A stretch of 64,000 bases of DNA, taken from the sequence record OR544956; one strand, 5' to 3'. The notes under the pieces were generated by a model. It did no database searches. It was not told the origin of the DNA and was given only the letters and a program-made list of their open reading frames with translations. Below, piece after piece: positions 1 to 64,000 of this stretch. The DNA comes from Escherichia phage vB_EcoM_EP57. Position 1 is the stretch's first letter, and every line of letters begins with the position of its first letter. The position numbers were made by a program, and so were the translations under genes.

Positions 1-55
1 ACCCAAAGCCATGCCGCGAAAAGAACAACAATAACAATTACCAAGAAACTAAACA

Positions 56-370
56 CTATTGGCATTGCACATCCTCCTGTGTAGCATGATCTTTTACCCA
101 TTTTATACGGGCAGCATTCAAATGCAATAGCCCGTTTCTTTGTGCAAAATCATATTTAAACCAGTCTCCGTCATCAAACGGGTATTCTTCAGACAACCCT
201 GCTTCTCGAAATTGCATTTGCATTTCATAATTTAGATCATCGTAACCACCAGTCCAAAGGTAGAGGCAACTACATAATCCTTTATCATGCCAGAAAGGAT
301 TATTATCTGGAGCACCAGCTAACAGCCAGTTATGATATGCTTGATAAAATTCTTTAAGTTCTTCTGACAT
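56..370 (-). CDS. hypothetical early protein (104 aa)
   Basis: ORF on block coding strand; GGAGG RBS; coupled to upstream small ORF. Confidence 0.6.
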   Translation of the reverse strand: MSEELKEFYQAYHNWLLAGAPDNNPFWHDKGLCSCLYLWTGGYDDLNYEMQMQFREAGLSEEYPFDDGDWFKYDFAQRNGLLHLNAARIKWVKDHATQEDVQCQ

Positions 371-547
371 TTAACCTCCTGTATGCAGTGTTGCAAGATA
401 CACAGCAAAAGCATTCTCGGCTGTTTTCACCTCCTCTTCAAGATCTTCACGCTCTGCTGGCGTTAATGCATTCCGCACAGCAGCGTCTGCTTCTCGGATT
501 TTTCTTACTAAACGTGAAACATCTTTCAGTTGTTGAAAAGTAGCCAT
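371..547 (-). CDS. small hypothetical protein (58 aa)
   Basis: hand-found ORF, ATG with GGAGAAAG RBS, stop abuts next gene. Confidence 0.35.
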   Translation of the reverse strand: MATFQQLKDVSRLVRKIREADAAVRNALTPAEREDLEEEVKTAENAFAVYLATLHTGG

Positions 548-561
548 AATCTTTCTCCTGT

Positions 562-798
562 TTAGTCAAACCAGTTGTATTCGGAAGGGTAACGAGCGTA
601 GTTTGGCTTATACCCCAGCCTTTTCATCTTAACAGACATACGAGTGAAGCCAAAGGTTGTTTTGCCCTTAGACATAAACTTCTTCCCACTCTTCATTGGC
701 TTCTTAGGGTCTTTGATCGTCTGGTGTAACGCTCGCGCAAGCCACAAAGTGTATGCGCTCGGCACTTGATTAACTTTCATCTTGTTACCTTTCATCAT
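562..798 (-). CDS. hypothetical basic protein (78 aa)
   Basis: ORF 562..813 trimmed to ATG with GAGGTGA RBS; ATGA overlap with upstream gene. Confidence 0.5.
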   Translation of the reverse strand: MMKGNKMKVNQVPSAYTLWLARALHQTIKDPKKPMKSGKKFMSKGKTTFGFTRMSVKMKRLGYKPNYARYPSEYNWFD

Positions 799-1094
799 TT
801 CACCTCGGACCAATCAATAGTGATCCACTCGTATGCCCCGTTCAGATCCATTTCTTTATAAACAATAAGCCCACGCTCACGAAGAATTGCTACTGCTTCA
901 TCCATCCACTTCACCTGATTGTAGATCGCCCCTGGGTGGGTGGGGGAATTATCCAGACCAAAATCAGATGGTGTGAAATTTCTTGAAGAATTCCCCGCTC
1001 GTGCTTCAGCAAAACATGTCTCGATCACTTCTTCAACAGGGAAGTTGAAGGAAGCTTCTTTTGCAATACGGCGTAACTGTTCGGTCAGATTCAT
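795..1094 (-). CDS. hypothetical protein (99 aa)
   Basis: ORF, strand-consistent. Confidence 0.55.
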   Translation of the reverse strand: MNLTEQLRRIAKEASFNFPVEEVIETCFAEARAGNSSRNFTPSDFGLDNSPTHPGAIYNQVKWMDEAVAILRERGLIVYKEMDLNGAYEWITIDWSEVK

Positions 1095-1121
1095 CTTATT
1101 CTCCTTTCGTTGTGCGAAACA

Positions 1122-1559
1122 TTATAACAGATCTAATGCTTTCAATTCTTCTTTCAATGATTCAGGCAGGTCACATTCAATGTCAATCAGAGATAACAAG
1201 TGACCAACAATGCCTTCCAGATGTTGATACTCACTATAACTTATAAATTCAGAATTGTAAACAGAAACATCCTTAGTTTCTTTCACAACTTCCCCCGCAG
1301 ACACGCACATAAAAAAGTTACGCTCTCCGCGAGCTAACAATATCTCCCAACTCCTGAACGGATACTGTCCAGCTTCAATAATATCCCCGCTGTCCAATAA
1401 AGTCAATGAGCAAACAGACCCTGATTCACTAACATCTTCGACGCGGAAACAAGACCCTTCAATCAAAGCTGCCATTTTGAAATTTTCATCAGAGATCATA
1501 GAGAAAGCTTCACGGGCAGCTTTAGTTTTGAAACAGTAAACAGCATTAACTTTAAACAT
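1122..1559 (-). CDS. hypothetical protein (145 aa)
   Basis: ORF, strand-consistent. Confidence 0.6.
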   Translation of the reverse strand: MFKVNAVYCFKTKAAREAFSMISDENFKMAALIEGSCFRVEDVSESGSVCSLTLLDSGDIIEAGQYPFRSWEILLARGERNFFMCVSAGEVVKETKDVSVYNSEFISYSEYQHLEGIVGHLLSLIDIECDLPESLKEELKALDLL

Positions 1560-1571
1560 AACATTCCCCTT

Positions 1572-1985
1572 TTAAACAAAAGATACGCCGATGGTAGCAA
1601 CAACCAAACGTTTATAAACTTCAACCTCTTCTGTAGGATTAGCCATTTTATGCTCTGCTGCTTCTTTCAAAGCTTCTTCATAACTTTCAAATCCAGAAAT
1701 ACAGGTGTCACCAGTCATTACAACATACCACTCTTCTTTTGTTGTATCAACAGGTTCTTCTTGGGGTTTTCCACGACCACCACGAACACCGCCGTCAACA
1801 AAATAATCTATATGAGCAGAATTGATTATGTAACGATCCCCATCGCCAGCAGTGATAATACCGTCTCTCATACCTATTACAACCATTGACAAGATATTAC
1901 CATTTGCATCAGTGCTCAACACCTCGAAAAAATTCTCTCCAATGATAGCCGCAATACTGTTATCAAAGGTAGAATATAGTCGCAT
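1572..1985 (-). CDS. hypothetical protein (137 aa)
   Basis: ORF, RBS AGGATGAGG. Confidence 0.6.
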   Translation of the reverse strand: MRLYSTFDNSIAAIIGENFFEVLSTDANGNILSMVVIGMRDGIITAGDGDRYIINSAHIDYFVDGGVRGGRGKPQEEPVDTTKEEWYVVMTGDTCISGFESYEEALKEAAEHKMANPTEEVEVYKRLVVATIGVSFV

Positions 1986-2104
1986 ATAATCCTCATCCTG
2001 GAAACGGTAGACATGTCTCCTCCTAGTTCATCATACCATTTCAAAGCGTCTTTTGGAAGCATACCAAAATCTTCTTTTAGTTCTTTTTCAATCTCTTCTT
2101 TGTC

Positions 2105-2344
2105 TCATTTTCTACCTCCCCATAATGCTAACATTTTATTGAAAATGGAAACGCGTCGTGCGCGAGATGCAACCGGATTCCCTCGGAAGTATTCGTTAAT
2201 GAAATCGATAACACACGTTTCACTGCCTGTCACAACGGACGGCTTAAAGTTTTGGAATTCTACAGCTACACGGCTGGCTTTAGCCAGTGCTTGCACACGT
2301 GTAGGATCAGTCAAGAACATTGTGACAGTTTTCAAATTCTTCAT
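2105..2344 (-). CDS. hypothetical protein (79 aa)
   Basis: ORF with GAGGAGATGAA RBS. Confidence 0.5.
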   Translation of the reverse strand: MKNLKTVTMFLTDPTRVQALAKASRVAVEFQNFKPSVVTGSETCVIDFINEYFRGNPVASRARRVSIFNKMLALWGGRK

Positions 2345-2569
2345 TTCATCTCCTCATTTATTCAATGCAAGCATTATTTGCATGACAATCTCCTCTCATC
2401 GTTAGCCATCTTTCATGGCAATCATCAATCACCAACATCATACGATCAATCTCAGGGAATTACAATCGAATTATCATAGGGGATTCCTATCAATTATCCC
2501 ATATATACCGATTATTTTTGACACCCCACTCTTGTATAAAAAGTAACCCAAAATATCTACGGGGAGAGA

Positions 2570-2764
2570 TTATTTCGACACACCCTGTTTCATGGCAATC
2601 ATGGCAAGAATATCTAATAGAATCAATATCATATGGCAAAAATCATGACGCATACGTAAGAAGTGCTTAACGCGAATTTTCGGGCCGTCAGGTCCACGCA
2701 GCGACAATTCCCAAATATCATGCGAATGAGAATAATTATCATTCGTATTCAATGACTTATGCAA
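2570..2764 (-). CDS. hypothetical protein (64 aa)
   Basis: ORF only; weak support. Confidence 0.3.
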   Translation of the reverse strand: MHKSLNTNDNYSHSHDIWELSLRGPDGPKIRVKHFLRMRHDFCHMILILLDILAMIAMKQGVSK

Positions 2765-3787
2765 GGCTCATGCCAACATAGCGACAAGGTGGGCCACCTG
2801 ATTATAAATCACACAAACACTTATTTATCAATGGCTTGGCAACTTCATCATATGACGGAACAATGTCAACTGATCCCGCTCATGACAAACGGACTATTAT
2901 TTATATGAGAATGATTATTATTTAAACGTTTATTAACATAAAAGCCAAAATAAATCAAGAATTTTCTGATTTTATTTACGTTTAAGAGAACTTGCTCAAC
3001 ATATCGCTACGCGATAGTATTCGCCCCCCATGCTAATGATCTCATCTTGTAATTACCACAATGATTATTGTTATTGCGCTAATGTTATGATCTTGGTAAT
3101 TACATATAATGCTAATAATAAGCCAGCGCAATAAGTGTAAGCGTCATTACGCTTGCAATTATTGCAAGCTACGCAGTAACAAGAAATAACCATCACCGAT
3201 GGTTATGATTGTTGGGGTGTAGTTGGCTTATTATTAGCTCGCTATGTGTCCGGCATAGCGTGCTAATGATGACTCTGTGAATGATTCGTTTTGTAATGAT
3301 TTCATTTAGGCACTATTATGGTAATAGTTATTATTTTAATGGTTTCGTTTGTTATTGTTCGTTAGTTGGTTGTTTTGTCGTGTTATCGTTATCTTGTTTA
3401 GTATTCATCATGGTTTGATTGTTTGTTGTTATCAATCATCTTGCTATTATTCCTTTGATTATGATTAGTTTGCTTATTGTTTTAGGTTGTTGGTTAGTTA
3501 GTTGTTGCGAACTATTATCAACATTATAGTTATGCACTTATATTGCATAGATAAACATGGATAGATGATAATGGTTATCATTGCACTAGAAAGGAGGTAA
3601 AAGGGTGTTTTTGATGGTTTGTTGTTGGTTGTTGATCGATTTTAACCGCTATAAATGGCTCTCTAACAGCCTGTTACCCTGGGAGGTATGGTTATTCGTT
3701 TAATGGTTGATTAGCTTGATACCGCTATTTATTCAGTTTTGTTCTGTGTCGGTTTTCCATAGGCGGAATCTATCAACATTATTCAGG

Positions 3788-3815
3788 CAAAAAGAAAGGG
3801 CGCTTGGTGCGCCCC
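3788..3815 (-). terminator. rho-independent terminator
   Basis: hairpin GGGCGC-TTGGT-GCGCCC followed on minus strand by CTTTCTTTTT; downstream of 3831..4250. Confidence 0.6.
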
Positions 3816-3830
3816 TTGTTTTGTTGTCAA

Positions 3831-4250
3831 TTATAACGCTTCATAGATTGAGTAGATCCGGTTTGCCAGGTCATTACGAAAGCGGAATTTTTCATCACGT
3901 TTGATCATCAGATCCTTAAAACCACATTCTTTCAAGGCTTCATTAACTTTATGGCGGCAAACGTTCATATTATCTTGCGCGTCACCAATAAACTTATTAC
4001 TGTGATGCATTGCTTTGATCTCTTCCTCTAATACCAGGGCAACTACACGGATCGGATCAAGCTGATATGCGGTAACATCCATGCGGCATTGTAAACGGCT
4101 TTTAACATCGTTTACCGGATATACTGCAACCTCTTCCCCGTCAACGTTCACGATAACCAATTTACCATCGATTTCGAAGCCTTTGGCGGCGCTACCGTGA
4201 CAAAAAGCATTATCGAAGGAGTAAGCTGGATTATTTGATTTAATGTTCAT
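3831..4250 (-). CDS. hypothetical protein (139 aa)
   Basis: ORF, strand-consistent. Confidence 0.6.
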   Translation of the reverse strand: MNIKSNNPAYSFDNAFCHGSAAKGFEIDGKLVIVNVDGEEVAVYPVNDVKSRLQCRMDVTAYQLDPIRVVALVLEEEIKAMHHSNKFIGDAQDNMNVCRHKVNEALKECGFKDLMIKRDEKFRFRNDLANRIYSIYEAL

Positions 4251-4359
4251 GGTGTTGTCCTTTGTTTCGTTTCGTTGTTTGCTGCCAGTGAGTTAAATAT
4301 AATATAACGCCGATCCCCTGTCAATAGGGGATAGCGCATTATTTACATTTCTTTACGTT

Positions 4360-4380
4360 AAAGGGCGCTTGGTGCGCCCC
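4360..4380 (-). terminator. hairpin, possible terminator
   Basis: same GGGCGC..GCGCCC hairpin as 3798-3815, weaker U-tract. Confidence 0.4.
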
Positions 4381-4390
4381 TTGTATAATC

Positions 4391-4759
4391 TTACTTTGTG
4401 CGGTTGTGAACGTTATCGCGTTCAACCATCAGGGCAAGGCGGATCAGTTGATCAGTTGTATCGCGTAAATTGTCGGGCCATGTTTTACTGTTCCAGCTAT
4501 CCATGTTTGATTGTATATAGGTTTCAATGGCTTGATCCATATTATCAAACAAGTTTTCCTCCAGGCTCTCGGCTGTTTCACACTGGAAAGCATTAGCGAC
4601 ACTATTAATCAATAAGCAAGCCAGTAAATCAGCATTACGCCAATTTTTACGGATAGTTTCATCTGTCAGATAACCAACGAGATTAACCTTTGCGCCAGTG
4701 GTTGACGTTGCGATAACTTCTTGTGCTTTTTCAAGTGCTTTAATTGCTGATTTGCTCAT
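4391..4759 (-). CDS. hypothetical protein (122 aa)
   Basis: ORF, strand-consistent. Confidence 0.6.
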   Translation of the reverse strand: MSKSAIKALEKAQEVIATSTTGAKVNLVGYLTDETIRKNWRNADLLACLLINSVANAFQCETAESLEENLFDNMDQAIETYIQSNMDSWNSKTWPDNLRDTTDQLIRLALMVERDNVHNRTK

Positions 4760-4837
4760 TTTATTTTCCTCTTTGTGGGCTTGCTGTATTGCTCGCCCTA
4801 CGCAATAACTATAAGTTAACAGGAGCTATAAAGCAAG

Positions 4838-5071
4838 TTATTTTTTATAAAATTTTTCTGCTGTGATATTCTTCCCAGTAGGCTTAACCACTTGCAAGAT
4901 CTTATCATGTGCCGAACGTCCAAAAGAGTAAGATCCGTACACGGTAAACCAATAATCCCCGTTCGGTTGAACGGTTACGGCGGCGTACGGTGTACCTCTT
5001 TCATTATCCCCGATAAAGTGAGAAACATTACCGTTAACATTTGGTTTAGTGCTTTTAATTTGTTCGATCAT
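4838..5071 (-). CDS. hypothetical protein (77 aa)
   Basis: ORF, strand-consistent. Confidence 0.55.
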   Translation of the reverse strand: MIEQIKSTKPNVNGNVSHFIGDNERGTPYAAVTVQPNGDYWFTVYGSYSFGRSAHDKILQVVKPTGKNITAEKFYKK

Positions 5072-5090
5072 GATATGACTCCTAAATCAG

Positions 5091-5148
5091 GCGGGAAACA
5101 TTCCCGCCCTACGTGATAAATAATAATGTAAGCGTGATCCGGTGTCAA
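5091..5148 (-). promoter_or_regulatory. early promoter + 5' hairpin cassette (PeSL-like)
   Basis: minus-strand TTGACA, -10, then hairpin gcgggaaacattcccgcc just upstream of next ORF. Confidence 0.55.
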
Positions 5149-5324
5149 TAGGTAGGATTGTAAAGATTTGATAGTTTATTCCTTTGATGTTTTGTTATTT
5201 GATAGGCGTTAGTTATCAATATATAGCGGGGTCTTCCGGTGATTATCTTCCCCTGTTTCCAGGTGCCGCCCGTTCAATAAGCATAACAAAAAACAGGACA
5301 AAAGCAAGCCCTGTTTTGTAAAGA

Positions 5325-5516
5325 TTAGATCTCGTCACCTATATAATCAGATCTGTTCTTCTCTGTCATACGCTTAAACAATTCTTGCATATGGCTTATA
5401 GCTTGCAATGTGTCTTCTTCCAGACTTGAATCAACATAATCAGGATCATTCTTTACCTTGCTATGGTTGTGATAGCGCAACGCTGCTAATACCTTTCTAA
5501 CTTGTTCTGTATTCAT
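5325..5516 (-). CDS. hypothetical protein (63 aa)
   Basis: ORF. Confidence 0.45.
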   Translation of the reverse strand: MNTEQVRKVLAALRYHNHSKVKNDPDYVDSSLEEDTLQAISHMQELFKRMTEKNRSDYIGDEI

Positions 5517-5664
5517 TTTATTATTCCTTAAAACCAGGTGCCAACCGTTTCCAATAGGTCACTGACTACCAGGACAACATTGATCAGCACATATTCAACC
5601 ATGAAAGGGATAAGCGCCAGTGTCACTACTATGATCCCCATTGTGATGATTACCTTTCTCATGG

Positions 5665-5949
5665 TTAGCGGTTTACGTGGGCTTTACCGTTTACGGTCAT
5701 CGGTATGGCCTCAAGGTCTGGATCTTCCTTAAGGTCGCGTGAAAGCTCACCGCAGCGGATACCCTCGAATCCGTAGTACTCTGTTGTGCCGTCCTGGAAA
5801 GTTTTAGCGGCAAGGCATAGGCGATAATTAACACCGATCCGGTTTACCGCGTTGATATCGGTTAACGTGATGGATTTAGGCAACTCCTTAGCCATTACAG
5901 GCGCGTTAATACCAACAACCAGGGCAACTACTGCGATCATCTTTTTCAT
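5665..5949 (-). CDS. secreted hypothetical protein (94 aa)
   Basis: N-terminal signal peptide MKKMIAVVALVVGINAPVMA. Confidence 0.55.
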   Translation of the reverse strand: MKKMIAVVALVVGINAPVMAKELPKSITLTDINAVNRIGVNYRLCLAAKTFQDGTTEYYGFEGIRCGELSRDLKEDPDLEAIPMTVNGKAHVNR

Positions 5950-6003
5950 GTGTCTATCCTCTTCCTATTGCGTTTAATAGGGCGTTACCGCCCTGCTTAA
6001 AGT

Positions 6004-6240
6004 TTATTGATTGATGTTATAATGAAAGTTATTTTCTTCAATAGCTTTTAAAATAAAAGCTGTGATCGCTTTCGTGTCTACTTGTTCGAACGTATCAGAA
6101 TAGCACCAATAATAATCATCCCCTACTTTCGGCGGGTAAACCTGGACAAGGAGATCGCCACCTGGTTGATCTATAAGCTCAACATGCAAGCCGGATGATT
6201 CAGCGGTTTTAACGGCGGTTAATACTGTTGCAATACTCAT
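6004..6240 (-). CDS. hypothetical protein (78 aa)
   Basis: ORF. Confidence 0.55.
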   Translation of the reverse strand: MSIATVLTAVKTAESSGLHVELIDQPGGDLLVQVYPPKVGDDYYWCYSDTFEQVDTKAITAFILKAIEENNFHYNINQ

Positions 6241-6284
6241 AATCTTTTCCTTTCTGATGTGGGGCGTTGCCGCCCCTTTGTTGA

Positions 6285-6584
6285 TTAGATCGCTGTTTCC
6301 AGTAGTTCGGCTAACGTCTTACCGCCTGATAGTTGGTCTAACGTTTGCTCTTCTGGCAAGAAATTAGCTGATATTAACCCGACTTGATTCCCTTTGTGCC
6401 AATTAGCTTGACGGATGATTCCATCCTTTAAGGATTTTACCGCCATTGTGCAACCGTCGCCAAATGATTCATTTTTATGATCCATCACTTCATAAGCGCC
6501 CAGTTTGCTGCTGTTAGGCACCATTAACGCGAATACATCACCAACAACCAGTTTTTCTACGGTAACAATAGCGATAGTTTCCAT
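6285..6584 (-). CDS. hypothetical protein (99 aa)
   Basis: ORF; RBS GAGGAAA after hairpin. Confidence 0.6.
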   Translation of the reverse strand: METIAIVTVEKLVVGDVFALMVPNSSKLGAYEVMDHKNESFGDGCTMAVKSLKDGIIRQANWHKGNQVGLISANFLPEEQTLDQLSGGKTLAELLETAI

Positions 6585-6602
6585 TTTGTTTTCCTCATTA
6601 TC

Positions 6603-6659
6603 GGCGGCACCATTGCCGCCCTACGTGGTAAATAATACCATATTGGGGATCGGTGTCAA
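6603..6659 (-). promoter_or_regulatory. early promoter + 5' hairpin cassette (PeSL-like)
   Basis: TTGACA-N17-TATTAT then hairpin ggcggcaccattgccgcc. Confidence 0.6.
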
Positions 6660-6665
6660 TACTTT

Positions 6666-7052
6666 TTATTCAATATAAATCAAATTATCTTCACCGATGT
6701 AAGCCGACACGTTCGGCATAAACTTAGCTGCATTGGTTAGGCGGTTGGCGGTGTTAGTGGTGTATATTTCAGTGCGATCCCAAAAGCCTACGCCGTGACC
6801 GTTACGGGTAAAATGTAAATCATTCCCGATCTGGTTGGCTGTAGCGCCGTCGCTCATCGCCTCAGAGATAGCGGCATCATTGGCATCACAAAACGCCGCA
6901 ACGTCACGAATGATCCGTTGATGGGCTTGATCTGAAAATTCATAATCAGTCATGTCATCTATAAAATTACCTTCATGATCCCTTGCTGATTCAGCAAAAA
7001 TAAAGGCTTCTTTATAGCCGTTGATGATTTCAATAATGATTTCTGTTTTCAT
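6666..7052 (-). CDS. hypothetical protein (128 aa)
   Basis: ORF. Confidence 0.6.
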   Translation of the reverse strand: MKTEIIIEIINGYKEAFIFAESARDHEGNFIDDMTDYEFSDQAHQRIIRDVAAFCDANDAAISEAMSDGATANQIGNDLHFTRNGHGVGFWDRTEIYTTNTANRLTNAAKFMPNVSAYIGEDNLIYIE

Positions 7053-7273
7053 GCTGTACGCTCGACAATAATAATAGTTTGCGGGATCTCGTTTTCTACT
7101 ACTAACAAGGCTTTTTTCTGTGTAATAGATATTTTAACACGTTGTAAAGTAGCGGTGAAATCTTTCATTTCATTATGCGCGGACTTCGTGCAATGCCAGA
7201 TCTCAGGCTTACCAACTTGTAAGCCGCGTAAAAATTCCGTTTTGCCTGTTTTGTTCGTGATCATTTGTTTCAC
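7049..7273 (-). CDS. hypothetical protein (74 aa)
   Basis: ORF, ATGA coupling. Confidence 0.5.
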   Translation of the reverse strand: MKQMITNKTGKTEFLRGLQVGKPEIWHCTKSAHNEMKDFTATLQRVKISITQKKALLVVENEIPQTIIIVERTA

Positions 7274-7274
7274 C

Positions 7275-7379
7275 TTAACCGATACCGTGGGAAGATAGGA
7301 TCATGTTAGCCATAGTTGCAACCACTCCAACCGATAACGCCAGGCCAACCACTGCAACCGTGAAAATTTTCTCTAACAT
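7275..7379 (-). CDS. small hydrophobic peptide (34 aa)
   Basis: table ORF 7275..7478 trimmed to ATG after GAGGG RBS; longer form would translate the hairpin. Confidence 0.3.
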   Translation of the reverse strand: MLEKIFTVAVVGLALSVGVVATMANMILSSHGIG

Positions 7380-7398
7380 GATTCTACCCTCATTAGTA

Positions 7399-7459
7399 GG
7401 CGTTGCACCATTGCCCCGCCCTACGTAATACACTTTACTAGATAACAAATTATTGTCAA
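7399..7459 (-). promoter_or_regulatory. early promoter + 5' hairpin cassette (PeSL-like)
   Basis: TTGACA and imperfect hairpin ggcgttgcaccattgccccgcc. Confidence 0.45.
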
Positions 7460-7462
7460 GCT

Positions 7463-7600
7463 TTATTTTACTTCCCAAACGGAAAATTCGCTGCCTGTTG
7501 GGATCATCTTTTTAATCTTGTTTGCTGCCGCTACCAGGTCAACGGCTTGCACTGTAATAATATAACCAATTGTCGAGGCTGTTGCGTTGAAAGTTTTCAT
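7463..7600 (-). CDS. small hypothetical protein (45 aa)
   Basis: hand-found ORF with AAGGGTAATATA RBS. Confidence 0.35.
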   Translation of the reverse strand: MKTFNATASTIGYIITVQAVDLVAAANKIKKMIPTGSEFSVWEVK

Positions 7601-7620
7601 TATATTACCCTTTAATACAG

Positions 7621-7637
7621 GCGGGATTAATCCCGCC
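7621..7637 (-). promoter_or_regulatory. GC hairpin of the same family, no promoter
   Basis: ggcgggattaatcccgcc between two small ORFs. Confidence 0.4.
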
Positions 7638-7644
7638 TTGTTGA

Positions 7645-7815
7645 TTACTCTTCATCGTCGCCGTTATAGTATTCAATGCCGTTTTCATCGGTTACGGTGA
7701 TGTTAACGCCACCGATAGCAACACGATCACGGGCAAACGTCATAGCTTCATTTAAATCTTCAGACCAAAAAATATTGTGACCTTTGCGCGATACATAAAA
7801 CATAGTCGGGATCAT
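7645..7815 (-). CDS. hypothetical protein (56 aa)
   Basis: table ORF 7645..7899 trimmed to internal ATG downstream of hairpin. Confidence 0.45.
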   Translation of the reverse strand: MIPTMFYVSRKGHNIFWSEDLNEAMTFARDRVAIGGVNITVTDENGIEYYNGDDEE

Positions 7816-7836
7816 GATTTGTTTCTCTTCTGTTGT

Positions 7837-7899
7837 GAGCGGTGGACCATTCCGCCGCTCTATGTAATAAACTTTACTACGTTGTTTGCCTACTGTCAA
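7837..7899 (-). promoter_or_regulatory. early promoter + 5' hairpin cassette (PeSL-like)
   Basis: TTGACA then hairpin gagcggtggaccattccgccgctc. Confidence 0.55.
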
Positions 7900-7900
7900 A

Positions 7901-8185
7901 TTATTTTTTAATGTTTTGCCCTACAAAATTGATCACTTCCTTAAGCTGTTTCTCAGTCATGATCGTGCCTGGTAGTTCCTCTTTGATTTCTTCTGGTAAA
8001 TAGATATTACCGCGCCAGGTTAACAAACAACCGTTTTGATCTTCGCAGATAGAATAAGAAAACATCCACTCGCAATCATTTTCAAGCTCCCAAAAACACA
8101 AAAAGTCTTCTTTCCCTAAGTTTTCAACGGTTAAACATAATCCGCGACGTGCTGCATAATTAGTTAGGCTTTTTGTTATTTTCAT
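7901..8185 (-). CDS. hypothetical protein (94 aa)
   Basis: ORF trimmed to ATG downstream of hairpin. Confidence 0.55.
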   Translation of the reverse strand: MKITKSLTNYAARRGLCLTVENLGKEDFLCFWELENDCEWMFSYSICEDQNGCLLTWRGNIYLPEEIKEELPGTIMTEKQLKEVINFVGQNIKK

Positions 8186-8204
8186 GATTTTTCTCTCTTC
8201 TTGT

Positions 8205-8262
8205 GAGCGGCACCATTGCCGCCCTACAAGATACATATTATCAGACTAGGCGGACTTGTCAA
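8205..8262 (-). promoter_or_regulatory. early promoter + 5' hairpin cassette (PeSL-like)
   Basis: TTGACA-N16-TAATAT then hairpin gagcggcaccattgccgcc. Confidence 0.6.
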
Positions 8263-8263
8263 A

Positions 8264-8548
8264 CTATTTTTTCTTTTTCTTTGCTTCCAACCGTCTAAGG
8301 TTACGGCTTGACTTATTGCGCAAGGCGCTTAGATCGTCGTACCCTTTCCATGCTTGCATATCTTTCGGATTCATGTTATCCCCCTTATATTTGTTAGCCG
8401 GATTATATACCAGGACCGCGCCGCTTGCTTTCACGCTTTCCGCTTCATAGTTGCGCAGATCGTTTTCTGTAAGATTGAGCGCGATCACTTCCTCGACTTC
8501 AACGCCAGCGGCAAGGGCGATCTCTTTGATAATGTCTGTTATTTTCAT
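8264..8548 (-). CDS. hypothetical protein (94 aa)
   Basis: ORF trimmed to ATG with AAGGTG RBS. Confidence 0.55.
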   Translation of the reverse strand: MKITDIIKEIALAAGVEVEEVIALNLTENDLRNYEAESVKASGAVLVYNPANKYKGDNMNPKDMQAWKGYDDLSALRNKSSRNLRRLEAKKKKK

Positions 8549-8679
8549 GGTGTGCACCTTATAAGATGATTGATAAGATAGTGACAACGAAAGCGATTAT
8601 ACTGATGGCAAATGTCATCTTTTTTACCTTCGGATACTGCCGGATTCTCTACCGTGTATTCTACTGTGTACTTGCTCAT
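8545..8679 (-). CDS. small hypothetical protein (44 aa)
   Basis: hand-found ORF, GAGAGGA RBS, ATGA overlap with next gene. Confidence 0.3.
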   Translation of the reverse strand: MSKYTVEYTVENPAVSEGKKDDICHQYNRFRCHYLINHLIRCTP

Positions 8680-8702
8680 CGTGTAATCCTCTCGTTTGCT
8701 TT

Positions 8703-8759
8703 GGGAACTATTCCCGCCGCCCTATGAATTAAATATACACTATCTCAAAATGATTGCAA
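8703..8759 (-). promoter_or_regulatory. early promoter + 5' hairpin cassette (PeSL-like)
   Basis: TTGCAA-N16-TATATT then hairpin gggaactattccc. Confidence 0.5.
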
Positions 8760-8776
8760 GCCTTTTTCTAAATTAT

Positions 8777-9061
8777 TTATGCAGTAAACAAACCATCATT
8801 TACAACGGCGGCGATGATCTCCCGTGCCATTGATTCAGGGAAAGGGGCGCTATAGTCCTGGCTTGTCTCATCGGTATCAGTGATCCAATGATAAGCTAAC
8901 GAGTAAAAGCCTTTACTAACTGTTTTCAGTGAGATGATGATCACTCGGTCAAGCTTATTGGTGAATGTTGCCGTTAATGTGTTACCCTCCTGCGTCATGT
9001 TGGACAAGTAAGCGGGATCATTAATCAGGGAAAACATTAGCACGGTGTTAGCTTTACTCAT
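8777..9061 (-). CDS. hypothetical protein (94 aa)
   Basis: ORF trimmed to ATG downstream of hairpin. Confidence 0.55.
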   Translation of the reverse strand: MSKANTVLMFSLINDPAYLSNMTQEGNTLTATFTNKLDRVIIISLKTVSKGFYSLAYHWITDTDETSQDYSAPFPESMAREIIAAVVNDGLFTA

Positions 9062-9079
9062 GATTGCATCCTCAAAGGG

Positions 9080-9138
9080 GGCGCGGCACCATTGCCGCCC
9101 TACACGATAACTATAACACAATATAAAACAGGATCAAC
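9080..9138 (-). promoter_or_regulatory. early promoter + 5' hairpin cassette (PeSL-like)
   Basis: hairpin gcgcggcaccattgccgcc; weak -35. Confidence 0.45.
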
Positions 9139-9340
9139 CTTTATTTTTCCACGGTGTCAGCTTGTTAATCATTGGTGATAAATAGCGTTTACCAACGTAA
9201 AACAGCACGCCAACTGATGCAACGGCGGCGATCTCATGTAAGGAGGAAGGACGCGCGGTGTCATAGTAGGTACCGATAATAGCAATAGCGGCAACGGCTG
9301 CAACGTCGATAATGATTTTTTCTTGTTTTGCGGTGATCAT
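9134..9340 (-). CDS. small membrane protein (68 aa)
   Basis: hydrophobic segments. Confidence 0.5.
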   Translation of the reverse strand: MITAKQEKIIIDVAAVAAIAIIGTYYDTARPSSLHEIAAVASVGVLFYVGKRYLSPMINKLTPWKNKG

Positions 9341-9362
9341 AATATTTACCTTTTTGTATGGT

Positions 9363-9419
9363 GGGGAACTATTCCCCGCCTGATGTAATACAGTTTAACA
9401 GGTCCGGTTATGGTGTCAA
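9363..9419 (-). promoter_or_regulatory. early promoter + 5' hairpin cassette (PeSL-like)
   Basis: TTGACA then hairpin ggggaactattcccc. Confidence 0.55.
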
Positions 9420-9425
9420 CCACTT

Positions 9426-9611
9426 TTAAAGATATTTTATACTGATAACGTTTTCCGGTTTAACCTTGTTGCGATGTGCATCAACATAGATCAAACCATC
9501 GTCAGAAAAGCCCAGGATCACGCCCTGCGCAATAAAACCGTATTCGTCACGGTAACGCACGGCTATTTTTAATGTTGCGTTGTAGGCTGTTTTAAGCTCG
9601 TTTAAAGTCAT
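9426..9611 (-). CDS. hypothetical protein (61 aa)
   Basis: ORF. Confidence 0.5.
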   Translation of the reverse strand: MTLNELKTAYNATLKIAVRYRDEYGFIAQGVILGFSDDGLIYVDAHRNKVKPENVISIKYL

Positions 9612-9631
9612 TTTTGTTTATCCTCTACATG

Positions 9632-9659
9632 TAAAAAGAAAGGGCGCTTGGTGCGCCCT
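9632..9659 (-). terminator. rho-independent terminator
   Basis: GGGCGC-ACCAA-GCGCCC hairpin plus U-tract on minus strand. Confidence 0.55.
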
Positions 9660-9666
9660 TGTTATG

Positions 9667-9813
9667 TTAATCCTCTAAATCCATCCAATTATATTTGTCA
9701 CTCTTCCCGCGCTTTGTTTTATTGCGCTTGTCGCCTTTGCGGATCACTTCCTCATTCCAGGCCTTGCGGATCTTGGAAGATTGAATTTTTTCTGCGCGAT
9801 TAGATGTATTCAT
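9667..9813 (-). CDS. small basic protein (48 aa)
   Basis: hand-found ORF, AAAGAGGAAACAAA RBS. Confidence 0.35.
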   Translation of the reverse strand: MNTSNRAEKIQSSKIRKAWNEEVIRKGDKRNKTKRGKSDKYNWMDLED

Positions 9814-9831
9814 TTTGTTTCCTCTTTATAT

Positions 9832-9886
9832 GAGCGGCACCATTGCCGCTATATTATTAATTTAAACTGTTTTGTAAAATTGTCAA
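9832..9886 (-). promoter_or_regulatory. early promoter + 5' hairpin cassette (PeSL-like)
   Basis: TTGACA then hairpin gagcggcaccattgccgc. Confidence 0.55.
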
Positions 9887-9892
9887 GGTTTA

Positions 9893-10246
9893 TCATTCAT
9901 AAGAGCAAGCAAGGATCACTCCTGCAATATAAAGCCAATAATTTTCCCTTTCTCGTTGGATTTTATCATCGCTGCTATTCTCTTTAATGTATCCCCAGGA
10001 TGTTAACAAGCGATCCACTTCCCAATATTCGAAAGCGATATTAATGTCTGATGGCAAACCTTGTAACCATGATGCAAGTGCTTTAACAATACTATAATTA
10101 AAACGTGATTGGTTATCAGGGTACCAGTACTCGGAATTAAAACGGCGCATCAATTCCGCGATCTTCTCTTTTTCGGTTGTAATACCATAATCATTAAAAT
10201 CGATAGCGGCAAGGATGTACTCTTTAATTGCATTTTGTGCTTTCAT
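9893..10246 (-). CDS. hypothetical protein (117 aa)
   Basis: ORF. Confidence 0.6.
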   Translation of the reverse strand: MKAQNAIKEYILAAIDFNDYGITTEKEKIAELMRRFNSEYWYPDNQSRFNYSIVKALASWLQGLPSDINIAFEYWEVDRLLTSWGYIKENSSDDKIQRERENYWLYIAGVILACSYE

Positions 10247-10264
10247 GGTCTTTCTCTCTTTTTA

Positions 10265-10321
10265 GCGGGAACTATTCCCGCCCTATGTGTAACAGTTTAC
10301 TGAAAATTAGATCCGTGTCAA
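10265..10321 (-). promoter_or_regulatory. early promoter + 5' hairpin cassette (PeSL-like)
   Basis: TTGACA then hairpin gcgggaactattcccgc. Confidence 0.55.
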
Positions 10322-10324
10322 GCT

Positions 10325-10546
10325 TTATTTTGTTACTACCATTTGGTACCCTGTTTCAATGTTAGTAAATACTGTTATCCCGTCCTGGCGTTCACTCATT
10401 AGCATACAAGGCGCTAACATCCTTTCTACTGCCTTGCACTCGTTGTAAACGGCGGTTATATCTCCTGCTGCCTTGTCTTCTGTAGTAAATGTCTCATTTA
10501 CGTAAACTTGACCAGCGACAACGGTGACAATAGCGAAAGTGATCAT
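10325..10546 (-). CDS. hypothetical protein (73 aa)
   Basis: ORF. Confidence 0.5.
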   Translation of the reverse strand: MITFAIVTVVAGQVYVNETFTTEDKAAGDITAVYNECKAVERMLAPCMLMSERQDGITVFTNIETGYQMVVTK

Positions 10547-10619
10547 GATGTTTTTCTCTTTATGTGTTTCGATTAGTTGATATTACAGCAATTCGCAGAT
10601 TAGTTTTCAGCAATTCGTG

Positions 10620-10838
10620 CTATTTACTCATAACAGTATCGAAAACAAATTTTTCTTTGTTGTCAAAGCTCACGTATCCGATTCGACCACGCAAGCCGCG
10701 AGTAGTGCCGTATTCGTAACCGTCAAGACCTTTAACCTTCCAATCCACGCCCATTAAAACCGCATTATATTTCTGACCAACTACAAACGCGCCACCAGTT
10801 GATTCAATGCAAACAACTTTAATTTTACGGATTGCCAT
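10620..10838 (-). CDS. hypothetical protein (72 aa)
   Basis: ORF. Confidence 0.55.
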   Translation of the reverse strand: MAIRKIKVVCIESTGGAFVVGQKYNAVLMGVDWKVKGLDGYEYGTTRGLRGRIGYVSFDNKEKFVFDTVMSK

Positions 10839-10916
10839 TTTCTTTCTCTCTTTCTGGTGATTGGTTTCTCTTCTCTATAGCGCCCATTATAAGGCGCTAT
10901 AACGAAAAGTCAACGA

Positions 10917-11084
10917 TTATTTTTTAAGGCTTAAAGTACCTAACTTGTCAGCGTGACGCAGACCAGGGAAGATCCATTTGCCTGATTCATCTTTTACAGG
11001 GGCTTTAAGTGTAGCGCCCAGGTTGGCGGCGTTAACTTTACGTGCAACGTTGCGAGCGGCTTCACGGGTAGTAAAAGTAATCAT
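10917..11084 (-). CDS. small hypothetical protein (55 aa)
   Basis: hand-found ORF, GAAGAGGAAAACATC RBS. Confidence 0.35.
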   Translation of the reverse strand: MITFTTREAARNVARKVNAANLGATLKAPVKDESGKWIFPGLRHADKLGTLSLKK

Positions 11085-11108
11085 GATGTTTTCCTCTTCT
11101 CTTTGTTA

Positions 11109-11169
11109 GGCGGCGGACCATTCCCCGCCTTGATGTAATACAGTTTACTTTATTTTTGCAGTATTGCAA
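11109..11169 (-). promoter_or_regulatory. early promoter + 5' hairpin cassette (PeSL-like)
   Basis: TTGCAA then hairpin ggcggcggaccattccccgcc. Confidence 0.5.
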
Positions 11170-11174
11170 GCGTT

Positions 11175-11387
11175 TTATGAAATAATCGTCAAAGTAAAAT
11201 TGTAATCACCTGATTGATACAATACCTTGTCACCGAACGTTCCAACACGTTTAACATTGCAATATATACCCATAACACTTTTTACATCTTTGATATTCTT
11301 CACGCCTGTAATATCTTTATTAAAATGATCGTGATCAGAAAATAAAACTTGTTTTGCATTTTTCAACAAGGTGCAGATATTAACCAT
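11175..11387 (-). CDS. hypothetical protein (70 aa)
   Basis: ORF. Confidence 0.5.
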   Translation of the reverse strand: MVNICTLLKNAKQVLFSDHDHFNKDITGVKNIKDVKSVMGIYCNVKRVGTFGDKVLYQSGDYNFTLTIIS

Positions 11388-11410
11388 CGTGATAATCTCT
11401 CTTCTGTTGT

Positions 11411-11468
11411 GAGCGGCACCATTGCCGCCCTACGTAATACAGTTTACTCTTTTTCTTTCCCGTGTCAA
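11411..11468 (-). promoter_or_regulatory. early promoter + 5' hairpin cassette (PeSL-like)
   Basis: TTGACA then hairpin gagcggcaccattgccgcc. Confidence 0.6.
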
Positions 11469-11477
11469 CAATCTTTT

Positions 11478-11705
11478 TCAGATTAATTCATCCAGGCATA
11501 ACAGGCGATCAACGTTGAGATCGGTTAGGCTGATGGTTGGCACCTGGTAGGATTCGATGTACTCGACGCTTGCATATTCCCCAAAATTAGCAATAGCCCA
11601 CTTATTCAAGATCTCACATACATCATTAATCTTTTTGTTTGTTACAACTGCAATAACCTGGGAAGTGCCAACGGTGCCGGATACGCGAACAATATTGATA
11701 GCCAT
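11478..11705 (-). CDS. hypothetical protein (75 aa)
   Basis: ORF. Confidence 0.55.
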   Translation of the reverse strand: MAINIVRVSGTVGTSQVIAVVTNKKINDVCEILNKWAIANFGEYASVEYIESYQVPTISLTDLNVDRLLCLDELI

Positions 11706-11726
11706 AATCTTTAATCTCTCTGTTGT

Positions 11727-11788
11727 GAGCGGGAAACCACTTCCCGCCCTATGTGATACATCTTACACTAATTTTAAACGTTGTCAAC
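11727..11788 (-). promoter_or_regulatory. early promoter + 5' hairpin cassette (PeSL-like)
   Basis: TTGACA then hairpin gcgggaaaccacttcccgc. Confidence 0.55.
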
Positions 11789-11796
11789 TGTTTTTA

Positions 11797-12036
11797 TTAC
11801 ATTCCAACCATCGCGGCGCGGATCGCTGTAGTGCTATACTTGAAACCGTCCGGTGTTTTATCTTGTCCAGTTTGTTCCAGAAAAAGCATCATATCACGGG
11901 CAGCATCATTACGATTAGTATTAGCGGCGATAAATTCTTTCGCCAATCGATATAATGATTCGTCGTTATTAATCCAAAGGCTTACATTCCAATGAGTTTT
12001 GTTTTTGTGACCTAAGAACATTTTTGATTTAGCCAT
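11797..12036 (-). CDS. hypothetical protein (79 aa)
   Basis: ORF. Confidence 0.55.
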   Translation of the reverse strand: MAKSKMFLGHKNKTHWNVSLWINNDESLYRLAKEFIAANTNRNDAARDMMLFLEQTGQDKTPDGFKYSTTAIRAAMVGM

Positions 12037-12060
12037 GATATTAATCTCTTTTTCAGTGAG

Positions 12061-12119
12061 GCGGGAACTATTCCCGCTCTCTATGTAATACAGTTTACTC
12101 TTTTTATTCGTGCTGTCAA
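12061..12119 (-). promoter_or_regulatory. early promoter + 5' hairpin cassette (PeSL-like)
   Basis: TTGACA then hairpin gcgggaactattcccgc. Confidence 0.55.
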
Positions 12120-12125
12120 TGCTTT

Positions 12126-12491
12126 TTATAAATCTTTTTTACGTTTAACATCGCTTGCATGACTGTATACAGCGATCCCATTATCACGGCAAAAACGGGA
12201 AAGGTAGGCATAATTTGAAAACTCTTTACCTTCCAGGTTGATAACCTTGCTAAACTCTTCTAGGGCAACGGTATCAAAATGATCCCCATAGCCATATTGA
12301 AACGGAACGTTAACTACTTCGATCAGTTTACCGCCGATCTCAACATCAACCATCAAAGAGAAATAAGTATTACCATAAGACTTTTGAAACCAGCGACGGG
12401 CGCTAATATGTACCGCTTCAATGCTGGATAGTTCAATTTTAGCAGTGTTAGCCAGGGTAGCATAAGCAGAAACATTGATATTTTTAGCCAT
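12126..12491 (-). CDS. hypothetical protein (121 aa)
   Basis: ORF with E. coli-like codon choice. Confidence 0.6.
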   Translation of the reverse strand: MAKNINVSAYATLANTAKIELSSIEAVHISARRWFQKSYGNTYFSLMVDVEIGGKLIEVVNVPFQYGYGDHFDTVALEEFSKVINLEGKEFSNYAYLSRFCRDNGIAVYSHASDVKRKKDL

Positions 12492-12586
12492 AGTCTTTAA
12501 TCTCTTTTGATTAGTTAGGAGTATTCCCGATAAAAGTTATTATGCTTATACTATCACTCATTGTCAATAGTATAAGACTAAAACTT

Positions 12587-12766
12587 TTAACGATAATCAT
12601 TATAGGCTTTATTGACCTGGCGAATGTAACATTCGAAAGCAAGATCAATGTATTCGTATTCACGCACATAATCACCATAGGTCACTACATACATTTTTAA
12701 AGTTTCCTCATAAGCCAGGAGGATCGAATCTAAACCTATAATCTCAGTTTTTGCAATGATAGCCAT
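12587..12766 (-). CDS. small hypothetical protein (59 aa)
   Basis: hand-found ORF with RBS. Confidence 0.35.
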   Translation of the reverse strand: MAIIAKTEIIGLDSILLAYEETLKMYVVTYGDYVREYEYIDLAFECYIRQVNKAYNDYR

Positions 12767-12786
12767 GATGTTAACCTTTTATTGTT

Positions 12787-12843
12787 GGCGGCACCATTGC
12801 CGCCCTACGTGATAAACTATACCAGAATTTTAAACAGTGTCAA
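12787..12843 (-). promoter_or_regulatory. early promoter + 5' hairpin cassette (PeSL-like)
   Basis: TTGACA then hairpin ggcggcaccattgccgcc. Confidence 0.6.
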
Positions 12844-12849
12844 CCGTTT

Positions 12850-13212
12850 TTATTCGTAAATTTTACCGCTTTCGGCCCATACCATAACGCGGCGCATACT
12901 ATCCCAAGTGTTCTGATCCAAGTTTAAGCCGTGCAACTCTTCGGTACTTCCCAGACCAGGTACCGCTTTGTTGTAAGTTGCATATAAGCGCCCTTGATAC
13001 TCATACGCCAGAGTAAGATCCGTTTGAATCATCTTTTTAAGCATAGCATTAAGCATCATATTAGCGGCATGTTGATCACGTTTTAGCGGTAACATATCAA
13101 TAAGGGCGCGATAAGCTGAAACATGAATATCAACCGTTTCACGTGGTAAATTTTTCATATCATCACGGAAAGATACCAGATTAAACATGATAGTATTGAT
13201 TTGCTTGCTCAT
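12850..13212 (-). CDS. hypothetical protein (120 aa)
   Basis: ORF trimmed to ATG downstream of hairpin. Confidence 0.55.
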   Translation of the reverse strand: MSKQINTIMFNLVSFRDDMKNLPRETVDIHVSAYRALIDMLPLKRDQHAANMMLNAMLKKMIQTDLTLAYEYQGRLYATYNKAVPGLGSTEELHGLNLDQNTWDSMRRVMVWAESGKIYE

Positions 13213-13234
13213 TGTGTTACCCTTTTTTTGTTTT

Positions 13235-13295
13235 GGCGGGGAAGTATTCCGCCGCCCTATGTGATACATCTTATCAGATTAAAAAACGTTGTCAA
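13235..13295 (-). promoter_or_regulatory. early promoter + 5' hairpin cassette (PeSL-like)
   Basis: TTGACA-N16-TAAGAT then hairpin ggcggggaagtattccgccgcc. Confidence 0.6.
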
Positions 13296-13429
13296 GAATA
13301 TTTTTTAGAAAATAATAACCGCTACTACAACCCAAAATGGAACGGCTAGAATGATAGCGTTAATCGTTCCAACCGTCAAGCTATTTTCTTTATTAATCAT
13401 TGTAAGCCTCTTGCATAATTTCACTATTA

Positions 13430-13486
13430 GCGGCACCATTGCCGCCCTACGTGGTAAATATTATGCCAGTGGCGGCGATATGTCAA
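13430..13486 (-). promoter_or_regulatory. early promoter + 5' hairpin cassette (PeSL-like)
   Basis: TTGACA then hairpin gcggcaccattgccgcc. Confidence 0.55.
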
Positions 13487-14049
13487 AGACTATTTTCAAA
13501 GTTTTCTAGTGCGATCCTTTTTTCTTCCTCTGTTGGCTGATAATCAGGAAAAGCATCAACACACAACAACGGCGGGATCTCTTCGTACTCTTCCTCTTCC
13601 GTTGTCTCCTCGTCTTCCTCCTGGGCTATGGCTGCAATTTTGGCTAATTTTCTTTCAGCTTGAATCAATTTACCATCAAGTACGTTTTTTGCCATGTTGT
13701 AAGCGGTCCAGGTGATGCGCTTACTTTCCAATGCTTCATCAAGCGCCGCTATCTTGCTGGGGTATTCATCCAGGACACGAAAAGCCGGATCAACTTTGTA
13801 CAAAGGATTATCTTTCGCGCCATCGCTCGCATCTTCCGCACTGGATAAATCAGCGTTACCATTTGCCAGCCAACCAGGGCGCACATAACGCGCTTTTACG
13901 TTGCCGTTACTACGTGCTAATCTGTTACCTATTTGCTCACCGCTATACCCCGTGGATTCATCGATAAGATGATCGGGAATGATGCGCGGATCATCTGCTT
14001 CATGTTTTACCCAAGACTGGATCACATATTCGCGGCCCATATTAACCAC
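13483..14049 (-). CDS. hypothetical protein with acidic tract (188 aa)
   Basis: ORF; EEDEETTEEEEYEE stretch. Confidence 0.6.
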   Translation of the reverse strand: MVNMGREYVIQSWVKHEADDPRIIPDHLIDESTGYSGEQIGNRLARSNGNVKARYVRPGWLANGNADLSSAEDASDGAKDNPLYKVDPAFRVLDEYPSKIAALDEALESKRITWTAYNMAKNVLDGKLIQAERKLAKIAAIAQEEDEETTEEEEYEEIPPLLCVDAFPDYQPTEEEKRIALENFENSL

Positions 14050-14299
14050 CTTTTTTCAACAATTGACATACTTTAAAAAGACTTGCTGAATCCTTGCAAG
14101 GGTAGAAAGATGTACGATAATCACGTACGCCAACCTTGCGGATCTCGATGTTTTCGCATGTTGTTTGATCAAAGATATTTATTTCATCACGCCCCCTTAT
14201 ATAAACATAGTGGGGATGTATTAACGCATATTTTGCTAATCTGTAAAAAGCGTTATCTTTGAACGCGATCACGTGACCTTTTAATTTGATGTAAAACAT
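14042..14299 (-). CDS. hypothetical protein (85 aa)
   Basis: ORF. Confidence 0.5.
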   Translation of the reverse strand: MFYIKLKGHVIAFKDNAFYRLAKYALIHPHYVYIRGRDEINIFDQTTCENIEIRKVGVRDYRTSFYPCKDSASLFKVCQLLKKGG

Positions 14300-14326
14300 T
14301 CTACCACCTTACAAATAGCGGGAACT

Positions 14327-14372
14327 ATTCCCGCTTTATGTAACATATTAACAAATTATTCGTTAATGTCAA
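14327..14372 (-). promoter_or_regulatory. early promoter + 5' hairpin cassette (PeSL-like)
   Basis: TTGACA then hairpin gcgggaactattcccgc. Confidence 0.55.
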
Positions 14373-14375
14373 GCC

Positions 14376-14648
14376 TTAAAGCAAAAACGCTACATCTTGC
14401 GCTTTTAGTGTAGTATCAACCATTTTCGGGCTTTTATAATCAACAAAGCGCGCGGTTTTTTCAATAGCGAAACCGAGATAATCTTGCTTGTTGAAATTAC
14501 ATTCTTTCTTAAATGTTTCCCGTGCAATAGCGATCGCTGCGTCCAGGGATAAACGCCCGTCAATATCGATATTAGCGAAAGATCCGCCACCGCTCATAGG
14601 TTTACCAGTTGTGCCAGCTACGATCATTGTTGCGCTATATGATGCCAT
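14376..14648 (-). CDS. hypothetical protein (90 aa)
   Basis: ORF; preferred over overlapping 14405..14590. Confidence 0.5.
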   Translation of the reverse strand: MASYSATMIVAGTTGKPMSGGGSFANIDIDGRLSLDAAIAIARETFKKECNFNKQDYLGFAIEKTARFVDYKSPKMVDTTLKAQDVAFLL

Positions 14649-14671
14649 GATGATAATCTCTCTTCTGTTAC

Positions 14672-14732
14672 GAGCGGGAAACCACTTCCCGCCCTATGTG
14701 ATACATCTTATCAGGTTGTTGTTTGTTGTCAA
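14672..14732 (-). promoter_or_regulatory. early promoter + 5' hairpin cassette (PeSL-like)
   Basis: TTGACA then hairpin gcgggaaaccacttcccgc. Confidence 0.55.
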
Positions 14733-14738
14733 TAGTTT

Positions 14739-14936
14739 TTATTCTATTCCTGCGATTTGATTAACGCGCTTGCATTTTGTAGCGTGCTGGTCTTCTGTAA
14801 TGACTCCCATTTCTAACAGGGAATCAATGAAAGATAAAACCGTTTCATGATCATCCTGGGGGTGACTGAACTCAGTAAAACCGTTTACCACTACGTTGAT
14901 TTGTCCAGCTTTCGCCACAATGTGCAATGTTGCCAT
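14739..14936 (-). CDS. hypothetical protein (65 aa)
   Basis: ORF trimmed to ATG downstream of hairpin. Confidence 0.5.
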   Translation of the reverse strand: MATLHIVAKAGQINVVVNGFTEFSHPQDDHETVLSFIDSLLEMGVITEDQHATKCKRVNQIAGIE

Positions 14937-14954
14937 GATCTTAACTCCAAATAG

Positions 14955-15013
14955 TGAGCGGCACCATTGCCGCGCTACGTGGTAAATATTATGCCGCCGC
15001 CTGGCGAACGTCA
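14955..15013 (-). promoter_or_regulatory. early promoter + 5' hairpin cassette (PeSL-like)
   Basis: -35-like TTGACG then hairpin gcggcaccattgccgcg. Confidence 0.5.
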
Positions 15014-15122
15014 ACCATTTTTCAATCTTTTTTATTTTCTTTTTGCTTGCTATATATAAAGAAAAGGGCTATTATCTTTCTACCGCGCCAACCAGGGCGC
15101 ACAACAAAGAAAGGGCGATACC

Positions 15123-15326
15123 ATGACAACTACATTACACCTTATGCACTCATTGGGCTGGCAAGGCGGCACGGTGCACCAGGTAGCAAGCGCAACGGGC
15201 TTAAAGGTTGAAACCGTTCTCAACCTGGGCGATCATAAAGTGGAAGAGATAGAACATTTTGATCCGTTGGCGGCGGGGAAAGCAAGATACCGCCAGGGGC
15301 GCGGGGCGATATGTATTTTTGGTTAG
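15123..15326 (+). CDS. hypothetical protein (67 aa)
   Basis: isolated plus-strand ORF in inter-block region. Confidence 0.3.
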   Translation: MTTTLHLMHSLGWQGGTVHQVASATGLKVETVLNLGDHKVEEIEHFDPLAAGKARYRQGRGAICIFG

Positions 15327-15360
15327 GTGTCCTATCCTGGCAAGAAAACAAAAAATAATC

Positions 15361-15389
15361 TTGACAAGCCCAGGGATCGGGCTTATACT
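15361..15389 (+). promoter_or_regulatory. sigma70-type promoter with no downstream ORF
   Basis: TTGACA-N17-TATACT; reads into ORF-free region. Confidence 0.5.
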
Positions 15390-15662
15390 GTTTTACATAC
15401 AGAAGAGGAAGCGCCACCCCACGGCGTAAAGGCGGGGCTAACATACCAGGGGCACTGGTTGGAAGGTTGATCGCCGGTAGCTCGTCTAAAATAAATTTGT
15501 AAAGAAATGTAAAGATAAAAATAATCGCTTGCTTTTTATTCTTATTGTATGGCGAGGGGACACGGGAGCGCGAGACAAACACCGCCCCTGCGCGTCATTC
15601 TCTAAATGAGATTGATTCTTATTTAATAAAGTAAATGATAATCATTCTCATTTAAAAATTTT

Positions 15663-15850
15663 TGTAAACTTTAAATTTTGCTTTTGTACTTTCATTTTTG
15701 TAAAAGCAAAAAAACTTTAAATACTGTGGGCGCGCAAAATTTTTAAAATTTTCCTTGACTTTTGAGTTTTGTTTTGTATCTAACATTTTAAGATAATTTT
15801 CCTAAACTTTAAATTTTGCTTTTCAACTTTCACTTTTGTAAATTCTTAAA
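15663..15850. repeat. two about 45-bp AT-rich direct repeats about 145 bp apart
   Basis: aaactttaaattttgcttttgtactttcatttttgtaaa vs aaactttaaattttgcttttcaactttcacttttgtaaa. Confidence 0.6.
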
Positions 15851-16188
15851 AAGTTTAAATAATTTGAGGAATTTTTGAGATACTCTCTACGGTGCTGTAG
15901 GAGCCTTATTTCTGTGCTACAAAGTGACACCTTTGTTCTAAAAATGAAAAAAGTTAAAATATCACAAATATCGTCTTTGCGGTATTTTGTCTGGGAAAAG
16001 TATTTCGATCAGTTTATTATGATATTTGCCTAAAAGATTCTGCCCTTTCCAGGTGGCAGGGTTTAGCACCCCTGGTTCATACATCCCCATTCCAATTCCG
16101 TAAACCTTATCGTAGGGGCTTGCTTCAACAAACGTTTTGTATTGGTAAAGGTGTAAGTCTGCATACAAATCTGGATTCTGTACATATT

Positions 16189-16305
16189 TCAAGGATTGAC
16201 TTCCAAACGTTCTTCATCCTCTTTATAACAATCCAACACTGCTTTAAGTTCATCATAGTGGTTCAGAATAGGTTTAAAGATTTCATGATCTGCTAAACGT
16301 GCCAT
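16189..16305 (-). CDS. small hypothetical protein (38 aa)
   Basis: hand-found ORF with AAGGAGAAACT RBS. Confidence 0.3.
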   Translation of the reverse strand: MARLADHEIFKPILNHYDELKAVLDCYKEDEERLEVNP

Positions 16306-16318
16306 AGTTTCTCCTTTG

Positions 16319-17824
16319 TTAATCCATCCACCAGTAGCCATAAACCGCGTCTGCGTCGATGAGTTTGTGTTTGTTGTTCCGCATGTAGTCTAAGATAAGT
16401 AGACGTTTATTGTATCTGGAGAGATTATGACCCTCTTTTCCGCCATAGTCAAAATATTTTGCAAGATCTTTACACTCAAACAAAATCAATTCGGGAGTTT
16501 CTTCATACTGGTCTGTCTGGTACACTTGACGAATGATCATGTATACATCATCGTCTTCCGCTAAATGCTCTACTGGTCCACATCCAGCAGGAACAAATTC
16601 ATAGTCCCATCGAATCAGATGTTTCTCTACTGCTTCAAAGAAGTCCATTCTTTCGTTGCGCATAATTTGAACGTCAACTAACATGTTTCCTCCTCTACCC
16701 AGGGTAGTGGAACGTTGTGTTACAGGTTCCAGCACCACTCGCAGAGTGTTTCCTGGTGTAGTGCTCATAACCAGAATCTTACCACCTTCAATCAGATCAC
16801 AAGTTAGACCATCAGCCGTTGCACATAGATCAATATGTGGATCACCATCTTCATCCAGGATAACATAACTGTTGGTTTCCATTGCTTCCACTTCATCATC
16901 TTTCAAACTTTGTAGATAGATGTTCAGGGAACAAGCACCCGACAAAAACTTAGTAGGGGTGAAGTCGTGCCAGTTATTGATCCAATTCACCTTCAAGGTT
17001 TTGCCATTAGCTACGATAGAAGCCACATTCCATTTAGCATCGTTCCCTAAAGAAATACCCATCATTTCAAGACATTCTTTAAAAGTCATTTTTGGATAGA
17101 AATTCAATTCTTCTACAATGCCTTGAATAACATCGAAAGACAACTCTGTGCTAACATCCCATAAACGTTGGAAGTTATCTACGTGCTTTTTATTTACCAA
17201 GTTCTTATCCAAGTAATCTAACATAGTTTCACTAGACAGTTTATCGTAATTGAAACTGTAGTAGATACGACTAGGACGGTTTACAAAATATTCCGAGATA
17301 TAACCACTATTTTTAGTGAGGATGTAAAGTTTATTCCCACTTCCTGTTCCATCCAACAAGGTCAACAGTGCTTCCTGATCTTCTTTCTTAGCGTACACTT
17401 TATCAAATTCGTCAAATAAAACAACAGCACGATCTGTAATTTTACTCATAAATTCTAAGAAGCCAGCATCTGTGTAAGGCTGTGTAACCAAAATGGTTGG
17501 AATACCTAAACCTTCTGTGGACATTAGGGACATGCTAATTAGTTTAGCTAACATCGTCTTACCACTGCCTTTTGTGCCTGTCAGTAACACCCCAGTATTT
17601 TTACCTTCTTTACTACGACGAGCAAATGTTTTAATAACATGTGCGGCGCGGTCTTTAGTTTCCCCATAAAGAGTGTTCGGAAGAGAGAAACTTTCGCCAC
17701 GCACTAAAGAGTAGTTACCGTGTGGATCGCAGTTGACAACCCAAACTCCAGCAGGAAGTTTATTAGCTTCAACACCATATTCCTTATTTACAACAGCCAC
17801 ATCTCCAAAAATAGTGTATTTCAT
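16319..17824 (-). CDS. AAA-type ATPase, unknown role (501 aa)
   Basis: Walker A GTKGSGKT, Walker B VVLFDEFD. Confidence 0.65.
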   Translation of the reverse strand: MKYTIFGDVAVVNKEYGVEANKLPAGVWVVNCDPHGNYSLVRGESFSLPNTLYGETKDRAAHVIKTFARRSKEGKNTGVLLTGTKGSGKTMLAKLISMSLMSTEGLGIPTILVTQPYTDAGFLEFMSKITDRAVVLFDEFDKVYAKKEDQEALLTLLDGTGSGNKLYILTKNSGYISEYFVNRPSRIYYSFNYDKLSSETMLDYLDKNLVNKKHVDNFQRLWDVSTELSFDVIQGIVEELNFYPKMTFKECLEMMGISLGNDAKWNVASIVANGKTLKVNWINNWHDFTPTKFLSGACSLNIYLQSLKDDEVEAMETNSYVILDEDGDPHIDLCATADGLTCDLIEGGKILVMSTTPGNTLRVVLEPVTQRSTTLGRGGNMLVDVQIMRNERMDFFEAVEKHLIRWDYEFVPAGCGPVEHLAEDDDVYMIIRQVYQTDQYEETPELILFECKDLAKYFDYGGKEGHNLSRYNKRLLILDYMRNNKHKLIDADAVYGYWWMD

Positions 17825-18180
17825 TAGAACGTTTCTCCTTTTAAAATAATTACTGTAAACTTTGCAGTTTTTTCACTCTTAATATTCTTGACTAATAAGT
17901 ATTCTCCTCCAGGGGCATCTTTATACTGTTTAATAGCTACTATTTCATTTTTGCAAGTGGCTATAATCGAATAAAAAGGACGTTCCGTGTTATCTTCTTT
18001 TCCTGTATATGCCTCAACATCTTGGCACTCTTCCAGAACACCATTTCCAGGTGTATAGTAAAATTTGTTGCCTGTGATTACAACATCTTTACCAATATCT
18101 GTTTTAACTGCTACAAATTTTTGAGCGTAAGTGGTGAAGCTTACGGTAGCCAGCAATGTGGCTAAGATTAATTTTTTCAT
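17824..18180 (-). CDS. secreted hypothetical protein (118 aa)
   Basis: signal peptide MKKLILATLLATVSFTTYA; overlaps ATPase start. Confidence 0.55.
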   Translation of the reverse strand: MKKLILATLLATVSFTTYAQKFVAVKTDIGKDVVITGNKFYYTPGNGVLEECQDVEAYTGKEDNTERPFYSIIATCKNEIVAIKQYKDAPGGEYLLVKNIKSEKTAKFTVIILKGETF

Positions 18181-18191
18181 AAACTTCCCTC

Positions 18192-18356
18192 CTATTCCCA
18201 CAACATACAAATCGCAGCGACAAACATATTAGCAATAGCCGCACCAAGAACTATAAACATCGCCAGTTCAGAACAATATTCACCAACCAGAGGGGATACT
18301 ATTGCACAAAGTAGTCCCAATGTCAAACACAAGTTGATGATGAAGTTTAAAATCAT
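18192..18356 (-). CDS. small membrane protein (54 aa)
   Basis: hand-found ORF, GTAAGGAGAGAAT RBS. Confidence 0.35.
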   Translation of the reverse strand: MILNFIINLCLTLGLLCAIVSPLVGEYCSELAMFIVLGAAIANMFVAAICMLWE

Positions 18357-18517
18357 ATTCTCTCCTTACAACCAACCCTTTGCCTGGTAGCCTTTAGAAA
18401 ATCCATCTTCCCATTCTTCGAATTCCTTTTTGTGTATGGATTTACTTTATTAAACATACCAAACTTGAACCCTGCGGTATACCCTTTCTTAAAAGCTATT
18501 GATTCTAAAGAGATCAT
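18353..18517 (-). CDS. hypothetical basic protein (54 aa)
   Basis: ORF trimmed to ATG with AAGAGGAGAAAG RBS. Confidence 0.4.
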   Translation of the reverse strand: MISLESIAFKKGYTAGFKFGMFNKVNPYTKRNSKNGKMDFLKATRQRVGCKERI

Positions 18518-18530
18518 ATTCTTTCTCCTC

Positions 18531-19014
18531 TTAGAACTCGACAATGATTTTGTCTAAGTGTTCTGCTTCAACTTGGGATAATGTTAACACCTGCACCAAA
18601 CCTCTGTCAATGCCTAATTTGATCACTTGCAAATAATCACCGAAAAGATCCTTAACATTACATACTCCCGTATTCTGGTTCAATATTATGTTTACGACAA
18701 ATGGTATCCCAACGTTCATTACCAAAACTTCTTCCATGTAGAGCGTTAAATGCGAAATGCTCTGCCAACCACAATACTACATCATCAGGATCTGTGTCAA
18801 GAGGAATTCTAAACTCTCGATCATAACGCATACGCAGAATAAAATCCTTATCATCTTCAAGGAGATACATGTGACTTTTAGCCCGTGATGCCAAATCAAA
18901 GAAAGGAGGCTCATCTTTCCAAACGTGACGCTCAACTTCAACACCATGATCAACTACCAGAGTAGCGATCACCTCTCTCATTTCTTTACTAAACATATTA
19001 CCTCCATTAACCAA
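18531..19014 (-). CDS. hypothetical protein, possibly frameshifted
   Basis: ORFs 18658..19014 and 18531..18737 overlap in different frames, both protein-like. Confidence 0.4.
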
Positions 19015-19195
19015 TTAGTTCAACCGATTTGCAAATGTAAATCCAAACTGGAGTGAGCATAAGAGCTATACCGAATACACAATTCCACTTAATTCCCATT
19101 TCCTCTATTAGAGACATGATTAAGCCAACAGCACTAATAATCAGATAGATCCCTAAGAAAGCCATTGTGAAGAATTCAGACATATTTAGCTCCAA
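19007..19195 (-). CDS. small membrane protein (62 aa)
   Basis: hydrophobic ORF. Confidence 0.45.
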   Translation of the reverse strand: MELNMSEFFTMAFLGIYLIISAVGLIMSLIEEMGIKWNCVFGIALMLTPVWIYICKSVELIG

Positions 19196-19542
19196 AGATT
19201 ATCAAAATAACTAGCGAATAAAAGACGGCCCTCTAATCGTGCCTTCCTTTGATCTTCAGCATACACGATTTCTGGATTACCACTATCAATAAAAGCATTC
19301 TCCATCTTTTCTAAAATATTTAACCACTCTCTTCTACCTGTCTCCTCTTCTTCATCTGTATACGGCGCACTTCTATTTGGATACAAAACACGCATCAGTT
19401 TAGTGGGGATCATGACAAACGTGCTATTGTTTGCCTTCTCACGGAAGGCTTTAATTCCTGCATAGATTACCTTCCCCAAAGCTGCATCCAAATCCATCAG
19501 GTCACTTTCTTCTATTTGAATTTCATCGTGTACAATTTTCAT
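19186..19542 (-). CDS. hypothetical protein (118 aa)
   Basis: ORF. Confidence 0.55.
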   Translation of the reverse strand: MKIVHDEIQIEESDLMDLDAALGKVIYAGIKAFREKANNSTFVMIPTKLMRVLYPNRSAPYTDEEEETGRREWLNILEKMENAFIDSGNPEIVYAEDQRKARLEGRLLFASYFDNLWS

Positions 19543-19826
19543 CGTGCCTTCTCCCGATCTGCATCTAATTTCAACAAGAAAGCTGTATACTCTTCCGAAC
19601 CTTGGTGTAAAAACATGCGATAAGAGCTTACCAGTTTCTTGGTCGTTGTATAACGTTCCATTTCCCCAACAACACCTCCACCTAGTGTGTAGAGCACAAT
19701 ACCTTCAACTCCAACATGGGTTACTACTTCAACCAAGTCTGTGTTATCCCAATGATAGTTAGGTGACACAATAAGATCGCCAACTGCCAGTTTAATGTTT
19801 GCTACTTCATTTTGTGAATAATACAT
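19539..19826 (-). CDS. hypothetical protein (95 aa)
   Basis: ORF trimmed to ATG with GAGAGGAGG RBS. Confidence 0.5.
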   Translation of the reverse strand: MYYSQNEVANIKLAVGDLIVSPNYHWDNTDLVEVVTHVGVEGIVLYTLGGGVVGEMERYTTTKKLVSSYRMFLHQGSEEYTAFLLKLDADREKAR

Positions 19827-19863
19827 TTGGTCCTCCTCTCTTAATTGATGGAAGTAGTATACC

Positions 19864-20355
19864 TTACCACATAATCTCGCGCAACTCTTTTTCTTCTTTA
19901 AAATTACGTAAGTTTTCCAGTGCACGATTTAGGTCTTCTTCCGTCTCTGCTTTCTGGACTTTTTCCATCATTTTCGCAACAATATTTTTCTTAACTTGCA
20001 AATCTGGAACAGGCATACGTTTTTCCATTTCATAAGCTTCTCGTTTATGACGTTCCTCCATCTCTGCTTTTTCTTTCACCCAATCCGCCTCGTCCATTGC
20101 ACCTTTGCAGACACAAGTGTAACCTTTAATAGTATAATCACCATGTTCAATACCAGGTTGAAGAGCTAAGGCTTCATTACCACAATACGCGCACAACGGA
20201 CGACCTGGCATTTTCAAAGTTTTGGTAGCCTTAGCGCCACATTGACTATCCCAGCTTGTTTTATAACTGGAACCGTTGTCTCCGTGAGAACGACCAACCA
20301 AGAAGTTACGGAAGAAACCCATAGCACGTTCGTCAATGTAATCAGGGTAAGCCAT
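19864..20355 (-). CDS. Cys-rich hypothetical protein (163 aa)
   Basis: CAYCG..C.C zinc-ribbon-like spacing. Confidence 0.6.
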   Translation of the reverse strand: MAYPDYIDERAMGFFRNFLVGRSHGDNGSSYKTSWDSQCGAKATKTLKMPGRPLCAYCGNEALALQPGIEHGDYTIKGYTCVCKGAMDEADWVKEKAEMEERHKREAYEMEKRMPVPDLQVKKNIVAKMMEKVQKAETEEDLNRALENLRNFKEEKELREIMW

Positions 20356-20367
20356 TATATTCTCCTT

Positions 20368-20661
20368 TCACATTAAGACACGTTTTGTGTCGATGGGTGC
20401 ATTATCAAACATGTTAAGAACATTGTCAAGCAGTTTTACTAATTCATTTGTAATTTGTTCTTTTGAACGGGAGGAAGTGAGCACTTTGCTTTCACCAACG
20501 ATATGCATAACTTTTATAGGAGCGTCTAAAATGATGTTGTGTTGACGATCCTCTTCAAAAGAAGCCAACCATTTCTCATTGTTACCGTGCAAGGCTACAA
20601 TCACACCAAAACCGTTAATTGTTTCAGAAATATTCTTAGTTGCTAAAGTAATGTTCATCAT
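20368..20661 (-). CDS. hypothetical protein (97 aa)
   Basis: ORF, first gene of leftward block. Confidence 0.55.
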   Translation of the reverse strand: MMNITLATKNISETINGFGVIVALHGNNEKWLASFEEDRQHNIILDAPIKVMHIVGESKVLTSSRSKEQITNELVKLLDNVLNMFDNAPIDTKRVLM

Positions 20662-20717
20662 CTACCTCTCTTGTTAATGTTCATACATGATACCTGAAAA
20701 TAATTTCAGATCAAGTG

Positions 20718-20745
20718 TTGACATGCTTTTTAGTCCTGTTAAGAT
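20718..20745 (+). promoter_or_regulatory. sigma70-type promoter for rightward block
   Basis: TTGACA-N16-TAAGAT then AAGAGGAG RBS. Confidence 0.55.
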
Positions 20746-20775
20746 CAACTCATACAAAACAAGAGGAGAAAACAA

Positions 20776-21204
20776 ATGCAAAACATGACTTGGACCGAAG
20801 CTAAAGAAGCGATGCAGAATGGCAAACGTGTGAAGCACGAATACTTCTGTAGTGATGAGTGGTTTGAGATGCAATACGGTGTTATTCTGGATGAGCATGG
20901 CTACAATATGTCAAACTGGTTCCGAGGGGAAGCTTGGCAAGAACAGGGTTGGTTTGTAATTGAAAAAGAAGACAGTAAGGAAGAAGGCGTGTTGTCTAAT
21001 GTAGAACGCGAGATGAGGGAAACAAAGATACCTGCTTTGGATTTTGTATACCTGGAAGAACTTGTGGCAGCATCTTTTGTAGCAGGAAACCTTTGGAATA
21101 CACCTGTTAGCCGACTGGAGAACCAAAATAACCCGTCTGCTCGTAATCACAAGCTTTATAAGGGTAAAGGTCACAACAAATTAAAGAAAGGAAAGAAGAA
21201 ATGA
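20776..21204 (+). CDS. hypothetical protein (142 aa)
   Basis: ORF. Confidence 0.6.
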   Translation: MQNMTWTEAKEAMQNGKRVKHEYFCSDEWFEMQYGVILDEHGYNMSNWFRGEAWQEQGWFVIEKEDSKEEGVLSNVEREMRETKIPALDFVYLEELVAASFVAGNLWNTPVSRLENQNNPSARNHKLYKGKGHNKLKKGKKK

Positions 21205-21350
21205 TCTACAAAAACAAGTTCACTGGTTGTCTCCGTAAATTTATCGATAAGAAAGGGTTTGTTTCTCTTGACAAGGGTGTTACGTGGGTGCAAAATGGCA
21301 CTTCAGAACAACTGATCAAGGCTTTACCTTACTATGAGGAGGTTTTATGA
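21201..21350 (+). CDS. small hypothetical protein (49 aa)
   Basis: hand-found ORF, ATGA coupling both ends. Confidence 0.4.
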   Translation: MIYKNKFTGCLRKFIDKKGFVSLDKGVTWVQNGTSEQLIKALPYYEEVL

Positions 21351-21607
21351 CACTTTATCACGTAACTACAGAAGGCGACTGTGAAGGCCGCACTACAAAA
21401 GATTTGGGGTATGTTGAAGCAGATTCACCTGAACATGCTATCAAATACCTGCATTCCATCGGGAAGTATGCGGGTTATGAGTATACTATCTACGAGGTTG
21501 AAATTATTAACCTTATACAAGTGGCAACTCCTATGGCAGAGTTGAAACATCTTAAGGCAAAAGTAAGACCTGGTGTAGTGTCCGATTACAAAGGGGAAGT
21601 AAAGTGA
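21347..21607 (+). CDS. hypothetical protein (86 aa)
   Basis: ORF. Confidence 0.55.
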   Translation: MTLYHVTTEGDCEGRTTKDLGYVEADSPEHAIKYLHSIGKYAGYEYTIYEVEIINLIQVATPMAELKHLKAKVRPGVVSDYKGEVK

Positions 21608-21816
21608 GTGGATGGATTAAAGTATCTGGTACCGAGAATGTTCCTATCGGAGAGTGGCTTGTAATCATGGCAAACGGCAAGAAGGGATTCTGTGAAGTTA
21701 ACAAAACACGCAATGGCACGATAGCTGTTATCAATGGTCATTTTTATTTTGACTTGGCACCTGTGATCGCATACCATGCACTACCAACATATGAAGAGGA
21801 GATTAACAATGGCTAA
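21604..21816 (+). CDS. hypothetical protein (70 aa)
   Basis: ORF, GTG start. Confidence 0.5.
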   Translation: MSGWIKVSGTENVPIGEWLVIMANGKKGFCEVNKTRNGTIAVINGHFYFDLAPVIAYHALPTYEEEINNG

Positions 21817-22132
21817 CAAAGAACCACACGTATATACTGCACTGGTAAAGCACTTGAACAAAGAACGTAACAGGATCATTGCAGATTATCGTAAATTTAA
21901 ACGTAGTAGTCTAAATCGTAAATACATGCCACATGCAGCTTTTGACGCTACACGTGCAGTATTTCGTGCAAAGATTGCGGAAATGGATAATCTGCTTAAG
22001 CTTGCACGATTATCTATTCAGGCATCCAAAGTAACAGGGGTCACTCACTTCTTTGACTTCGATACTAAAGCACTATATGCACCAGAAGCAGGTGAACAAT
22101 TGATTTATCTACTTACCAAAAATAAGTGTTGA
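21809..22132 (+). CDS. hypothetical protein (107 aa)
   Basis: ORF trimmed to ATG after GAGGAG. Confidence 0.55.
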   Translation: MANKEPHVYTALVKHLNKERNRIIADYRKFKRSSLNRKYMPHAAFDATRAVFRAKIAEMDNLLKLARLSIQASKVTGVTHFFDFDTKALYAPEAGEQLIYLLTKNKC

Positions 22133-22301
22133 CTTTTTTCAAAAAATATGCTACCCTAACCCCGAAGGGTCGAGCGATAGCGAGTATAGATTATGTAATA
22201 GATTAATCTCTATCGTTAGATGTTCGAAGAATAGAGATTTAAGTACTTGTTCTTATCGGTAGATGATCGTAAGATCAAGAACAATAATAGGAGAGTATGT
22301 T

Positions 22302-22499
22302 ATGTTAGTCAGTGAAATACTACCTGACTCTAATGGTAATCAGATCACTGTTGATTGGTTTCCTGGTACTGGTACACTAGATCTAACTGCTGAATGGTCT
22401 GGTGATATTTATGGAGAAGGTGTATTATCATTGTCTACAGAACAAATGATCATCCTTCGTGACTTCTTAATTAGTTTAGATCTAGGAGAAAACAAATGA
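22302..22499 (+). CDS. hypothetical protein (65 aa)
   Basis: ORF trimmed to ATG after AGGAGAG. Confidence 0.5.
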   Translation: MLVSEILPDSNGNQITVDWFPGTGTLDLTAEWSGDIYGEGVLSLSTEQMIILRDFLISLDLGENK

Positions 22500-22765
22500 G
22501 TAAAACTTCTGTTGAGTTTATCGAGAAATCCCCTGTTCCAAAGTTATACCGTTTATCTGAAATTGAACCTATGTCTGTTTTCTACTACTACGATTCAGAA
22601 GTAAGTGAACAAGAACGGGACTACTACTTAGCTACAGATACAGGTGCAGTGTGCTTAACAGGTTCTCGTGCAGGAGAATACATTGTGACTAGTCGTTTTA
22701 ATGAAGCAGATTACTGTTGGGCTAAGGTTGAAACTAAGATTGTCATCAACATCACTAATCATTAA
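22496..22765 (+). CDS. hypothetical protein (89 aa)
   Basis: ORF. Confidence 0.55.
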   Translation: MSKTSVEFIEKSPVPKLYRLSEIEPMSVFYYYDSEVSEQERDYYLATDTGAVCLTGSRAGEYIVTSRFNEADYCWAKVETKIVINITNH

Positions 22766-22787
22766 GACTAATCTGACAAAGAGTTAC

Positions 22788-22817
22788 TTGACATGTGCAA
22801 AGCTCTTTGTGTAGAAT
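22788..22817 (+). promoter_or_regulatory. sigma70-type promoter within inverted repeat
   Basis: TTGACA-N17-TAGAAT; caaagag..ctctttg dyad spans -35. Confidence 0.5.
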
Positions 22818-22847
22818 AAAGATTCACTTACTAAGGAGATTTTATAA

Positions 22848-23045
22848 ATGGCTACAAAGAAACAGAAAATGAAATGTCTTACTCTCACTGAACTGGGTCA
22901 AGCTTCCAACTGCGTTACTGTTGGTAAGATTTATTCTACAGTTCTTGATAAAGACAACAACAGTTTTACTTTCAAAGATGATAACGGAAACCCTCAAGTT
23001 GGAATCTACCCTTCCTGTGCTTTTGGTACTTGGGAAAAAGTGTAA
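22848..23045 (+). CDS. hypothetical protein (65 aa)
   Basis: ORF with AAGGAG RBS. Confidence 0.55.
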   Translation: MATKKQKMKCLTLTELGQASNCVTVGKIYSTVLDKDNNSFTFKDDNGNPQVGIYPSCAFGTWEKV

Positions 23046-23087
23046 CTAATTAGAGGGTATACTTGTAAACAAGATTAAGGAGGCATT

Positions 23088-23261
23088 TATGGGAGATAAA
23101 CAAAGTAACATCCGTTACGCGCTTTATGGAAGAATGGGTGCAGATTGTGAATGGATGCTTCTGTCGCAACGTATACCCTCTTACAAAGAGGCTCTTGAAA
23201 AAAGAGACTATTATAAACAAACATGGCGTTTTGTCATTTGTAAACACTATTTGGAGGCGTG
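23088..23261 (+). CDS. small hypothetical protein (57 aa)
   Basis: hand-found ORF with AAGGAGG RBS. Confidence 0.45.
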
Positions 23262-23413
23262 ATGAGTACATTATCATTAGCAGTTATGGTACATCAACAG
23301 TATGAAGAAGCTGTGAAAGATTCAGAAAACCCTTCTACATTGGTGTTTGAAGATCGGACTGGTCTTAAATGGGTAGAATCTGGGGATGAACTCTACTTTT
23401 GGTATCCACTCTG
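23261..23413 (+). CDS. small hypothetical protein (50 aa)
   Basis: hand-found ORF with GGAGG RBS. Confidence 0.4.
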
Positions 23414-23438
23414 ATCGCACGTATGTGTTTAGGTTAAT

Positions 23439-23807
23439 ATGAAGGTATTAAACTTTTACCATTTAGGCAAAACAATCCCAGAGGGTGCTGTTTATATTGG
23501 TAGAGCAATGCCACATATGGGACTAAAAGCCTCTAAGTTTGCAAATCCTTTTAAGTTAAAAGATGATGAACCACGAGGATCAACCATACAAAGGTATAAA
23601 GAGTGGTTGTGGGAGCAAATTCGTTGTGGTAAGATCACTCTTGAAGATTTATTAGAGTTAGAAGGGAAAGATTTAGTTTGCTTCTGCTCACCTCAACCTT
23701 GTCATGGAGATGTATTGGTAGCAGCCGTGGCTTGGGCTAGAAAAGAGTGGGACAAAAGGCATCCTACTTATGTAGACAATTATTGGATTTGGGAGGAGAA
23801 TTTTTGA
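23439..23807 (+). CDS. DUF4326-like protein (122 aa)
   Basis: YIGR, SKFANPF and C..C.P..CH signature recalled from DUF4326 family. Confidence 0.4.
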   Translation: MKVLNFYHLGKTIPEGAVYIGRAMPHMGLKASKFANPFKLKDDEPRGSTIQRYKEWLWEQIRCGKITLEDLLELEGKDLVCFCSPQPCHGDVLVAAVAWARKEWDKRHPTYVDNYWIWEENF

Positions 23808-24157
23808 AAAATATTATTGATGTAGATGTGTTTGGTATCACAACACTACAAGACAAACAAGCAACACTGTATTATCATAAAAAAGAGGACCAAGCTTACA
23901 TCTACATCGGGGCAGAAAAGTTTGGTGTCGGAGATATGGTTTTAAATGTTGAAGGAGATCTTCCTTTAGAACAAAAGTTGAAAGTTTTTCGTTTCACAGG
24001 AGATGTTAAACTAGATGGCGTTATCGCAATCCTACAAGAAGACCATTATTATATGGTAACTTTCGTTACTCCTGCTTTCTCTGGCCTTAATGGAGAAGAA
24101 GCTCTTAATGATGTTATTATCTTAAAGATTGGTAATGCTCTAAACGATGTAAACTAA
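23804..24157 (+). CDS. hypothetical protein (117 aa)
   Basis: ORF, likely TTG start after GGGAGGAG. Confidence 0.45.
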   Translation: MKNIIDVDVFGITTLQDKQATLYYHKKEDQAYIYIGAEKFGVGDMVLNVEGDLPLEQKLKVFRFTGDVKLDGVIAILQEDHYYMVTFVTPAFSGLNGEEALNDVIILKIGNALNDVN

Positions 24158-24170
24158 AGGGGGAGTGAGT

Positions 24171-24680
24171 ATGTTCTTTGATGCAAATTCTCTTTTTGTA
24201 TCTACAGCAGGGCAGTCTGCTGTTAATGCAGAATTTGAGGAAAGAGAAGAATGGATTGATAATCACAACTACGATCCAAGTAATTTAAACTGGTGCAGTT
24301 TGGATGTTGGTAATCTTAGTAGAGATAATGCACTTAGAGCATACTACTCTGTATATACTGTTGACAATCTTTATCAATACTACGTGTTTCGTAGTCTTAT
24401 TGTTAATCTTAATTTAGCTGGACGTTTAAAGAACAATAAGGCATTCACATTGGGACATTATATTCCCTTCCGTAAAGGTGGTGTGCATTTTCCATGTAAT
24501 TGGATTATTCAAACACGAAAAGAAAACAGTTTAGCAGGAGACACTATGCCAAGATTTAAAGATAAGTGGACATGGGAAAAACAAATGGGATACATTAATG
24601 CACATTTGCCACCTAATCTAAAAGAACCTTACGCCAGCAGAGCTAAGGAAATGATGAGGATTGTCAAGAGTTTTTATTAA
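24171..24680 (+). CDS. hypothetical protein (169 aa)
   Basis: ORF with AGGGGGAG RBS. Confidence 0.55.
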   Translation: MFFDANSLFVSTAGQSAVNAEFEEREEWIDNHNYDPSNLNWCSLDVGNLSRDNALRAYYSVYTVDNLYQYYVFRSLIVNLNLAGRLKNNKAFTLGHYIPFRKGGVHFPCNWIIQTRKENSLAGDTMPRFKDKWTWEKQMGYINAHLPPNLKEPYASRAKEMMRIVKSFY

Positions 24681-24694
24681 GAGAGGAGAAATAC

Positions 24695-26287
24695 GTGTCT
24701 ACACAATTGAGTTTTACACCTACCGATGAACAATACGCTATTGAAAGTGGGTATAAAGAAAATCGTTTCGTTACAATTCAAGCTAAATCTGGATCAGGTA
24801 AAACGTCAACACTATATATGTTGGCTAATGGCACAAATGATAGTATTCTATACTTGGCGTTTAACAAAAGTATGGCAGAGGAAGCTCGGCGTAAAATGCC
24901 GCCTAACGTTATGTGCCGAACGCTACATTCAATCTGTTACCAGCGTCTTCCACAAAACCTTCGACACAAATTATCTCGTCCAGAAGGTCAATATGTTAAC
25001 GTAGCTGGAACTGGTAGTGAGATTGCCAAAAAATTCAAGATTCAGAACTTGATTGATAAGAATGGTAAAGTGCTACTGACTCGTGCAATGATCGGGTTAA
25101 TGGTAAAACAAACTTTAGCTAAATATGAGTTTTCTGACGATGAACATATTGGACATAAACATTTTCCTAAAGTGCATATGTCAGATCTTAAACGTAAGAA
25201 TATCAACGAACAAAAACTTATTAACGAAGTTGTTAAATATGCGAAGCAACTTTGGCGTGAGCGTATTGATCCTAAATCAGAAACCATTATGACTCATGAC
25301 ACCTATGTGAAACTCTTTGAATTGAGCAAAGAAGATTTAGGATACGATATTATTTTTGGAGATGAATTCCAGGATGTTAACCCTGCATTCCTGTCTATCC
25401 TTCGCAATGCTAAATCGGCTAAACGTATTGTTGTTGTGGGTGATGAATTTCAGAGTATTTATCAGTTCCGTGGAAGCCAGAACATGATGAAGCAAACAGC
25501 TACATATGGGGTTGAGTTGCCTCTGACAGCTTGTTTTCGCTTTGGTCCTAAAGTTGCGGACATTGCTAATGCGATCCTTTCTGATCGTTCACCTCTGAAG
25601 CATCCGCTGGTAGGCAAAGGTTATGATACTGTCACTGGAAGTTTTCATTCTGATGTGGTAGATTATAGTAAACCTTACACCATTATTTTCCGTAAGAATT
25701 TGACTCTGTTGCTCGAAGCTATGGACCGAATCGCTAACGGAGAAGAGATTATTATTAACGTAGATACCAAAGATTTCATTTCTATGGTTGATAGTGTTAA
25801 TGCTTTACGTAGAGGCGATTTGGACAAAGTTAAGCATGAGACAGTTCTCCCTTACACCTCTTGGGAAGAATTTGTAGAGTGTGCAGAATCAGATCCTGAT
25901 GCAAAACGACTTTTAAACATTGTTGTTTCTGGTAAAGCTAATAATATTGCATACACTTTACGTATGCACCGTAACTCTCCAACGGCTAAAGTTACTTTAA
26001 CTACAGCCCACAAATCAAAAGGTTTGGAGTGGGATCAGGTTATTGTTGCAAATGACTTCCCTTCTAATTATGATAAGAAGGGTGAGTGGGTAGGTCTTGA
26101 AGAATCAGAACGAAACCTTCTGTATGTTGCACATACACGTTGTATTAAATGTCTACAATGGAACCAGACTGTTCAAGAGATTCTAGACATGCATCGTTTA
26201 GGTAAGAGCACGGCTCCTGTATCCGAAGAAGATAAGCTTATAGCTGCCCTTGCTCGTAAGATTAATCAAATCAGAGAGGATCGTTAA
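24695..26287 (+). CDS. UvrD/Rep-family SF1 DNA helicase
   Basis: Walker A SGSGKTS, DEFQD, GDEFQSIYQFRGS, TAHKSKGLEWD. Confidence 0.8.
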   Translation: MSTQLSFTPTDEQYAIESGYKENRFVTIQAKSGSGKTSTLYMLANGTNDSILYLAFNKSMAEEARRKMPPNVMCRTLHSICYQRLPQNLRHKLSRPEGQYVNVAGTGSEIAKKFKIQNLIDKNGKVLLTRAMIGLMVKQTLAKYEFSDDEHIGHKHFPKVHMSDLKRKNINEQKLINEVVKYAKQLWRERIDPKSETIMTHDTYVKLFELSKEDLGYDIIFGDEFQDVNPAFLSILRNAKSAKRIVVVGDEFQSIYQFRGSQNMMKQTATYGVELPLTACFRFGPKVADIANAILSDRSPLKHPLVGKGYDTVTGSFHSDVVDYSKPYTIIFRKNLTLLLEAMDRIANGEEIIINVDTKDFISMVDSVNALRRGDLDKVKHETVLPYTSWEEFVECAESDPDAKRLLNIVVSGKANNIAYTLRMHRNSPTAKVTLTTAHKSKGLEWDQVIVANDFPSNYDKKGEWVGLEESERNLLYVAHTRCIKCLQWNQTVQEILDMHRLGKSTAPVSEEDKLIAALARKINQIREDR

Positions 26288-26518
26288 ATGGCGGGGTATC
26301 ACATAACAGACATTAAGAAACAACCTTATGGCAGCATAGAAAAGATTAAAGAGGAAGTAGAAGAACTTTTTGATGCTGTTGAGCAGGATTGCAAAATAAT
26401 GCAACTTGTTGAATTGTCAGATATTATAGGTGCTGTCGAGGGAGTTTTAGAACAACAGTTCCCAGATATGACTTTACCCACGTTACCGCAAGCGTCGTCA
26501 GAAGCCGCCAGTAGGTAA
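26288..26518 (+). CDS. hypothetical protein (76 aa)
   Basis: ORF. Confidence 0.45.
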   Translation: MAGYHITDIKKQPYGSIEKIKEEVEELFDAVEQDCKIMQLVELSDIIGAVEGVLEQQFPDMTLPTLPQASSEAASR

Positions 26519-26573
26519 GAAGAGTGTCGTTCGTGTCCTTTACACTACACAGCAGACATACACATTTAAAAAT

Positions 26574-26846
26574 GTGGTAGACGTGCAAGTGACCGAGGAG
26601 CGAGTTTATATCCAATATGATCGTGAAGTTACAGAGGGTATTAAAGAATCGGTTACTACCGAAATTGAAAATAAGCTTGTTATGGCAATCATTGTAGAAG
26701 AAAGTAAAGTAGAGAACGGTAAAGCCTACACTGTTCGTGATAGTTTCTTGCGTAACATTGATGGAACTTGGGATTATAATGGACACGATGGGACCGCTGT
26801 AAAGAACGGTAAGATCATGGGAAGACAATTCCTCTCCAAACGATAA
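26574..26846 (+). CDS. hypothetical protein (90 aa)
   Basis: ORF, GTG start. Confidence 0.45.
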   Translation: MVDVQVTEERVYIQYDREVTEGIKESVTTEIENKLVMAIIVEESKVENGKAYTVRDSFLRNIDGTWDYNGHDGTAVKNGKIMGRQFLSKR

Positions 26847-26852
26847 AACTTA

Positions 26853-26877
26853 AAGGCGCACTTTGCGCCTTTTTTGA
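26853..26877 (+). terminator. rho-independent terminator
   Basis: AAGGCGCA-CTTT-GCGCCTT plus TTTTTTG. Confidence 0.65.
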
Positions 26878-26946
26878 TTTTCCTCAAAGCTTTTTTCGGT
26901 TGGAAGAGGTAGAATAATAGTTCTACTCACAAAATAAGGATTAATA

Positions 26947-28196
26947 ATGAAAGATTTGTACCAAGATGTTTTTTCTTTTTTAGATCGCACTTCAGAAACA
27001 TACACTAGAGAGAATGCAAACAAACCTTCCCACCTCGTTAACACACACAGGGATCTCTTGGCGGGGATTTTAAGCAAACATATGGCAATGACACAGATAC
27101 TGCCAAAAAACTTGTCAGAATGGCATACAGAAGGTTTTGGACATATTCACGACTTGGATTATCTGCTCTCTCCTCTTACAAACTGTTGTCTTGTTAATTA
27201 CCAAGATATGTTAGAAAATGGTTTTAAGATCGGTGCTGCACAGATAGAAAAACCAAAATCTATTGGAGTAGCTACCACAGTGCTAACTCAAATCATCCAA
27301 GCTGTAGCATCCAGTCAGTATGTCTGTTCCTTTGAACAAAGAAGTTACGGGATCAGCAGATGGTACTGTTACGAGTATGGGTTGTCGTTCCTTTTTGTCG
27401 TACTATGCCACCGAACAAGGAGAAAAATATGATGGACGATTCAACCTTGAGACATACCAAAGCATCTGAAAACCCTATTCTTTTCATGGAAGGGGCTTTA
27501 GCGCGTTTAAATGCCAATGATGAAATTGGTGTTTTGTTTGAAGATGGTTATGCTTCTATTAGTATTGGTTATGTAGGTCTTGCCGAAGCTTTGGAAATCC
27601 TTTATCCAGAAGAAAAAGATAAAAAGGAACTTGGTAAAAGCATTCTGCAACATATGAAAGATGTGTGTGCTGTGTTTAAAGAACGATCTAAGCTGGCGTT
27701 TAGTCTCTATGGAACTCCAGCAGAATCCTTGTGCTATAAGTTTGCAACAGCTTTAAATAAAAAATACCCAGGTTTGGTAGAAAGAGACTATCTTACTAAC
27801 TCTTTTCATCAACCTGTGTGGTTGGTAACAAATCCTTTTGAAAAATGGGATTATGAAGCAGGTTTTGCACAGATTAGTAATGGTGGTAACATAAGTTATG
27901 TCGAAACACCAAACTTAAAGAATAACTTAGAAGCTTTGGAGACTTTAGTAGACTACGCTTATGAACATATTCACTATTTTGGTATTAATCAGCCCGTGGA
28001 TCAATGCTTTAAGTGTGGTTTTCATGGGGAATTTAAGGCAACGGCTAAAGGGTTTGAGTGTCCTGATTGTGGCAACCATGAAGAAGAAACTATTTCTGTA
28101 GTTAGACGTGTATCAGGGTATCTTTCTGCCCCTAATTCACGGCCTTATAACAAAGGTAAAATGCAGGAAGTTTTGCAAAGGGAGAAACATCTTTGA
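26947..28196 (+). pseudogene. nrdD: anaerobic ribonucleotide reductase nrdD, disrupted
   Basis: RDLLAGI, HIHDLDY, MGCRSFL, glycine-radical RVSGY, C-terminal Zn ribbon; read across three frames and lacks central part. Confidence 0.75.
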
Positions 28197-28663
28197 ATTT
28201 TGCAGGATATGAACCTGTAGATCTTATTAATGGTGAGGGAGTTAGGTGCTCCCTCTGGGTTAGTGGTTGTAGCCACGGTTGTCGTGGCTGTTTTAACCAA
28301 AAAGCCTGGTCTTATTCTTATGGGAAACCGTTTACTCACGAAAATGTAGAGCAAGTTTTAAAAGATTTGTCAAGACCGTTTGTAAAAGGTTTAACAATTT
28401 TAGGAGGAGAGCCATTAGATCCGCAGAATATTTACAATGTTAAAAACCTTATAGAAAAGGTTAGAGATGTTTATGGGTCAAGCAAAGATATAATGGTGTA
28501 TACAGGATATACTTTTGAGGAAGTGCCTTTGTATATTAAAAATCTTGTTGACATTATTGTAGACGGAAAGTATGAAATAAACAATCCAACTACAAAACCT
28601 TTCAGAGGGTCAGATAATCAAAGATTATGGACCAAAACGGCAAGTGGTTGGCAATCAGATTAA
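28193..28663 (+). CDS. nrdG: anaerobic RNR activating enzyme (radical SAM)
   Basis: CSHGCRGC C-x3-C-x2-C motif; follows nrdD. Confidence 0.75.
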   Translation: MNFAGYEPVDLINGEGVRCSLWVSGCSHGCRGCFNQKAWSYSYGKPFTHENVEQVLKDLSRPFVKGLTILGGEPLDPQNIYNVKNLIEKVRDVYGSSKDIMVYTGYTFEEVPLYIKNLVDIIVDGKYEINNPTTKPFRGSDNQRLWTKTASGWQSD

Positions 28664-28676
28664 CTTAGGAGGTTTC

Positions 28677-28868
28677 ATGGTTACATATTTTGCTGTAGGA
28701 GATAGAGTAGGGACGGCAGGACAACTTTTGAAGAACAGTGATCGGGACGTTAAGGACATTCTTGCAACCCTTGTGGATATTTTACAAAGAAAAGAGTTGC
28801 TTTCTGATCGAGATGTTGCTAAATTACTTGATATCGGAGGAGATGAACTTCAAAGACTTCCATTTTAA
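28677..28868 (+). CDS. hypothetical protein (63 aa)
   Basis: ORF trimmed to ATG after AGGAGG. Confidence 0.45.
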   Translation: MVTYFAVGDRVGTAGQLLKNSDRDVKDILATLVDILQRKELLSDRDVAKLLDIGGDELQRLPF

Positions 28869-28883
28869 GTGAGGAGATAAGTA

Positions 28884-29489
28884 ATGCAACATAGTGTAGT
28901 AGTCAACATGCCGAATAGTGGGGATAAATCTTTTGGTGTCCCTGCTAAAAAAGTGTGGAAAGCCCATTTTCATCTTACTTTATCTAACGTTAGTTCTGAA
29001 GAGTTGATGAAAGCAGCTAAGATTATTGGTGCCAAATGCACAACAATTGATTTACATCGGGATACAAAGTCTCAACGTGATCGTATGTTAACAAAGTATC
29101 AAAGCGATCTCGACACTACTTTAATGTTGCAGTGTGTAGAAAAACTTGAGAATGCAGGTTTCAATGTTGTTCGTTACAAACTGGAACGAATGTTTAAACA
29201 TGTTGCCTGTGTTCTTTTCATGGATCTAAGTAAAGAAAATTACGGAGAAGTTCACATTAAGACTTCAGCAAGTGATCCCGAAGTAGAAACAAACTTCTTC
29301 CGTATTTCTTCTAATGCTGAAGAAATTGATTACCGATTTTATAATGCTCGCTTATATTCCGCAGAAGATAAGTTGCGTTTCAATGAAGCGTATGATATGC
29401 TCTTGAACAGTGGGATACAGATAAAAGGCTACCACATAGAACAAGTGGTAGTGGACAGTAATCTTAACTTAGACGCATGGTGGGCTTAA
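28884..29489 (+). CDS. hypothetical protein (201 aa)
   Basis: ORF; one HLTL (HxTx-like) motif only. Confidence 0.55.
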   Translation: MQHSVVVNMPNSGDKSFGVPAKKVWKAHFHLTLSNVSSEELMKAAKIIGAKCTTIDLHRDTKSQRDRMLTKYQSDLDTTLMLQCVEKLENAGFNVVRYKLERMFKHVACVLFMDLSKENYGEVHIKTSASDPEVETNFFRISSNAEEIDYRFYNARLYSAEDKLRFNEAYDMLLNSGIQIKGYHIEQVVVDSNLNLDAWWA

Positions 29490-29490
29490 T

Positions 29491-30147
29491 ATGACCATTA
29501 AACATATCTCTTTTGATGTATGGAACACACTGATCACAGCAAACTCCAATTACGCAGACATGCGAGCCTGGACTATCGCAAAATATGGAGATATTACGGA
29601 AGTGGAAGCAAGAGCAACTTATAAGAAGATCAAAAAGGAACTGGATAATGCAGCACTTCAAGGCAAAGCCGAGTGTGCAGCATACGCCTGGGAAAGACTT
29701 GGTTCTGAATTTGGGATAACGCCTTGGAAGTCTGCAAAGCTTCGTTTCGAGTGTGAACAGTGGTTCCTTAAGTTTCCACCACACGTAGCCGTAGATCTGC
29801 CGATGTACTTGCTGTATCTTTCTGGGCGTTATGATTTGAGTATTAAGAGCAATACCAACTTCATATCAGGGGATATTCTGCGTCGTGCTTGTAAGTTTGA
29901 TAGTTGGAATTGTTTTGAGTTCACCCATTTCTCGGATGAAGCTTTACTTTGTAAACCAGATCCGCGATTCTTTGCTCGCACGCTCACGTATTCTCCGATC
30001 CCTCTGTTAGGGCACGAAGTGTTGCACGTAGGCGATAGTGAAGAATATGATGGAAAATGTGTTGACTTAGGGTTTAACTTCTGTCATATTAAGAACCCTA
30101 ACGACTTACTAGAGAAACTTAAAAGAGGAGAAATTGTAAATGCGTAA
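29491..30147 (+). CDS. HAD-superfamily phosphatase
   Basis: FDVWNTL, KPDP, GDSEEYD motifs. Confidence 0.6.
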   Translation: MTIKHISFDVWNTLITANSNYADMRAWTIAKYGDITEVEARATYKKIKKELDNAALQGKAECAAYAWERLGSEFGITPWKSAKLRFECEQWFLKFPPHVAVDLPMYLLYLSGRYDLSIKSNTNFISGDILRRACKFDSWNCFEFTHFSDEALLCKPDPRFFARTLTYSPIPLLGHEVLHVGDSEEYDGKCVDLGFNFCHIKNPNDLLEKLKRGEIVNA

Positions 30148-30967
30148 TCAAACTCAAATTTTTGCAAATAAATTTGATGACCTGGAAACTGCTACTTTTG
30201 ATATCCAAGATTATTCAAAATTGAAATTTGGTAGTAACCAAGCTGCGCGTCGTATGGGTAAAGAATTGGCACTTCAGTTTTTTGCTCAAGTGGCAATGAA
30301 ACATATTGGGGAACAATTTGTTATCATTCCTTCTCCTTACAACCATGTGTATAATGCTGCAACAATGATGACAGATCATTTTATTAATTACTTCAATATG
30401 TTGCAAGCACAATATGATCAAGGTCGTTCAGCAGAACTGGACATTATTCATCGTAAAGTTAGCTATATCAACGATTATGGTTTCTTGGATAAAGCTAGTC
30501 GTAAGAAACTTATTGATGGGGATACATTCTACTGTAACAAAGAATTCTGGGGGGATAAGAAGCTTGTATTCATTGATGATGTAAATATCACTGGAACGCA
30601 TGAAGACAAACTGATTGAGATCCTTAATGAAAATCAAGTTAAAAATGATGTTTACTTCCTGTATTTTGCAAAATATGAAGGTAATCAAGCAGATACCGAA
30701 GCTAAACTGAATTTTAACTACATTAATACACCGGAAGCGTTTGTTAAAATGATTAATGAAGAACGTGATGCACAGTGTCTTGTTCGTCCTATTAAGTATC
30801 TTATGGGCCAAAATCATGAAGACTTCAAAATCATTCTTAGCCAATTGCCACATTACTATGTAGAGCAACTTTTCTTTGGATGCTTGGGAGAAGGTTACAA
30901 CCGAATTTCAAAGTATGCTGAAAACTTTGAATTCTTGGATCGTTACACAAAACAACACATTCTGTAA
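30140..30967 (+). CDS. type-I phosphoribosyltransferase-like protein
   Basis: PRPP-binding motif LVFIDDVNITGTHE. Confidence 0.6.
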   Translation: MRNQTQIFANKFDDLETATFDIQDYSKLKFGSNQAARRMGKELALQFFAQVAMKHIGEQFVIIPSPYNHVYNAATMMTDHFINYFNMLQAQYDQGRSAELDIIHRKVSYINDYGFLDKASRKKLIDGDTFYCNKEFWGDKKLVFIDDVNITGTHEDKLIEILNENQVKNDVYFLYFAKYEGNQADTEAKLNFNYINTPEAFVKMINEERDAQCLVRPIKYLMGQNHEDFKIILSQLPHYYVEQLFFGCLGEGYNRISKYAENFEFLDRYTKQHIL

Positions 30968-30980
30968 TAAGGAGCTAAAA

Positions 30981-31454
30981 ATGCTTAAAATGAAAACAGG
31001 TAATCTTATTGATGCCGCTAAAGCAGGTGAAGTAACTGTTATTGCTCATTGTTGCAACTGTATGTGTAATATGGGGGCAGGTATTGCCCCACAAATCAAA
31101 CGAGCATTTCCTTACGCATATGCAGCAGACTTAGGCACAATGGCTGGTGATCAAAGTAAACTAGGTTGTTTTAGTTTAGGGGTGCCAGACGAACAATCAG
31201 ACCCTTTGGTATATAATCTATACGGGCAATACCGTTACGGATACAATGCTAAAGGTCGTCAGTTGGACTATGATGCACTTTACGATGCACTAATAGCTAT
31301 GGCTAACGATTTGCTTCTCCGTGACCAAAAATGTAAGATCGGCTTACCTATGATTGGCGCTGGATATGCTGGAGGTAATTGGGCTATCATCCAAGTGATG
31401 ATTGAAGAAACTTTAGTAAAAACAGGTTACGATGTGACTATTTATAAACTTTAA
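30981..31454 (+). CDS. macrodomain protein, TARG1/DarG-like
   Basis: IAHCCNCMCNMGAGIA and GLPMIGAGY..VTIYKL resemble TARG1. Confidence 0.65.
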   Translation: MLKMKTGNLIDAAKAGEVTVIAHCCNCMCNMGAGIAPQIKRAFPYAYAADLGTMAGDQSKLGCFSLGVPDEQSDPLVYNLYGQYRYGYNAKGRQLDYDALYDALIAMANDLLLRDQKCKIGLPMIGAGYAGGNWAIIQVMIEETLVKTGYDVTIYKL

Positions 31455-31466
31455 GAGGAGATTAGT

Positions 31467-31688
31467 ATGGGTGTTTTTGCAGGTATTGTTGCAGTGGTAA
31501 GCTTTTTTGTTATTGCTTTTATGCTTAGTTTGATTCCAGCTTGGTTATTGTTGCTGGCTTACAACTATGTTGCTGAGGTTATGGGTCATGCAGATATCAC
31601 TGTCCCAGTAACCTTCTGGACCGTGGTTTGTGTTTCGTTTATTCTGGCTGTATTACGAGGAATCTTTTCCTCTCATTCAACAAAATAA
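31467..31688 (+). CDS. small membrane protein (73 aa)
   Basis: two hydrophobic helices. Confidence 0.5.
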   Translation: MGVFAGIVAVVSFFVIAFMLSLIPAWLLLLAYNYVAEVMGHADITVPVTFWTVVCVSFILAVLRGIFSSHSTK

Positions 31689-31691
31689 GTG

Positions 31692-31750
31692 TTGACATAG
31701 TTCTTAAAAAGAGTAAGATGTATCACATGAAGCGGGGAATAGTTCCCCGC
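31692..31750 (+). promoter_or_regulatory. early promoter + 5' hairpin cassette (PeSL-like), plus strand
   Basis: TTGACA-N17-TAAGAT, gtatcacat, hairpin gcggggaatagttccccgc. Confidence 0.6.
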
Positions 31751-31767
31751 AAAGAGAGGAGAAAAGA

Positions 31768-32686
31768 ATGCAACTTGGTTTCCCAATTATTGATGTAGTT
31801 GTTTTAGTTGGTATTTTAGCATTGTCTATTGGTATTGATTTCTTTGGTCACAAAGAAAATAAAGAAATTTCATTCAAATCCGCAGTTGGTTGGTCGATCT
31901 TTTGGATTGGTGTATCATTAGCTTATTATGGTTTTGTATACTTCCAACATGGTGCCGATTTTGCTAACTTGTTTTTAAGTGGATATGTGTTGGAAAAATC
32001 TTTGTCGGTAGATAACTTGGTAGTATTTGTAGCAGTATTCGCAAGTTTTGGTATTAAAAGCACACACTTGCAGCACAATAGGCACTTACTTGTTAAGTTT
32101 GGGCTGGTATGTTAATATCTTCTTCGGTGCGGTCATCCTTTTCTGTGCAGCTAAAATGGTATTTGCTGGAGATAATGACGCAGAAGTTGATTACTCTAAA
32201 CACTGGGCTACCCGTATTGTTCGTAAACTGTTCCCTGTATCTAATAAAATGGATGGGGAGAAGTTCTTCACAATCGAAAATGGTGTTCGTGTAGCAACTC
32301 CAGCTTTGGTTTGCGTATTCGTGATGGAAATGGTGGATGTAATCTTTGCAGTAGATTCGGTTCCAGCGGTGATCGCAGTGACACAAGAACCCCTGCTTGT
32401 ATTCTCTTCGATGTTATGTGCAATCTTAGGTCTACGTGCTCTGTTCTTTGTTCTTAGTGTCGCACTGAAGTATCTGGTTCACTTGGAGAAAGCAGTTATT
32501 GTGGTTCTGGTGTTTGTAGGCGTTAAACTGATGTATCACCCGTTTGCAGAAACATTGCATGAGAAAATGAGTTTCCTGCCAGCACATATTGATCCAACTA
32601 TTAGTATGTATATCGTGCTTGGTACTTTGGCCCTTGGTGTTATTGCAAGCTTTATCTTCCCTGAAAAAGAAGAAGCTACTGTTTAA
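31768..32686 (+). CDS. terC: TerC-family membrane protein, frameshifted
   Basis: LSVDNLVVF and QH motifs; ORFs 31768..32115 and 32048..32686. Confidence 0.65.
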
Positions 32687-32691
32687 TAAAT

Positions 32692-32717
32692 GAGCCTCCT
32701 TCGGGAGGCTATTTTAT
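32692..32717 (+). terminator. rho-independent terminator
   Basis: GAGCCTCC-TTCG-GGAGGCT plus ATTTTAT. Confidence 0.6.
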
Positions 32718-32728
32718 AGGAGAGACTT

Positions 32729-33079
32729 ATGAGTAATTTTGATGAAATTCAAGAACTTGTTTGGGATTTATCTGGTGATGTGGATTACATTTCAGATTAT
32801 CTTTCAAAAGTTTACCCTGGGGTAAGCGTTATGATTGTGACCAAAGATCCAATTAATTTGCCTCCTAATGTTGTAGCTTGTTGTGGAAGTGGTTCAGGAG
32901 AAGTAGAGCCTGTATCTCGTTGGGAATTAACTAAAGCTGTTTCAAAACGAAACGGTGAAGTTTTGAATATTGATATTGAGCAAATATGGACTTCTCCAGC
33001 AGCCAAATGGAATGATCCAAATGGTTGGGATTTGTTCTTCTGGGATAATGAGACTGATGATGAGGTGTTTTTAAAATGA
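32729..33079 (+). CDS. hypothetical protein (116 aa)
   Basis: ORF. Confidence 0.55.
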   Translation: MSNFDEIQELVWDLSGDVDYISDYLSKVYPGVSVMIVTKDPINLPPNVVACCGSGSGEVEPVSRWELTKAVSKRNGEVLNIDIEQIWTSPAAKWNDPNGWDLFFWDNETDDEVFLK

Positions 33080-33321
33080 AATACTTGTTGGTTGTGTTTG
33101 AAAATATCTGTTTTGCAATAGGGTTGTTTGTTGTAATTTTTGTATTGACAAGCGTAATCAACGGCAGTAAAGTGAGTTTATACCGAGATGGAGAGCAACT
33201 TTATTGCTTCTCTGGAGATTTCAAACACAGATGTATTAATAGCCAAAACGAGGAAAGCAAATATGAAAAAACTAGCCCTGATTTTAATTGGTTGTATCTT
33301 TTTAACAGCTTGCGAGGATGA
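33076..33321 (+). CDS. small membrane protein (81 aa)
   Basis: N-terminal TM helix; overlaps next start. Confidence 0.4.
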   Translation: MKYLLVVFENICFAIGLFVVIFVLTSVINGSKVSLYRDGEQLYCFSGDFKHRCINSQNEESKYEKTSPDFNWLYLFNSLRG

Positions 33322-33700
33322 AACAAATCCTGCACAATACCAACAACCTCCTCAACAATACGCTCAACAAGGATCTGACGGAGATACAACTATTATCAAC
33401 AATGGTGGCGGTTCTAGTAGTAGCGGTGTTGGTGAGTTTGCTACAGGTATGTTGTTAGGGCATATGATGAGTGGCGGTAGTAATCGTAGCAGTGGGGATT
33501 ATAACGATAACAGAACGATTATTAATAAGCATTATAATACACCTAAACCGAAAACTAATTTTTATGGTAAGCCTAAACAAGAGATAAAAACTTATGAAAA
33601 GCCGAGACAAACTTTTAAAACAAATAGTAGCTATACAACTCGTAAATCTTACAATAGCCCTTTAAGTAAAAAGAGTTCATCTCGTAGCAAGCGACGTTAA
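33263..33700 (+). CDS. lipoprotein (145 aa)
   Basis: signal peptide and lipobox LTAC; Gly/Ser-rich. Confidence 0.6.
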   Translation: MKKLALILIGCIFLTACEDETNPAQYQQPPQQYAQQGSDGDTTIINNGGGSSSSGVGEFATGMLLGHMMSGGSNRSSGDYNDNRTIINKHYNTPKPKTNFYGKPKQEIKTYEKPRQTFKTNSSYTTRKSYNSPLSKKSSSRSKRR

Positions 33701-33714
33701 TAAGGAGAAAAACA

Positions 33715-34308
33715 ATGACAATTTCTATTCGTACTTCCATCGTAGGTGTTAAAAGGTTGCCTAATGCTTTGCAAATCACACGCGCTTTGAGGGATACATT
33801 CTCTGCTGTGGACGAGCATAAGATGCTTGATAATCTTTCAAATTGGCCCTATTTCCATTATTTTAAAAATGAAGATGACGAGTTTATAGACGCTGTTTCT
33901 TATGGTTATGATTTCGGTAAGGAGGTTTCTGCTGAAGAATTTGTAGCTATGGTGTTCCCAAACGGTTTGCCTACTCGCAGTAAACGTAAAAAAGGACCAA
34001 AAAACAAGAAACGTGCTACTAATAAAGCTACCATTTTCTTTACTGATGGCACACAATATACGATTAAAGATTTTGAAGAGGTATCTTATACAGCAGGTGG
34101 GAATCTTTCTTTCTACACCATCAAAAAACAAAACTCTACGTTCAGCCATGTTTCTAACATGATTGAAATGTTAGTAGAAGATATTGAAAGCGTAGCTGTG
34201 TTAGGTATGCATAAAAGCTTTTTAATTACAAATATTTCAGATTTCAGTGCAAGTTTATCTGGCCCTGATTTTGAAGCCACGACCACGCATTTCGCTTTTA
34301 AGGTGTAA
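33715..34308 (+). CDS. hypothetical protein (197 aa)
   Basis: ORF with AAGGAG RBS. Confidence 0.55.
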   Translation: MTISIRTSIVGVKRLPNALQITRALRDTFSAVDEHKMLDNLSNWPYFHYFKNEDDEFIDAVSYGYDFGKEVSAEEFVAMVFPNGLPTRSKRKKGPKNKKRATNKATIFFTDGTQYTIKDFEEVSYTAGGNLSFYTIKKQNSTFSHVSNMIEMLVEDIESVAVLGMHKSFLITNISDFSASLSGPDFEATTTHFAFKV

Positions 34309-34311
34309 GTT

Positions 34312-34902
34312 ATGCATACCGAGAGAGACTTGCAACTCTTGTGGTGGGAAGTGATGCAGGAAATAAAAGAAGATTTTCCTGTTTACTACAACATGTTACG
34401 TGAAGCAGGATATAAAGCTTGTGTTAGAAACAAAGTGAATAACTCTTTCGGTTGGTGCAACTACCGAGATAAAATTGTTGTTGTAAATTGGCACTTGCAT
34501 AAGAACTCCACAAGAGATATGATCGTGGATACAATGAAGCACGAAATTGCTCATGCTATTGATGGTTGTATGGGTAAGTTTAGTAGGCACGGTGCTCATT
34601 GGCAAAAACTGGCAGCAGAATTAGGGGCTAATCCTAAAGCCACTTCCAAAGAGCCGTTGAACCACGAATATAAATATGTTCTTGTTCTGGTAGATAGGTT
34701 TGCGACAAGATGTGTTAGAGGTTATAATCGTAAACCTAATCGCATGTACCCAGGTAAGCAACCTAATATGTGGTTGAAATCAGATAAAGAAGGGACCGAA
34801 GGAAAATTATGGTTGTATAAATGGGACGATTGGGTTAAAGTAGCTAAAGAGTACGGTGTTTCACCATATATAAGAGATGCAGAAGAGGAGAATGAAGAAT
34901 GA
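34312..34902 (+). CDS. SprT-like zinc metalloprotease
   Basis: HEIAHAI with downstream HG.HW. Confidence 0.55.
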   Translation: MHTERDLQLLWWEVMQEIKEDFPVYYNMLREAGYKACVRNKVNNSFGWCNYRDKIVVVNWHLHKNSTRDMIVDTMKHEIAHAIDGCMGKFSRHGAHWQKLAAELGANPKATSKEPLNHEYKYVLVLVDRFATRCVRGYNRKPNRMYPGKQPNMWLKSDKEGTEGKLWLYKWDDWVKVAKEYGVSPYIRDAEEENEE

Positions 34903-36011
34903 CAAGTCCATTTTTAAAAGCAGCTACTGGTGGTCAGAAGAAGCCTGAAATGAGCGTATTTGCTGCAACAACAGATGCAAGTAAATCTGTATTCGCTCCA
35001 AGCGTGTTAGATGCCAGTCCTGTTTATGCACCAGCGGCACCGCAAGAAGTTCCAGTTTTGCCTTCTATGACCCGACAAGAGATCGAAGAGATTGGGGCAG
35101 AGGCAGGAACAACCTTGCGTTCCTTGAATGCCGAGGTATTAAAACATCAACGTAGTAATCAAGGCGATCAGATGAGTGAACGACTCACAGCTTTGATTAA
35201 ACAGGCAAAACAACTTGATCCAAACTCTATTAAACAAAGCAAGGGTATTACTAAACTCATTAAAAAAGTTATGGGTATGAAAGAAGACCTGTTTGGGGAG
35301 TTTGATAATGTTAATAACCGTATTGAAGAGTTGGTAAAGAACCTTCAAATGGATATTCGCAAAGAAGAAGATTCCTTGGTATATCTTGAAAAGCTACATC
35401 AAGCTATTGGACAATATGCTGCAAGTTTGAACCGAGATATGCAGCTTCTAACAGCAACCTATGAAAAAGAAGAACAAGCTTTGGCTGCTCTTCCAGAAGA
35501 TGCAGTAGAACAGCGACAAGTGATCCGAGATACTTTGGATCTTCTGGAGATTCGTATTGCAGATTTAAAAGCATTGCGCCTACTGTGTGTCCAAATGGGA
35601 CCGCGTGTACAAGGTATGCAAAAAGTTTCTGCAAGCTTAATGCGATCTGCGCGTAACATAGTAAATAATGTTATTCCTGCTTACTCTGCTAACTTCTCAA
35701 TGTATATAGAGAGCTTACGTCAAATGAAAGCAGCAGAGACGCAGAATAACGTTCTTGATGAATTTAACCTGGCAATTAAACTGGGTAGCGATCTTGCCAC
35801 ACAGAATCAGATCGAAGCAGCAGCACTGGCTAACCGTCAAGTGTTGGATATTGAAACTCTGCGTCACGATCAGGAAAACTTGGTTAAGATGTTGGAAGAA
35901 ACTAACCGCATCAATACGGAAGCCCGTGCTGCTCGTGTTGATTATATTAATGAAGTTCAATCTCTGGAAGACGGGATGGTAGCTGCTGTGAAACGAGGGC
36001 TTGGTAAATGA
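34899..36011 (+). CDS. coiled-coil protein, possible TelA-like
   Basis: 370 aa helical protein in Ter context; assignment by size and composition. Confidence 0.35.
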   Translation: MTSPFLKAATGGQKKPEMSVFAATTDASKSVFAPSVLDASPVYAPAAPQEVPVLPSMTRQEIEEIGAEAGTTLRSLNAEVLKHQRSNQGDQMSERLTALIKQAKQLDPNSIKQSKGITKLIKKVMGMKEDLFGEFDNVNNRIEELVKNLQMDIRKEEDSLVYLEKLHQAIGQYAASLNRDMQLLTATYEKEEQALAALPEDAVEQRQVIRDTLDLLEIRIADLKALRLLCVQMGPRVQGMQKVSASLMRSARNIVNNVIPAYSANFSMYIESLRQMKAAETQNNVLDEFNLAIKLGSDLATQNQIEAAALANRQVLDIETLRHDQENLVKMLEETNRINTEARAARVDYINEVQSLEDGMVAAVKRGLGK

Positions 36012-36205
36012 GAATCCGTATCTATATAATTGATGAAGACATTGGTGTCCGTTATGATGACGAAAAACGATTCGCACCGATGGGAGGTATATATCCCCCA
36101 AGTGTTCTAGCAGTTTGTCGTGATTGTTATATTTATGAAGGTTGTCGTAACTTCCGTAAATTCGAACTCCTTGCAGATATTGACTTCAATGAGGAGGAGG
36201 AGTAA
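36008..36205 (+). CDS. hypothetical protein (65 aa)
   Basis: ORF. Confidence 0.45.
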   Translation: MRIRIYIIDEDIGVRYDDEKRFAPMGGIYPPSVLAVCRDCYIYEGCRNFRKFELLADIDFNEEEE

Positions 36206-36378
36206 TGAAAATATTACGAGTGAATATTGAAACTGCTTGGTGTGGATGCAATGAGGTTGTGGATATCGAAATTGAAGATGATATGTCTCAAGAGGATATA
36301 GAAGATCTTGCGCACGAAACCTTTCAGGATTATTGTAATTACGGGTTCCATATTTTAGAGGAGGAAGAAGATGTTTAA
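36205..36378 (+). CDS. small acidic protein (57 aa)
   Basis: hand-found ORF, GAGGAGGAGG RBS. Confidence 0.4.
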   Translation: MKILRVNIETAWCGCNEVVDIEIEDDMSQEDIEDLAHETFQDYCNYGFHILEEEEDV

Positions 36379-36546
36379 TTGACTCGACAGGAACTGATCA
36401 CAATCATTGAAGATGCTTTTATTGATGGCTGGAATACACAAGATAATGACTGGGGTGGACCCGAAGCTTTTCTGGAACATCATAAAACTTATGGAGACTC
36501 TTGTGAAACCACTGTAGCTCTTGATAATCTGAAGGAGGGTTTGTAA
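36379..36546 (+). CDS. small hypothetical protein (55 aa)
   Basis: hand-found ORF, TTG start. Confidence 0.3.
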   Translation: MTRQELITIIEDAFIDGWNTQDNDWGGPEAFLEHHKTYGDSCETTVALDNLKEGL

Positions 36547-37109
36547 TGGGTTGTTTTAGCTTTTTGTGCAAAGAATCGGGCAAAGCTGCCCTTTCTACTT
36601 CTTTCGACGGATCACCTTGCTACCTCTTTCTTTTGAAGGACGGTGTTGTTATTGAAGAGATGTATGGCAACTATGATAGTTATGGTTGTGTTTTCTCTGG
36701 AAAGGAGGATGAAAACGGCGTTCGTGAACGATTTGAATGGGCTATGGATTGGGGTAAGGTTTGTGATTTGATGCATTCCTCAAATCCAAGGGACGGTATC
36801 GCTATGGTGCTGGAAGAGTACTTTACAGGTGAAATCCCTACAGAACAATCTGACGGAGATCCTAACCAAGGTTGGGGTGATGGTGAAGAAGATCCAGATT
36901 GTTTTTTCAGCACAGAAAAGAATAAGTTTAAACGTGTTGACAACCCTTATCACAAAGTGCATAATACTCTCATTGAAACAGAAGATGACAAGATGGAAAT
37001 TGAAGAAGATGATCCTCTTGTAACACTTCCTGTAAGTGAGTTACAAAAGATCACTAAGGAAGCTTACGATTTGGGCTTCAAAATTGGTAGAGGAGGTATG
37101 CGTGTTTAG
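36546..37109 (+). CDS. acidic hypothetical protein (187 aa)
   Basis: ORF. Confidence 0.55.
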   Translation: MGCFSFLCKESGKAALSTSFDGSPCYLFLLKDGVVIEEMYGNYDSYGCVFSGKEDENGVRERFEWAMDWGKVCDLMHSSNPRDGIAMVLEEYFTGEIPTEQSDGDPNQGWGDGEEDPDCFFSTEKNKFKRVDNPYHKVHNTLIETEDDKMEIEEDDPLVTLPVSELQKITKEAYDLGFKIGRGGMRV

Positions 37110-37380
37110 ATTCAATATTCAAGAAGAAAAAAGTCAGGATTTACCTATTGCTTTCGAAGATCTTGACGTAGGGGCCACATTCATGTATTATGATGCCTAT
37201 GAAGACGCAGGGTTGGATACCTACCGTAACTTGGTGTTCATTAAAAATTCCACAAACAGTGCGATCTGTATTAATGGATCACTAGCACAACGAGGCTATA
37301 CTCATTGCATCCCACCAGATACAAATATGGTGGAAGTAGATTTAGAAGTTACCAATATTACACTTAAGAAGGAGAAATAA
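37102..37380 (+). CDS. small protein, paralog family member A (92 aa)
   Basis: GTG after GAGGAGG; paralog of 38402..38671. Confidence 0.5.
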   Translation: MFRFNIQEEKSQDLPIAFEDLDVGATFMYYDAYEDAGLDTYRNLVFIKNSTNSAICINGSLAQRGYTHCIPPDTNMVEVDLEVTNITLKKEK

Positions 37381-37381
37381 T

Positions 37382-38176
37382 ATGTCCGAGAAAATCAGCC
37401 TGAAAAAACGTCAAGAAAACCTTGCTTTCTCTCTGAAAAAGAATAAGAACCTGAATGAAGGTAAGATTGTTCTTCGTGTAGCATGTGCTCTAGATATTTC
37501 TGGTAGTATGCATGGTCTATATTCTAGTGGGGTAGTGAGTGATTTTGTAGGTAAACTGCTTCCTTTTGGTATGCTGTTCGACGATAATCAACAAATTGAT
37601 ATGTGGGCCTTCAATACGAGTTCCCAAGAGCTTACTCCAGCAACAGCAGATGTTTACGATGACTATGTTGGTAAATGTATGCGTAATGTTCGTATCGGAG
37701 GTGGAACAAATTACGCCCCTGTAATGGCGGATATCTACGATGAGTATTTTGGCACTGTTACTAAATATATTACCACTAAACAAGTGGTACAAGAGGAGGC
37801 TCCAAAGAAAGGTTTCTTTAATCGTCTACTTGGTAAAACTGAAACAGTATCTGTAGAGCGTGAAAAGGTCGTAGCTGTATCTGAACCAGGTGCTGACGTT
37901 ACCCCTGGTGTTGTATTCTTCCAGACAGACGGTGAGAATGGTGATCCTAGTGCTGTTCGTCGTCTTATCGAAGAGAATAAGAATAAACCTATTTATTGGT
38001 TCATGGTTGGCGTTGGTAATGAGAAGTTTGGCTTCCTGAAAGAACTGGCAAATGCTTATGATAATGTTGGTTTTATTGGCATTAAAGATTTAGACTTGAC
38101 AGATTCAGAGCTTTATGACAAACTCTTATCTGAAGAGTTCGGAGAGTGGGTTGTTAAAGTAGGTGCTAAAAAATGA
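37382..38176 (+). CDS. vWA-domain protein, TerY-like
   Basis: MIDAS motif DISGSM; TerD-like N-terminus ISLKK. Confidence 0.65.
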   Translation: MSEKISLKKRQENLAFSLKKNKNLNEGKIVLRVACALDISGSMHGLYSSGVVSDFVGKLLPFGMLFDDNQQIDMWAFNTSSQELTPATADVYDDYVGKCMRNVRIGGGTNYAPVMADIYDEYFGTVTKYITTKQVVQEEAPKKGFFNRLLGKTETVSVEREKVVAVSEPGADVTPGVVFFQTDGENGDPSAVRRLIEENKNKPIYWFMVGVGNEKFGFLKELANAYDNVGFIGIKDLDLTDSELYDKLLSEEFGEWVVKVGAKK

Positions 38177-38421
38177 TCGACGAGCTTGCCTCTCAAGTCA
38201 TAGAAAATTATTGGCGCGAGAGAGAAGCTTTCATTATGCGCAGTCTCAAAGAGTATTTCATTGGGACTGTGCGAATGGAAGATATTGTAAGTAGAGTAGA
38301 GATTCATGTATGGCCCGATTATGAAGAATGGGTTGACAAAGAAAATGAAAATGCTATAATTCTTCGTATATACAAACCGGAGATAACATTAGGAGGAAGA
38401 AGTGTTAAACTTCGAAATTGA
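38173..38421 (+). CDS. hypothetical protein (82 aa)
   Basis: ORF. Confidence 0.5.
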   Translation: MIDELASQVIENYWREREAFIMRSLKEYFIGTVRMEDIVSRVEIHVWPDYEEWVDKENENAIILRIYKPEITLGGRSVKLRN

Positions 38422-38671
38422 TGAGCAAAAAGTAAATAAACGATGCCTTACCATTAAAGATTTGGATGTAGGAGATACTTTCGTCTATGAAAATGCATTT
38501 GACGAAAATGGTTTAGACCTTAGTGAAATCATTGTTTATTTAAAAGTAGATGATGGGGAAAATGATTATTCTGCTGTAGAACTAAACCATCATGCACAAT
38601 TAGTATCAATCCAAAACACATCTAAGCTTTTGGAAGTAGAATTGACTGTAACTGGTATTACACTTAAATAA
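38402..38671 (+). CDS. small protein, paralog family member B (89 aa)
   Basis: GTG after AGGAGGAAG; shares DLDVG.TF.Y..A.D..GLD and EV.L.VT.ITLK. Confidence 0.5.
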   Translation: MLNFEIDEQKVNKRCLTIKDLDVGDTFVYENAFDENGLDLSEIIVYLKVDDGENDYSAVELNHHAQLVSIQNTSKLLEVELTVTGITLK

Positions 38672-38686
38672 TAGAGGAGACAAAAG

Positions 38687-39289
38687 ATGACTGATAAAAT
38701 TTCCCTGAAAAAAGGCTCTAGCGAAAAAATTTCCCTGAAGAAAGTTGCTCCGGCTCTGAAAGAACTACGCCTGGAATTCTCTTGGAAATCTGATTCTAAA
38801 CTAGATCTGGATGTAAGTGCACTGGTTTGTCGTCACAATGCCGCTGGCAATCCTGAAATGCTGTCTGCACGTCATCTGGTTTGCTATGCTAACAAGTTTG
38901 ATCCTGAACGTTCTACCTTCGCTGGTGACGATGTTCGTGATGGAACTGGCAGCATGGAGCAGATTGATATTACTCTGGCTAAAATCTCTCCTGATGCACA
39001 AGAGATTGCCTTTGTTCTGACCATTGATGATGATACAGGTCTGAAACGTTTTGGTCATGCTTCTGAAGGTATGCTTAAAATCTTCGACTCCGAGCGCAAT
39101 GTGGAAATTCTGGATTTTGACTTCCTGGCTCCTGAAGTAGCTGGCAACACAATCTGCCACGTGGCTTCCTTGGTTCGTGAAGATGGGGAATGGAAGCTGA
39201 AAGCATATGGTGTAGGTAAAGCTGGTCTGGATATTTGTGATGTGGTGATGGCCTTCGGTGGTAAAAAAGAATGGTATGAATGTCCGTAA
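38687..39289 (+). CDS. terD: TerD-family stress protein
   Basis: ISLKKG repeats, LDLDVSAL, GDDVRDGTG, GEWKLKAYGVG; highly optimised codons. Confidence 0.8.
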   Translation: MTDKISLKKGSSEKISLKKVAPALKELRLEFSWKSDSKLDLDVSALVCRHNAAGNPEMLSARHLVCYANKFDPERSTFAGDDVRDGTGSMEQIDITLAKISPDAQEIAFVLTIDDDTGLKRFGHASEGMLKIFDSERNVEILDFDFLAPEVAGNTICHVASLVREDGEWKLKAYGVGKAGLDICDVVMAFGGKKEWYECP

Positions 39290-39307
39290 TAATTAACAAA
39301 TGATTTT

Positions 39308-39330
39308 GAGGGGGAGAAATCCCCCTCTTG
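39308..39330 (+). terminator. hairpin, possible weak terminator
   Basis: GAGGGGG-AGAAAT-CCCCCTC, short U-tract. Confidence 0.35.
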
Positions 39331-39356
39331 CAATAAAGCCTCTATCGTGTTATACT
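39328..39356 (+). promoter_or_regulatory. sigma70-type promoter
   Basis: TTGCAA-N17-TATACT upstream of 39389. Confidence 0.5.
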
Positions 39357-39388
39357 AGAAATTCGTTAACTTAAAAAGGAGGCAAAAT

Positions 39389-39910
39389 TTGCTGATAAAA
39401 AACTTTGTAACAGTTGCGTTACTATCCTTAACTGCTTTTACATTTACACCTGTTGTGGCGAAAGCCGAAGCTGCAAACGTAAAAACCGCTAAAGTAGTTC
39501 ACAAATGTACAAAGCAATATAATGATAAAATTCTATTAGCTTGTGCAATTTACGCAGAAGGTCGCGGTCTGGGTAAAAAAGGAATGAATGCCGTTGGGAA
39601 TGTGGTAATCAACAGAAGAAATGATACCTACTTCCCTAACACAGTCAGAGGAGTCTTGTTCCAGAAAGGGCAATTCTCATATGCGAAAACTTTTAACGTA
39701 ACAGAGAAAGATAAGTGGCAGGAAGCAAAAGCAATAGCGGAGCGTTTACTTTATTTAGAGAAACATTTTCCTGAATTGCGGTCTGTTTTAGATGTTACTA
39801 AAGGTGCTCTATACTTCAAGAAACGGAATATAAGAACACACTGGGAACGTGATATGCGTCTTGTTTATCGAGATAAAGTGCATGGTTTCTATCTACCAAA
39901 GGGGAGTTAA
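39389..39910 (+). CDS. secreted SleB/CwlJ-like cell-wall hydrolase
   Basis: signal peptide; AIYAEGRG..VGNVVINR. Confidence 0.6.
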   Translation: MLIKNFVTVALLSLTAFTFTPVVAKAEAANVKTAKVVHKCTKQYNDKILLACAIYAEGRGLGKKGMNAVGNVVINRRNDTYFPNTVRGVLFQKGQFSYAKTFNVTEKDKWQEAKAIAERLLYLEKHFPELRSVLDVTKGALYFKKRNIRTHWERDMRLVYRDKVHGFYLPKGS

Positions 39911-39911
39911 A

Positions 39912-40196
39912 ATGCAAGAAGATAATACTGTTGTTGTAGCAAGTTACCTGGTTGTCGGTCTTACTGAAGAGGATGTATACTACACCCGTAAGCATTTAGA
40001 AGCATACGCTACTTTGTTTATGGAAGATGAAAAGGATGTAGATAAATATAGCATTGACATGATCAACGACAGTATTTATCCTTGTATGGTTCTTAAAGTA
40101 GATGCTGTGTTGTGGGAGCGTTTTGCAAGGACTCATGATGCTGTAGAATGCTCCGCAGTAATGTCTCAAAACAACATTTTAGGGGAGATTCACTGA
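39912..40196 (+). CDS. hypothetical protein (94 aa)
   Basis: ORF trimmed to ATG. Confidence 0.5.
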   Translation: MQEDNTVVVASYLVVGLTEEDVYYTRKHLEAYATLFMEDEKDVDKYSIDMINDSIYPCMVLKVDAVLWERFARTHDAVECSAVMSQNNILGEIH

Positions 40197-40420
40197 TGGG
40201 AGAAGTCATTGAAGTCAATTTTCGCACTAAACAGAAAGTGCAAAAATATGTCGTTATTAAAAACATTTGCGTTGTCTGCTTCAATACAGTAATATACGAC
40301 TCACGACGCGGAGAAAACGAACCTTACATTGAAATTTCTAAGAACAAAGGTCAATGTATTTGTAAGAACTGTGCAGTAGCTATTAAGGAGGTTGTAAATG
40401 AAAACGCTTGGGACCAATGA
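40196..40420 (+). CDS. Cys-rich small protein (74 aa)
   Basis: C..C ... C..C spacing. Confidence 0.5.
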   Translation: MGEVIEVNFRTKQKVQKYVVIKNICVVCFNTVIYDSRRGENEPYIEISKNKGQCICKNCAVAIKEVVNENAWDQ

Positions 40421-40589
40421 AACTGGCGAGATCTCTCTTCAAGAAGTGACAAACGACAAACTGATTAAACTACGGGACGTAGCCCGTGACCATCTCCAAG
40501 AATCTTTTAAAGAATATATGGAAGCACGAGATCGTGTGATCCAAATCCAACAAGAAATGATTAAACGTGGGATTGTAGCCGACAGTTAA
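40398..40589 (+). CDS. hypothetical protein (63 aa)
   Basis: ORF with AAGGAGG RBS. Confidence 0.5.
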   Translation: MKTLGTNETGEISLQEVTNDKLIKLRDVARDHLQESFKEYMEARDRVIQIQQEMIKRGIVADS

Positions 40590-40605
40590 TATAACGGAGG
40601 GGAGA

Positions 40606-41169
40606 ATGATTTATTATATTACTCCCTATCTGACAGGAAATATCGGCAAGGCTATCAATGAAGCCATTGCCGTTCTTCCAGATGATAGTTGGGTGTGTTT
40701 AAGAGATACCGATACAATGTTCCTCCTACCTGATCAACCATCTATGCTTGAAGAGCTTGTTATGTCAAACCCGCCTTTTGATGTAATAGGTGCAACTTGT
40801 AACAGGTTAGGCAGTGGTTATCAGCTTTTCTCTAACCAAATTAACGATGATCCAGATATTCTAAACCATATAGAATATGCTAAGATTGCAAGAGAATATC
40901 ATAAAGTAAATGTTGAAGAAGTTCCTTTCGGAACACCTCTGGCAGGTTTCTTTTTGCTTTTTAGAAAATCATTGTGGAATGAAATTCCTTTTGAAGAAAA
41001 ATCTATCCAATTCGACTTAATTTTCTCTCGCACTTTACATGAAAAAGGAAAGAGGTTAGGATTGATGCGGGGAATGTATCTGTTTCACATTTACAGATTA
41101 GGTCAAACAAATCCTCAACGGTCTATACATCATTTATTACACTGTCATGATCACAGTAAAACTATTTAG
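40606..41169 (+). CDS. putative GT-A-like glycosyltransferase
   Basis: DTD (DxD) after N-terminal beta-alpha-beta. Confidence 0.4.
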   Translation: MIYYITPYLTGNIGKAINEAIAVLPDDSWVCLRDTDTMFLLPDQPSMLEELVMSNPPFDVIGATCNRLGSGYQLFSNQINDDPDILNHIEYAKIAREYHKVNVEEVPFGTPLAGFFLLFRKSLWNEIPFEEKSIQFDLIFSRTLHEKGKRLGLMRGMYLFHIYRLGQTNPQRSIHHLLHCHDHSKTI

Positions 41170-41177
41170 GAGAGAAA

Positions 41178-41861
41178 ATGGAAAATATTAAAATCGGAGT
41201 GGGTGTTATCACTGTAGGTGTCCGTCCGCTTAAAGACTACCTTGTAACAGATCCACGTGCAGATTTTCGAGTATTCAACGATCCAGATCGTAAAGGTGTA
41301 GCTTATGCCAGGAATGAACTTATGCACCAGTTTTATGAAGAAGGTTATGATTATTGGTTTATTTTTGACGACGATTGCTACCCAGTCATGGAGGGATGGG
41401 AAACATATTTTGTAGATCAAGCTGTCTCTGGAGGATGGGATTTCTTTGGTATGCCGGAGTACTTCAAAGATAAAGTTGTTGGAAGCAAAGGAGAAGTTAT
41501 TCTCTGGGAACTTGCAATGTGTCAATTTGCAATGTATTCTCGTGCCGTTGTTGAGAAGATGGGTTATTTCCGTCCTTACACTCACGGTTATGGTTTTGAA
41601 GATGCTGAATGGGGACACCGTTTGCAAGCTGCTGGTTTGAATCATGGTATTCAGGCAACACCTTGTCCACTTCGTATCATGGCTTATATCCACCCAGACG
41701 ATGTTTTTGGAAACAATCCTATGCCTTTTGCTAATCTGACAAAAGAAGAGAAAGAAGCTGCTATTGGGATTAACTGGGAAGAATATAAAGCATCTTTAGA
41801 GGATATTAAAAATGGGAAAATCCGAATTTCCTATGAGGAGGCACTAGCACATGTCAAATAA
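41178..41861 (+). CDS. GT-A (family 2-like) glycosyltransferase
   Basis: FDDDCYP DxD and GFEDAEWG. Confidence 0.55.
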   Translation: MENIKIGVGVITVGVRPLKDYLVTDPRADFRVFNDPDRKGVAYARNELMHQFYEEGYDYWFIFDDDCYPVMEGWETYFVDQAVSGGWDFFGMPEYFKDKVVGSKGEVILWELAMCQFAMYSRAVVEKMGYFRPYTHGYGFEDAEWGHRLQAAGLNHGIQATPCPLRIMAYIHPDDVFGNNPMPFANLTKEEKEAAIGINWEEYKASLEDIKNGKIRISYEEALAHVK

Positions 41862-42798
41862 AAAATGGTCTAAACTAAAAATTGATGCAAAACCTCACAG
41901 CGGTTGTGACTATCATCGTATTGTTATGCCATTTAACAACAATAATATTCAACCTAAGAAAGATGCTGTTGTGTTTAACCGTATCCACTCTAAAGGTGCA
42001 GAATACGTTTTATCTTTGAAACGTCAAGGTGTTAAGATTGTTGTAGATTTAGATGATTTCTACCAACTTAATCCAGAACATTATTTAGCAAGTCTATACG
42101 AGTCAAACACTCATGCTATTGTAGCTATGGTTAAGCTTGCGGATGTGGTTATTGTGACTACGGAATATTTGGCATATAAGATCCGTCACTTAAATAGGAA
42201 TGTTGTTGTGATCCGAAATGCACTTCCTTTTGATAGTGGACAATTCACTTTGTCAAATGATCGTTCATCCGGTACCCCTGTTGTATGGGCTGGCGGTGCT
42301 AGTCACGAACCAGACTTACGACTAGTCTCTAATACTTTCGATGATGAACTTCTTACTATTGCGGGATATGAAACATCACAAAGCATCACGGGACAAGAGT
42401 GGATTAAGATTCGCAGAAATTTACCAAATGCTAAATATAAAGCCGCTGTAAAAGATTTAGATAATTACATGAGTGTTTACGAAAGTCATGCTATTGCTAT
42501 AGCTCCTTTGGTAGATAACGATTTTAATAATTGTAAAAGTAATCTCAAAATCCTGGAAGCTGGAGCAAAAGGTATTCCAATTGTTTGTTCTAAGGTATTA
42601 CCTTATTTTAACCCTGTAGATGCTCGCGCTGTTGCTTACGCAGAGAATAAAGCAGAATGGCATTACGAAATTGTTAAGCTTCTTCGCAATCCAAACTATC
42701 GGGAAGATCGTGGCTTGTTCTTGGCTGAACATGTTCGAACACATTATAATCTGGCAGATGCAAACGAGTTGCGACGCCAGGTTATTGAAAGTTTGTAG
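41851..42798 (+). CDS. GT-B-fold glycosyltransferase
   Basis: KSNLKILEAGAKGIPIV donor-binding motif. Confidence 0.6.
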   Translation: MSNKKWSKLKIDAKPHSGCDYHRIVMPFNNNNIQPKKDAVVFNRIHSKGAEYVLSLKRQGVKIVVDLDDFYQLNPEHYLASLYESNTHAIVAMVKLADVVIVTTEYLAYKIRHLNRNVVVIRNALPFDSGQFTLSNDRSSGTPVVWAGGASHEPDLRLVSNTFDDELLTIAGYETSQSITGQEWIKIRRNLPNAKYKAAVKDLDNYMSVYESHAIAIAPLVDNDFNNCKSNLKILEAGAKGIPIVCSKVLPYFNPVDARAVAYAENKAEWHYEIVKLLRNPNYREDRGLFLAEHVRTHYNLADANELRRQVIESL

Positions 42799-42805
42799 GT
42801 GAAGT

Positions 42806-43750
42806 ATGGGACAAATAATTCTTGACAATCGTAACGGAATCAATTATAGTGTCTGCGATTTCCATAGGGTAGTGCTGCCTTACTCAAGGCAGTTCTCTTC
42901 ACAACCTAAACACAACGTTTTCGTTTTTAACGGGGTGCCAACAAAAGGTAAAGAGGGCTTTTTAGCCCTTAAAAACCTAGGCTTTAAAATGGTTATGGAT
43001 TTGGATGACTCTTTAGTTATTCCAAAAGGACACATGTTAGAAGGTATTTTTGAATCAGGTATTCGTGAACATTTAAAATGGTTTTTAGAGCACAGCGATC
43101 TTGTTACAACTACGACACCTGCTTTGCAAGTTGAACTTTCACAATACAATGATAATGTGCACATAATCCCTAATGGACTTCCTTACGATGAAGGTCAATT
43201 TGTGTTGACCCGTGATCGCTACTCCAAAACTCCATTAGTCTGGGCTGGAAGTGAAACACATAAACAAGATTTGGCTATCTTGCCCGATTTTGGTAAAGAT
43301 CTTACAATATGTGGTTTTCGTAGGGATTCTGAAGTTTTAAGTAGTCGTGAATGGTCTGTGATCAGAGAAAATGTAGCACCAACTTGTGTTTATGAAGGTG
43401 TAAGACCATATGCCAACTACATGGAATCTTACGATGGTCATCAAATCAGTCTTGCGCCATTGATTGATAACGTGTTTAATAATGCAAAAAGCAATCTTAA
43501 AATTCTTGAGGCAGGTGCTAAGGGTTTACCTTTGATTTGTTCTCCTCGTGAGAATTATCATACACAAGAGTTTAAAGATTTGTTATTCTTTGCTGAAACA
43601 CCTTCCGAGTGGAAAGATATTACGGAATACTTATTAAGTGCTCCCGATGTTTGCATGGAGAAAGGATTAGCATTAGCTAAGTATGTCAGGACTCATTATC
43701 ACATTGATGTGTTGAATGAGCGTCGTAGACTTTTATTTGAGGAGCTATAA
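42806..43750 (+). CDS. GT-B-fold glycosyltransferase, tandem paralog
   Basis: KSNLKILEAGAKGLPLI; colinear with previous gene. Confidence 0.6.
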   Translation: MGQIILDNRNGINYSVCDFHRVVLPYSRQFSSQPKHNVFVFNGVPTKGKEGFLALKNLGFKMVMDLDDSLVIPKGHMLEGIFESGIREHLKWFLEHSDLVTTTTPALQVELSQYNDNVHIIPNGLPYDEGQFVLTRDRYSKTPLVWAGSETHKQDLAILPDFGKDLTICGFRRDSEVLSSREWSVIRENVAPTCVYEGVRPYANYMESYDGHQISLAPLIDNVFNNAKSNLKILEAGAKGLPLICSPRENYHTQEFKDLLFFAETPSEWKDITEYLLSAPDVCMEKGLALAKYVRTHYHIDVLNERRRLLFEEL

Positions 43751-44028
43751 TGATTAACACTTTTGATTTTGAATACACCACTCGTAACGGGAAAGCTTTA
43801 GTCGTGGAGGTGGATTACTATTATGAAGAGCCTAACCCGCTTTCTCGTGAAAGTGATTGGGATTACCACGGAGGGCTTTTAATCGACGGTATTCGTTTTT
43901 ATGAAGGCTCTACAGAAGTTTTTGAAAAAGATTTAAATGTAACTGTAGCAGAAATTGCTTTCCAATTTAGAAAGCACATGGAAGAACTAGAAGCAGAATA
44001 TATGATGGAGACTAACGAACCATTTTAA
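43750..44028 (+). CDS. hypothetical protein (92 aa)
   Basis: ORF. Confidence 0.5.
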   Translation: MINTFDFEYTTRNGKALVVEVDYYYEEPNPLSRESDWDYHGGLLIDGIRFYEGSTEVFEKDLNVTVAEIAFQFRKHMEELEAEYMMETNEPF

Positions 44029-44040
44029 CAGGAGAACAAA

Positions 44041-45812
44041 GTGTCGCACATTATAACTAAATATGGATTTGATGTTGATCTTAGCAAGGAAGGGCATACA
44101 GGTTGTCCGCGCTGCATGAAAAATGGCAAGGATCGCTCTCGTAATAACCTGATGGTTTATGGATTAGATTCTAATGGAGAGCATAAAGGTGCTAAGTGCT
44201 TTGCGTGTGAATACACTATTCCTAGCGTAGAATGGTTACGAGAAAATGGTGAAGTTTTAGAAGAAGAGGAGGAGATTGTGGGTTCGGAATTTAATAAACA
44301 GATTCATCGTAAAATTGTTCAAGAAACATCAACCAACCCACGTGGTTATCGAGGCATTAAAGAAAAAGTTTCATCTTTCTATGGCGTTCGTTATGAATAC
44401 CGTCAGGAAGGGGATCAGATGGTAGTAGAAAGTTGTTTATATCCGACTACCATCGGTAAAGAGTTGGTTGGTTTTAAGCGTCGTATTCATCCTAAAGATT
44501 TCAGTAAACCTATTGGTCAAGTAGGTAAAGATGTAGATCTTTTTGGACAAATTCGTTTTGCAGACCGTTCTCATACTGTGGTAATTACAGGTGGTGAACA
44601 CGATGCTCTGGCAGCTTATCAAATGCTGTCTGAAAACTTGGACAACAAATATGAACTTCCAGCAGTAGTTAGTGGCACAACTGGTGAAACCAGTATGTAT
44701 AAACAAGTTCAGGCACAATATCCTTTCTTTGAAAAATTTAAGAAGATTATTGTTTGCATGGATAATGACAAAGCAGGTAATGAGGCATTTGAAAATATTG
44801 TTAAGGTGCTGCCTCGTAACAAAGTCTACCGTATGCAGATGGATCTAAAGGATGCCAATCAGTATCTGGAAGAAGGCCGTGCAAAAGATTTCGTAAAAGC
44901 TTTTTGGAGTGCTCGTCTATACACCCCAGCAGGTGTTTATGCTTCTAATGTCTTGTATGAAGCTGCATTAGAATGCTTGGAATCCAAGATGATTACCTTG
45001 CCTCCTTTTATGCGTGTTGCTGCAAACATGCTGGGTGGTGGTTTAGTAGAGGAAGAGATTACCGTCATCCTGGCAAAGACCAGTATCGGTAAAACTTTGA
45101 TGGTGAACGAGATCACCAAACATATTATTGTTGCGCACCCAGAACATACCCTAGGTATTCTGTCCTTGGAAGCAACTTATAAGAAATATTCTCGTAACCT
45201 GTTGTCCTCGTTCCTGCATATTCCTCTACACAGGAAAACACCGGAAGAGAAATTTCAAATCTTGGAAGAGAATAAAGAAAAAATCCTAGATTTTTACGAA
45301 AGAGAAGATGGATCACCACGTTTTTATGTGTGTGATGATCGTGGAGCAGATGTGGAGTCTATCAAAGAAAAAGTTTTGGAGATGATCATCTATTTTGGAG
45401 TAACAATTCTTGTTATCGACCCTTATTCTGATTTGCTTTCTGGTATGGATGTTCAAGCCCAGGAAGAGTTAGCAACATGGTTGAAGCGCATCATGAAAGA
45501 GTATGCTATAACCATTATCCACACGTTAAGAAGTCGGCTAATGGTGGCAATGAACACTTAACAGAGGACGATGCAATGGGTAGTAGTTTCTTGGCTAAAG
45601 GTGCTGGTATTACCTTGGCTTTGGAACGAGATAAAGCCGCTGAAGACCCTGTAGAACGCAATACGACTCATTGCTTTATCCTAAAAAACCGTGAGTTCTC
45701 GGAAACTGGTCCGGCAGGGCAGTTTTACTATGACATTAGAACTGCAACTCTGCATGACAAAGAGCAGTATTTCAACAATCCTGCTAATTTGCCTACGGAT
45801 AGCAACTATTAA
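44041..45812 (+). CDS. T7 gp4-like primase-helicase, frameshifted
   Basis: Zn ribbon, TOPRIM, Walker A/B, C-terminal HVKK..GG..ALER in next frame; ORFs 44041..45561 and 45477..45812. Confidence 0.75.
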
Positions 45813-45832
45813 GGGCTTCGGCCCTTTTATTA
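45813..45832 (+). terminator. rho-independent terminator
   Basis: GGGCTTCGGCCC plus TTTTATT. Confidence 0.65.
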
Positions 45833-45842
45833 AAAATACCTG

Positions 45843-45871
45843 TTGACAACTTTACGGAAGAGATTTATACT
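45843..45871 (+). promoter_or_regulatory. sigma70-type promoter
   Basis: TTGACA-N17-TATACT then AAGAGGAG RBS. Confidence 0.6.
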
Positions 45872-45904
45872 TGTCTCATCAACCAAACAAGAGGAGAAGT
45901 AAAA

Positions 45905-46336
45905 ATGCGTATGACAATCGATCTGAATGCAAAAGTTAAAGCTGCTGGTGCTCTGGGTGCTGGTGTTATTAAACACAAACAAGCGTTGGCATTTGCCATC
46001 CCACATATGATTGTTGAGGATCATCCTGAAGAGTTTGCTGTAAAAGTTGTTGAGAACAATGTCTCTGTTATTGAACATCTTCCAACTGGACGTTCTTACC
46101 GTGTTGTTTCTTCTAAAGGTTTTCGTTTCGATGTAAGCCCTTCTTTCACAAAAGGTGCTGGTCGTAGTAAAGTGGGTATTCTTTCTTACAAATATTATAT
46201 CGATAAAGTTGCAGATGGTGTCGCATTCTGTCGTGTAAGTGAAGGTAAAGTAGATATCATCTTTAAAAATACCAAAAACATGGTTATTTCTGACGATGGT
46301 AAAGTTGACCTCACTATTGAGTTCGCTAACAACTAA
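45905..46336 (+). CDS. hypothetical protein (143 aa)
   Basis: ORF. Confidence 0.6.
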   Translation: MRMTIDLNAKVKAAGALGAGVIKHKQALAFAIPHMIVEDHPEEFAVKVVENNVSVIEHLPTGRSYRVVSSKGFRFDVSPSFTKGAGRSKVGILSYKYYIDKVADGVAFCRVSEGKVDIIFKNTKNMVISDDGKVDLTIEFANN

Positions 46337-46345
46337 GGAGGACTA

Positions 46346-47140
46346 TTGAGCAAGTTGAATACACTTGATCAATATTACACTAACCCCGCTTATGCGGGGT
46401 TCTTATGTGATAAGATCAAAGAAATTTTTGGAGAGGAAGCTAACTACGTAGAACCATCTGCGGGAGAAGGAGCTTTCTCTTTTTGTTTTAAAAACATAAC
46501 TTCTTTTGATATTGATCCTAAGTTTGAAGATTGTATTGAGGCAGATTTTTTAGCTCAATCTGTTGAGTCTGTTGGTAGTGTAACTGCTTTTGTCGGTAAT
46601 CCTCCGTTTGGAAAAAATGCCAGTCTTGCCATTAAGTTCTTTAACCATTGTGCTGAAATGTTGGATAACGAAGGTGGTATTTGTTTTATCTTGCCTCGCA
46701 CATTTCAAAAAATCTTTTTTGCACACAAACTAAATCCCCACATGCATCTTCTTTACGAAGAAGAATGTCCAAAAGGATCTTTTATTCTTCATGGAGAACC
46801 TTGGGATGTTCCTTGTGTATTCCAGATATGGATTAAACGCAACGAGAAGCGTTCTCCCGTTGTTTTAGGAGAAAATCGACTGTTCGTATTAGGTAACAGT
46901 AAAGACTACGACATAGCCGTTAGGAGAGCGGGAGCAAGTGCAGGTAAAGTGTTATCAGAAGAAGATTCTTTATCTGAAGCATCTACCTACTTTTTAAAAG
47001 CCTTGACTTCTGATCTTAAAACACGTATCATTGAGGCTTACCCGTTACTTAAAGCTGAAGCTAGTAAAACTGCGGGAGTAAGAAGTTTAAGTTTAAAAGA
47101 ACTTCAGTGGGTTCTGGAGAACATTAGAAAGGAGGAATAG
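46346..47140 (+). CDS. DNA N6-adenine methyltransferase
   Basis: SAM motif EPSAGEGAF and catalytic GNPPFG. Confidence 0.65.
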   Translation: MSKLNTLDQYYTNPAYAGFLCDKIKEIFGEEANYVEPSAGEGAFSFCFKNITSFDIDPKFEDCIEADFLAQSVESVGSVTAFVGNPPFGKNASLAIKFFNHCAEMLDNEGGICFILPRTFQKIFFAHKLNPHMHLLYEEECPKGSFILHGEPWDVPCVFQIWIKRNEKRSPVVLGENRLFVLGNSKDYDIAVRRAGASAGKVLSEEDSLSEASTYFLKALTSDLKTRIIEAYPLLKAEASKTAGVRSLSLKELQWVLENIRKEE

Positions 47141-49737
47141 TGAGTAAGTTTACATGGGATATTGAAGCAAACGGATTGTTGAATAATGACACTATTGATT
47201 ATTTAGCTAGTCCTTATCGTCTCAAAGACACATTTCAAATGCACTGTATTGTCTTAGAGAACCATGAAACAGGAGAAATAGTAGCTTTCCACGATGGCCC
47301 TAAATACATCTTTGATGGGCGTCCTTATGAAGAGTCAGATGGTAAATACACATATGTTCTTAAAGAGTATGTGGCGCAAGATTACACACATTTTCAACTA
47401 AAAGATTTCCCAGATTTTATTAATCATGAAGGTTATTTTAAAGATAAGCCTGAATATCTGGTTGAAATGGCTGTGGCTCACAACGGTATCAACTACGACT
47501 GGTTGGCTACAAAACTGTTTTATGGATTAGATTACAGTGTTAAATATAATACGTGGGGCAAAAATAAGGTAAAACTTATTGACTCCTTGATTTTGAGTAA
47601 AGTGTTAAACCCAGATCGAAAGATTGAGGGCAAATCAGGACATAGCTTGGCAGCACTTTCTCGAAAAGCAGGTGGTGATGTAAAAATAGATTTCCGTAAA
47701 GAGATTCCAGAAGAAGATCGATTTAAGACTTTTGCTGCGGATATGCTTTATTACTGTATCTATGACAACAAAGCCAATACGAGCGTATATAATTACCTTA
47801 TGGAAGAATGGGGTGATTATGATAAATGGGAAGGTCCATTTGAACTTGAACAACGTGTAGCAGACATTATTACACGTCAGGAACACCGTGGATTTGCTTT
47901 TAACATGAAACAAGCAGAAGAGAACCTTGCTTTTTTGGATGCAGAAATGGAGCGTCTTCGTTTACTCGTTGAGCCTATTTTGCCACCTAAACCAGCAACA
48001 AAAGGTTATCTTAAGGCTTTTATTCCACCTAAGTTGCAAATTAAAAAGAACTTAGAGCCAACTAACCATATGATCAATTTTGCTAAGAAACATGATGGTC
48101 ATTTGGAAGAGAGGGATGGCGATTGGTGGTTAGTTATGTTGGGGAAAGAGTGGAAACTGCCAGTTGCAGCAGATGAGCCTCTATGTGATCCTAACATCCC
48201 TGCAACATTGAACGATACAACCCATATTAAAAACTGGCTTGTAGGATTAGGTTGGGTACCGTCTGAATATAAAGATAAAGACTTGACGCTTAAATCTGGC
48301 ACCAAAATTAAAAAGAGCGAGGAAGAACTTCAGAAAGGTATTCGAGCTTACGTTGAGCAAACTCTATCTTCTAATTTTTGTCAGGATCGTTGTGATCATC
48401 TGGAGTGCACACCGGAAACCTTGGAAAGGAAGATTCAAGAGCGTATAGCAAAAGGTAAAGGTCGCGGTCTTAAAGTATTGACTAACCCGTGTTTTACCAA
48501 AGGTCAGGAAAAAGAAATTTGTCCTAACCTGCAAGCTTTGGGTGAGAAGTTTCCTTATGCTACACAGATTGTAGAATACTTAACGTATAAGCATCGTAGG
48601 AACTCTATTTTAGGTGGCGGTGCTGATTGGGAAGAAGATGAAGAAGATCAAGAATACGATAAAGGTTTCTTAGCCGCAGTAAGGGCGGATGGTCGTATTC
48701 CTACCCCAGCAGCTACATGTGATGCTGCAACCTCTCGTATGAAGCATAGGTCTGTAGCTAATATTCCTCGTGTCACATCTTTGTTTGGATGGGAGATGCG
48801 TAACTTGTTTGGTGTAGAGGTTCCTAAATACTTCCAGATTGGCTACGACTTCGACTCTTTGGAAGCAAAAATTGAATCACACTACTGTTGGCGGTACGAG
48901 CCGGAGCCACACGAATATTGTAACGCTCTGTTATTAGAGAAACCTAATGATGTTCACACAATGATGGCAAAACGTATCACTGAAACTATCGGACGTAAAT
49001 TTGAACGTAGTCCTGCTAAATCTGTTAAGTATGGTATTACCTATGGTGCACAAGCCGACAAGGTTGCTAAAACAATTGGTAGCGATAAGTTTACAGGTCA
49101 ATTGGTGTTCGATGCTTTCTGGGAAGCTGCATTCCCATTGGCGCGTCTTAAAGAACGTTTAAACGATTTCTGGGTTAAGACTGGTAAACAATATGTTTTG
49201 GGTATTGACGGTCGTAAGGTTCCTACTCGTTCTGCTCACGCGATTCTTAACTCTCTGTTCCAAAGCGGCGGGGTTATCTGTGCTAAACGTGCAATGGTTA
49301 TTTATGACGACATGATCGAAGAAGAAGGGCTAAGTGTTGACTTCTTTAAAGATGACTGGAAGAATAAAGATTTCGTGCAACAAATGATTGCATATCACGA
49401 TGAAGCCCAGCTTGAAGTTTCTCGTAACCTTGTAGAATTTAAATGGTTTTCACCTGAATCATTAGGTTGGAAGAAAGTAGACGATCCTGAAGAACAAAAG
49501 AAAATTGATAAAGAATGCCTTGCTAAAGTTGAAGAATGGAAGCATAATAAGGAAAAAGAGACGGGACAAATTTGGGCTAACATTCATGAATCTCCCAAAG
49601 GTGGATGGTTTACAGCCTATAGTCGGGCAGGTGAACTTGCTGCTTTAGCTGTTACTAAGGCTGGAGAATTTTACAATCTTAACGTTCAGCTTACTGCCGG
49701 ATATGATGTGGGTAACTCTTGGGCGTCCTGTCACTAG
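47140..49737 (+). CDS. family-A DNA polymerase with 3'-5' exonuclease domain
   Basis: DIEANGL exo motif, K..YGITYG motif B, YHDE motif C. Confidence 0.85.
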   Translation: MSKFTWDIEANGLLNNDTIDYLASPYRLKDTFQMHCIVLENHETGEIVAFHDGPKYIFDGRPYEESDGKYTYVLKEYVAQDYTHFQLKDFPDFINHEGYFKDKPEYLVEMAVAHNGINYDWLATKLFYGLDYSVKYNTWGKNKVKLIDSLILSKVLNPDRKIEGKSGHSLAALSRKAGGDVKIDFRKEIPEEDRFKTFAADMLYYCIYDNKANTSVYNYLMEEWGDYDKWEGPFELEQRVADIITRQEHRGFAFNMKQAEENLAFLDAEMERLRLLVEPILPPKPATKGYLKAFIPPKLQIKKNLEPTNHMINFAKKHDGHLEERDGDWWLVMLGKEWKLPVAADEPLCDPNIPATLNDTTHIKNWLVGLGWVPSEYKDKDLTLKSGTKIKKSEEELQKGIRAYVEQTLSSNFCQDRCDHLECTPETLERKIQERIAKGKGRGLKVLTNPCFTKGQEKEICPNLQALGEKFPYATQIVEYLTYKHRRNSILGGGADWEEDEEDQEYDKGFLAAVRADGRIPTPAATCDAATSRMKHRSVANIPRVTSLFGWEMRNLFGVEVPKYFQIGYDFDSLEAKIESHYCWRYEPEPHEYCNALLLEKPNDVHTMMAKRITETIGRKFERSPAKSVKYGITYGAQADKVAKTIGSDKFTGQLVFDAFWEAAFPLARLKERLNDFWVKTGKQYVLGIDGRKVPTRSAHAILNSLFQSGGVICAKRAMVIYDDMIEEEGLSVDFFKDDWKNKDFVQQMIAYHDEAQLEVSRNLVEFKWFSPESLGWKKVDDPEEQKKIDKECLAKVEEWKHNKEKETGQIWANIHESPKGGWFTAYSRAGELAALAVTKAGEFYNLNVQLTAGYDVGNSWASCH

Positions 49738-49755
49738 TTAACATATTGTTTTATA

Positions 49756-49775
49756 AGGGGCTTCTGCCCCTTTAT
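49756..49775 (+). terminator. rho-independent terminator
   Basis: AAGGGGC-TTCT-GCCCCTT plus TAT. Confidence 0.55.
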
Positions 49776-49785
49776 AGGAGGAAAT

Positions 49786-49977
49786 ATGCATTACGATTTA
49801 GATTGTCTTGGTATGCCTTACCTACCAGATGAATTTGAAGGCGAAGAAGAACGTGAATGGGACGATGGGGATATCCGTTGTTGGTCTTGTGGTAAAGATA
49901 TGTCTTATGAACAACATATGCACAATGATGGTTTCTGTATACATTGTTATAATGAAATTGATCTGGAGGAAGATTAA
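49786..49977 (+). CDS. Cys/His-rich small protein (63 aa)
   Basis: CWSCG ... CIHCY. Confidence 0.5.
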   Translation: MHYDLDCLGMPYLPDEFEGEEEREWDDGDIRCWSCGKDMSYEQHMHNDGFCIHCYNEIDLEED

Positions 49978-50144
49978 TGGGAAATGGTATCATGATTTGC
50001 TATAAAATTGTGCGTATTGTCGGAGACGAAGTTACCACTCGGTATTTTATGATAGAGTCTCAAGCCGATGAGGTTTACAATGACTGGCTTGAAAAAGGTG
50101 GATACGATTTTGTATCTAAAGAAACTTTCCGTTTAGAAGTATAA
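49977..50144 (+). CDS. small hypothetical protein (55 aa)
   Basis: hand-found ORF after GGAGGAAG. Confidence 0.4.
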   Translation: MGNGIMICYKIVRIVGDEVTTRYFMIESQADEVYNDWLEKGGYDFVSKETFRLEV

Positions 50145-50154
50145 GGAGAAAACA

Positions 50155-50373
50155 ATGCGTAAACTAGTGAGCTTTAATGTTTCAATTCTTATTGATGAAC
50201 AAAATGAAGATGTTATTAAAGGTCTTGCAAATAAGATTGCAGGTGGAATGACGGAAGCTGAAGTGTGGGAAGAATGTGCTCGACTTTATGAGGAAGGTGT
50301 TATTGAGGTCTTGGGAGATGAGATTAATATGGACGATATTGTTAAAGTAACTGTGGAGCGTATCAATGACTAA
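50155..50373 (+). CDS. hypothetical protein (72 aa)
   Basis: ORF with AAGGAG RBS. Confidence 0.55.
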   Translation: MRKLVSFNVSILIDEQNEDVIKGLANKIAGGMTEAEVWEECARLYEEGVIEVLGDEINMDDIVKVTVERIND

Positions 50374-50868
50374 ATCAAAACAAATCAATATTGCCAAAGA
50401 AATTCTTACCGTATTAAAGATCGCTGATCCTAATTCTGTCTTGGCTGGCGGTGCTGTTCGTGATTGGCGTATTCTTGATATTGCTGGACGTGATCTGGAT
50501 TTTTACACATCTCTTCCTGCACATCGGAAGGTGTTACTGGTCTTAAACACGTTTTTGAGTTTGAACGTGATGGTCAGCTTTGCAACCTTATGATTATGGA
50601 ACCAAGCGTAATGACAACCTTTCTAAATGAGTTTGATCTGTCCATCTGTCAAGCTGCATTTGATGGGAAGGATTGTTATTATTCTAAAGATTTTGAAACA
50701 ACCTTGGAAACAGGGATCTGCTTCTTGCACAAAGATGTTAGAGAAGATGCCAAACACGTTATTAAAATTGCTACACGTTTCCCATATCTTCGTTTTGTGA
50801 AAGAGGTTAAGGTTCCACGTCCACCTCAAGTAGATACCAGATTGGAAGAAGATGATATTCCTTGGTAA
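50366..50868 (+). CDS. Pol-beta-superfamily nucleotidyltransferase, frameshifted
   Basis: GGAVRD and DLD motifs; C-terminal part continues in another frame. Confidence 0.45.
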
Positions 50869-50875
50869 TTAAAGC

Positions 50876-50905
50876 TTGACAATATTAAACATTTTATGAT
50901 AGGAT
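50876..50905 (+). promoter_or_regulatory. sigma70-type promoter
   Basis: TTGACA-N18-TAGGAT. Confidence 0.5.
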
Positions 50906-50913
50906 AGCATTCA

Positions 50914-51306
50914 ATGACTGAACGTTCTAAGATAGCTGTTGAAACTGTTTATGGAAACTATACCAGTTTGACACTAGTTGAGAAAAATGTTGTAGGTCTT
51001 GACAACTCTTTTTATTTTCAAATTTTGGTTATTCAAGGTGGAAACAAGAAGCTAACTGCTCGTGTTGAAACATCTGAAATAATTGAAACCACTGTTACAA
51101 ACAAAGAATTCATTTCACTGCAAGATACAATCCGAAACGTTATAGACGAAGAAGGCAAAGCTGCCACAATTAAACTCGGAGGTTTCCCAGTGCAAATAGT
51201 TCATTTTCCTAATGGTGAAATTGGAGTTGGAATAGGTAAAGGTAAATACCTGTTAGAGCAAGATGATATGGAAAGACTCCGCTCTTTCTGTGCAAAATTA
51301 ATGTAA
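50914..51306 (+). CDS. hypothetical protein (130 aa)
   Basis: ORF. Confidence 0.55.
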   Translation: MTERSKIAVETVYGNYTSLTLVEKNVVGLDNSFYFQILVIQGGNKKLTARVETSEIIETTVTNKEFISLQDTIRNVIDEEGKAATIKLGGFPVQIVHFPNGEIGVGIGKGKYLLEQDDMERLRSFCAKLM

Positions 51307-51322
51307 TGTAGAGGAGATAATA

Positions 51323-52210
51323 ATGTCCGTAATTAATACTGAAACTGATCGTAAAGGCAAAACCGTAACTTATGCAACTGGTATCGTAGACTACGTTAAA
51401 CTGGATAAATTCGCTGAACCTAAAACTTTCCATTGGGAAGGAAAAACGATTGTTTCAACTCACCGAGCTTCTCTTGTTCTGAAAGAGAAAGGTGCTAAAC
51501 CAGATGAGAAAGGTGTTTGGATTTCTCTTGGTGACATTGAACTGAAAGAAGGTTATGAAAACCTGCAAGTCAAAGAAGGTGATAACTGGATCACTATTGA
51601 AAAAGGTGTAGAAGTAAGTATTGATATTGATCGCGTTGATAATAAAGGCGGTAAAACTTACTACAATACTAAAAAATCTCGTATTACAGTATTGTCTACC
51701 GAGGGTGTTCAGAAGTCTAACAAATCTTCTGGCAATAAGGGGTCCAACGATGCGGCTCCTAAACAATCCTATAAAAAACGTGATACTGTAGGTCTGGAAA
51801 CTGGTCACGCAGTAAATGGTGCACTGGAACTGATTCGTAATGGTGTTAAAGGCGATGCTTTCGATATTGCTGGGGTTGTTCAATCTGCAACTGTCACGCT
51901 GAAATCTGAAATTGCTGAATCTCGTGGCGTTGATATTAATGATTATGATCTTGGGGCATCTGTTGGTCACGCTATTCTCAATGCTTGTAAAGACCATACT
52001 ATTAAGACTGTCTCTGTAGAAGATCTGATTGATTCTGCTCGTAAAGTTCTGGCTCTGTCTGATAAAGTTGCTGCTGCCATTCGTGGTTCAGCAGAACAGC
52101 CTAAGAAAGAAGAGAAGAAAGAAGTTAAGAAACCTGAACCACAACCAGAACCAACTCCAAGTAATCAAGAAGAACCTCCAATGGACTTCGACGATGATAT
52201 TCCATTCTGA
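51323..52210 (+). CDS. putative ssDNA-binding protein
   Basis: acidic C-terminus MDFDDDIPF as in E. coli SSB; optimised codons. Confidence 0.5.
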   Translation: MSVINTETDRKGKTVTYATGIVDYVKLDKFAEPKTFHWEGKTIVSTHRASLVLKEKGAKPDEKGVWISLGDIELKEGYENLQVKEGDNWITIEKGVEVSIDIDRVDNKGGKTYYNTKKSRITVLSTEGVQKSNKSSGNKGSNDAAPKQSYKKRDTVGLETGHAVNGALELIRNGVKGDAFDIAGVVQSATVTLKSEIAESRGVDINDYDLGASVGHAILNACKDHTIKTVSVEDLIDSARKVLALSDKVAAAIRGSAEQPKKEEKKEVKKPEPQPEPTPSNQEEPPMDFDDDIPF

Positions 52211-52220
52211 TCTTATTGAT

Positions 52221-53849
52221 TTATAAAGAGTTTTTATAAAAGAAAAGATACTCAACAACCATACCAGGTAAGCTTGCTGCCCCTGTTGGCGTTATTTCTG
52301 CTACCATTGTTTGTGTTGTTCCTACATCCATCGCAGATAAGCTAGGAGTGTAAACGCTCAATGTTGAAGCATATCCTCCAGAGGTATCTGATAAAGTTGT
52401 TCCTTCAGCGTTTAAGGCTGTCATACCTGCATCAAAACCACCTTCTGCATGGAAAGTCATTAAACCAGTAGATGATATTGTCATGTTTGCAGGGGCAGAA
52501 GAAGTGTATTTAATATTGAAAAGTTTACCTCCTTCTGGGCTAACAGAATGTGTCAACTGTTTAGTTCCACCTACAATACAAATTCCTAAAGAATCTGTAG
52601 TTAAGCCAGTTGCCAGAATATCACCCGTAATCACGGAGCTTGCTATTGGTGTGAATTTATTATAGTTTAGACCGCTATTGAACAGATACGAGGCTTTCCC
52701 ATCTTTCCAAATACCGGAATAATACATATCTCCATTATAAACGAAAAAGGTTCCTTGATAACCTAATTGGTTAGTAACATCCATATTCAGCGTATGAACG
52801 CTTGTGAGCTTGTTTATATCCCAAGAACCCACTCCTTCAGGTTTAACTGGTTTTCCCACTTGGAGTGGATCTCCGCTCGCAGAATCATACCCCAAACCTA
52901 AGTTTGCAGTGTAGTTCTTACCAATAGCCCACAAGGAATTATTGATCCCAACGAAAAAAGAGTGGCGGCTTGGTGGAAACTTCCATGTTGAGAAACCTGC
53001 TGCAAAGGTATCCAGTTTAGTGTAGGTTGTTTCTGTATTAGACCTAACATATAAGTAGTTTACTGTACCCGAGCCACCGGAGGTATCTCCTACAACTATT
53101 GTCTGGGAAACTGTATTGATGTAATCTTTGACATACACTGTTTCAGTAGCGGATATCTTAGCATTGACAAAAGCTGTTGTTGTGTTATTATTACCTGCTA
53201 AACCTTTACTAGCTCCACAAACACGCAAGGTTCCCACATTGTTGACATAAGAGCATTGGTTGTAACCTGCATCAAAAGCAACTGCTGCACTTGTTATCTG
53301 ACGAGGAGTAGAAACTTCGTTAGTAGTACTTGCACCTAAACTACCTACTGTGTTTTGACCTGATCCATAAAGAACACCACTATTCATTAACCAGAGAGTG
53401 TTGTTATATCCTCCCTTAACCTCTTTAAGATTGGCTAAAGAGATAGTCCCTGTTATTACAGATGGAAAGCTGGTCCAAGTAGTTACACATGCGTCCGTAC
53501 CACCTGCCGCTATAGATCCTACCAATCCTGCTGTCAATCCTGAATATTGCCATCCCCCACTGTTAGTTTTAATAACAAAACAACGATCTGCGGTAAACAC
53601 ATCCGCTACTACAGTAGAAGCTAAGTGGAAATTATTGAATCGTGCACTACGAGTTCCATCTGCAATCTCACCAAAAAGGTTTGCGCCTTGAGTAAACAAT
53701 CTACCATCATTAAGCAAAATTGCTAAACTGCTATTAGAATTACCAGCATTATCTGGGTAATCTAAAGTGATTACTTTTTTAACAATACCTGCTGGCAGAG
53801 GAACGACACCAGTGCTGGTCATAATAGTAAATATTGGAATTGGAAACAT
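52221..53849 (-). CDS. tail fibre / receptor-binding protein (542 aa)
   Basis: G/T/S/N-rich beta protein next to fibre genes. Confidence 0.5.
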   Translation of the reverse strand: MFPIPIFTIMTSTGVVPLPAGIVKKVITLDYPDNAGNSNSSLAILLNDGRLFTQGANLFGEIADGTRSARFNNFHLASTVVADVFTADRCFVIKTNSGGWQYSGLTAGLVGSIAAGGTDACVTTWTSFPSVITGTISLANLKEVKGGYNNTLWLMNSGVLYGSGQNTVGSLGASTTNEVSTPRQITSAAVAFDAGYNQCSYVNNVGTLRVCGASKGLAGNNNTTTAFVNAKISATETVYVKDYINTVSQTIVVGDTSGGSGTVNYLYVRSNTETTYTKLDTFAAGFSTWKFPPSRHSFFVGINNSLWAIGKNYTANLGLGYDSASGDPLQVGKPVKPEGVGSWDINKLTSVHTLNMDVTNQLGYQGTFFVYNGDMYYSGIWKDGKASYLFNSGLNYNKFTPIASSVITGDILATGLTTDSLGICIVGGTKQLTHSVSPEGGKLFNIKYTSSAPANMTISSTGLMTFHAEGGFDAGMTALNAEGTTLSDTSGGYASTLSVYTPSLSAMDVGTTQTMVAEITPTGAASLPGMVVEYLFFYKNSL

Positions 53850-53860
53850 TTAAACCCTCC

Positions 53861-53886
53861 ATAAAAAGAAAGCCCCTTTCGGGGCT
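53861..53886 (-). terminator. rho-independent terminator between fibre genes
   Basis: AGCCCC-GAAA-GGGGCT plus TTCTTTTTAT on minus strand. Confidence 0.6.
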
Positions 53887-53890
53887 TCTG

Positions 53891-55429
53891 TTATCGTGTT
53901 ACAACAACCATGTCCACGATATCACCCACACCAGGATACGTTAATTGCAAAATTGTTACTGCGTTAGCAGTAGTTGCTATTTCTGTATCATTTAGTGCTC
54001 CATAAGACGCATCTAGTGTAACCGTGTGTCCCGTTGTATCTTGAATCAAATAAATCATTGCTGAAAACGCTTTAGGTTTTGTAGAGCCAGTGACACCAGG
54101 CCATGCTCCAACTGTCAGAGCGTCAGTTACTGTAACAACATACATATTGGAAGTTCCAGAAGGAGTCCAAGATGCTCCAGAGTTGGCAGTAGTTGTTTCA
54201 AGTTCCATGAAACCTGCTGTAACTCTAGTTGGTGTTATAGCTTCCGTAGGATCTGATCCTGATATTTCGATCCAGTTTCCATCAGAACGACCATACGTCA
54301 AGCCGTCTTGAGGGGCTTCTGGTATACTAGGAAGAGTTCCTATAAGTGTCCACGTAGAAGAATCTGTTTTCTTAAACACTGCTCCAGTGGTAGTATTGAA
54401 GGCGTAATCATTGATAACACCGTCTCCTGCGACTGGATTAGTTGTTGCTACAAACCATTGTGCGCCGTCCTTACCGACAAAATCTACTTCTGTCCCTTCA
54501 TTACCAGCATCCAGCCAACTTTGATATGCAGATTTCCCTTCGTCTCCATCTGTTCCATCTAGACCGTCTTTACCTGCCTCACCTTGTGGACCTTGAGGAC
54601 CAACAATATTACCCATGTTGACCCAAGCTGTCCCATTAGAGACATAAAGATTACCACTGATAGAATAAGCTTGGCTTACGTTTTCAGAGTTAGGTTGTGG
54701 TAAGTTACTTGTAGAAGGCAAATCTCCACGATAATCAAAACCGTTGGCGTTAACACCAGGTGCTCCCTGTGGCCCTGTAGGACCAACATCGCCTTTATCA
54801 CCTTTTATAGAGGTAAGAAAATCATAAACAGACCCTGTATTACCATCTGCCAACCATACCTCGTAAGCTGATTTACCTTCTGGCCCAAGAGAAGAAATAA
54901 GTTTCCAAACAGAACCATCCCAAGCGTAAATCACATCACCTACAATATAACCGTCCCCTGCAACGTTACCTGTGGATGGTAGTTCACTAGTGCTTGCTAA
55001 TGATCCTTTAATATTAAGTTGAGCACCAGTATCCCCTTTCAAAGAGGCAAGCCATTGTGCTTCTGTTCCAACAAAACCATTATCAAGTGCGATCTGATAA
55101 GCCGATTTACCAGCTTCAGGTATTGTTTCCGACAGATCATCAATTTGTTGCTGCACTGCCGTAAACTTGGCATTGATAATTGCTATATCATCAGCGGTCC
55201 CAACACTTTGCCATGCAAGGGAAGAAATACCACCTGTGGTGGCTGGCGTAGAGTTTGCTGGAACTACTTTAGGAAAAGTTCCTTTCCATTGGTAATAATT
55301 CCCTTCTGCTGCTAACAGCAAAACTTCACGGGAATTACGTAATGTAAAACCTGCCTCAAAGCTGCGACGTTTTCGATAAGTAGCTTCTACCAGATCGGCT
55401 ATCGCACTATTAGGTCTTGTTAAATTCAT
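53891..55429 (-). CDS. tail fibre protein with collagen-like repeats (512 aa)
   Basis: Gly-X-Y runs such as GPQGPQGEAGKDGLDGTDGDEGK. Confidence 0.6.
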   Translation of the reverse strand: MNLTRPNSAIADLVEATYRKRRSFEAGFTLRNSREVLLLAAEGNYYQWKGTFPKVVPANSTPATTGGISSLAWQSVGTADDIAIINAKFTAVQQQIDDLSETIPEAGKSAYQIALDNGFVGTEAQWLASLKGDTGAQLNIKGSLASTSELPSTGNVAGDGYIVGDVIYAWDGSVWKLISSLGPEGKSAYEVWLADGNTGSVYDFLTSIKGDKGDVGPTGPQGAPGVNANGFDYRGDLPSTSNLPQPNSENVSQAYSISGNLYVSNGTAWVNMGNIVGPQGPQGEAGKDGLDGTDGDEGKSAYQSWLDAGNEGTEVDFVGKDGAQWFVATTNPVAGDGVINDYAFNTTTGAVFKKTDSSTWTLIGTLPSIPEAPQDGLTYGRSDGNWIEISGSDPTEAITPTRVTAGFMELETTTANSGASWTPSGTSNMYVVTVTDALTVGAWPGVTGSTKPKAFSAMIYLIQDTTGHTVTLDASYGALNDTEIATTANAVTILQLTYPGVGDIVDMVVVTR

Positions 55430-55491
55430 TTATCTCTCCTATCATTAGACCATTCTATTGGAAGAAGAGGGGGGAATCCCCCTCTATTCCA

Positions 55492-57704
55492 TTAGGTTGT
55501 TGGCACATCTACTACTGGCGTTGGGCGAATAACCGCAGTATTACCTACAGAAACATTACTGGAATCATTAGGTATGGTTTTAATTCTAACTCCAGCACTT
55601 GTAGGCGTTACAATTGGATCTGCAATGTCTATTTTAACTGGGTTAGTCCACGTATCATTATCTTGATAAGGTGCACGAGTAATAACTGTGTCCAAATCTG
55701 CTCCACCTACGCCAGCACCAGGAATACGGATACGTGTCCCTGCTGACAGAGGGTAATGATACAACCAAGAAGCATTTGTTGCTGTCCCGTTAGGAGTCAA
55801 GTTCTGTGTCAGGAAGGTATCTCCTGCCTGTGTAGCTCGAATACCGAAAGCTGGGATATCTGGAATATATGCCCCACTTGTTGTTACAAGGAAGAACGTA
55901 TTATCCGCCTTGACTATCATATCACCTTTGTCAAACTCTTTCCCTGTTGGGAAATGCATTCCATCAATGTTTCGACTAGGATTAGGCTCTAAGTAATAAA
56001 CTTTGCCCGTTGTCCCTACAATAGCTCCAATACCACCTGCGATATTGGTATACATATTAGCTTCAACATTACAGTTGACACGATGAATATCCGAGTAACG
56101 GCAACGGCTCCACTGTGGACGACCAGTAACCATCGTCTTGCCATCTGGGTAACAGTTTACGTTAACCATTTCAAGAACAGATTTTTCTCTACGGAAGAAT
56201 CCATCATAAAATGTTCCTGGACCAGATTCAGGTTGACCAACACAATCGAAGATATTACAGGTGATGTTAGACATTGAAAGCCAAGAAGCTATACCGAACA
56301 ACTGCAATGCAGCGCAACGAATATTTTCAAAGCTAACTCTGTTTTCATAACCTGGCCCAGCGGAAACTCCCGCAAAAACACGCCCAGTTTTGGTGTGAAT
56401 GTTACGAACAGAATAGTTAAAGCATGGGTTTGAAGGTCTACCCTGTGCCGGAACTACCGGATTACCCTCTTCGTCCAGAACTGCGTTAGTTCCCCACTCC
56501 AAATAAATCATACGGATATTACTTGCAAGTGTGCTACCGTCTGTTTTAGGCTCCCCATAAACACCGTCAATCGTAAAATCTTTACTTCCATACATTACAA
56601 CTGCGCCAGTTGCCAAACCTGTCCCAACAGATACGGTTTGATCTGGATCGCCATGAATGTTTTCGATAGAAATATTACGACCAACTTCTACGTGGACAAT
56701 CTGACGGCAACGTTTTGCAAAAACGTTACGAATTGTAATATTCTTGCAATATTGATCATCAGGGATTCCGTAACCATATGGTCCTTTACCAGCTACACCG
56801 ATACCGATACCCCAGTTGGACAGAGGAATAGGAGCGTTAGTCCCATCGATATTAGACAGGTAAATATTCTCAATCACACAACCATCATCATAATGTTTAT
56901 TGATGACGTTCAGTTCTATCGCATCACCTTGCATGTCCATGAAGGTAAGGTTACGGAAGACACCACGTGTTACTGGTTCCCCTGTCCCTTGTTGAAGCCA
57001 TATAACCCGTTTTTAAAAGTACAGTTATCAATTTCAAAAGTACCTGATATTGGGTTGCCTTGGAATACCAAGCTACCAACTTGACCTGCGCGAGGAGCAC
57101 CGTCCCACAAACAATCGAACATGCGCACAGCACCACCCCAATACATAACACGAGAGTTACGGAAAGTTGTGCCTTCTACTGTAGCATTTTGCACACGATA
57201 GTCGCGTTGACCACGGAACACACCCCCACGCAAAGTGATATCTTGAATATCAAAAGAGCTTGTCGTGAAAGTCATATCGCAACCGTAAGCATCGAGAATC
57301 TTGCTTTTCGAAGCTTTTGCTGCTAACAGTGCCGCCTGGAAAGCTGCTTCTGGTGTGGTATAGGTAGTTGTATTGTTAGCAAATTCTGACAAGTAGACAA
57401 CATCGAATAAATCGTTGTATGTTCCACCACGAGGGGTTAACAGTCCTTCCGTATTAGTTAGAACCCATGCGTTTGGACCTAATCCACCGCTTGTCTCTAA
57501 TGTGTCAGAGGCCAAAATACTTTTTGGTAAACTTCCAGCCCAACGATAACGACCAGCACCACGTCCAATCGTCTGATTTTTAGCTGTCAGGGTTACGTTA
57601 TTACCAAAGCTTGTAGGCAAATGGACAAATTGTCCACGTTCAACAGCCAGTGCAGAAAGATCTACAGATCCCCCAGAATAAGTCATTACTCCAGAAACAG
57701 ACAA
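55492..57704 (-). CDS. tailspike-like beta-helix protein, frameshifted
   Basis: ORFs 56970..57704 and 55492..56940, contiguous in different frames. Confidence 0.45.
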
Positions 57705-57709
57705 AGATG

Positions 57710-58261
57710 TTAAAGTTCCTGTAATGTTAGGAGGTAGTGTGTAGGAAGACTGTGACTATCTTCTATGCGGAAAGCTTCCCCCAGAACCTGAATAACACCA
57801 TTGATCGTAACAATAGCACTATCAAAGATGTAAGGAGGACTAATTACTGTTTCATAACCAGTTGCACCAGAATATACCCAAGGGGTGACTTCTGTTGCCA
57901 ATTGTTCTGTCTTCAGTCCCCACAATACCCAGTTGTTATCTCCTACTGGAGTCCCTTGCATAGGGATAGGGTTAACCAATGTAGCGTTAGGAGCATAGTA
58001 ATAACCGCTCAATACTCCATTCTGGAAATAACGAAGTTGGTTAAAAACTGTTTCGTTTGTGCCTTGCGCCCAATCCAATGGGCTTTTAAAGAAAAAGTTG
58101 TCAACAAGGGCTTTTCTCAGGGTTGGTATCAACCCTGATTCTGTTTCAATACTCTCTGTAGCACTTCCATTAATAACATCATGGAGTTGGTTAGATGAGA
58201 AAATAACCAGGTCTACGCCCTGTTCGAGAGACGTTGCTGGATATGTTGGGAATGTTGCCAT
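57710..58261 (-). CDS. tail/baseplate-associated protein (183 aa)
   Basis: ORF in structural operon. Confidence 0.5.
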   Translation of the reverse strand: MATFPTYPATSLEQGVDLVIFSSNQLHDVINGSATESIETESGLIPTLRKALVDNFFFKSPLDWAQGTNETVFNQLRYFQNGVLSGYYYAPNATLVNPIPMQGTPVGDNNWVLWGLKTEQLATEVTPWVYSGATGYETVISPPYIFDSAIVTINGVIQVLGEAFRIEDSHSLPTHYLLTLQEL

Positions 58262-58264
58262 TAA

Positions 58265-58516
58265 TTACCCCTTATTCTGTGTACGTTTAACTATGTCATC
58301 TAGCATCATTTGGATAGTCGCATTCTTGAGGTCCATAATCTTTTCAATTTTTTGCTCAAGGGTGTTGTTATTTGCCATTAATGTAGAGTTAATTTGATTT
58401 AGCATCTGGGTAAGTTCGGCTTTAGTTGCGTAAGTTGATTCAACAAAGACCAACTTCTTCTCTAGCTCTCGACTTTTCTCCTCCATTTCCTCAAGATCAG
58501 AGCCGAATTTATCCAT
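58265..58516 (-). CDS. coiled-coil structural or chaperone protein (83 aa)
   Basis: helical, charged. Confidence 0.45.
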   Translation of the reverse strand: MDKFGSDLEEMEEKSRELEKKLVFVESTYATKAELTQMLNQINSTLMANNNTLEQKIEKIMDLKNATIQMMLDDIVKRTQNKG

Positions 58517-58557
58517 TTTTTGTTTGAAAAAGAACCAGATGACTCCGATTAAAGGGA

Positions 58558-58950
58558 TTATTGCATCCTTTGCAAGTCCCCATGCGTAGCATCTGTAATA
58601 TTTGCCGACAAGTGATTATGACTGTTATCTAGAACTTGAATAGATAAAGTAACTTCTTTATTACCATTCCAAGTAGCCTCACCAGTAGCATCACCTGCCA
58701 TTGTAATCTTAGTTCCAACTAAAGGCAAGTAAGTATCAGGTAAAGTTGGAAGAAAGTCATCCACCAAATAGCGAATCCATAAACCGATATTATTAAGAAT
58801 CCAGTTCATTTCTTCGCAAGTCATGATTTGACCATAATCCATACCAACTGTGCGGATGGTTTCTTTAGGTCTAATTTTGTTTGTGTTTAAAGTTCCTGGG
58901 AGCGTTACAGTTTGTGTAGCCCAGTCAGGATAATATATTGGCTTCGCCAT
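58558..58950 (-). CDS. baseplate-associated protein (130 aa)
   Basis: position after baseplate genes. Confidence 0.45.
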   Translation of the reverse strand: MAKPIYYPDWATQTVTLPGTLNTNKIRPKETIRTVGMDYGQIMTCEEMNWILNNIGLWIRYLVDDFLPTLPDTYLPLVGTKITMAGDATGEATWNGNKEVTLSIQVLDNSHNHLSANITDATHGDLQRMQ

Positions 58951-58959
58951 TTAAACTCC

Positions 58960-59589
58960 TTAATCTATTTGCTTGAGAAGCGTACACATGCGTCCTGTTT
59001 CATCCCCAGTAGATTCCATGTACAGGGAACCTAAACCACCAATACCATGAGGCGGTTTGGTAGCATAATAAGAACTAAAACCAAAAGCTGATCCTGCTTT
59101 TGCTCCAAGACGGTAGCTACTAATGATAGGGAAAACACTTAGCAACTGTTCTAAAGCTTGATCAGATTGAAGACACAGGTTGTAGAAAAACACATCAAAG
59201 GTTTTATTCAAACCTACGTAAGTATTAAGCGTTTCACGCTCTGTTCCTGTGAAACGGGCGAAGATATCAATTATGTCACCACGAGTCCCCGATGAGGCTA
59301 CGCGGTAAGCCCTGATTTTTAATATTGTTCTATACTCTTCATCATCAGAGCCATTACGTTCGATCCCCATTTCTTCTCCTAAGATATCTAGGTATTTGCC
59401 TGTGGCTGTGGAGATCAAGCGGTGTTTAGCAAGATAGATCATTGCCTGATCTATCTTTTGCTTTTCACTGGATACGATGTAGAGGAGCTTGACAATGTTA
59501 GGAGAAGATTTAAAATCTTCAATCAGAAGGTTTTTAACGTCTTCATTGATACTGGCCCAAGTTGTTACATGGTCAACACTCACTGCCAT
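58960..59589 (-). CDS. baseplate protein, gpI-like (209 aa)
   Basis: immediately downstream of J-like gene. Confidence 0.4.
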   Translation of the reverse strand: MAVSVDHVTTWASINEDVKNLLIEDFKSSPNIVKLLYIVSSEKQKIDQAMIYLAKHRLISTATGKYLDILGEEMGIERNGSDDEEYRTILKIRAYRVASSGTRGDIIDIFARFTGTERETLNTYVGLNKTFDVFFYNLCLQSDQALEQLLSVFPIISSYRLGAKAGSAFGFSSYYATKPPHGIGGLGSLYMESTGDETGRMCTLLKQID

Positions 59590-59591
59590 TT

Positions 59592-60969
59592 TTACACTCC
59601 ATACTCGTAAGAAATGTTATCAAGGTCAAAAGAAGGGACAACATTATAAGCAGGAACTATATTATTCTCTGTATATTTACTGTCATCCTCAGTATTAAGT
59701 TTAACATAAACACGAAGAGAAGTCAAGCGTCCAAAAGCAAGTGCTGCATAAATAACCCCTTTGATTTGATCGTTCGTTACTGAAGAACCTAATTCAAAGT
59801 AAGCTTGCAGGTTTTGTAAAGCTTCTACGATGTTTTGTTTTTCTGTTCCACTTAAAGTTGTTCCGTTGACAGTTTGATAAACAAGTTTTACAGAATACAT
59901 AGCAGAAGCACCTTTCTTCAGCACTCCCTCCATAAACTATAGTCTGGAAAGTCATAGCTGGAGCATGTTCTTGATCATGTAACGTAGGGTTATCATAAAT
60001 CTTCACCTTAGTAACACCATCTGTAAGTAACAGAGCTTTCACAATAGCTGCTCGTGTCCCTGCGTTAGCTTCGTCAACGTTGTCATTGAAACGAGAGCGG
60101 AATTCTGCGTCTGTCTCAACATCTCGACCAGGGGAAAATGAATAGAAGTTACCACTATCAAGATAACCTGTAAAGGTAGAAGATATCCCTGTAATAGACT
60201 CCACACCAACAGGATTGTATCCTTTCTCTGCTGCAACTACCGGAATCTCACTCCACTTGGTTCCAACCGGAACACTAGCATAAAATTTAATAGGAGTTAC
60301 CAGTCCCACTGGAGTATCACTGGTTAAAGAAGTAAAACCAATTGATAAGTTACCTGAATCAGAAAATACAAGACTACGATCAGCTTCTGTTAAATTTGCC
60401 TTGATAAAAGTTTCAAGATCGGTTATAAATGTAGAAGAACCAGGTGCAAGTGTTTTACTGTTTAGTCCTCCATCGACCGCACTTTGTGCATAAAAAGTAA
60501 TATTTGGAACACCTGTAGCAGTTGCATTAGCACGAGAGATTTGATAAGCTGCAATCTTAGCATTCAACATGGTTGGTGTGCTAACATAATAGTTCATATC
60601 ACTATCAGAGTTGAAGTAAATATCCGTGCCTAACTCATAAGTCCAAGCTGCTTTGTTATTACTCTTAACATATGCATAACCTGTACTTGCTGCTGCCCCT
60701 GCTCGATAGAAACCGCGTTTAGAAAAAATTTCGTCAAGATAAATACCTTCTGCGCCATCTAGTGTTTGAGTATTATAAACACCTTGCATACCTTCCCACA
60801 ATGTGTAATCTGTGTATGCAATTATTCTAAACAGTTGTCCGATCACAGTATCTTCAGAAGTGGCTGCATCTGCACCAAATGTGTTTTTTACTGCTGTCAT
60901 ATAATTGTTTAGAACATCGTCAAAAGTCGGGATTACAAATCCCGCATCTGTTAAACCATATTCGTCCAT
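59592..60969 (-). CDS. baseplate J-like protein, frameshifted
   Basis: ORFs 59794..60969 and 59592..59933; shift at an A-run. Confidence 0.45.
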
Positions 60970-61151
60970 TAGTCATCCTCTTTGGTAGATTGTGATCTGC
61001 CCCAACGTAAATCAATAAGATTTTTCATGAGGCGAGAAGGGGTTATCATGAAAACAAAAGCCCAACCCATCCATTCAGGAATTTCTTTTTCTATTCCTAA
61101 AAAGATAAACATGCCTGTCATAACAGACATGCCTACAGCGTTCCAGACCAT
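60969..61151 (-). CDS. small membrane protein (60 aa)
   Basis: two TM segments. Confidence 0.45.
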   Translation of the reverse strand: MVWNAVGMSVMTGMFIFLGIEKEIPEWMGWAFVFMITPSRLMKNLIDLRWGRSQSTKEDD

Positions 61152-61202
61152 TAACTTTTGATGTTTCGGGTAAATTAGTAATTGTAGTTGACATTTTTAC
61201 TC

Positions 61203-63283
61203 CTATATATAAAATTTTTGTGTTGTTACTAAATCTTCTCCAGATTTAGTGGCTAATGTAATTCCACTTATGGTGGCAATCTCAACATTTACCTGTTTAA
61301 GAGTGATATCCTGTAAATAAACGTTCAAAGGCACGTTACCCATATAGAAAACTTGGGATTGAGAATTAACTACCGTGATAGAATCGTGCATTATTTGAGG
61401 ATAGGCCCATATATATTGTGTAAGTCCGTCAAACTTATTGGCGTTCAACACTATGTTACCTATAATCATCTTCCAAAGATACGTGCGGTAGTTTGATTTA
61501 GGATCAAAGCCATACAAAGGTGCAAGAGTAGCATCTGGAACAAAACCTGCATCTTACCTTCCAACAACCAGTCATAACACTCTGAACAGTAAAAATCAAA
61601 AGCTTCAGGAATGTAGTAATCAGACGGGAAGTTAACTTTCTCCATCAAACCGTTGCCGATAATTGATGGCAAGAACGGAAGCAATGTTACCTTGGCTCCT
61701 GGGTAAGTTGCTCTAGTATCTGTTGCAAACTTTGTAACTCTTAATCCTAGTTTACGAGACAAAAATGCATAGTATTCGTCAAACGGCGTTCCTGTTTTAT
61801 AATTATCTATTGTTCCTGCATCTTGTGCAAATAAACCTGTTTCTGTGTTGAATGCCAGTTTGGTAGTGTAATCATATATGCAAGGCATTTTACTTGCTGT
61901 ATTATACCACCACCAAGGCTCACCAATTTGAATGACAACTGGAATATTATTAGCTTGCGAAATAGATGCTATTTTATTAATAACATTTTGCAAATATTCC
62001 ATACCTTCGTCAATAGTTGGAGACAACACATAACTAGGAGGTTTATACCCTGTTGCTGCAAGAGCATCGTTCCAATCATGCTGGACCCATTCTACAGGAC
62101 AAACTGTGCTCATCAATTCAAAACTTAAAGAGTTCATTATTGTGTAGCCCTTCTCGTTTGCTATAGAATGGAAGCTGTTAAGCCAAGCTTCTGTAGCCGG
62201 ATTCAGGAAAACAGATTTATTTAAAGCCCAAGATGTTCCATTCCATGAGAACTCATAATAGTGAGACATTCCGTTATAATGGTTAATCATCCCACGATAA
62301 CCTAGTGCATATGTATTATAAATAACTCTCTCTGGAGTCAGGTTATACATATCATCATAAGATGTGCACATGCGAATATCATGTTCAGGCTGGACAAGGT
62401 TGCTGACTTTCATCATACTGTAACCAGAAGTAGGTTCAAGAAGAGTGAAAGTAAACCAAGCCTCTTGACTGGCAATAGGTACAATCTCTTCTATTTCTTC
62501 GTACCTTGCTGTAATCAAAGAGAAGAAAATATTATCTACAGCACTCATATCCAAAGGAATATCATTATTAGGGCCAGAAAAGATATTACCAAAATCTAAC
62601 TTGATTGTAGCTGTTTTACCATCTTCTGAAATATCTAAAGCGTAGAATCCTAAACTGACATAATGAACACTTTTATCCAGGAGAGTTACAGTCAAAGTCG
62701 GCACCAAAGGTTCTTCTTTAAAACCTGGCATGTTTTGACTAATTTCCATTTTAAACCAAAGTTTCTCTGAACTTAAATCTGTGTGGGGTAAATACCCAAC
62801 ACCTTTATGGTCATATTTGTCAACTGTGCTCCAGATAACCCCTGCCAAACCTGCTGTTGTTCTGTTTACAAATCTTGCAGTAAAAGAGTCTCCATGAGAT
62901 ACAATAGAACAACTTTCCGTTGCTTGAGAATCTATTGTCCAATACATAGGAGAGAACATTTTAACGTCTTTTGTAGTCCAAGTTATTGGAGTAGTATTTT
63001 CTTGGATAGTAGTTATAATACAATTGATGGTTGTTTCAACCATCATATTATTTTGACTAATCCCTGAAACTTGGAGGGAGAAGTTAAGATCTATTGAGTT
63101 CTTTGGTCGTTCAAATACTTCAACCACAATAGTAGCAGAATCAGCATCATCAGGGAACACAAGTGTTCCCGATTTTGCAATATAATCTCTACCAGCGACT
63201 GCTGTTCCGTCAACAGTCGTGTAGTTAAATGAACTCGCATTTACTCTCTTGTCTCGCGTGACAGTAAATATAGCTTGTTTCAT
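61203..63283 (-). CDS. large tail/baseplate structural protein, frameshifted
   Basis: ORFs 61466..63283 and 61203..61517. Confidence 0.45.
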
Positions 63284-63291
63284 TTTACCCC

Positions 63292-63885
63292 TTACTCAGT
63301 AACGTCCACACTAATGTTTGCCATTGTCAAAACAGTAAGTGCAGGAATATTGCTCGAATCCAAAACAGGTAATGCATTTTGGGGATTAAGTTTTTTGTAT
63401 AAGGCATACAACCCAAAACCACGTAACAACTCTCCAGCGTGGAAGCCAAAGAAAACTCCGTTATCACTGTCTGGTCTAGGGGCAGCACTCCAACAACCAT
63501 TCATAACGTGATTAGGACCAAGAACAATATAATTTTCCTGAATAAGTTCAAAACAGCGGTCTGCTACTATTTTAATGTTAGGAATTTCTGAATCATATCC
63601 AGCCATCCCCATTATAGCACATCCCGCCATAAAGAGCGCAGACATGTGACTTGTAAAGTCATCTACAGGCGCAGCCACTTCTCCGTTGGGATAAAATATT
63701 GTTGGTGTTCTTCCTTCGTTGTTATCTTGGAACCACTTCAGATAGTTGATCCAGTTTTTACAAACTGTTAAAAGTTTTTCAGGAACTTCTGCTCCTCGTC
63801 GCTTTAGTTCGTATACCGTATGACACGCACAGAAGAATGCTCGTGCTTCATAACCATCCCAAGCTTTATCGTTCCAATGATACAT
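63292..63885 (-). CDS. structural-module protein, 5' end may lie beyond annotated start
   Basis: frame stays open upstream of first ATG. Confidence 0.45.
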   Translation of the reverse strand: MYHWNDKAWDGYEARAFFCACHTVYELKRRGAEVPEKLLTVCKNWINYLKWFQDNNEGRTPTIFYPNGEVAAPVDDFTSHMSALFMAGCAIMGMAGYDSEIPNIKIVADRCFELIQENYIVLGPNHVMNGCWSAAPRPDSDNGVFFGFHAGELLRGFGLYALYKKLNPQNALPVLDSSNIPALTVLTMANISVDVTE

Positions 63886-64000
63886 TGTGAACTCATTTTT
63901 GTTTCCATAACATAAGCTTGTGCCATTGGCCCAGGCATTACAGGGGCAAACTTATTATAAAACCACATTTGTGAATCATATAAAAAGTCTATACTGTTGT

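Follow-up and report, generated by a model that had tools for sequence, protein, structure and literature searches.

The block at positions 29491-39289 of the window (the whole 64,000-nucleotide stretch analysed) is, judged by profile and structure matches, a real set of tellurite-resistance-family (Ter) genes. Myoviruses of the Stephanstirmvirinae (Phapecoctavirus, Justusliebigvirus/phi92 and relatives) share it as a conserved Ter-like accessory region. In the reading we favor, the block is an abbreviated Ter module for membrane and divalent-cation stress, joined by a nucleoside-making enzyme pair, that would protect or close off the infected cell. We give this reading a probability of about 0.45, a figure that blends the identity and composition of the module, which are close to certain, with its proposed function, which is argued by analogy and is tentative. 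The features are as follows.

29491-30147, plus strand: HAD-superfamily hydrolase, partner of the phosphoribosyltransferase (PRTase)
30140-30967, plus strand: type I PRTase, PRTase_3 (ComF-like; Pfam PF15610, E 6.7e-42)
30981-31454, plus strand: stand-alone macrodomain, TARG1/DarG/SCO6735 class (Pfam Macro, 21.7 bits; cut-off 22)
31467-31688, plus strand: ORF for a small hydrophobic, predicted membrane protein of 73 aa upstream of terC (phrog_16065)
31692-31750, plus strand: early-type promoter (TTGACA-16-TAAGAT), then 5' leader hairpin, before terC
31768-32686, plus strand: terC (Alx subfamily), disrupted (Pfam TerC on both fragments, 3.8e-5 and 9.4e-22)
32693-32710, plus strand: intrinsic-terminator-like hairpin closing the terC unit (AGCCTCC-TTCG-GGAGGCT, then a T-rich tail)
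33076-33321, plus strand: ORF for a hydrophobic, predicted membrane protein of 81 aa (49% identity to phi92 gp181)
33263-33700, plus strand: predicted lipoprotein, suggested by a MKKLALILIGCIFLTAC lipobox and Gly/Ser-rich composition
34312-34902, plus strand: SprT-like zinc metallopeptidase (PF10263, E 4.2e-9, 36.7 bits with cut-off 25.6; HEIAH)
34899-36011, plus strand: TelA-family protein (Pfam PF05816, E 3.2e-33, profile positions 13-327 of 332)
36546-37109, plus strand: 187-aa protein (phrog_14928)
37102-37380, plus strand: phrog_11278 small protein, copy A, invariably the gene just before the vWA gene
37382-38176, plus strand: vWA-TerF-like protein (Pfam PF10138, E 1.6e-37)
38333-38360, plus strand: sigma-70 promoter upstream of phrog_11278 copy B and terD (TTGACA-16-TG-TATAAT)
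38402-38671, plus strand: phrog_11278 small protein, copy B, a Phapecoctavirus-specific duplication
38687-39289, plus strand: TerD-family protein (Pfam PF02342, E 3.2e-28, 98.9 bits with cut-off 25.3)

Composition and spread of the Ter gene set

The window comes from a Phapecoctavirus (a phAPEC8-like E. coli phage) and is 99.5% identical to Escherichia phage tuntematon. Its Ter system is abbreviated, with a recurrent core of Alx-type TerC, TerD, a TerF-type vWA/MIDAS protein, TelA, HAD and PRTase_3; Pfam, NCBIfam and PDB matches were obtained for each core protein and count for the identity of the module. The gene identifications made in a sequence-only reading of this DNA were essentially right when set against profile searches (TerD, TelA, vWA-TerF-like, PRTase_3, SprT-like, HAD). 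Its link to the Ter network of bacterial comparative genomics, including the PRTase and HAD enzymes for a "nucleoside-like metabolite", also agrees with the literature (Iyer et al. 2021, PMC7824862).

The phage TerD aligns over its full length with the solved Klebsiella TerD 2kxt (PDB match 1.5e-15), confirming its placement in the family, although part of the TerD Ca2+ motif (GDGDDE) is altered in it. In 64 phage records its identity is 99% or more, and in all 12 of the top-listed matches it is 100%. What had been called a possible TelA is covered almost end to end by the family profile, and the protein is 100% identical to that of phAPEC8. The vWA protein has an intact MIDAS (DISGS...T...D), read from the sequence, and this part of the earlier description stands; the TerD-like N-terminus and the TerY-like identity proposed with it do not. 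No TerD domain was found in it and the PADLOC TerY-P model gave no match. Its N-terminus shares with TerD merely a motif of about 20 residues, (S/T)(E/D)KISLKK (BLASTP E 0.013), and the protein is of the TerF C-terminal type.

The HAD gene scores below the Pfam Hydrolase cut-off (21.2 against 26.4 bits), but we regard its assignment from sequence, made already in the earlier reading, as secure because it matches phrog_14393 ("hydrolase", 3e-116) and its family profile matches the HAD structure PDB 2om6 (9e-21). HAD motifs I-IV are present. Phosphatases typically have a general acid at Asp+2, whereas this position is an invariant Trp (FDVWNTL) in eight homologues, which counts against the favored reading. 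The PRTase was likewise correctly called type I: its PRPP loop (L-x3-DDVxITGTHE) is invariant among 30 homologues, and a high-confidence AF2 model (pLDDT 93), with best Foldseek matches to HGXPRT/HGPRT (2e-6), ComF 7p0h and PyrR, shows a nucleobase-PRTase fold. The two genes overlap at 30140-30147. In five unrelated phage groups and in plasmids of Rhizobium, HAD is invariably the gene immediately before PRTase_3.

From their distribution, the SprT-like gene, the macrodomain gene and several small ORFs are lineage-specific neighbours and not core parts. The SprT-like family call stood (PF10263, HEIAH) and core Ter membership did not; the gene, whose stop overlaps the telA start, is found in Klebsiella phage 05F01 (43% identity) and is absent from phi92 and from two phage-like metagenome contigs with Ter clusters, L012 and L013. 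A macrodomain gene, left off the earlier list, sits between the PRTase gene and terC. It matches PDB 5e3b (4e-13), TARG1 (1e-6), DarG 5m31 (2e-6) and the PADLOC DarG model (5e-10), occurs in phi92 (49% identity), is absent from other Ter clusters and is probably a neighbour. The 187-aa protein, without a match in Pfam or PDB, is conserved in Stephanstirmvirinae between telA and the vWA gene (76% identity in phi92), and a weak relative sits on an unrelated phage contig. The phrog_11278 copies are paralogous (34% identity, E 2e-14); copy A is conserved in phi92 and 05F01 and is unrelated to TerD. The 73-aa protein is partly conserved in phi92, and family searches gave no match for the 81-aa protein or the predicted lipoprotein, whose start codon was taken from relatives.

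At least 80% of the block is present in 63 phage records, and records with homologues among phages number 222 for TelA, 156 for PRTase_3 and 145 for TerD. All core components are present in phi92 (49-95% identity) and in Brevundimonas and Caulobacter jumbo-phage records, which counts for their functional linkage. So do the tight clusters of core families on the unrelated contigs L012 (TerC, TerD, vWA, HAD, PRTase_3) and L013 (TelA, vWA, TerC, HAD, PRTase_3, TerD), where the order is shuffled; one of these contigs is 350 kb long. The claim that the block was new as a cassette of a virulent phage therefore fails, also in view of published descriptions. Products in the phi92 record are annotated as "membrane bound tellurium resistance protein" (gp182), "toxic anion resistance protein" (gp178), "stress protein" (gp172), PRTase (gp186) and hydrolase (gp187); the phiKp34 and PhiPsa374 papers describe terC/terD/terF/telA clusters in virulent phages; and Iyer et al. 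2021 (PMC7824862) describe phage Ter genes together with PRTase and HAD. The block is thus common and described, as distinct from characterised: the literature searches turned up no experiment with a phage Ter gene.

terC and signals for expression

The TerC-family assignment holds, but terC does not read as one ORF in this window. Compared with all its relatives, the gene has a clean 56-bp deletion at 32078/32079, which splits it into two ORFs, 31768-32115 and 32048-32686, that overlap in different frames. The extra 56 bp are carried by 65 of 65 database records that span the site, and the deletion is in no other record. In relatives, the intact 324-aa protein reaches 319 bits with the TIGR03718 TerC/Alx model, whose cut-off is 246 bits, and the closest cellular relatives of the phage TerC are chromosomal TerC/Alx genes (about 50% identity). 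It is therefore Alx-type, unlike the TerC of ter operons, which counts against the Ter-module reading. Its identity to phi92 is 95%, against 49-81% for neighbouring genes, and a 74% allele exists within the genus; by these values its evolutionary history is separate from that of its neighbours.

As had been claimed, terC bears the same promoter-hairpin cassette as the early genes. Its leader combines TTGACA-16-TAAGAT, GTATCACAT and a GC hairpin at 31732-31750 (GCGGGGAA-TAG-TTCCCCGC); the cassette recurs before about 18 minus-strand early genes at 5-15 kb, and the terC leader is its sole plus-strand copy. This architecture is kept in phi92 and 05F01, with compensatory stem changes, and both have equivalent hairpins 3' of terC. 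The promoter before terD matches the consensus at 12 of 12 positions and has an extended -10 TG. The optimised codons noted for terD were also found (E. coli-optimal codons, Fop 0.646, z = +2.5, second highest of 60 ORFs), and TerD is predicted to be highly expressed. Together, the terC cassette and terminator, kept in three lineages, and the terD promoter and codons suggest that the module is expressed.

Proposed function and alternatives

Several observations count against the module reading: the Pfam scan found neither TerB nor the further TerD paralogues that a classical ter operon has among the 20 ORFs of the block, and the PhiPsa374 authors regard the phage set as incomplete; its sub-modules can separate; its TerC is Alx-type and has a history of its own; the HAD and TerD motifs are altered; and none of its Ter proteins matched a PADLOC defence model. 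The separability suggests a neighbourhood of independent units, an accessory-gene region with at least three separate functions rather than one pathway, which we consider somewhat unlikely. The units would be: (i) a HAD-PRTase nucleoside or ribosylation unit ringed by the DarG/TARG1-like macrodomain and other anti-defence-type genes; (ii) a metal-homeostasis "moron", terC/alx, with its own promoter, terminator and divergence pattern; and (iii) a membrane unit of TelA, vWA and TerD. HAD-PRTase is found by itself in Rhizobium and Xanthomonas phages, near NMNAT/Nudix, PurA and RNA-ligase genes, and in Rhizobium/Sinorhizobium plasmids, near glycosyltransferase, UbiA prenyltransferase, epimerase and SMR-transporter genes; in the Rhizobium phages and plasmids no TelA was detected. 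Otagovirus and RaK2-like phages carry TelA without PRTase_3, and the CcrColossus PRTase lies about 20 kb from the place of TelA in related Caulobacter phages. A homologue of the gene upstream of HAD (28884-29489) adjoins an Acb1 gene in another phage. Against this stand the tight, shuffled clusters on unrelated contigs, the joint occurrence of all components in Stephanstirmvirinae, Brevundimonas and Caulobacter phages, and the association of PRTase and HAD with bacterial Ter given by Iyer et al. 2021 (PMC7824862), who restate Anantharaman et al. 2012.

We hold it unlikely that the block is an auxiliary metal-homeostasis module, in which TerC/Alx would export Mn2+ or a related cation, with Ca2+ or Mg2+ buffered by TerD and the vWA protein, tuning the cytoplasm for phage enzymes or metalating exported phage proteins rather than excluding competitors. 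The full score of intact TerC in the "metal homeostasis" subfamily, its chromosomal housekeeping relatives, the fold that TerD shares with the Ca2+-binding Klebsiella TerD, the intact MIDAS, the pairing of terD operons with a Ca2+ P-type ATPase in Jug phages and the position of the block directly downstream of nrdD and nrdG agree with it, as does the reported contribution of K. pneumoniae terC to zinc resistance (PMC12054061). It leaves TelA and the PRTase-HAD pair unexplained, and any such benefit would be conditional because E. coli K-12 is among the relatives' recorded hosts and terC is broken here, if the sequence is faithful.

Quite improbable is counter-defence, in which the phage copies would interfere with host Ter or with another immune response based on the membrane or on a nucleotide signal; they might titrate the signal, replace a host component or keep the membrane stable in the face of abortive-infection pore formers. 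Bacterial ter loci are reported to inhibit phages (Whelan 1995, as cited in papers on phage ter clusters), and the block has anti-defence-looking flanks, namely the DarG/TARG1-type macrodomain and 28884-29489, which matches PADLOC AbiEi (4.7e-13) and has the Acb1-adjacent homologue. No Ter protein of the block, however, matched a known anti-defence family. A further point against it is that K-12 is not known to carry a ter operon. Tellurite or xenobiotic resistance of the host during pseudolysogeny or a carrier state is highly improbable, as the phages that carry the block are, by taxonomy, strictly lytic. It was raised as an additional possibility by Iyer et al. 2021 (PMC7824862) and the family names agree, but TerB and TerZ/A/E were not among the scanned ORFs, and the PhiPsa374 authors held tellurite resistance unlikely for an incomplete phage ter set.

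We return to the protective module, for which phage inhibition by bacterial ter loci and the proposal of Iyer et al. 2021 (PMC7824862), that phage Ter systems act against superinfecting phages, argue by analogy. terC would form a self-contained early transcription unit (host-type promoter, 5' hairpin, terminator), placing a TerC/Alx divalent-cation (Mn2+-type) transporter in the inner membrane soon after infection. TerD, abundant and with a Ca2+-binding fold, the vWA protein and TelA would assemble beneath the membrane, as proposed for bacterial Ter systems. The PRTase may couple PRPP to some base and HAD may strip the 5'-phosphate, yielding a nucleoside-like ligand or signal for the Ter system. 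With the block known from well over a hundred sequenced phages, annotated from 2012 onwards and discussed in a 2021 paper, function is the point of interest that remains. In these phages the module may keep the envelope and ion balance of the infected cell stable, and the cell closed to superinfecting phages, colicins and host responses that damage the membrane. This state would last until the phage's lysis genes, which lie immediately downstream of the block, come into action; a SleB-type endolysin gene comes after TerD in three lineages.

Ter genes in a well-sampled coliphage group

The Ter-like block at 29491-39289 is real, and the sequence-only reading had most of its genes right, with one key gene broken in the window. 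The block is also a standard annotated feature of a large, well-sampled coliphage group, already known and common, and the view that such a module is new to virulent phages has to be given up. A megablast search of 50,697 phage records returned 125 that match the block, 63 of them over at least 80% of its length; the best match was Escherichia phage tuntematon (Phapecoctavirus, Stephanstirmvirinae) at 99.5% identity, and phAPEC8, sequenced in 2012, was 96.8% identical. In the phage collection as a whole, homologues were found for TelA in 222 records, for PRTase_3 in 156 and for TerD in 145, and TerD is at least 99% identical in 64 records. The record of phi92, a Justusliebigvirus, already names TerC, TelA, TerD, PRTase and HAD homologues, as do many Phapecoctavirus records, and several phage records call the TerD homologue 'general stress protein 16U / yceD'. 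These E. coli phages are matched at 97% identity by records MG065650 ('Campylobacter phage B15') and OP562383 ('Acinetobacter phage vB_AbaM_ABPW7'); several such records are named as Campylobacter, Acinetobacter or Pseudomonas phages, and the host labels look doubtful.

Genes of the block and its flanks in the window
28884-29489: 201-aa protein directly upstream of the HAD gene
29491-30147, plus strand: HAD protein
30140-30967, plus strand: phosphoribosyltransferase (PRTase)
30981-31454, plus strand: stand-alone macrodomain
31768-32686, plus strand: terC
33263-33700, plus strand: predicted lipoprotein
34312-34902, plus strand: SprT-like protein
34899-36011, plus strand: TelA
37102-37380, plus strand: small protein phrog_11278, copy A
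37382-38176, plus strand: vWA/MIDAS protein
38402-38671, plus strand: phrog_11278, copy B
38687-39289, plus strand: TerD
39389-39910: SleB-type endolysin

Virulent phages with terC/terD/terF/telA clusters are described in papers on phiKp34 and PhiPsa374, which point to earlier reports, and Iyer et al. 2021 (PMC7824862) place Ter genes also in 'certain other related smaller tailed phages', proposing that phages use them against superinfecting phages. Our literature search brought up no experiment on a phage Ter gene, and no work on how the block is expressed or what it does in phAPEC8-like phages. Within Stephanstirmvirinae, the Phapecoctavirus blocks (phAPEC8, tuntematon) are the same block at 95-99.5% DNA identity, and phi92 has the gene order of the window but lacks the SprT-like gene and the second phrog_11278 copy. 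TerC, TerD, a TerF-type vWA protein and TelA are shared with Acinetobacter phage ME3 and Caulobacter jumbo phages (Iyer et al. 2021), phiKp34 and PhiPsa374, all of them virulent, and ME3 as described by Iyer et al. 2021 has the PRTase and HAD too. These reports, however, concern jumbo phages (PhiPsa374, at ~99 kb, excepted) with hosts other than E. coli, and TelA and TerD of the block are only 20-28% identical to the proteins of those phages.

The same four families are shared with the bacterial and plasmid ter operon (terZABCDEF; IncHI2 R478, E. coli O157) and the Ter network. The block differs from these in that a Pfam scan of 20 of its ORFs found a single terD and no TerB, no further TerD paralogues (TerZ/A/E), no ATP-grasp, aldolase or ligase domains and no kinase or phosphatase domain of the TerY-P triad (Ser/Thr kinase, PP2C), and in that its TerC is of the Alx type. 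The full bacterial metabolite module includes ATP-grasp, aldolase/TIM and ligase enzymes, and the wider Ter network was reportedly set out by Anantharaman et al. in 2012. The Bacillus subtilis stress operon yceCDEFGH, with TerD paralogues, the TerC-family YceF and the TelA-family YceH, is a minimal TerD-TerC-TelA combination, chromosomal and sigma-factor-regulated; we know of no TerB, vWA protein or PRTase-HAD pair in it. In the Ter network as given by Iyer et al. 2021 (PMC7824862), PRTase and HAD are 'nucleoside-like metabolite' enzymes, as in the block.

The terC gene and the state of the source sequence

The proposal of a single terC gene at 31768-32686 held for the family and failed for the gene. 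Pfam TerC matched two fragments (3.8e-5 and 9.4e-22), which appear in the ORF listing as two overlapping frames, and alignment with tuntematon revealed a clean 56-bp deletion at 32078/32079 that shifts the frame, so that no one uninterrupted ORF in the window holds all TerC membrane helices. The 56 bp are present in 65 of the 65 database records that span the site, and the deletion is unique to the window. Over its full length the window runs collinear with positions 53-77,497 of tuntematon (96-100% identity), and relative to this 99%-identical phage about 24 clean segments of 27-2225 bp each are absent, ~13.4 kb in total.

Deletion junctions in the window relative to tuntematon (examples)
2015/2171, 8387/8388, 16694/16695, 23409/23410, 26477/26478, 27322
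27449/27450, 32078/32079, 36379, 52245/52248, 58585/58586, 61148/61149

Many of the junctions lie inside ORFs (nrdD; tail, tail-fibre and baseplate genes) irrespective of reading frame, and the gp102 homologue carries a 222-bp deletion relative to its relatives. The deletions fit a source assembly with gaps or wrong joins, or else a defective genome, and not biology specific to terC; any frameshift seen in the window is therefore to be distrusted, and the terC deletion is probably an artefact of source sequence quality. The phi92 record gives its own nrdD homologue (gene 192/192A, positions 1-399 of comparison locus L016) as a 'spliced variant' joined from two pieces, which points to an intron there; this has nothing to do with the deletions in nrdD of the window.

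Given that terC is broken in the window by a pattern that is not terC biology, we used the intact 324-aa gene of the relatives for questions of function. TerC of the 99.5%-identical relative scores 319 bits against a cut-off of 246 with TIGR03718 ('TerC/Alx family metal homeostasis membrane protein'), and is a full-length member of the TerC/Alx family (PF03741; TIGR03718), the family of E. coli Alx and chromosomal TerC/Alx. Its nearest cellular relatives are the chromosomal TerC/Alx proteins of Pasteurellaceae, Moraxella and Vitreoscilla, at ~50% identity. A host origin of terC was rejected, since none of 5,426 E. coli genomes resembles it at the DNA level.

The early-gene promoter-hairpin cassette noted before terC was borne out. 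The terC leader runs in the order TTGACA-16-TAAGAT, GTATCACAT, hairpin GCGGGGAA/TTCCCCGC and ribosome-binding site; it matches the leaders of ~18 small minus-strand genes at 5-15 kb and is the only plus-strand copy within the window.

Early-cassette promoters, minus strand (examples)
14732, 14372, 13486, 13295, 12843, 12119, 11787, 11468
10321, 9886, 9419, 8262, 7899, 7459, 6659, 5148

The ~18 early cassettes, spread over ~5100-14750, each stand before a small ORF and combine a promoter of the TTGACA type and a start region resembling GTATCACAT with a GC-rich 5' hairpin (GGGCGG...CCGCCC, ~-12 to -21 kcal/mol); this conserved hairpin may act in mRNA stability or in regulation. A terminator-like hairpin lies 3' of terC. 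Since phi92 and Klebsiella phage 05F01 show the same succession of promoter, hairpin, gene and terminator, with stems that have changed in a compensatory way, terC is an autonomous, host-promoter-driven unit. In 05F01 the gene at this position is annotated DUF475, and the window's TerC has no match there. A yybP-ykoY leader is common before alx and other genes of the TerC family. We rejected a riboswitch before the phage gene: no Rfam match reached the gathering threshold anywhere in the window, so there is no yybP-ykoY-type leader, and in its stead, unlike in alx, stand an early promoter and the generic early-gene hairpin.

TerC is 95% identical between Phapecoctavirus and phi92/Justusliebigvirus (L016, 5227-6204), whereas the flanking proteins are 49-81% identical, and one Phapecoctavirus (Ro121c4YLVW) has a 74% terC allele. 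By these comparisons terC evolves apart from its neighbours, and the cassette seems to be exchanged horizontally among these phages.

Composition of the module and its neighbours

The comparison set for the block was phi92, 05F01, phages of Rhizobium, Xanthomonas and Caulobacter, and two phage-like metagenome contigs (L012 and L013). The recurrent core consists of TerC (or a TerC-like protein), TerD, a vWA-TerF-like protein, TelA and an adjacent HAD-PRTase_3 pair. Both contigs hold the core families within ~10 kb in differing gene orders, and such clustering counts as good contextual support for a functional link; the core families are likewise clustered in phi92 and 05F01. Otagovirus and RaK2-like jumbo phages have TelA and no PRTase_3, and Rhizobium phages can have the HAD-PRTase pair with no detectable TelA. 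The SprT-like protein (correctly named; Pfam 4.2e-9), the macrodomain, the predicted lipoprotein, small membrane proteins, a 187-aa protein and phrog_11278 are Stephanstirmvirinae-specific or narrower. PADLOC-DB v2 gave no match for TerD, TelA, the vWA protein, TerC, PRTase or HAD at E <= 0.01.

Pfam placed TerD in PF02342 (3.2e-28, 98.9 bits against a cut-off of 25.3, residues 5-179) and TelA in PF05816 (3.2e-33, 115.7 bits against 30, profile positions 13-327 of 332), as had been read, and TelA of the window is 100% identical to that of phAPEC8. TerD aligns over its full length to 2kxt, the solved Klebsiella TerD, and to 3ibz. Klebsiella TerD binds Ca2+ through the motifs DxD and GDN-x-TG-x-GDGDDE. 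Relative to 2kxt the phage protein retains LDLD and GDD..DGTG and has 'GSME' for 'GDDE', a pattern from which sequence cannot decide metal binding. The terD codons are indeed highly optimised, with an E. coli-optimal fraction of 0.646 (z = +2.5, second of 60 ORFs) on what we take to be the list of E. coli-optimal codons, and a 12/12 consensus promoter lies upstream at 38333-38360. Directly after terD comes the SleB-type endolysin gene, in Phapecoctavirus, phi92 and 05F01; the Ter block thus abuts the endolysin gene in three lineages.

The vWA/MIDAS protein was recognised correctly (vWA-TerF-like, PF10138, 1.6e-37, 130 bits against 29.4, with DISGS, T and D present). Its supposed TerD-like N-terminus found no TerD Pfam match, the two proteins sharing only a ~20-residue motif, (S/T)(E/D)KISLKK (E 0.013); with no match to PADLOC models of defence systems either, the label 'TerY-like' is unsupported, and by its family match we class the protein as of the TerF-C-terminal type, TerF itself being a TerD domain with a vWA domain at the C-terminus. 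The small protein phrog_11278 always lies upstream of the vWA gene, phi92 and 05F01 included, and its duplicate in the window, 34% identical to the first copy, precedes terD. A 'split TerF' made of phrog_11278 and the vWA protein was rejected, as hhalign gave the phrog_11278 family a probability of 0.35% against the TerD family.

The type I PRTase of the sequence-only reading is a PRTase_3 'ComF-like' protein (PF15610, 6.7e-42, 144 bits), whose PRPP loop, DDVxITGTHE, is invariant in 30 homologues. Its AlphaFold model (pLDDT 93) is nearest by Foldseek to 6-oxopurine PRTases (HGPRT), ComF and PyrR and resembles a nucleobase PRTase that carries an additional helical domain at its C-terminus. The intact PRPP loop and type I fold are those of a member of the Ter 'nucleoside-like metabolite' module. 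The HAD protein falls under the Pfam threshold and is secured by PHROG, conserved motifs and a family profile matching 2om6 at 9e-21; the HAD fold and motifs I-IV are present, and the gene always lies directly upstream of PRTase_3, on Rhizobium and Sinorhizobium plasmids as well. In typical HAD phosphatases the second residue after the nucleophile is an Asp that acts as general acid. In the phage and plasmid homologues (L007-L013) it is an invariant Trp (FDVWNTL), in a motif that 2om6 from P. horikoshii also has. With this Trp, phosphatase chemistry is plausible rather than assured, and the chemistry of this Ter-linked 'phosphatase' may be unusual.

We rejected the pair as a 7shg-type glycan ribofuranosyltransferase (gPRT/PRP), given the nucleobase-PRTase fold of the PRTase and its lack of similarity to 7shg: the PRTase_3 profile did not match 7shg even at E <= 10, 7shg was outside the top 50 Foldseek matches, and only the HAD profile matched its HAD domain, weakly (3.4e-4). 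The gPRT and HAD phosphoribose phosphatase of 7shg are retained only as an analogy for two-step chemistry. In the plasmid collection, PRTase homologues at E <= 1e-5 were limited to Rhizobium, Sinorhizobium and Hymenobacter, so none is found on IncHI2-type ter plasmids at that threshold. On a Sinorhizobium garamanticum plasmid (L010; NZ_CP120375, 150506-169285), the genes around HAD-PRTase_3 code for an SMR transporter and for several enzymes: a large glycosyltransferase, a radical SAM protein, an NAD-dependent epimerase, a GMC oxidoreductase and a UbiA prenyltransferase. Such a set recalls glycan pathways that start from PRPP-derived pentofuranose (DPA-like), a hint that the bacterial pair may serve something other than Ter signalling. 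Unannotated gaps flanking the Rhizobium plasmid pairs were uninformative.

Among the neighbours, the macrodomain gene, missing from the earlier list, is of the TARG1/DarG/SCO6735 class; among solved structures it is nearest to SCO6735 (5e3b), TARG1 and the macrodomain of the DarG antitoxin, and it matches the PADLOC DarG model at 5e-10. By this likeness it could reverse ADP-ribosylation by host defence toxins (DarT-like) rather than be a Ter component. The 201-aa protein upstream of the HAD gene has no Pfam family and matches two PADLOC 'AbiEi' models over almost its full length (4.7e-13). AF2 models it (pLDDT 83) as a ferredoxin-like fold in tandem, in which the motifs HxHxT and ExHxK are invariant; no structure matched it convincingly. 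On an unrelated phage contig (L018) the gene for a 36% homologue lies immediately upstream of Acb1 (anti-CBASS) and near a NADAR gene, and the protein is possibly an anti-defence one. We do not count it as a Ter part or 2H phosphoesterase, since its homologues elsewhere are not beside HAD-PRTase and it is absent from phi92 and 05F01. The predicted lipoprotein (lipobox LTAC, Gly/Ser-rich mature part), in the run of small membrane-protein genes around terC, had no family match; its candidate role is to block receptors or to exclude superinfecting phages.

Proposed function and its meaning

We favor, at a probability of about one in three, a model of exclusion and protection that draws on family knowledge, R478 ter phenotypes and gene context: (i) an early Alx-type TerC would alter divalent-cation transport at the inner membrane; (ii) abundant TerD, the MIDAS vWA protein and TelA would form a sub-membrane assembly, as proposed for bacterial Ter; (iii) the PRTase and HAD would produce a nucleoside-like ligand from PRPP and a base; and (iv) the infected cell would be protected or closed against superinfection, colicins or membrane damage until lysis, a step that we set beside the endolysin gene following terD in three lineages. 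As far as the phiKp34 and PhiPsa374 papers cite it, the R478 ter cluster brings phage inhibition and colicin resistance.

The block may instead be a set of independent neighbouring units. The autonomy of terC is in keeping with this and the recurrence of the core in differing gene orders speaks for linkage; we regard such independence as doubtful. Metal homeostasis for phage metabolism, to which the TIGR03718 assignment of TerC is relevant and which leaves the HAD-PRTase pair aside, we consider unlikely. A counter-defence role could be read from the macrodomain and the 201-aa protein, which stand outside the core, and the core itself had no PADLOC-DB match; for the block this is very unlikely. 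Resistance of the host to xenobiotics is highly improbable.

Beyond the exclusion and protection model lies a more specific and rather improbable form of it, in which PRTase_3 and the Trp-variant HAD would make a nucleoside that TerD senses, switching a TerC-TelA-vWA membrane assembly that shuts out other phages and pore-forming toxins.

As a discovery the block matters little, phage Ter genes including PRTase and HAD being in the literature already, and its residual value is practical: as a minimal six-family Ter set with clear promoters, in phages many of whose relatives have E. coli K-12 as recorded host, it makes a convenient experimental system. If true, nucleoside-switched exclusion would give Ter systems, a matter of functional debate since the 1990s, their first mechanism, and would be a new kind of small-molecule-controlled superinfection exclusion.

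Follow-up and report, generated by a model that had tools for sequence, protein, structure and literature searches.

Why should the deposited genome of a phage that plaques and grows carry several of its conserved genes in pieces? In the first 64 kb of Escherichia phage vB_EcoM_EP57 (OR544956; positions 1..64000, considered irrespective of strand and hereafter called the window), adjacent same-strand open reading frames (ORFs) overlap in different frames, and both halves of each pair look like protein. The phage itself forms plaques, its host range, efficiency of plating and one-step growth curves have been reported, and its tail is contractile by electron microscopy (PMC11657129). The sequenced sample was a cultured phage lysate that yielded Illumina reads, the assembly is described as de novo only, with SPAdes 3.13.0 and no mention of a reference-guided step, the accessions given are those of GenBank alone, and the authors report 305 genes in 130.7 kb and no TerL (PMC11657129). 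An initial annotation of the window had reasoned that a viable phage cannot have lost its primase-helicase and baseplate, ascribing the interruptions mostly to homopolymer-type sequencing or assembly errors and alternatively to a defective particle or a metagenomic consensus. The viability argument is sound: the source was not a non-viable or non-replicating entity, as EP57 plaques and grows (PMC11657129), yet the deposited primase-helicase and Baseplate_J genes are broken, and OR544956 also lacks an intact tail fibre tip with its chaperone and an intact NrdD, although the phage is viable. We conclude that the broken genes in OR544956 are artefacts of sequence production, a data-quality problem and no biological feature.

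The window is collinear with positions 53-77,497 of tuntematon (NC_052660.1 / MN850618), a Phapecoctavirus, at 99.2% nucleotide identity. Gene order is the same, and base 1 of the window is base 53 of tuntematon, so that the two start within 53 bp of each other and their coordinates are in register. What distinguishes them is 13.5 kb (17%) that tuntematon carries and the window does not, a loss divided among about 36 deletions, the smallest of 1 bp and the largest of 2,227 bp; the alignment of the whole 64 kb contains no insertion longer than 3 bp in the window. By the end of the window the offset from tuntematon has grown to 13,497 bp, which agrees with the 13,868-13,918 bp offset between the tRNA cluster of tuntematon (99,422-101,433) and that of EP57 as published (85,554-87,515; PMC11657129). 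The EP57 authors likewise reported 99.37% identity to tuntematon but an intergenomic similarity (VIRIDIC) of only 92.4% (PMC11657129). Damage in the window extends to 44 of 142 tuntematon genes (12 frameshifted, 20 truncated, 10 absent and 2 with in-frame deletions), and eight of the ORFs left truncated or chimeric are identical to EP57 proteins in GenBank, encoded on a contig of 130,723 bp (WPK29215/29252/29285/29289/29290/29291/29295/29302). The sites singled out initially were thus a correct but much too short list.

Each ORF pair in that list exists and corresponds to one intact gene in relatives; tuntematon and other relatives encode every flagged protein as a single ORF (592, 197, 1017, 495, 717 and 324 aa). 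On the plus strand, the TerC gene (PF03741) has lost 56 bp at 32076..32078, a frameshift that leaves ORFs 31768-32115 and 32048-32686, and these bases are present in all three relatives that anchor there. The primase-helicase (Toprim/DnaB_C) lacks 7 bp (GTCATCT) at 45520, kept in 17/17 relatives; the lesion falls at residue 493 of 592, within the DnaB_C domain, and yields ORFs 44041-45561 and 45477-45812. A 91-bp deletion at 50527..50528 divides the nucleotidyltransferase (gp125 homologue) into ORFs 50366-50593 and 50590-50868. The remaining flagged genes lie on the minus strand. The colanic-acid-degrading tailspike (gp130 homologue; ORFs 55492-56940 and 56970-57704) has lost 4 bp (GGAT) at 56997, again kept in 17/17 relatives, and carries a second lesion of 280 bp at 57754..57755. 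The Baseplate_J (PF04865) wedge gene lacks 110 bp at 59912..59913, kept in 9/9 relatives, and is split into ORFs 59592-59933 and 59794-60969. The gp141 homologue, a large structural gene with a Calx-beta domain annotated as NCTSP (non-contractile tail sheath protein), has a 73-bp deletion at 61549..61550 that leaves ORFs 61203-61517 and 61466-63283. A further interruption, proposed only as possible at 18531-19014, proved real: the gp057 and gp058 homologues (18434..18650) have lost 13 bp at 18434 and 124 bp at 18650.

These lesions bear directly on the proposed homopolymer cause. None of those in the flagged genes (56, 7, 91, 4, 280, 110 and 73 bp) is a 1-2 bp change in a mononucleotide run, and base-by-base alignments refute slippage at these sites. 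The Baseplate_J break in particular had been placed at an A-run, but what occurred there is the absence of 110 bp and not a slip, although the junction happens by chance to fall in the motif CCTTTCTTC. Hence the suspicion of a production error was right and its type was wrong, the lesions being block deletions.

The same kind of damage recurs across the rest of the window. On the minus strand, a cluster in the early-gene region (2015..3028) comprises six deletions (668, 356, 445, 36, 352 and 152 bp) between which islands of 86, 71, 188 and 18 nt are kept, and the gp027 homologue is lost to a 357-bp deletion at 8387..8388. An intergenic repeat region together with the NADAR, CapR-endonuclease and ATPase genes (15018..16696, strand unassigned) holds lesions of 1, 3, 28, 14, 29, 39, 123, 375 and 1,061 bp. 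On the plus strand, positions 23409..27450 have deletions of 1,160 bp (23409), 1,628 bp (26477), 437 bp (27320) and 128 bp (27449), by which gp075, gp076 and gp083 are lost and gp084 and NrdD are broken. The gp102 homologue (36379, plus) lacks 223 bp relative to a long allele and 28 bp relative to a short one, a frameshift in either case, and the gp111 homologue (40322, plus) has a 6-bp in-frame deletion of bases that are invariant in 17/17 relatives. Tail genes on the minus strand are heavily affected. The WD40/Big_2 tail protein (gp128 homologue) has lost its 3' 40% and stop codon to a 1,090-bp deletion at 52248, a block that varies between relatives; the tail fibre (gp129 homologue) has a 486-bp in-frame deletion at 54476..54477 in a hypervariable collagen-like segment and measures 512 aa (WPK29290.1) against 674 when intact. 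A 1,247-bp deletion (58585..58586) in the variable receptor-binding cassette costs a lipoprotein gene its first 5 codons and a gpH-like tail fibre its C-terminal 65%, and leaves nothing of the tail-fibre assembly chaperone. The swappable tailspike cassette (gp136-gp140 homologues) lacks 2,227 bp at 61147..61148, at least 2,146 bp relative to every anchoring relative, and the tail protein gp142 homologue is frameshifted by a 25-bp deletion at 63909.

Taken over the window, these deletions are unique to the record and bear no trace of recombination or selection. At no junction was the sequence contiguous in a relative, with up to 17 independent relatives compared per site, and no junction was found among 110 matching phage records, IMG/VR, GTDB genomes and JGI metagenomes, nor did contig look-ups by exact protein give a hit; the uniqueness and abundance of the lesions are far beyond chance. 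Natural indel polymorphism, or a cassette swap held in common with some relative, was therefore rejected on zero common junctions. The best that any relative could do was to shrink the gp102 event from 223 to 28 bp by way of the short allele, and the tailspike-slot gap stayed at 2,146 bp or more. Junctions show microhomology of only 0-4 bp and clean flanks, end points fall inside genes, and deleted lengths are distributed 6/14/13 modulo 3, with no in-frame bias.

The deletions are far from evenly spread, however. Missing positions make up 6,732 of 9,061 variable positions (74%) as against 4,352 of 53,880 conserved ones (8%), and mean conservation is 0.578 for deleted bases versus 0.903, a difference matched by 0 of 3,000 permutations. 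Several large missing blocks (1,160, 437 and 375 bp) nevertheless lie in well-conserved DNA, which means that divergence alone is not a full account. Deletion sizes fit a lognormal (KS p = 0.64) or log-uniform (0.32) distribution, and the fit to the exponential expected of simple random coverage gaps (Lander-Waterman) is marginal (0.08), suggesting that the gaps are a mix of divergence-driven and coverage-driven dropouts. A GC/AT coverage bias was rejected, deleted DNA having 40.2% GC against 39.5% overall. A pile-up of mismatches at junction edges was also considered as a mapping signature and set aside: mismatches within 25 nt are only modestly enriched (1.9%, compared with 0.75%), many junctions are flanked by perfectly clean sequence, and the edge-mismatch evidence is weak.

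The sequence that was retained is of high base-level quality and bears a normal signature of purifying selection. Substitutions relative to tuntematon comprise 232 synonymous, 41 non-synonymous and no nonsense changes, with 85% at third codon positions, and 81% of the differences from tuntematon also occur in other relatives. The absence of nonsense changes and the strong synonymous bias exclude genome decay as a cause; comparison of the window with tuntematon and the relatives revealed no build-up of nonsense or non-synonymous changes beside the indels, as relaxed selection would leave. Substitutions private to the window number 38 synonymous and 10 non-synonymous. Very low coverage should raise base errors, yet private non-synonymous changes are rare.

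A second genome from the same paper, vB_EcoP_EP32B (OR544955), carries the same lesion signature. It is a Mosigvirus, with a different reference, and its loss is smaller (~5% versus 17% in OR544956). Its base 1 coincides with base 1 of its nearest reference, O157 typing phage 3, and over 25 kb it has eight block deletions of 58-321 bp plus deletions of 17 and 34 bp, with microhomology of 0-3 bp, that break gp32, td, nrdB and a ligase gene.

Deletions at sites of low coverage or dropout are familiar from the reference-based genomes that amplicon-based viral consensus pipelines produce, and some consensus tools can cut low-coverage regions and fuse the flanks. Genomes of that kind resemble the EP57 record in having deletions only, at uncovered or unmappable places and without regard to frame, with accurate flanks and the register of the reference preserved; the EP57 record differs in that its gaps bear no N marks, that it was released as a genome, and that the software step, absent from the paper, is one we infer. 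In the window, record-unique lesions, deletions only, reference register, enrichment in divergent DNA and accurate retained sequence are found together. We consider it very probable that the window is a faulty reconstruction of a viable Phapecoctavirus, namely a reference-guided consensus from which unsupported positions were dropped and whose flanks were joined. Illumina reads would have been mapped to a tuntematon-like reference and a consensus written out, with positions that had no or too little read support deleted and their flanks fused without N fill. Whole cassettes would disappear where the EP57 allele differs so much from the reference that its reads fail to map, as in the tailspike slot, the tail-fibre tip and chaperone, the collagen-like segment of the fibre and small accessory genes, and random coverage dips in conserved DNA would produce gaps of small to medium size (1-1,160 bp). 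Wherever the length of a gap cannot be divided by three, one gene becomes two overlapping, protein-like ORFs. We infer both the exact software step and the low coverage. The metagenomic consensus suggested earlier comes near to this reading, because a consensus-building step would have dropped unsupported or strain-variable stretches; the source, on the other hand, was a cultured lysate and not a metagenome. Counterpoints to the consensus model are that the paper names de novo assembly only, that deletion sizes fit the exponential somewhat less well than a lognormal or log-uniform distribution, that several large gaps fall in well-conserved DNA, and that private non-synonymous changes are rarer than very low coverage should make them.

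Among other explanations, the best placed, although we regard it as unlikely, is that SPAdes de novo contigs, broken where strains vary or coverage is low, were ordered on tuntematon and joined end to end with no N spacers between them. SPAdes de novo assembly is the method that the paper names (PMC11657129), assemblies of mixed or low-coverage lysates do break at variable cassettes, and the high base-level quality is compatible with it. Islands of 18, 39, 70, 78 and 85 nt kept between deletions are too small for contigs, however, abutted contig ends are not expected to give gaps of only 4, 6 or 7 bp or junctions entirely free of short duplications, and the sibling OR544955 begins exactly at a reference base 1.

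That the deletions are physically real, present in a decaying copy or in lysate genomes that were defective or carried multiple deletions, seems highly improbable. Clean junctions, the accessory or variable nature of some lost blocks, which a phage might shed, and the in-frame contraction of a collagen-like repeat would suit such an origin. Yet some 36 deletions in 64 kb strike the primase-helicase, Baseplate_J, NrdD and the tail fibre with its chaperone without in-frame bias, and even TerL was not found in the paper, while EP57 plaques and grows normally (PMC11657129). The lack of nonsense substitutions, the strong synonymous bias, junctions present in no relative or metagenome, and an unrelated sibling from the same study with the same pattern all speak against real deletions, and the defective particle of the initial annotation finds no support in them.

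Homopolymer-type errors, as 1-bp indels causing the frameshifts, have a negligible chance of being the explanation: window positions 560-15018 do include a few homopolymers that differ by 1 bp from those of tuntematon, some of these differences being private, albeit among few relatives only, but the lesions in the flagged genes are all 4-2,227 bp, none lies in a homopolymer, and the data are Illumina. Programmed frameshifting occurs in phage tail-assembly chaperone genes (lambda G/GT type), where, as in the EP57 pairs, two overlapping same-strand ORFs are both protein-like. Ribosomal frameshifting or bypassing that joins the ORF halves in vivo is just as remote, because the resemblance is superficial: real recoding is conserved among relatives, has a slippery site and misses no sequence, whereas here all relatives have uninterrupted ORFs, the window lacks 7-110 nt of conserved coding sequence per site, and slippery-site logic is neither needed nor present. 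Comparison with the intact orthologues refutes recoding, and a literature search on recoding in Phapecoctavirus returned nothing relevant. A Logan contig with the same 482-aa tailspike fragment was examined as seemingly independent support for the 4-bp deletion and rejected; it keeps the 4 bp and has an unrelated Ser499-to-stop change instead.

The consequences reach beyond one phage. OR544956 and OR544955 are public genome records short of 5-17% of their sequence with no N markers, and OR544956 has about one gene in three broken over its first 64 kb. Truncated proteins already stand in NCBI nr as real (e.g., WPK29252.1 and WPK29290.1), and such records can seed spurious protein clusters and inflate gene counts. 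Taxonomy based on intergenomic similarity can be distorted, as illustrated by 99.4% identity alongside 92.4% VIRIDIC similarity, and safety or therapy assessments can be misled by statements such as 'no TerL found'. Gapped records can be flagged automatically with a practical recipe drawn from these lesions: the sequence differs from a reference by deletions alone, which no other record shares and which show no preference for reading frame; variable cassettes have dropped out; the substitutions are clean and mostly synonymous; and the coordinates stay in register with that reference.

There is a slight chance that a minority of the missing blocks are genuine features of EP57, a natural tail-fibre or tailspike variant inside a faulty record. 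Two blocks are candidates, namely the 486 bp by which the collagen-like segment of the tail fibre is shortened in frame and the emptied swappable tailspike slot; Schickermooser, a natural relative, likewise has no tailspike gene at the swappable slot.

Two sub-regions, searched by megablast in a set of 50,697 phage records, identified the window as a phAPEC8-like E. coli myovirus of the genus Phapecoctavirus, with Escherichia phage tuntematon (NC_052660.1) as its nearest record (~99.2% identity). The earliest indication of a problem was the correspondence by megablast of 8,001 window bases, in six pieces, to ~11.9 kb in every close relative. Whole-window alignment showed that tuntematon 53–77,497 is collinear with window 1–64,000, so that 64.0 kb stands for 77.4 kb of the reference. 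The missing 13.5 kb (17%) are spread over the entire window in ~36 lesions of 1 to 2,227 bp, points at which bases present in tuntematon are lacking and the flanks abut. The damage is far wider than the initial annotation had described, reaching 44 of tuntematon's 142 genes: 12 have a frameshift, 20 are truncated, 10 are absent, and 2 carry an in-frame deletion. The tRNA cluster of EP57 (85,554–87,515, minus strand; PMC11657129) has the same gene order as that of tuntematon (99,422–101,433) and is offset from it by 13,868–13,918 bp, versus 13,497 bp at the window's last base.

The overlapping ORF pairs that the initial annotation had read as interrupted genes are all present, and each matches one unbroken gene in tuntematon and numerous independent assemblies, the relatives encoding single ORFs where the window has split pairs. 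Base-by-base alignment located the missing bases: 56 bp in TerC (window 32076–78), 7 bp (GTCATCT) in the primase-helicase (45520, at residue 493 within DnaB_C), 91 bp in the nucleotidyltransferase (50527–28), 4 bp (GGAT) and 280 bp in the colanic-acid-degrading tailspike (56997 and 57754/55), 110 bp in the Baseplate_J gene (59912/13), and 73 bp in the NCTSP/Calx-beta structural gene (61549/50). A further site, proposed only as a possibility at 18531–19014, was borne out, with 13 bp (18434) and 124 bp (18650) missing in the gp057/gp058 homologues. Pfam searches of intact orthologues confirmed TerC, Toprim plus DnaB_C, Baseplate_J, Tail_spike_N, and NCTSP, and returned no match at E ≤ 0.01 for the intact nucleotidyltransferase. 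A Logan contig with the same 482-aa tailspike fragment was rejected as support for the 4-bp deletion, since the 4 bp are present there. That contig (L044, Logan SRR29980973_1001, 688–3741), from an independent sample, instead has an unrelated Ser499-to-stop change that divides the 1017-aa colanic-acid-degrading tailspike into 498 and 482 aa; either a genuine mutation or an error in the unitig may account for it.

The window lesions are exclusively deletions; compared with tuntematon, the window carries no inserted stretch above 3 bp. The lone 18-nt 'unaligned' stretch (window 2359–2376) is an exact copy of tuntematon 3915–3932 and therefore a tiny retained island within a missing block; the shortest such islands between adjacent lesions measure 18, 39, 70, 78, and 85 nt. 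Microhomology at the junctions (0–4 bp) is at chance level, and the deleted lengths divide 6/14/13 by remainder mod 3, indicating that in-frame events were not selected for. End points lie inside genes, so that conserved domains and both start and stop codons are lost.

We compared these junctions with as many as 17 independent relatives at each site, which were found through exact matches to intact window proteins among NCBI records and ENA and Logan assemblies. All 34 junctions tested, including those of 4, 6, 7, 13, and 25 bp, were contiguous in none of these relatives, and the missing length was constant across all of them save where they differ in cassette alleles. The junction sequences were likewise found in none of 110 matching phage records, IMG/VR, GTDB genomes, or JGI metagenomes. 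Natural alleles of the small gene after the 57-aa ORF (window 36205–36546; ~11473–11871 in relatives' loci L019–L026) come in two lengths, 67 aa or 132 aa (the latter tuntematon gp102), and EP57's true allele decides whether the gap there is 28 or 223 bp.

Deletions are concentrated in variable DNA: across tuntematon 14.6–77.5 kb, the window lacks 6,732 of the 9,061 variable positions versus 4,352 of the 53,880 conserved ones, and a mean conservation as low as that of the deleted bases (0.578 versus 0.903) arose in none of 3,000 random placements. The large missing blocks (223, 486, 1,061, 1,090, 1,247, 1,628, and 2,227 bp) are variable cassettes between conserved flanks, among them a collagen-like fibre segment, a fibre tip with its chaperone, and a swappable tailspike slot. 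Conserved DNA holds the small lesions together with some large ones (1,160, 437, and 375 bp), and the GC content of the deleted DNA carried no unusual signal. The tailspike cassette of Phapecoctavirus lies between the 717-aa NCTSP and 495-aa Baseplate_J genes (~5434–8511 in relatives' loci L011–L018; window junction 61147). Its contents vary by relative, comprising an endosialidase-like protein of 921 aa, a SASA-domain protein of 531 aa, a pectate-lyase-like protein of 580 aa, or other tailspikes of 635–756 aa; in Schickermooser (L018) the slot holds no tailspike gene.

The retained sequence is of high quality. Among positions covered by at least eight relatives, 211 of 261 window–tuntematon differences are common to some other relative and are ordinary polymorphisms, leaving only 50 private positions in 37.2 kb. 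Substitutions relative to tuntematon are mostly synonymous (232 versus 41 non-synonymous and no nonsense; 85% at third codon positions), as are the window-private ones (38 versus 10), and the 865-aa DNA polymerase has the same protein sequence as its counterpart in many other phages. Neither error-prone reads nor a slow decay into pseudogenes is compatible with this healthy pattern; excisions account for all gene damage in the window.

EP57 (OR544956) was described as a genome of 130,723 bp with 39% GC, 305 genes, and 'no TerL found', 99.37% identical to tuntematon and yet with only 92.4% intergenomic similarity to it (PMC11657129; BMC Microbiol 2024;24:528). It forms plaques, has a host range, efficiency of plating, and one-step growth curve on record, and shows a contractile tail by electron microscopy (PMC11657129). 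Such a viable phage is irreconcilable with true loss of the primase-helicase, Baseplate_J, tail fibre tip and chaperone, NrdD, and TerL, and the initial annotation's argument from viability is upheld by plaque formation despite the broken primase-helicase and Baseplate_J genes in the record. The same paper reads the missing TerL and the surplus hypothetical proteins as phage properties. It also places EP57 in Autographiviridae, although the phage belongs to Phapecoctavirus and is a myovirus of Stephanstirmvirinae, and its abstract labels the two Mosigvirus phages as Phapecoctavirus.

A sibling genome from that study, vB_EcoP_EP32B (OR544955; PMC11657129), shares the pattern. Its first 25,000 bases were compared with NC_041863.1 (1–26,511); from an exact 1:1 start they correspond to positions 1–26,211 in E. 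coli O157 typing phage 3, and they align in at least 10 pieces with every relative among the matches listed. They contain eight block deletions of 58–321 bp plus others of 17 and 34 bp, with microhomology of 0–3 bp and mixed frames, and the genes for gp32 SSB, thymidylate synthase, nrdB, and DNA ligase are split. That an unrelated phage processed by the same pipeline bears this signature too implicates the pipeline rather than biology. The OR544955 record title reads 'complete genome'.

Reference-guided reconstruction is the best-supported source of the lesions; the identity of the record and the properties of the lesions were observed, and from these we infer the software step. Reads, or sequence derived from them, would have been placed on the nearest GenBank genome, and a consensus exported in which inadequately supported positions were dropped and the flanks joined with no N fill. 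EP57's own alleles of divergent cassettes would have been unmappable and so vanished, coverage dips within conserved DNA would have left small and medium gaps, and any gap length not divisible by three would have produced an overlapping ORF pair. The published methods list Illumina reads, Trimmomatic, and SPAdes 3.13.0, and mention de novo assembly alone (PMC11657129). Islands of 18–85 nt are incompatible with concatenated de novo contigs and are expected of a position-by-position consensus that drops unsupported positions. A sub-variant in which contigs were ordered on the reference and then abutted is less likely given the same islands, the 4–7-bp gaps, and the lack of junction duplications. 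Homopolymer-type errors, the cause favored in the initial annotation, fit neither the sizes nor the contexts of the lesions, none of those in the flagged genes lying in a homopolymer in base-level alignments; its conclusion of sequencing or assembly error in a viable phage stands in substance, and its mechanism does not. Real defective or decaying genomes are rejected by the lack of nonsense changes, the viability of the phage, the like pattern in the sibling, and junctions seen nowhere else. Recoding is dismissed because relatives have single ORFs and conserved codons are missing from the window. The broken genes are real in record OR544956 and are not a real biological feature.

Eight lesion-made window ORFs are exact matches to GenBank vB_EcoM_EP57 proteins (WPK29215.1, WPK29252.1, WPK29285.1, WPK29289.1, WPK29290.1, WPK29291.1, WPK29295.1, and WPK29302.1), and artefactual truncated or chimeric EP57 proteins, the eight looked up, are present in NCBI nr. 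These matches place the window within OR544956, and its register with tuntematon shows it to be, evidently, the opening 64 kb of that record. Four of them (WPK29252.1, WPK29285.1, WPK29290.1, and WPK29295.1) represent their own 90%-identity clusters, of 1–2 members each. Caution is warranted with OR544956, OR544955, and their truncated nr proteins, and the lesion signature offers a recipe for detecting gap-joined consensus genomes.

At seven positions, most of them in short homopolymers, the window differs from tuntematon by 1 bp (window 560, 5254, 5263, 8625, 9081, 9366, and 15018); these are its sole candidates for homopolymer-type errors, fall outside the range of the initial annotation (31768–63283), and are unrelated to its flagged genes. 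The difference at 9081 is common to other relatives, tuntematon being the odd one out; the 1–2 relatives available share none of those at 8625 (within the gp029 homologue), 9366, and 5254/5263. Five small or medium lesions (28, 14, 29, 39, and 123 bp) lie clustered at window 15269–15882 (tuntematon 17685–18531), in 600 nt of an intergenic repeat region beside the lone plus-strand gp049 homologue (annotated repeat_region, tuntematon 18062–18140), where reads placed ambiguously among repeats may have contributed to the dropouts.

Follow-up and report, generated by a model that had tools for sequence, protein, structure and literature searches.

A family of small, predicted SH3-like proteins linked to the vWA and TerD genes of Stephanstirmvirinae phages

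Two small ORFs, called A and B below, are paralogous members of a narrow protein family whose genes adjoin the vWA and TerD genes of phage-borne Ter clusters, and the data support a functional tie between this family and the vWA/TerD pair. They were analysed in a 64,000-nucleotide stretch of the genome of Escherichia phage vB_EcoM_EP57 (OR544956), referred to as the window. In the reading that we tentatively prefer, and which is quite possibly correct, A and B are lineage-specific, non-essential accessory subunits (adaptors or modulators) of the phage vWA/TerD module, with a probably SH3-like fold, and each of them would be produced together with the product of the downstream gene.

The window harbours a full Ter-type cluster, with PRTase, HAD, TerC, SprT, TelA, vWA-TerF-like and TerD genes (Table 1). 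The region from 34300 to 39400 displays 99% identity to some 60 Phapecoctavirus genomes (Stephanstirmvirinae) besides those of Escherichia phage tuntematon and phAPEC8, and A and B are both labelled 'hypothetical protein' in these near-identical records. The gene order is SprT-like, TelA, three tiny ORFs, a 187-aa ORF, A, vWA-TerF-like, an 82-aa ORF, B, TerD and a SleB-like hydrolase, and the genes surrounding A and B are all located on the + strand, tightly packed or overlapping. The vWA-TerF-like protein contains a DISGS sequence that fits the DxSxS pattern of the vWA MIDAS. The last 8 nt of the 187-aa ORF are shared with the start of A; this ORF is kept upstream of A in phi92 (gp175) and is missing from that position in phiWec179, its place being taken by a 132-aa ORF and a short gap. 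The upstream genes located between 29491 and 32686 are in keeping with a proposal that Ter systems include a module for the biosynthesis of a 'nucleoside-like signal'. The locus thus belongs with the fairly complete Ter systems carried by phages, of which examples from other phages have already been described (PMC7824862; phiKp34). Outside of the cluster, a 278-aa ORF (27360-28196) matches only the C-terminal part of NrdD, the anaerobic ribonucleotide reductase, including the glycyl-radical domain (positions 316-562 of the 562 in the profile), and the gene may be split or interrupted upstream.

Table 1. Coordinates of the genes and promoter-like sites of the Ter region in the window
Feature	Coordinates	Strand	Remarks
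HAD-like, weak	29491-30147	+	
PRTase ComF-like	30140-30967	+	PF15610, E=7e-42
Macro-like, weak	30876-31454	+	
TerC	32048-32686	+	
SprT-like	34312-34902	+	
TelA	34899-36011	+	Pfam PF05816, E=3e-33; in the same tightly packed array
187-aa acidic ORF	36546-37109	+	phrog_14928, function unknown; cysteine-rich N-terminus
Promoter-like site TTGACA-17-CATAAT, 11/12	36937-36965	+	within the 187-aa ORF; 137 nt 5' of A; consensus match only
Small ORF A, 92 aa, pI 4.4	37102-37380	+	phrog_11278; 'A-type' copy, directly upstream of vWA
vWA-TerF-like, 264 aa	37382-38176	+	Pfam PF10138, E=1.6e-37; directly 3' of A
82-aa ORF between vWA and B	38173-38421	+	phrog_22387, function unknown; not a member of the small-ORF family
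Perfect sigma-70 consensus promoter TTGACA-16-TATAAT with TG extension	38333-38360	+	within the 3' end of the 82-aa ORF; 42 nt 5' of B
Small ORF B, 89 aa, pI 4.3	38402-38671	+	phrog_11278; 'B-type' copy, paralog of A, directly upstream of TerD
TerD-domain protein, 200 aa	38687-39289	+	Pfam PF02342, E=3.2e-28; directly 3' of B

Both small ORFs start with GTG. The start codon of A (37102) lies 5 nt downstream of a GAGGAGG sequence and its stop codon is at 37378-37380; that of B (38402) is preceded by AGGAGG, with the stop codon at 38669-38671. The original prediction, made from the DNA alone, had described them as clear paralogs of about 90 aa each. This was borne out by formal pairwise alignment, BLASTP aligning A and B over their full length with significant similarity (34% identity, E=2e-14), and the two motifs that had been proposed as common to both proteins are present in this alignment. 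Both also belong to the same PHROG, since the phrog_11278 HMM matches residues 1-92 of A on profile positions 1-92 (E=4.2e-51) and residues 1-89 of B on positions 1-89 (E=7e-45). B carries a short acidic insertion (DDGENDY) and is devoid of the KKEK tail found at the C-terminus of A. The dN/dS ratios between orthologs range from 0.14 to 0.33 (Nei-Gojobori), from which we conclude that A and B are real protein-coding genes. A search with the family HMM detected no third copy elsewhere in the 64 kb window. The possibility that the 82-aa ORF and B form a segmental duplicate of the 187-aa ORF and A was considered and rejected: the 82-aa and 187-aa proteins are dissimilar (E=0.056) and the upstream DNA gave no meaningful alignment.

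The proteins of the family are acidic (pI 4.3-5.5) and gave no sequence match in Pfam, NCBIfam, PADLOC or the PDB. When the PADLOC models were compared with A, B, the 82-aa ORF, the 187-aa ORF, vWA and TerD, no match was obtained at E values up to 0.1. phrog_11278 itself carries no annotation of function, fold or context. Positions F4, G24, T26, F27, G37, L38, K48, A54, N58 and L81 are invariant or nearly so, followed closely by D39. In a 16-sequence alignment these positions include neither Cys nor His, which points to a binding module rather than an enzyme. An AlphaFold model built from the same 16 sequences (pLDDT 86.4, pTM 0.73; a shallow alignment of 8 near-identical sequences gave a pLDDT of only 38) consists of several short strands and one short helix, and the model of A agrees with the BFVD model of the B ortholog of phAPEC8 (TM 0.72-0.74, E=2e-6). 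The predicted fold is probably an SH3-like beta-barrel, the closest candidates among known folds being SH3-like small beta-barrels such as the ribosomal L2 C-terminal domain, EF-P domain I / KOW, Tudor, FeoA and the DtxR C-terminal domain. Membership of A and B in the TerD family (PF02342) was rejected, as no Pfam match was obtained and the predicted model is not a sandwich.

The family shares a local motif, L..G(D/E)T..Y..A.D..G, with the Ig-like repeats of giant surface proteins (He_PIG, DUF11, HYR). However, each repeat matches over no more than about 16-50 residues, and the family is modelled as a barrel instead of an Ig sandwich. Profile matches to giant repeat proteins of the He_PIG, DUF11, HYR and ankyrin types were therefore rejected as artefacts of summed short motifs, and weak matches to antibody VH framework 3 were discarded as the same motif-level artefact. 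By summing many matches of 16-50 residues, the family profile reaches an E value of 1e-26 against giant proteins with Ig-like or ankyrin repeats, which calls for caution in profile searches with short proteins.

In the phage collection, members of the family were found in 126 records, belonging to Phapecoctavirus, Justusliebigvirus and a few unclassified Stephanstirmvirinae. The vWA-TerF gene is more widespread, with 209 records, among them phages of Caulobacter, Pseudomonas, Rhizobium, Brevundimonas and Acinetobacter in which the family is absent; the genus counts of the 126 records fit inside those of the 209, and 83 of the 209 vWA-bearing records have no small ORF. Several records under other names (Campylobacter phages B15, A150, A110a and A145, Acinetobacter phage vB_AbaM_ABPW7, Pseudomonas phage PsgM04F and 'Dompiswa phage') proved near-identical to the genomes of E. 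coli Phapecoctavirus or Justusliebigvirus, and their host labels seem doubtful, possibly reflecting contamination or mis-assignment. Word-indexed searches recovered few relatives. A profile search of 1.84 billion representatives retrieved about 17 small proteins (54-93 aa) that mostly matched over their full length, and every match with a retrievable context was located on a phage-like contig. Co-occurrence in bacterial ter loci, one of the checks named in the original prediction, was not found among the matches of this search whose context could be read. Further scans of IMG/VR and JGI metagenomes yielded no additional members, and two IMG/VR loci were discarded as spurious motif matches (L004 and L018; an HD-domain protein and a tail-fibre-like protein).

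All 16 distinct member-bearing loci examined (16/16) adjoin vWA and/or TerD; these loci (L001-L003, L005-L012, L016, L019, L020 and the window, with L017 being the same contig as L016) are all collinear relatives and not independent samples. Their arrangement varies. Two copies are found in phiWec179 and PsgM04F, as in the window. A single copy precedes vWA and TerD in phi92 (gp174-gp173-gp172) and in Klebsiella phage 05F01, as well as in contig L019, which has kept TerD and a homolog of the 82-aa ORF and has no B. Distant metagenomic relatives, with 25-32% identity (L006, L007, L008-L010, L012), possess one copy between vWA and TerD. The distant homologs come from seven contigs and represent six distinct proteins, and the order vWA, small ORF, TerD was observed on all five contigs with upstream sequence (5/5), whereas the truncated contigs L011 and L020 show the small ORF followed by TerD. 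Three copies occur at positions 4728-6582 of L016, a metagenomic Phapecoctavirus-like contig (Logan SRR12532581_45690), in the order A'-A-vWA-80aa-B-TerD, where the tandem copies upstream of vWA are 50% identical to each other. Finally, two phages from within the subfamily, Citrobacter phage Tr1 and Klebsiella phage KP13-16, have no copy and retain vWA with one or two TerD genes; a 110-aa ORF upstream of vWA in KP13-16 was rejected as a member (E=7). Copy number varies between 0 and 3, irrespective of how many vWA or TerD genes are present. The family is 43-52% identical between phages whose vWA proteins are 73% identical. A neighbour-joining tree separates the distant group located between vWA and TerD, a B clade and an A clade, which suggests duplication within Stephanstirmvirinae followed by differential loss, although a tree built on about 90 residues without bootstrap is only indicative.

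Because the linkage to the vWA/TerD pair holds at 25-32% identity and after relocation, duplication and triplication, we consider it to be conserved. The original prediction of a conserved pairing with vWA and TerD is upheld in this sense, but the pairing is not obligate, as illustrated by Tr1, KP13-16 and L019. The further proposal of a partner or chaperone dedicated to TerD-fold proteins was not supported: the vWA protein does not have a TerD fold (PF10138), the family occurs in 126 records against 209 for vWA, and relatives without any copy exist. Being phage-restricted, dispensable and independent in copy number of TerD and vWA, the family is not a dedicated or obligate chaperone. Nor does it behave as a core Ter component, judging by the profile search for bacterial ter/tel loci and by the phage collection for Ter-bearing phages. 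Its adjacency to vWA and TerD may partly reflect shared ancestry rather than functional coupling, since all the phages are collinear from TelA to the SleB-like hydrolase.

The positions of A directly upstream of vWA and of B directly upstream of TerD had been correctly placed in the original prediction, in which both pairs were also said to be translationally coupled. For A and vWA this is plausible: a single nucleotide separates the stop codon of A from the vWA ATG (37382), and the C-terminal KKEK codons of A encode AAGGAG, the Shine-Dalgarno sequence of vWA. A tail of the KKEK type is present in the copies that precede vWA and absent from those that precede TerD. B and TerD do not overlap, the stop codon of B being located 15 nt before the TerD ATG (38687) with TerD's own GAGGAG in the spacer. 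B itself overlaps the upstream 82-aa ORF by 20 nt, and in distant phages the small ORF is followed by spacers of 11-35 nt. Tight spacing is not special to the two pairs, since the whole array from SprT (34312) to TerD is equally compact or overlapping.

The site located upstream of B is the only perfect sigma-70 match in the 64 kb window, where 0.04 would be expected. phiWec179, PsgM04F and L016 have it in the corresponding place, although their B is only about 43% identical, and it is the predicted start of a B-TerD transcription unit. The 11/12 site upstream of A is also found in phi92 (L001) and PsgM04F (L005). Weaker sites (10/12) precede the small ORF in distant contigs, and one such site precedes TerD in phi92. 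No terminator-like site was seen between A and vWA or between B and TerD. Together with the promoter motifs, this makes co-transcription of A with vWA and of B with TerD likely. The conserved perfect promoter suggests that TerD would be strongly expressed by the host RNA polymerase, probably early in infection.

Several explanations can be proposed for these observations. The main rival, which we regard as less likely than accessory subunits while taking it seriously, is that A and B are functionally independent small early proteins, involved for instance in host takeover or anti-defence, and present in the Ter region by descent only. They are indeed small, acidic and phage-restricted, with 0-3 fast-diverging copies, as is typically seen for genes engaged in an arms race; B is preceded by a perfect host-type promoter of its own, in related phages vWA and TerD do without the family, and all loci are collinear over many kilobases. 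However, the family is never found away from vWA/TerD, even when it changes side or is duplicated, no terminator-like site separates the small ORFs from the downstream gene, and no member matches PADLOC or another known family. It is improbable that A and B are simple leader cistrons that would set the translation of the downstream Ter genes by coupling, their peptides mattering little. The 1-nt gap between A and vWA, the vWA Shine-Dalgarno inside A, the KKEK-type tail of the copies preceding vWA and the position of B as the first cistron after a strong promoter are all compatible with such a role. On the other hand, sequence, length and a confidently predicted fold are kept down to about 25% identity, with dN/dS ratios of 0.14-0.33, and this combination of purifying selection and conserved fold makes a pure leader role unlikely. 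In addition, B and TerD are 15 nt apart and TerD has its own Shine-Dalgarno, the distant spacers measure 11-35 nt, and phi92, Tr1 and KP13-16 express vWA and TerD with no leader of this kind. There is a similarly small chance that A and B would be metal-responsive modules of the FeoA/DtxR SH3-like type, which would sense divalent cations or deliver them to the vWA MIDAS or to the Ca2+ sites of TerD. This putative role rests on weak structural matches, and no sequence match was found between the family and the FeoA profile (PF04023).

According to our preferred reading as accessory subunits, A and the vWA-TerF-like protein would be produced from one transcript and B and TerD from another. A and B may then act as protein-binding adaptors or modulators of the vWA/TerD assembly, as their genomic context suggests, and could thereby influence Ter function. 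In PMC7824862, the Aravind group proposes that vWA/TerD assemblies are sub-membrane, metal- or ligand-sensing structures, involved in phage superinfection exclusion or stress protection. The only feature that we found to be common to the otherwise unrelated vWA and TerD proteins is an N-terminal tandem K[IV]SLKK motif (MSEKISLKK...SLKK and MTDKISLKK...KISLKK; window positions 37382-37450 and 38687-38760). It is kept in all lineages examined (loci L001-L015), including phages without a small ORF, and its designation as a common docking peptide is therefore speculative. It is conceivable, if rather doubtful, that the small proteins are phage-specific SH3-like Ter subunits that dock on the K[IV]SLKK motif of TerD and TerF-type vWA proteins and control where or when these assemble; their 0-3 diverging copies would then reflect an arms race, in which, for instance, superinfection exclusion is tuned or a Ter-targeting host factor is evaded.

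Phenotypes of tellurite, colicin and phage resistance have long been reported for the Ter system (TerD, TerF/TerY vWA, TelA, TerC), and phage-borne Ter stress-response clusters (TelA, TerC, TerD, TerF-vWA, PRTase, HAD) are said to have been described by Anantharaman, Iyer and Aravind in 2012. The phage-borne clusters presented in PMC7824862 have the same gene set as the window, in which the small ORFs are embedded, and these were found nowhere else. As opposed to that gene set, the small family is absent from the Ter components listed in the text consulted, and from many Ter-bearing phages. We found no paper that mentions the family. What is already known is thus its existence as a PHROG of unknown function and the existence of phage Ter clusters; what is new is the predicted SH3-like fold, the exclusive but non-obligate linkage to vWA/TerD, the variation from 0 to 3 copies and the conserved strong promoter.

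The finding is a modest lead into Ter biology rather than a surprising one, and its impact is probably limited to Stephanstirmvirinae-like phages because the family is narrow and dispensable. Nevertheless, a small protein tied exclusively to vWA/TerD could serve as a bait for pull-down of the complex, or could be a natural modulator with a deletion phenotype. If docking on the K[IV]SLKK motif proved to be true, the family would provide a first handle on the regulation of TerD and vWA proteins.

Follow-up and report, generated by a model that had tools for sequence, protein, structure and literature searches.

A putatively secreted SleB-family wall hydrolase in Escherichia phage vB_EcoM_EP57: main endolysin or accessory enzyme?

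Phages of Gram-negative bacteria can carry SleB/CwlJ-like wall hydrolases, and one was predicted in Escherichia phage vB_EcoM_EP57 (sequence record OR544956), of which a stretch of 64,000 nucleotides, the window to which all positions refer, was analysed here. The original prediction described a hydrolase with a signal peptide, a dedicated promoter and no recognisable holin or spanin close by, and left two roles for it, a signal-peptide endolysin or a function unrelated to lysis. How would such an enzyme reach the wall? Is it the endolysin of the phage, or is lysis carried out by other genes? And if it is not the endolysin, what could it be doing in the envelope?

The gene, its fold and its catalytic motif

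The open reading frame occupies exactly 39389-39910 on the + strand, runs from a TTG start to a TAA stop, encodes 173 residues and is a real gene. Its product and gp109 of Escherichia phage tuntematon share 100% identity; in phAPEC8 the protein corresponds to phAPEC8_00199, a "putative cell wall hydrolase SleB". The gene is already annotated in phapecoctaviruses as putative cell wall hydrolase SleB or as endolysin. Is the start codon the right one? The TTG, kept in relatives, is the first start codon after an in-frame stop and lies six bases downstream of an optimal Shine-Dalgarno sequence, AGGAGG (39377..39382, + strand). Both elements are invariant in the alignment of relatives, and the next in-frame start, a GTG at V23, has no ribosome-binding site. 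The conserved TTG should keep protein levels low. These observations bear on one alternative, namely that the start codon is wrong or that the N-terminal stretch is not a functional export signal, which would make the protein a cytoplasmic, holin-dependent endolysin. A TTG start is indeed unusual, but the invariant start and Shine-Dalgarno sequence, the GTG lacking a ribosome-binding site and the covarying cysteines described below, which argue for an oxidising compartment, make this alternative highly improbable.

The protein matches Pfam PF07486 (Hydrolase_2) with an E-value of 1.9e-17 and 64.1 bits (cut-off 27) over profile positions 3-100 of 100. This is its sole Pfam domain; the match spans residues 62-168 and the folded domain approximately residues 36-173. 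The two motifs on which the SleB-type catalytic region had been proposed, AIYAEGRG and VGNVVINR, are both present, at residues 53-60 and 69-76, so that this part of the original prediction holds together with the Hydrolase_2 match. The protein also matches PHROG 938, which is labelled endolysin, and a profile built from close relatives matches the SleB catalytic domains 4F55 and 4FET (E about 1e-9).

An AlphaFold2 model built from a 117-sequence alignment reached a pLDDT of 87 (an earlier model on 15 close relatives reached 55 and was discarded) and adopts the SleB catalytic-domain fold. A Foldseek search of this model against the PDB returned only 4F55 and 4FET (E about 1e-5), with target-normalised TM scores of 0.72-0.74, an rmsd of about 3 Å and 26-27% identity. 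Six residues, E57, N75, R76, Q95, W152 and H165, are invariant in the 117-homologue alignment. Glu57 (codon GAA, 39557..39559, + strand) belongs to a Y-x-E-x-R-G motif in which the glutamate is found in 117 of the 117 homologues, Y55 in 114 and R59 in 115. It aligns with the glutamate of the YGESRGE motif in 4F55 and 4FET, which we take, following the 2012 SleB structure papers, to be the catalytic residue of SleB. The phage protein may thus be pictured as small and basic, with the SleB/CwlJ (Hydrolase_2) fold, and as cleaving the glycan strands of peptidoglycan; by analogy with SleB it would be a lytic transglycosylase with Glu57 as the predicted catalytic acid. What would its substrate be? 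SleB needs muramic-δ-lactam, and E. coli peptidoglycan does not contain it, so activity of the phage protein on ordinary peptidoglycan is an assumption. A literature search turned up no paper in which a Hydrolase_2 protein from a phage of Gram-negative bacteria had been assayed for enzymatic activity.

A predicted Sec signal and two exclusive cysteine pairs

The protein begins with the hydrophobic stretch MLIKNFVTVALLSLTAFTFTPVVAKA, followed by EAANVK, in which the 11-residue Kyte-Doolittle mean rises to 2.18 and an A-x-A site closes the segment, in agreement with the signal peptide of the original prediction. Residues 1-26 (39389..39466, + strand) form a predicted Sec signal peptide with a lysine in the n-region (K4), an h-region from F6 to V23, a helix breaker at -6 (P21) and small residues at -3 and -1 (A24-K25-A26, then E27). 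The segment thus follows the sequence rules for a cleavable Sec signal, and it is by these rules, rather than by a trained predictor, that the cleavage site was placed. The predicted mature periplasmic enzyme would comprise residues 27-173 (39467..39907, + strand), with a mass of 17.0 kDa and a pI of 9.9. Among 15 relatives the c-region of the signal varies, yet the small residues at -3 and -1 are kept. The wider family behaves similarly: a hydrophobic N-terminus is present in 131 of 150 family representatives, and typical signal peptides begin the homologues of rV5-like naam, T5 (T5.083), Seunavirus KE23 and Erwinia phage Papaline. The CB7 paper attributes a signal peptide to the homologue of that phage and describes it as toxic when expressed in E. 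coli (data not shown there). The enzyme would accordingly cross the inner membrane by its own cleavable Sec signal, with no need of any holin, and be cut near Ala26.

Is the signal really removed? Among close relatives the n- and h-regions are 82% conserved, compared with 66-72% for the catalytic domain. A signal peptide that is discarded would not usually be so well kept, and a membrane-tethered form could be the reason. Such a form would be expected of a SAR (signal-anchor-release) endolysin, in which an uncleaved hydrophobic segment tethers the inactive enzyme until the membrane depolarises. Besides being more conserved than the remaining protein, the segment is long (F6-V23) and rich in Thr, Ala and Ser (8 of 19 residues), as this reading would have it. 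It has no glycine, however, and the A-x-A site and the Pro at -6 persist although the c-region around them varies, as one expects of a signal that is cleaved; more distant homologues carry short, ordinary signal peptides, and no pinholin is adjacent. A SAR endolysin is therefore very unlikely.

A second feature of the protein points to the periplasm. Cys40 (39506-39508) and Cys52 (39542-39544; pair 39506..39544, + strand) covary and are predicted to form a periplasmic disulfide. Among the 117 homologues a pair at positions 40 and 52 occurs in 40 and a pair at positions 49 and 87 in 76. The pairs exclude each other: a single homologue carries both and a single one neither. Two exclusive, covarying pairs (116 of the 117 homologues) fit an oxidising compartment and, as far as sequence can tell, support export. 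The Cys40-Cys52 bond would stabilise the enzyme in the periplasm.

Transcription unit, other lysis genes and the role of the enzyme

Immediately after the TerD-family gene lies a GC-rich hairpin, GAGGGGG-AGAAAT-CCCCCTC (39308..39327, + strand; -17.2 kcal/mol, z -2.79), which abuts the -35 hexamer of the next promoter and has a weak U-tract. The annotation of phage ASO2A calls it a rho-independent terminator, and it may serve as one or as an element at an RNA 3' end; its G5/C5 stem is invariant across three genera/species and so shows no covariation. The sigma-70-like promoter (39328..39356, + strand) combines a -35 TTGCAA (39328-39333), a 17-nt spacer and an extended -10, TGTTATACT (39348-39356). 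In the consensus scan TTGCAA-17-TATACT scores 9/12 plus the TG extension, which is a consensus match only. The -35 is invariant, the -10 is TATACT or TACAAT in relatives at 69-75% protein identity, and hairpin, promoter and AGGAGG are all conserved in Justusliebigvirus EC_OE_11 and phiWec179. A search for repeats of the motif TTGCAA-N14-TGTTAYAMT (≤2 mismatches) gave only two occurrences, no more than chance, so the promoter cannot be assigned to a promoter class. Host RNA polymerase would probably transcribe the gene from this conserved sigma-70-type site.

Is this promoter dedicated to the hydrolase, as had been proposed? It does lie directly upstream, but it is not private, since it heads a multigene unit of about 6.4 kb that ends with a primase/helicase. 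The next gene starts with an ATG at 39912, one base past the hydrolase stop codon, and opens a run of co-oriented, tightly packed genes (39912..45812, + strand) that, judging by gene order and the lack of a strong terminator between them, probably share the transcript. The run comprises three small ORFs with no Pfam match and no hydrophobic segment (39912-40196, 40196-40420 and 40398-40589), four predicted glycosyltransferases (40606-43750), a 92-residue ORF and the primase/helicase (44041-45812), which is frameshifted in this genome. After the hydrolase gene no terminator-like site is found on the + strand until about 45811-45831, except a weak one at 44921. The end of the unit (45811..45871, + strand) is marked by a hairpin, AAGGGC-UUCG-GCCCUU, followed by a T-run (45811-45831, read by eye) and by the next promoter, TTGACA-17-TATACT (45843-45871, 11/12 in the scan). 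As the unit is common to the glycosyltransferases and the primase/helicase, transcription of the hydrolase probably begins before the late phase. The conserved sigma-70-like promoter and a distant homologue that is not late-biased, gp151 of PAK_P3 (see below), speak for the same timing.

Where, then, are the genes for lysis? The claim that no holin or spanin is nearby is borne out: there is none, and no membrane protein gene of any kind, within about 5 kb of the hydrolase gene. From about 33.7 kb to 60.9 kb no ORF matching an annotated gene has a TM segment apart from the signal peptide itself, and no hidden small two-TMD ORF overlapping the gene, in the style of Certrevirus, was found. A T4-type lysozyme and spanins are absent from the 64 kb window, and in relatives these genes are located beyond it. 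The near-identical tuntematon encodes a T4 e-like soluble lysozyme (PF00959) and an overlapping i-spanin/o-spanin pair adjoining the terminase (PHROGs 4297 and 1267; lipobox MMTGC). Public phapecoctavirus records at ≥95% identity number 64 with the SleB-like protein, 64 with the lysozyme and 64 with the i-spanin, and we infer the lysozyme and spanins of this particular genome from relatives about 99% identical to it. The original prediction had named, as what would speak against it, a canonical lysis cassette elsewhere in the genome together with a lack of muralytic activity in this protein; of the two, tuntematon and the 64-record counts bring the cassette.

With a T4 e-type lysozyme and spanins in the relatives, the protein is unlikely to be 'the endolysin', and a second, accessory enzyme is the more likely role. 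The gene departs from a canonical endolysin in its signal-like N-terminus, its covarying cysteine pairs and the absence of a holin or spanin neighbour, and it departs from the sole secreted endolysin of a lysis cassette in that relatives have the T4 e-type lysozyme and there is no cassette here. The product of 39389-39910 is thus probably an accessory, holin-independent, periplasmic wall-cleaving enzyme and not the principal endolysin, a reading held with moderate confidence. The principal endolysin would most likely be the T4 e-type soluble lysozyme, working with a putative holin and Rz/Rz1-type spanins encoded elsewhere in the genome. Being already at the wall, the SleB-like enzyme may weaken or remodel the sacculus during infection; alternatively, it may be restrained until the membrane depolarises and then aid lysis, as secreted endolysins such as Lys44 do. 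One canonical endolysin together with a distant SleB-like gene has also been seen or reported in T5, T5-like Salmonella phages, Certrevirus, Septuagintavirus, PVP-SE1-like/BME3 and LNA4; in T5, the lys gene T5.040 and the holin gene T5.041 stand together, far from the SleB-like T5.083.

Could the protein nevertheless be a true secreted endolysin, exported early, inactive under an energised membrane and acting once a holin collapses the proton-motive force, either redundant or co-essential with the T4-type lysozyme? Judging by its homologues, the family can provide a genuine lysis enzyme. In Erwinia phage Papaline (Loessnervirus Y2 species) a protein of this architecture follows the holin directly in the lysis cassette, in Certrevirus the homologue is overlapped by a candidate class II holin, and a part in lysis has been ascribed to the homologue of CR3. 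The endolysin label of PHROG 938 agrees with this, and a class of endolysins restrained by membrane potential is already established (Lys44 of phage fOg44). In the CRISPRi-ART screen of T5 the holin scored 'Fit' and lys (T5.040) 'Not Fit', which would fit redundancy of lys with T5.083. Knock-down of T5.083 was itself without fitness effect ('Not Fit'), a point against the secreted endolysin that says little because the screen missed known essential genes: lys and several virion genes score alike, so the result does not show that T5.083 is dispensable. No PHROG 938 entry for SUSP1 was found in that dataset. What weighs more heavily against a secreted endolysin is the lack of a holin or spanin within about 5 kb, the complete alternative set of T4 e-type lysozyme and spanins conserved in relatives, and the position of the gene in a replication/accessory unit instead of a late one. 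It is a possible reading, though a doubtful one.

What if lysis is not involved at all? The gene lies among TerD, vWA-TerF, TerC and the four glycosyltransferases, envelope- or host-directed neighbours that suggest that the enzyme might turn over peptidoglycan in the periplasm, either as an auxiliary metabolic function or to remodel the envelope. It might, for instance, release muropeptides or precursors, open up space in the sacculus, or modify the envelope along with the glycosyltransferases and Ter-like proteins. The PAK_P3 authors proposed such a role for the homologue gp151, as an explanation of the accumulation of cell-wall precursors, and gp151 is expressed from early infection. Its fraction of the phage transcripts is the same at 3.5 min as at 13 min (log2FC 0.62, not significant), while the structural genes rise by 4-13 log2 units. 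Conservation of the homologue beside rIIA/rIIB in Vequintavirinae points the same way; here, a tblastn search of the window and of the first 106 kb of tuntematon gave no rIIA/rIIB homologue. The support is circumstantial, however: no partner or regulator was found, neighbouring proteins have no Pfam match, and lysis cassettes, too, can contain members of the family. A role unrelated to lysis can therefore be entertained, but only tentatively, beside the preferred accessory enzyme.

Wider meaning and comparison with known systems

For this window the result is mainly a correct annotation: the proper name for the gene would be that of an accessory, secreted cell wall hydrolase of the SleB family, and not 'the endolysin'. 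Gene and puzzle alike have already been described in earlier publications. An extra secreted wall enzyme beside a normal endolysin occurs in many large virulent coliphages, therapy candidates included. Should this enzyme attack Gram-negative peptidoglycan from the periplasm with no need of a holin, this would bear on lysis timing and on the choice of enzybiotics, and it could also account for odd knock-downs such as that of T5 lys, dispensable in the CRISPRi screen. Should lysis not be its function, it would be a case of a phage directing the remodelling of the wall in the course of infection. A bolder proposal, which we regard as speculative and rather unlikely, would place Sec-secreted, disulfide-bonded lytic transglycosylases of the SleB type in one conserved class, the 'second wall enzymes', shared by five or more unrelated lineages of large virulent phages that infect Gram-negative bacteria. 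The enzymes would be expressed early or in the middle of infection and have a job distinct from end-of-cycle lysis, which the canonical endolysin, holin and spanins would carry out. The lineages named are Stephanstirmvirinae, Vequintavirinae, T5-like Demerecviridae, Nankokuvirus/Pakpunavirus and some jumbo phages. The job might be, for instance, to control the turnover of peptidoglycan, to remodel the envelope or to bring about exclusion.

How does the protein compare with its relatives? With Bacillus SleB (4F55, 4FET) it shares the fold and the Y-x-E-x-R-G motif with its invariant Glu, but it has neither the N-terminal peptidoglycan-binding domain nor a YpeB partner gene, it scores 51.7 bits against the SleB equivalog TIGR02869 (NCBIfam), below the cut-off of 236.5, and the host of the phage has no spore cortex or muramic-δ-lactam. 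The closest system is its own group: phAPEC8_00199 and tuntematon gp109, the 'second lytic protein' of phapecoctaviruses (iGC_PHA_EC001, BME3), are identical or nearly so. The phapecoctavirus papers already describe two lytic proteins per phage, PF00959 and PF07486, and no adjacent holin; to these the present analysis contributes the covariation of the cysteines, the layout of the operon and the comparison across families.

The SleB-like proteins of Vequintavirinae (CB7_83, CR3_087, rV5-like naam_76, Seunavirus KE23) are 33-39% identical over nearly the full length, have a signal peptide and the same Cys40/Cys52 pair, and are likewise extra to another peptidoglycan hydrolase. In Vequintavirus and Seunavirus, the gene lies directly upstream of rIIA/rIIB, and in Certrevirus it overlaps a two-TMD holin candidate; both arrangements are absent here. 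T5.083 of T5 and T5-like phages and gp151 of PAK_P3 (Nankokuvirus) are also secreted single-domain Hydrolase_2 proteins encoded in an early/DNA-metabolism region, far from the holin-endolysin pair. Their identity to the present protein is lower in extent (about 33-37%, catalytic domain only), they use the Cys(49,87) pair, and expression of gp151 is neither early- nor late-biased. The Papaline endolysin (Loessnervirus Y2 species, Chaseviridae) has a signal peptide, MREFFLLILLLMAVPASA, followed by G and then by Hydrolase_2, as here, but its gene belongs to a lysis cassette and follows a multi-TMD holin directly, whereas no holin is near the gene of vB_EcoM_EP57.

Lys44 (Oenococcus phage fOg44) and the SAR endolysins (P1 Lyz, R21) are muralytic enzymes that reach the wall through Sec and with no need of a holin, as proposed here. 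These enzymes have catalytic folds different from Hydrolase_2, each is the sole endolysin of its phage and is encoded beside a holin or pinholin, and the SAR domains are uncleaved.

The SleB-like protein: fold and export

The window matches the phapecoctaviruses (Stephanstirmvirinae, phAPEC8-like E. coli myoviruses), and over 38000-41500 it shares 99.6-99.7% identity with phages TSP7_1 and tuntematon. The open reading frame at 39389-39910 (+) and the motifs originally quoted from its translation proved right. Its counterparts are tuntematon gp109 (100% identical protein) and phAPEC8_00199, variously labelled 'putative cell wall hydrolase SleB', 'endolysin' or 'spore cortex-lytic enzyme'. Is the catalytic region truly of the SleB type? 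The protein matches Pfam Hydrolase_2 (PF07486, E 1.9e-17) and PHROG 938, and a profile of 15 close relatives (59-89% identity), run against all PDB sequences, had no matches other than the catalytic domains of SleB, 4F55 and 4FET. With a 117-sequence alignment as input, AlphaFold2 gave a confident model (pLDDT 87; residues 36-173 mostly >90) whose only significant PDB neighbours are the same two structures, with a target-normalised TM of 0.72-0.74, an rmsd of about 3 A and 26-27% identity. The Pfam match, the profile matches and the model thus bear out the predicted SleB-type region. E57, N75, R76, Q95, W152 and H165 are invariant in the 117 homologues, and E57 aligns with the Glu of the YGESRGE motif in 4F55 and 4FET, which we take, after the 2012 SleB structure papers, to be the SleB catalytic residue. 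A Hydrolase_2 fold with an intact active site is almost certain. Orthology to SleB itself is ruled out: the score against the SleB equivalog model is 51.7 bits (cut-off 236.5), and the protein has no peptidoglycan-binding domain.

How would such an enzyme reach the wall? Residues 1-26 (MLIKNFVTVALLSLTAFTFTPVVAKA) combine an n-region Lys, a hydrophobic core of 18 residues, a proline at -6 and alanines at -3 and -1; by rule, the predicted cleavage site falls after A26, possibly A24 or A28. The c-region is much like that of the E. coli PhoA signal (…LFTPVTKA before R). Among the 15 relatives it is the least conserved part of the protein (52% pairwise identity), with small residues kept at -3 and -1. 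The n- and h-regions (residues 1-21, 39389-39451) reach 82% against 66-72% for the catalytic domain, which is unusual for a cleaved signal. Homologues from other phage groups begin with unrelated yet typical signal peptides: those of the rV5-like phage naam (MKIKIFAIILSALLSLPVVA before APK), T5.083 (MKAALLLVAALTFSFSSQA before SHD), Seunavirus KE23 and Erwinia phage Papaline (MREFFLLILLLMAVPASA before G). An exhaustive profile search for the family gave 17,203 cluster representatives with E no higher than 1e-3, and a hydrophobic N-terminus is found in 131 of the best 150 of these. The strongest independent argument for export is the covariation of cysteines in the 117-sequence alignment: Cys 40 and Cys 52 occur together in 40 sequences and Cys 49 and Cys 87 in 76; one sequence has both pairs, one has neither, and none has half a pair. 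Paired, swappable cysteines are the pattern that would be expected for a disulfide in an oxidising compartment. Together with the n/h/c features and the homologue N-termini, this covariation sustains, as a prediction, the signal peptide originally placed before the SleB domain, and the protein is very probably exported. Elsewhere in the window, predicted exported proteins are a 94-aa protein at 5665-5949 (-), with the signal peptide MKKMIAVVALVVGINAPVMA before KE, and one at 33188-33700 (+), with a lipoprotein-like signal from an internal Met, MKKLALILIGCIFLTAC.

Transcription unit and genomic setting

Upstream of the SleB-like gene lies a TerD-family gene (38687-39289, E 3.2e-28), followed by a GC hairpin at 39308-39327 (-17.2 kcal/mol, z -2.8) without a good U-run, labelled a terminator in the phage ASO2A record. 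A candidate promoter matching the consensus (TTGCAA-17-TATACT, TG before the -10) occupies 39328-39356, and AGGAGG stands at 39377-39382 ahead of the TTG start. The hairpin, promoter, AGGAGG and TTG are all kept in Justusliebigvirus EC_OE_11 and phiWec179, whose proteins are 69-75% identical. The original prediction assigned this promoter to the SleB-like gene alone, a reading that is not borne out, as the gene heads a multigene unit of ~6.4 kb. The next frame starts at 39912, 1 base past the stop, and opens a gapless run of three small ORFs (with no Pfam match in their proteins), four predicted glycosyltransferases, a 92-aa ORF and the primase/helicase; the first clear plus-strand hairpin-plus-T-run downstream is at 45811-45831, with a TTGACA-17-TATACT promoter directly after it. 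Sharing a unit with a replication gene would count against strictly late expression. The sole homologue found with transcript data, the distant PAK_P3 gp151, takes the same share of phage reads at 3.5 and 13 min (log2FC 0.62, padj 0.34), and PAK_P3 structural genes rise by 4-13 log2 units over that interval.

The four consecutive glycosyltransferase genes of the presumed unit (40606-43750, +), together with a dTDP-rhamnose pathway elsewhere in the genomes of relatives, suggest phage-directed modification of envelope or glycan. Just upstream of the SleB-like gene, a Ter-like stress gene set spans about 31.4-39.3 kb: TerC, a gene labelled 'tellurite resistance' in tuntematon, a vWA-TerF-like gene (37382-38176, E 1.6e-37) and TerD. 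A perfect sigma-70 consensus (TTGACA-16-TATAAT, 12/12, TG extension) at 38333-38360 (+), within the small CDS 38173-38421, could act internally as a promoter driving the TerD gene and the small ORFs downstream.

No public phapecoctavirus relative is colinear with the window. Compared with tuntematon 53-77497, about 26 segments are missing from it, each between 27 bp and 2.2 kb long and adding up to roughly 13.4 kb, with junctions at, for example, 2015/2016, 16694/16695, 23409/23410, 26477/26478, 52245/52248, 58585/58586 and 61147/61148. Four junction-spanning queries returned no public record with the junction contiguous; two of these four queries covered large junctions, contiguous in 0 of 64-70 public records. 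The primase/helicase (44041-45812) is frameshifted into two ORFs (44041-45561 and 45477-45812) by a 7-bp deletion at about 45520 (GTCATCT in relatives), found in 0/64 public records (best identity 95.8%, owing to the gap). Compared with all public relatives, the gene for a TerC-family membrane protein (31768-32686) has a 56-bp deletion at about 32078 and is split into overlapping ORFs, 31768-32115 and 32048-32686. The non-colinearity could stem from extensive deletion in the isolate, from faulty assembly, or from editing or synthesis of the sequence. Conclusions on the SleB-like gene are unaffected, because the 14-kb block 36379-50528 is colinear.

Lysis genes and the proposed role

The remark that no holin lies nearby stands: no membrane protein gene was found within about 5 kb on either side of the SleB-like gene. 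The other lysis genes of tuntematon are dispersed. They comprise gp234, a 166-aa T4 e-like lysozyme (PF00959) without a signal peptide, and the overlapping i-spanin and o-spanin genes gp165 (N-terminal TMD, PHROG 4297) and gp164 (lipobox MMTGC, PHROG 1267), which adjoin the terminase; Kongari et al. include phAPEC8, with phi92, among the two-component spanin phages. None of the three lies within the 64-kb window. At 95% identity or more, the SleB-like protein, the lysozyme and the i-spanin are each found in 64 public records, equal counts which place a canonical lysis set elsewhere, going by ~99% identical relatives. The original prediction would have yielded to such a set combined with a lack of muralytic activity; the first half holds on this reasoning from relatives. 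As candidates for the holin, the BME3 paper names two small membrane proteins, one of 61 and one of 81 residues. These are probably, respectively, the 60-aa protein at 60969-61151 (-), with two TMDs and a charged C-terminus (PHROG 1322, 'membrane protein'), and the 81-aa protein at 33076-33321 (+), with an N-terminal TMD (PHROG 17591), the best holin candidates in the window.

The SleB-like protein is likely not the principal endolysin. We lean, with some reserve, towards a basic 17-kDa SleB-fold enzyme (pI 9.9) that would be exported by Sec, cleaved by signal peptidase and stabilised by a disulfide, and would act from the periplasm to cut the glycan strands of the sacculus, reaching its substrate without any holin. 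It would be made at a modest level, given its TTG start, from a host-type promoter common to accessory and replication genes, and would be accessory to the lysis system proper, made up of a T4-type lysozyme, a holin and spanins. Does it weaken or remodel the wall during infection, or is it restrained until the membrane depolarises and only then aids lysis? We hold the two about equally probable. The purpose of a second secreted enzyme is a real but modest biological question, easily settled by experiment.

A second wall enzyme in other phages

Annotation of the gene goes back to the phAPEC8 genome record (JX561091), and earlier publications already mention its signal peptide, the 'two lytic proteins' and the absence of an adjacent holin; what is added here is the covariation of the cysteine pairs, the reading of the genes as an operon and the tally across phage families. 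By tblastn, 1,221 phage records contain a match to the protein. Every group examined has it as a second wall enzyme, far from the known or predicted endolysin. T5 has lys (T5.040) and holin (T5.041), as against T5.083 in the early region, and for T5-like Salmonella phages the authors raise the question of which endolysin is chiefly employed. Certrevirus CB7 pairs an M15 peptidase with the SleB-like CB7_83, LNA4 a class I chitinase (PF00182) domain protein with a PF07486 protein, and Phapecoctavirus iGC_PHA_EC001 its 'two lytic proteins', PF00959 and PF07486; the same holds for Septuagintavirus and, according to the BME3 paper, for PVP-SE1-like phages and BME3. The window and the first 106 kb of tuntematon yielded no rII homologue; in Vequintavirus (naam, locus L006, 3995-7690) and Seunavirus (KE23, locus L013, 3004-6453) the SleB-like gene stands immediately before rIIA-rIIB, with an HNH endonuclease and a small ORF inserted between them in KE23. 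Buttimer et al. reported SleB-like homologues in all Vequintavirinae genera, their own having a signal peptide and being toxic on expression in E. coli (data not shown), and Chevallereau et al. saw in the PAK_P3 homologue a possible auxiliary metabolic gene through which wall precursors are released. There are contrary cases, however: the SleB-like gene of Certrevirus overlaps a candidate holin with two TMDs, and in Erwinia phage Papaline (Loessnervirus Y2 species) a gene with the same architecture of signal peptide and Hydrolase_2 domain lies directly 3' of a holin.
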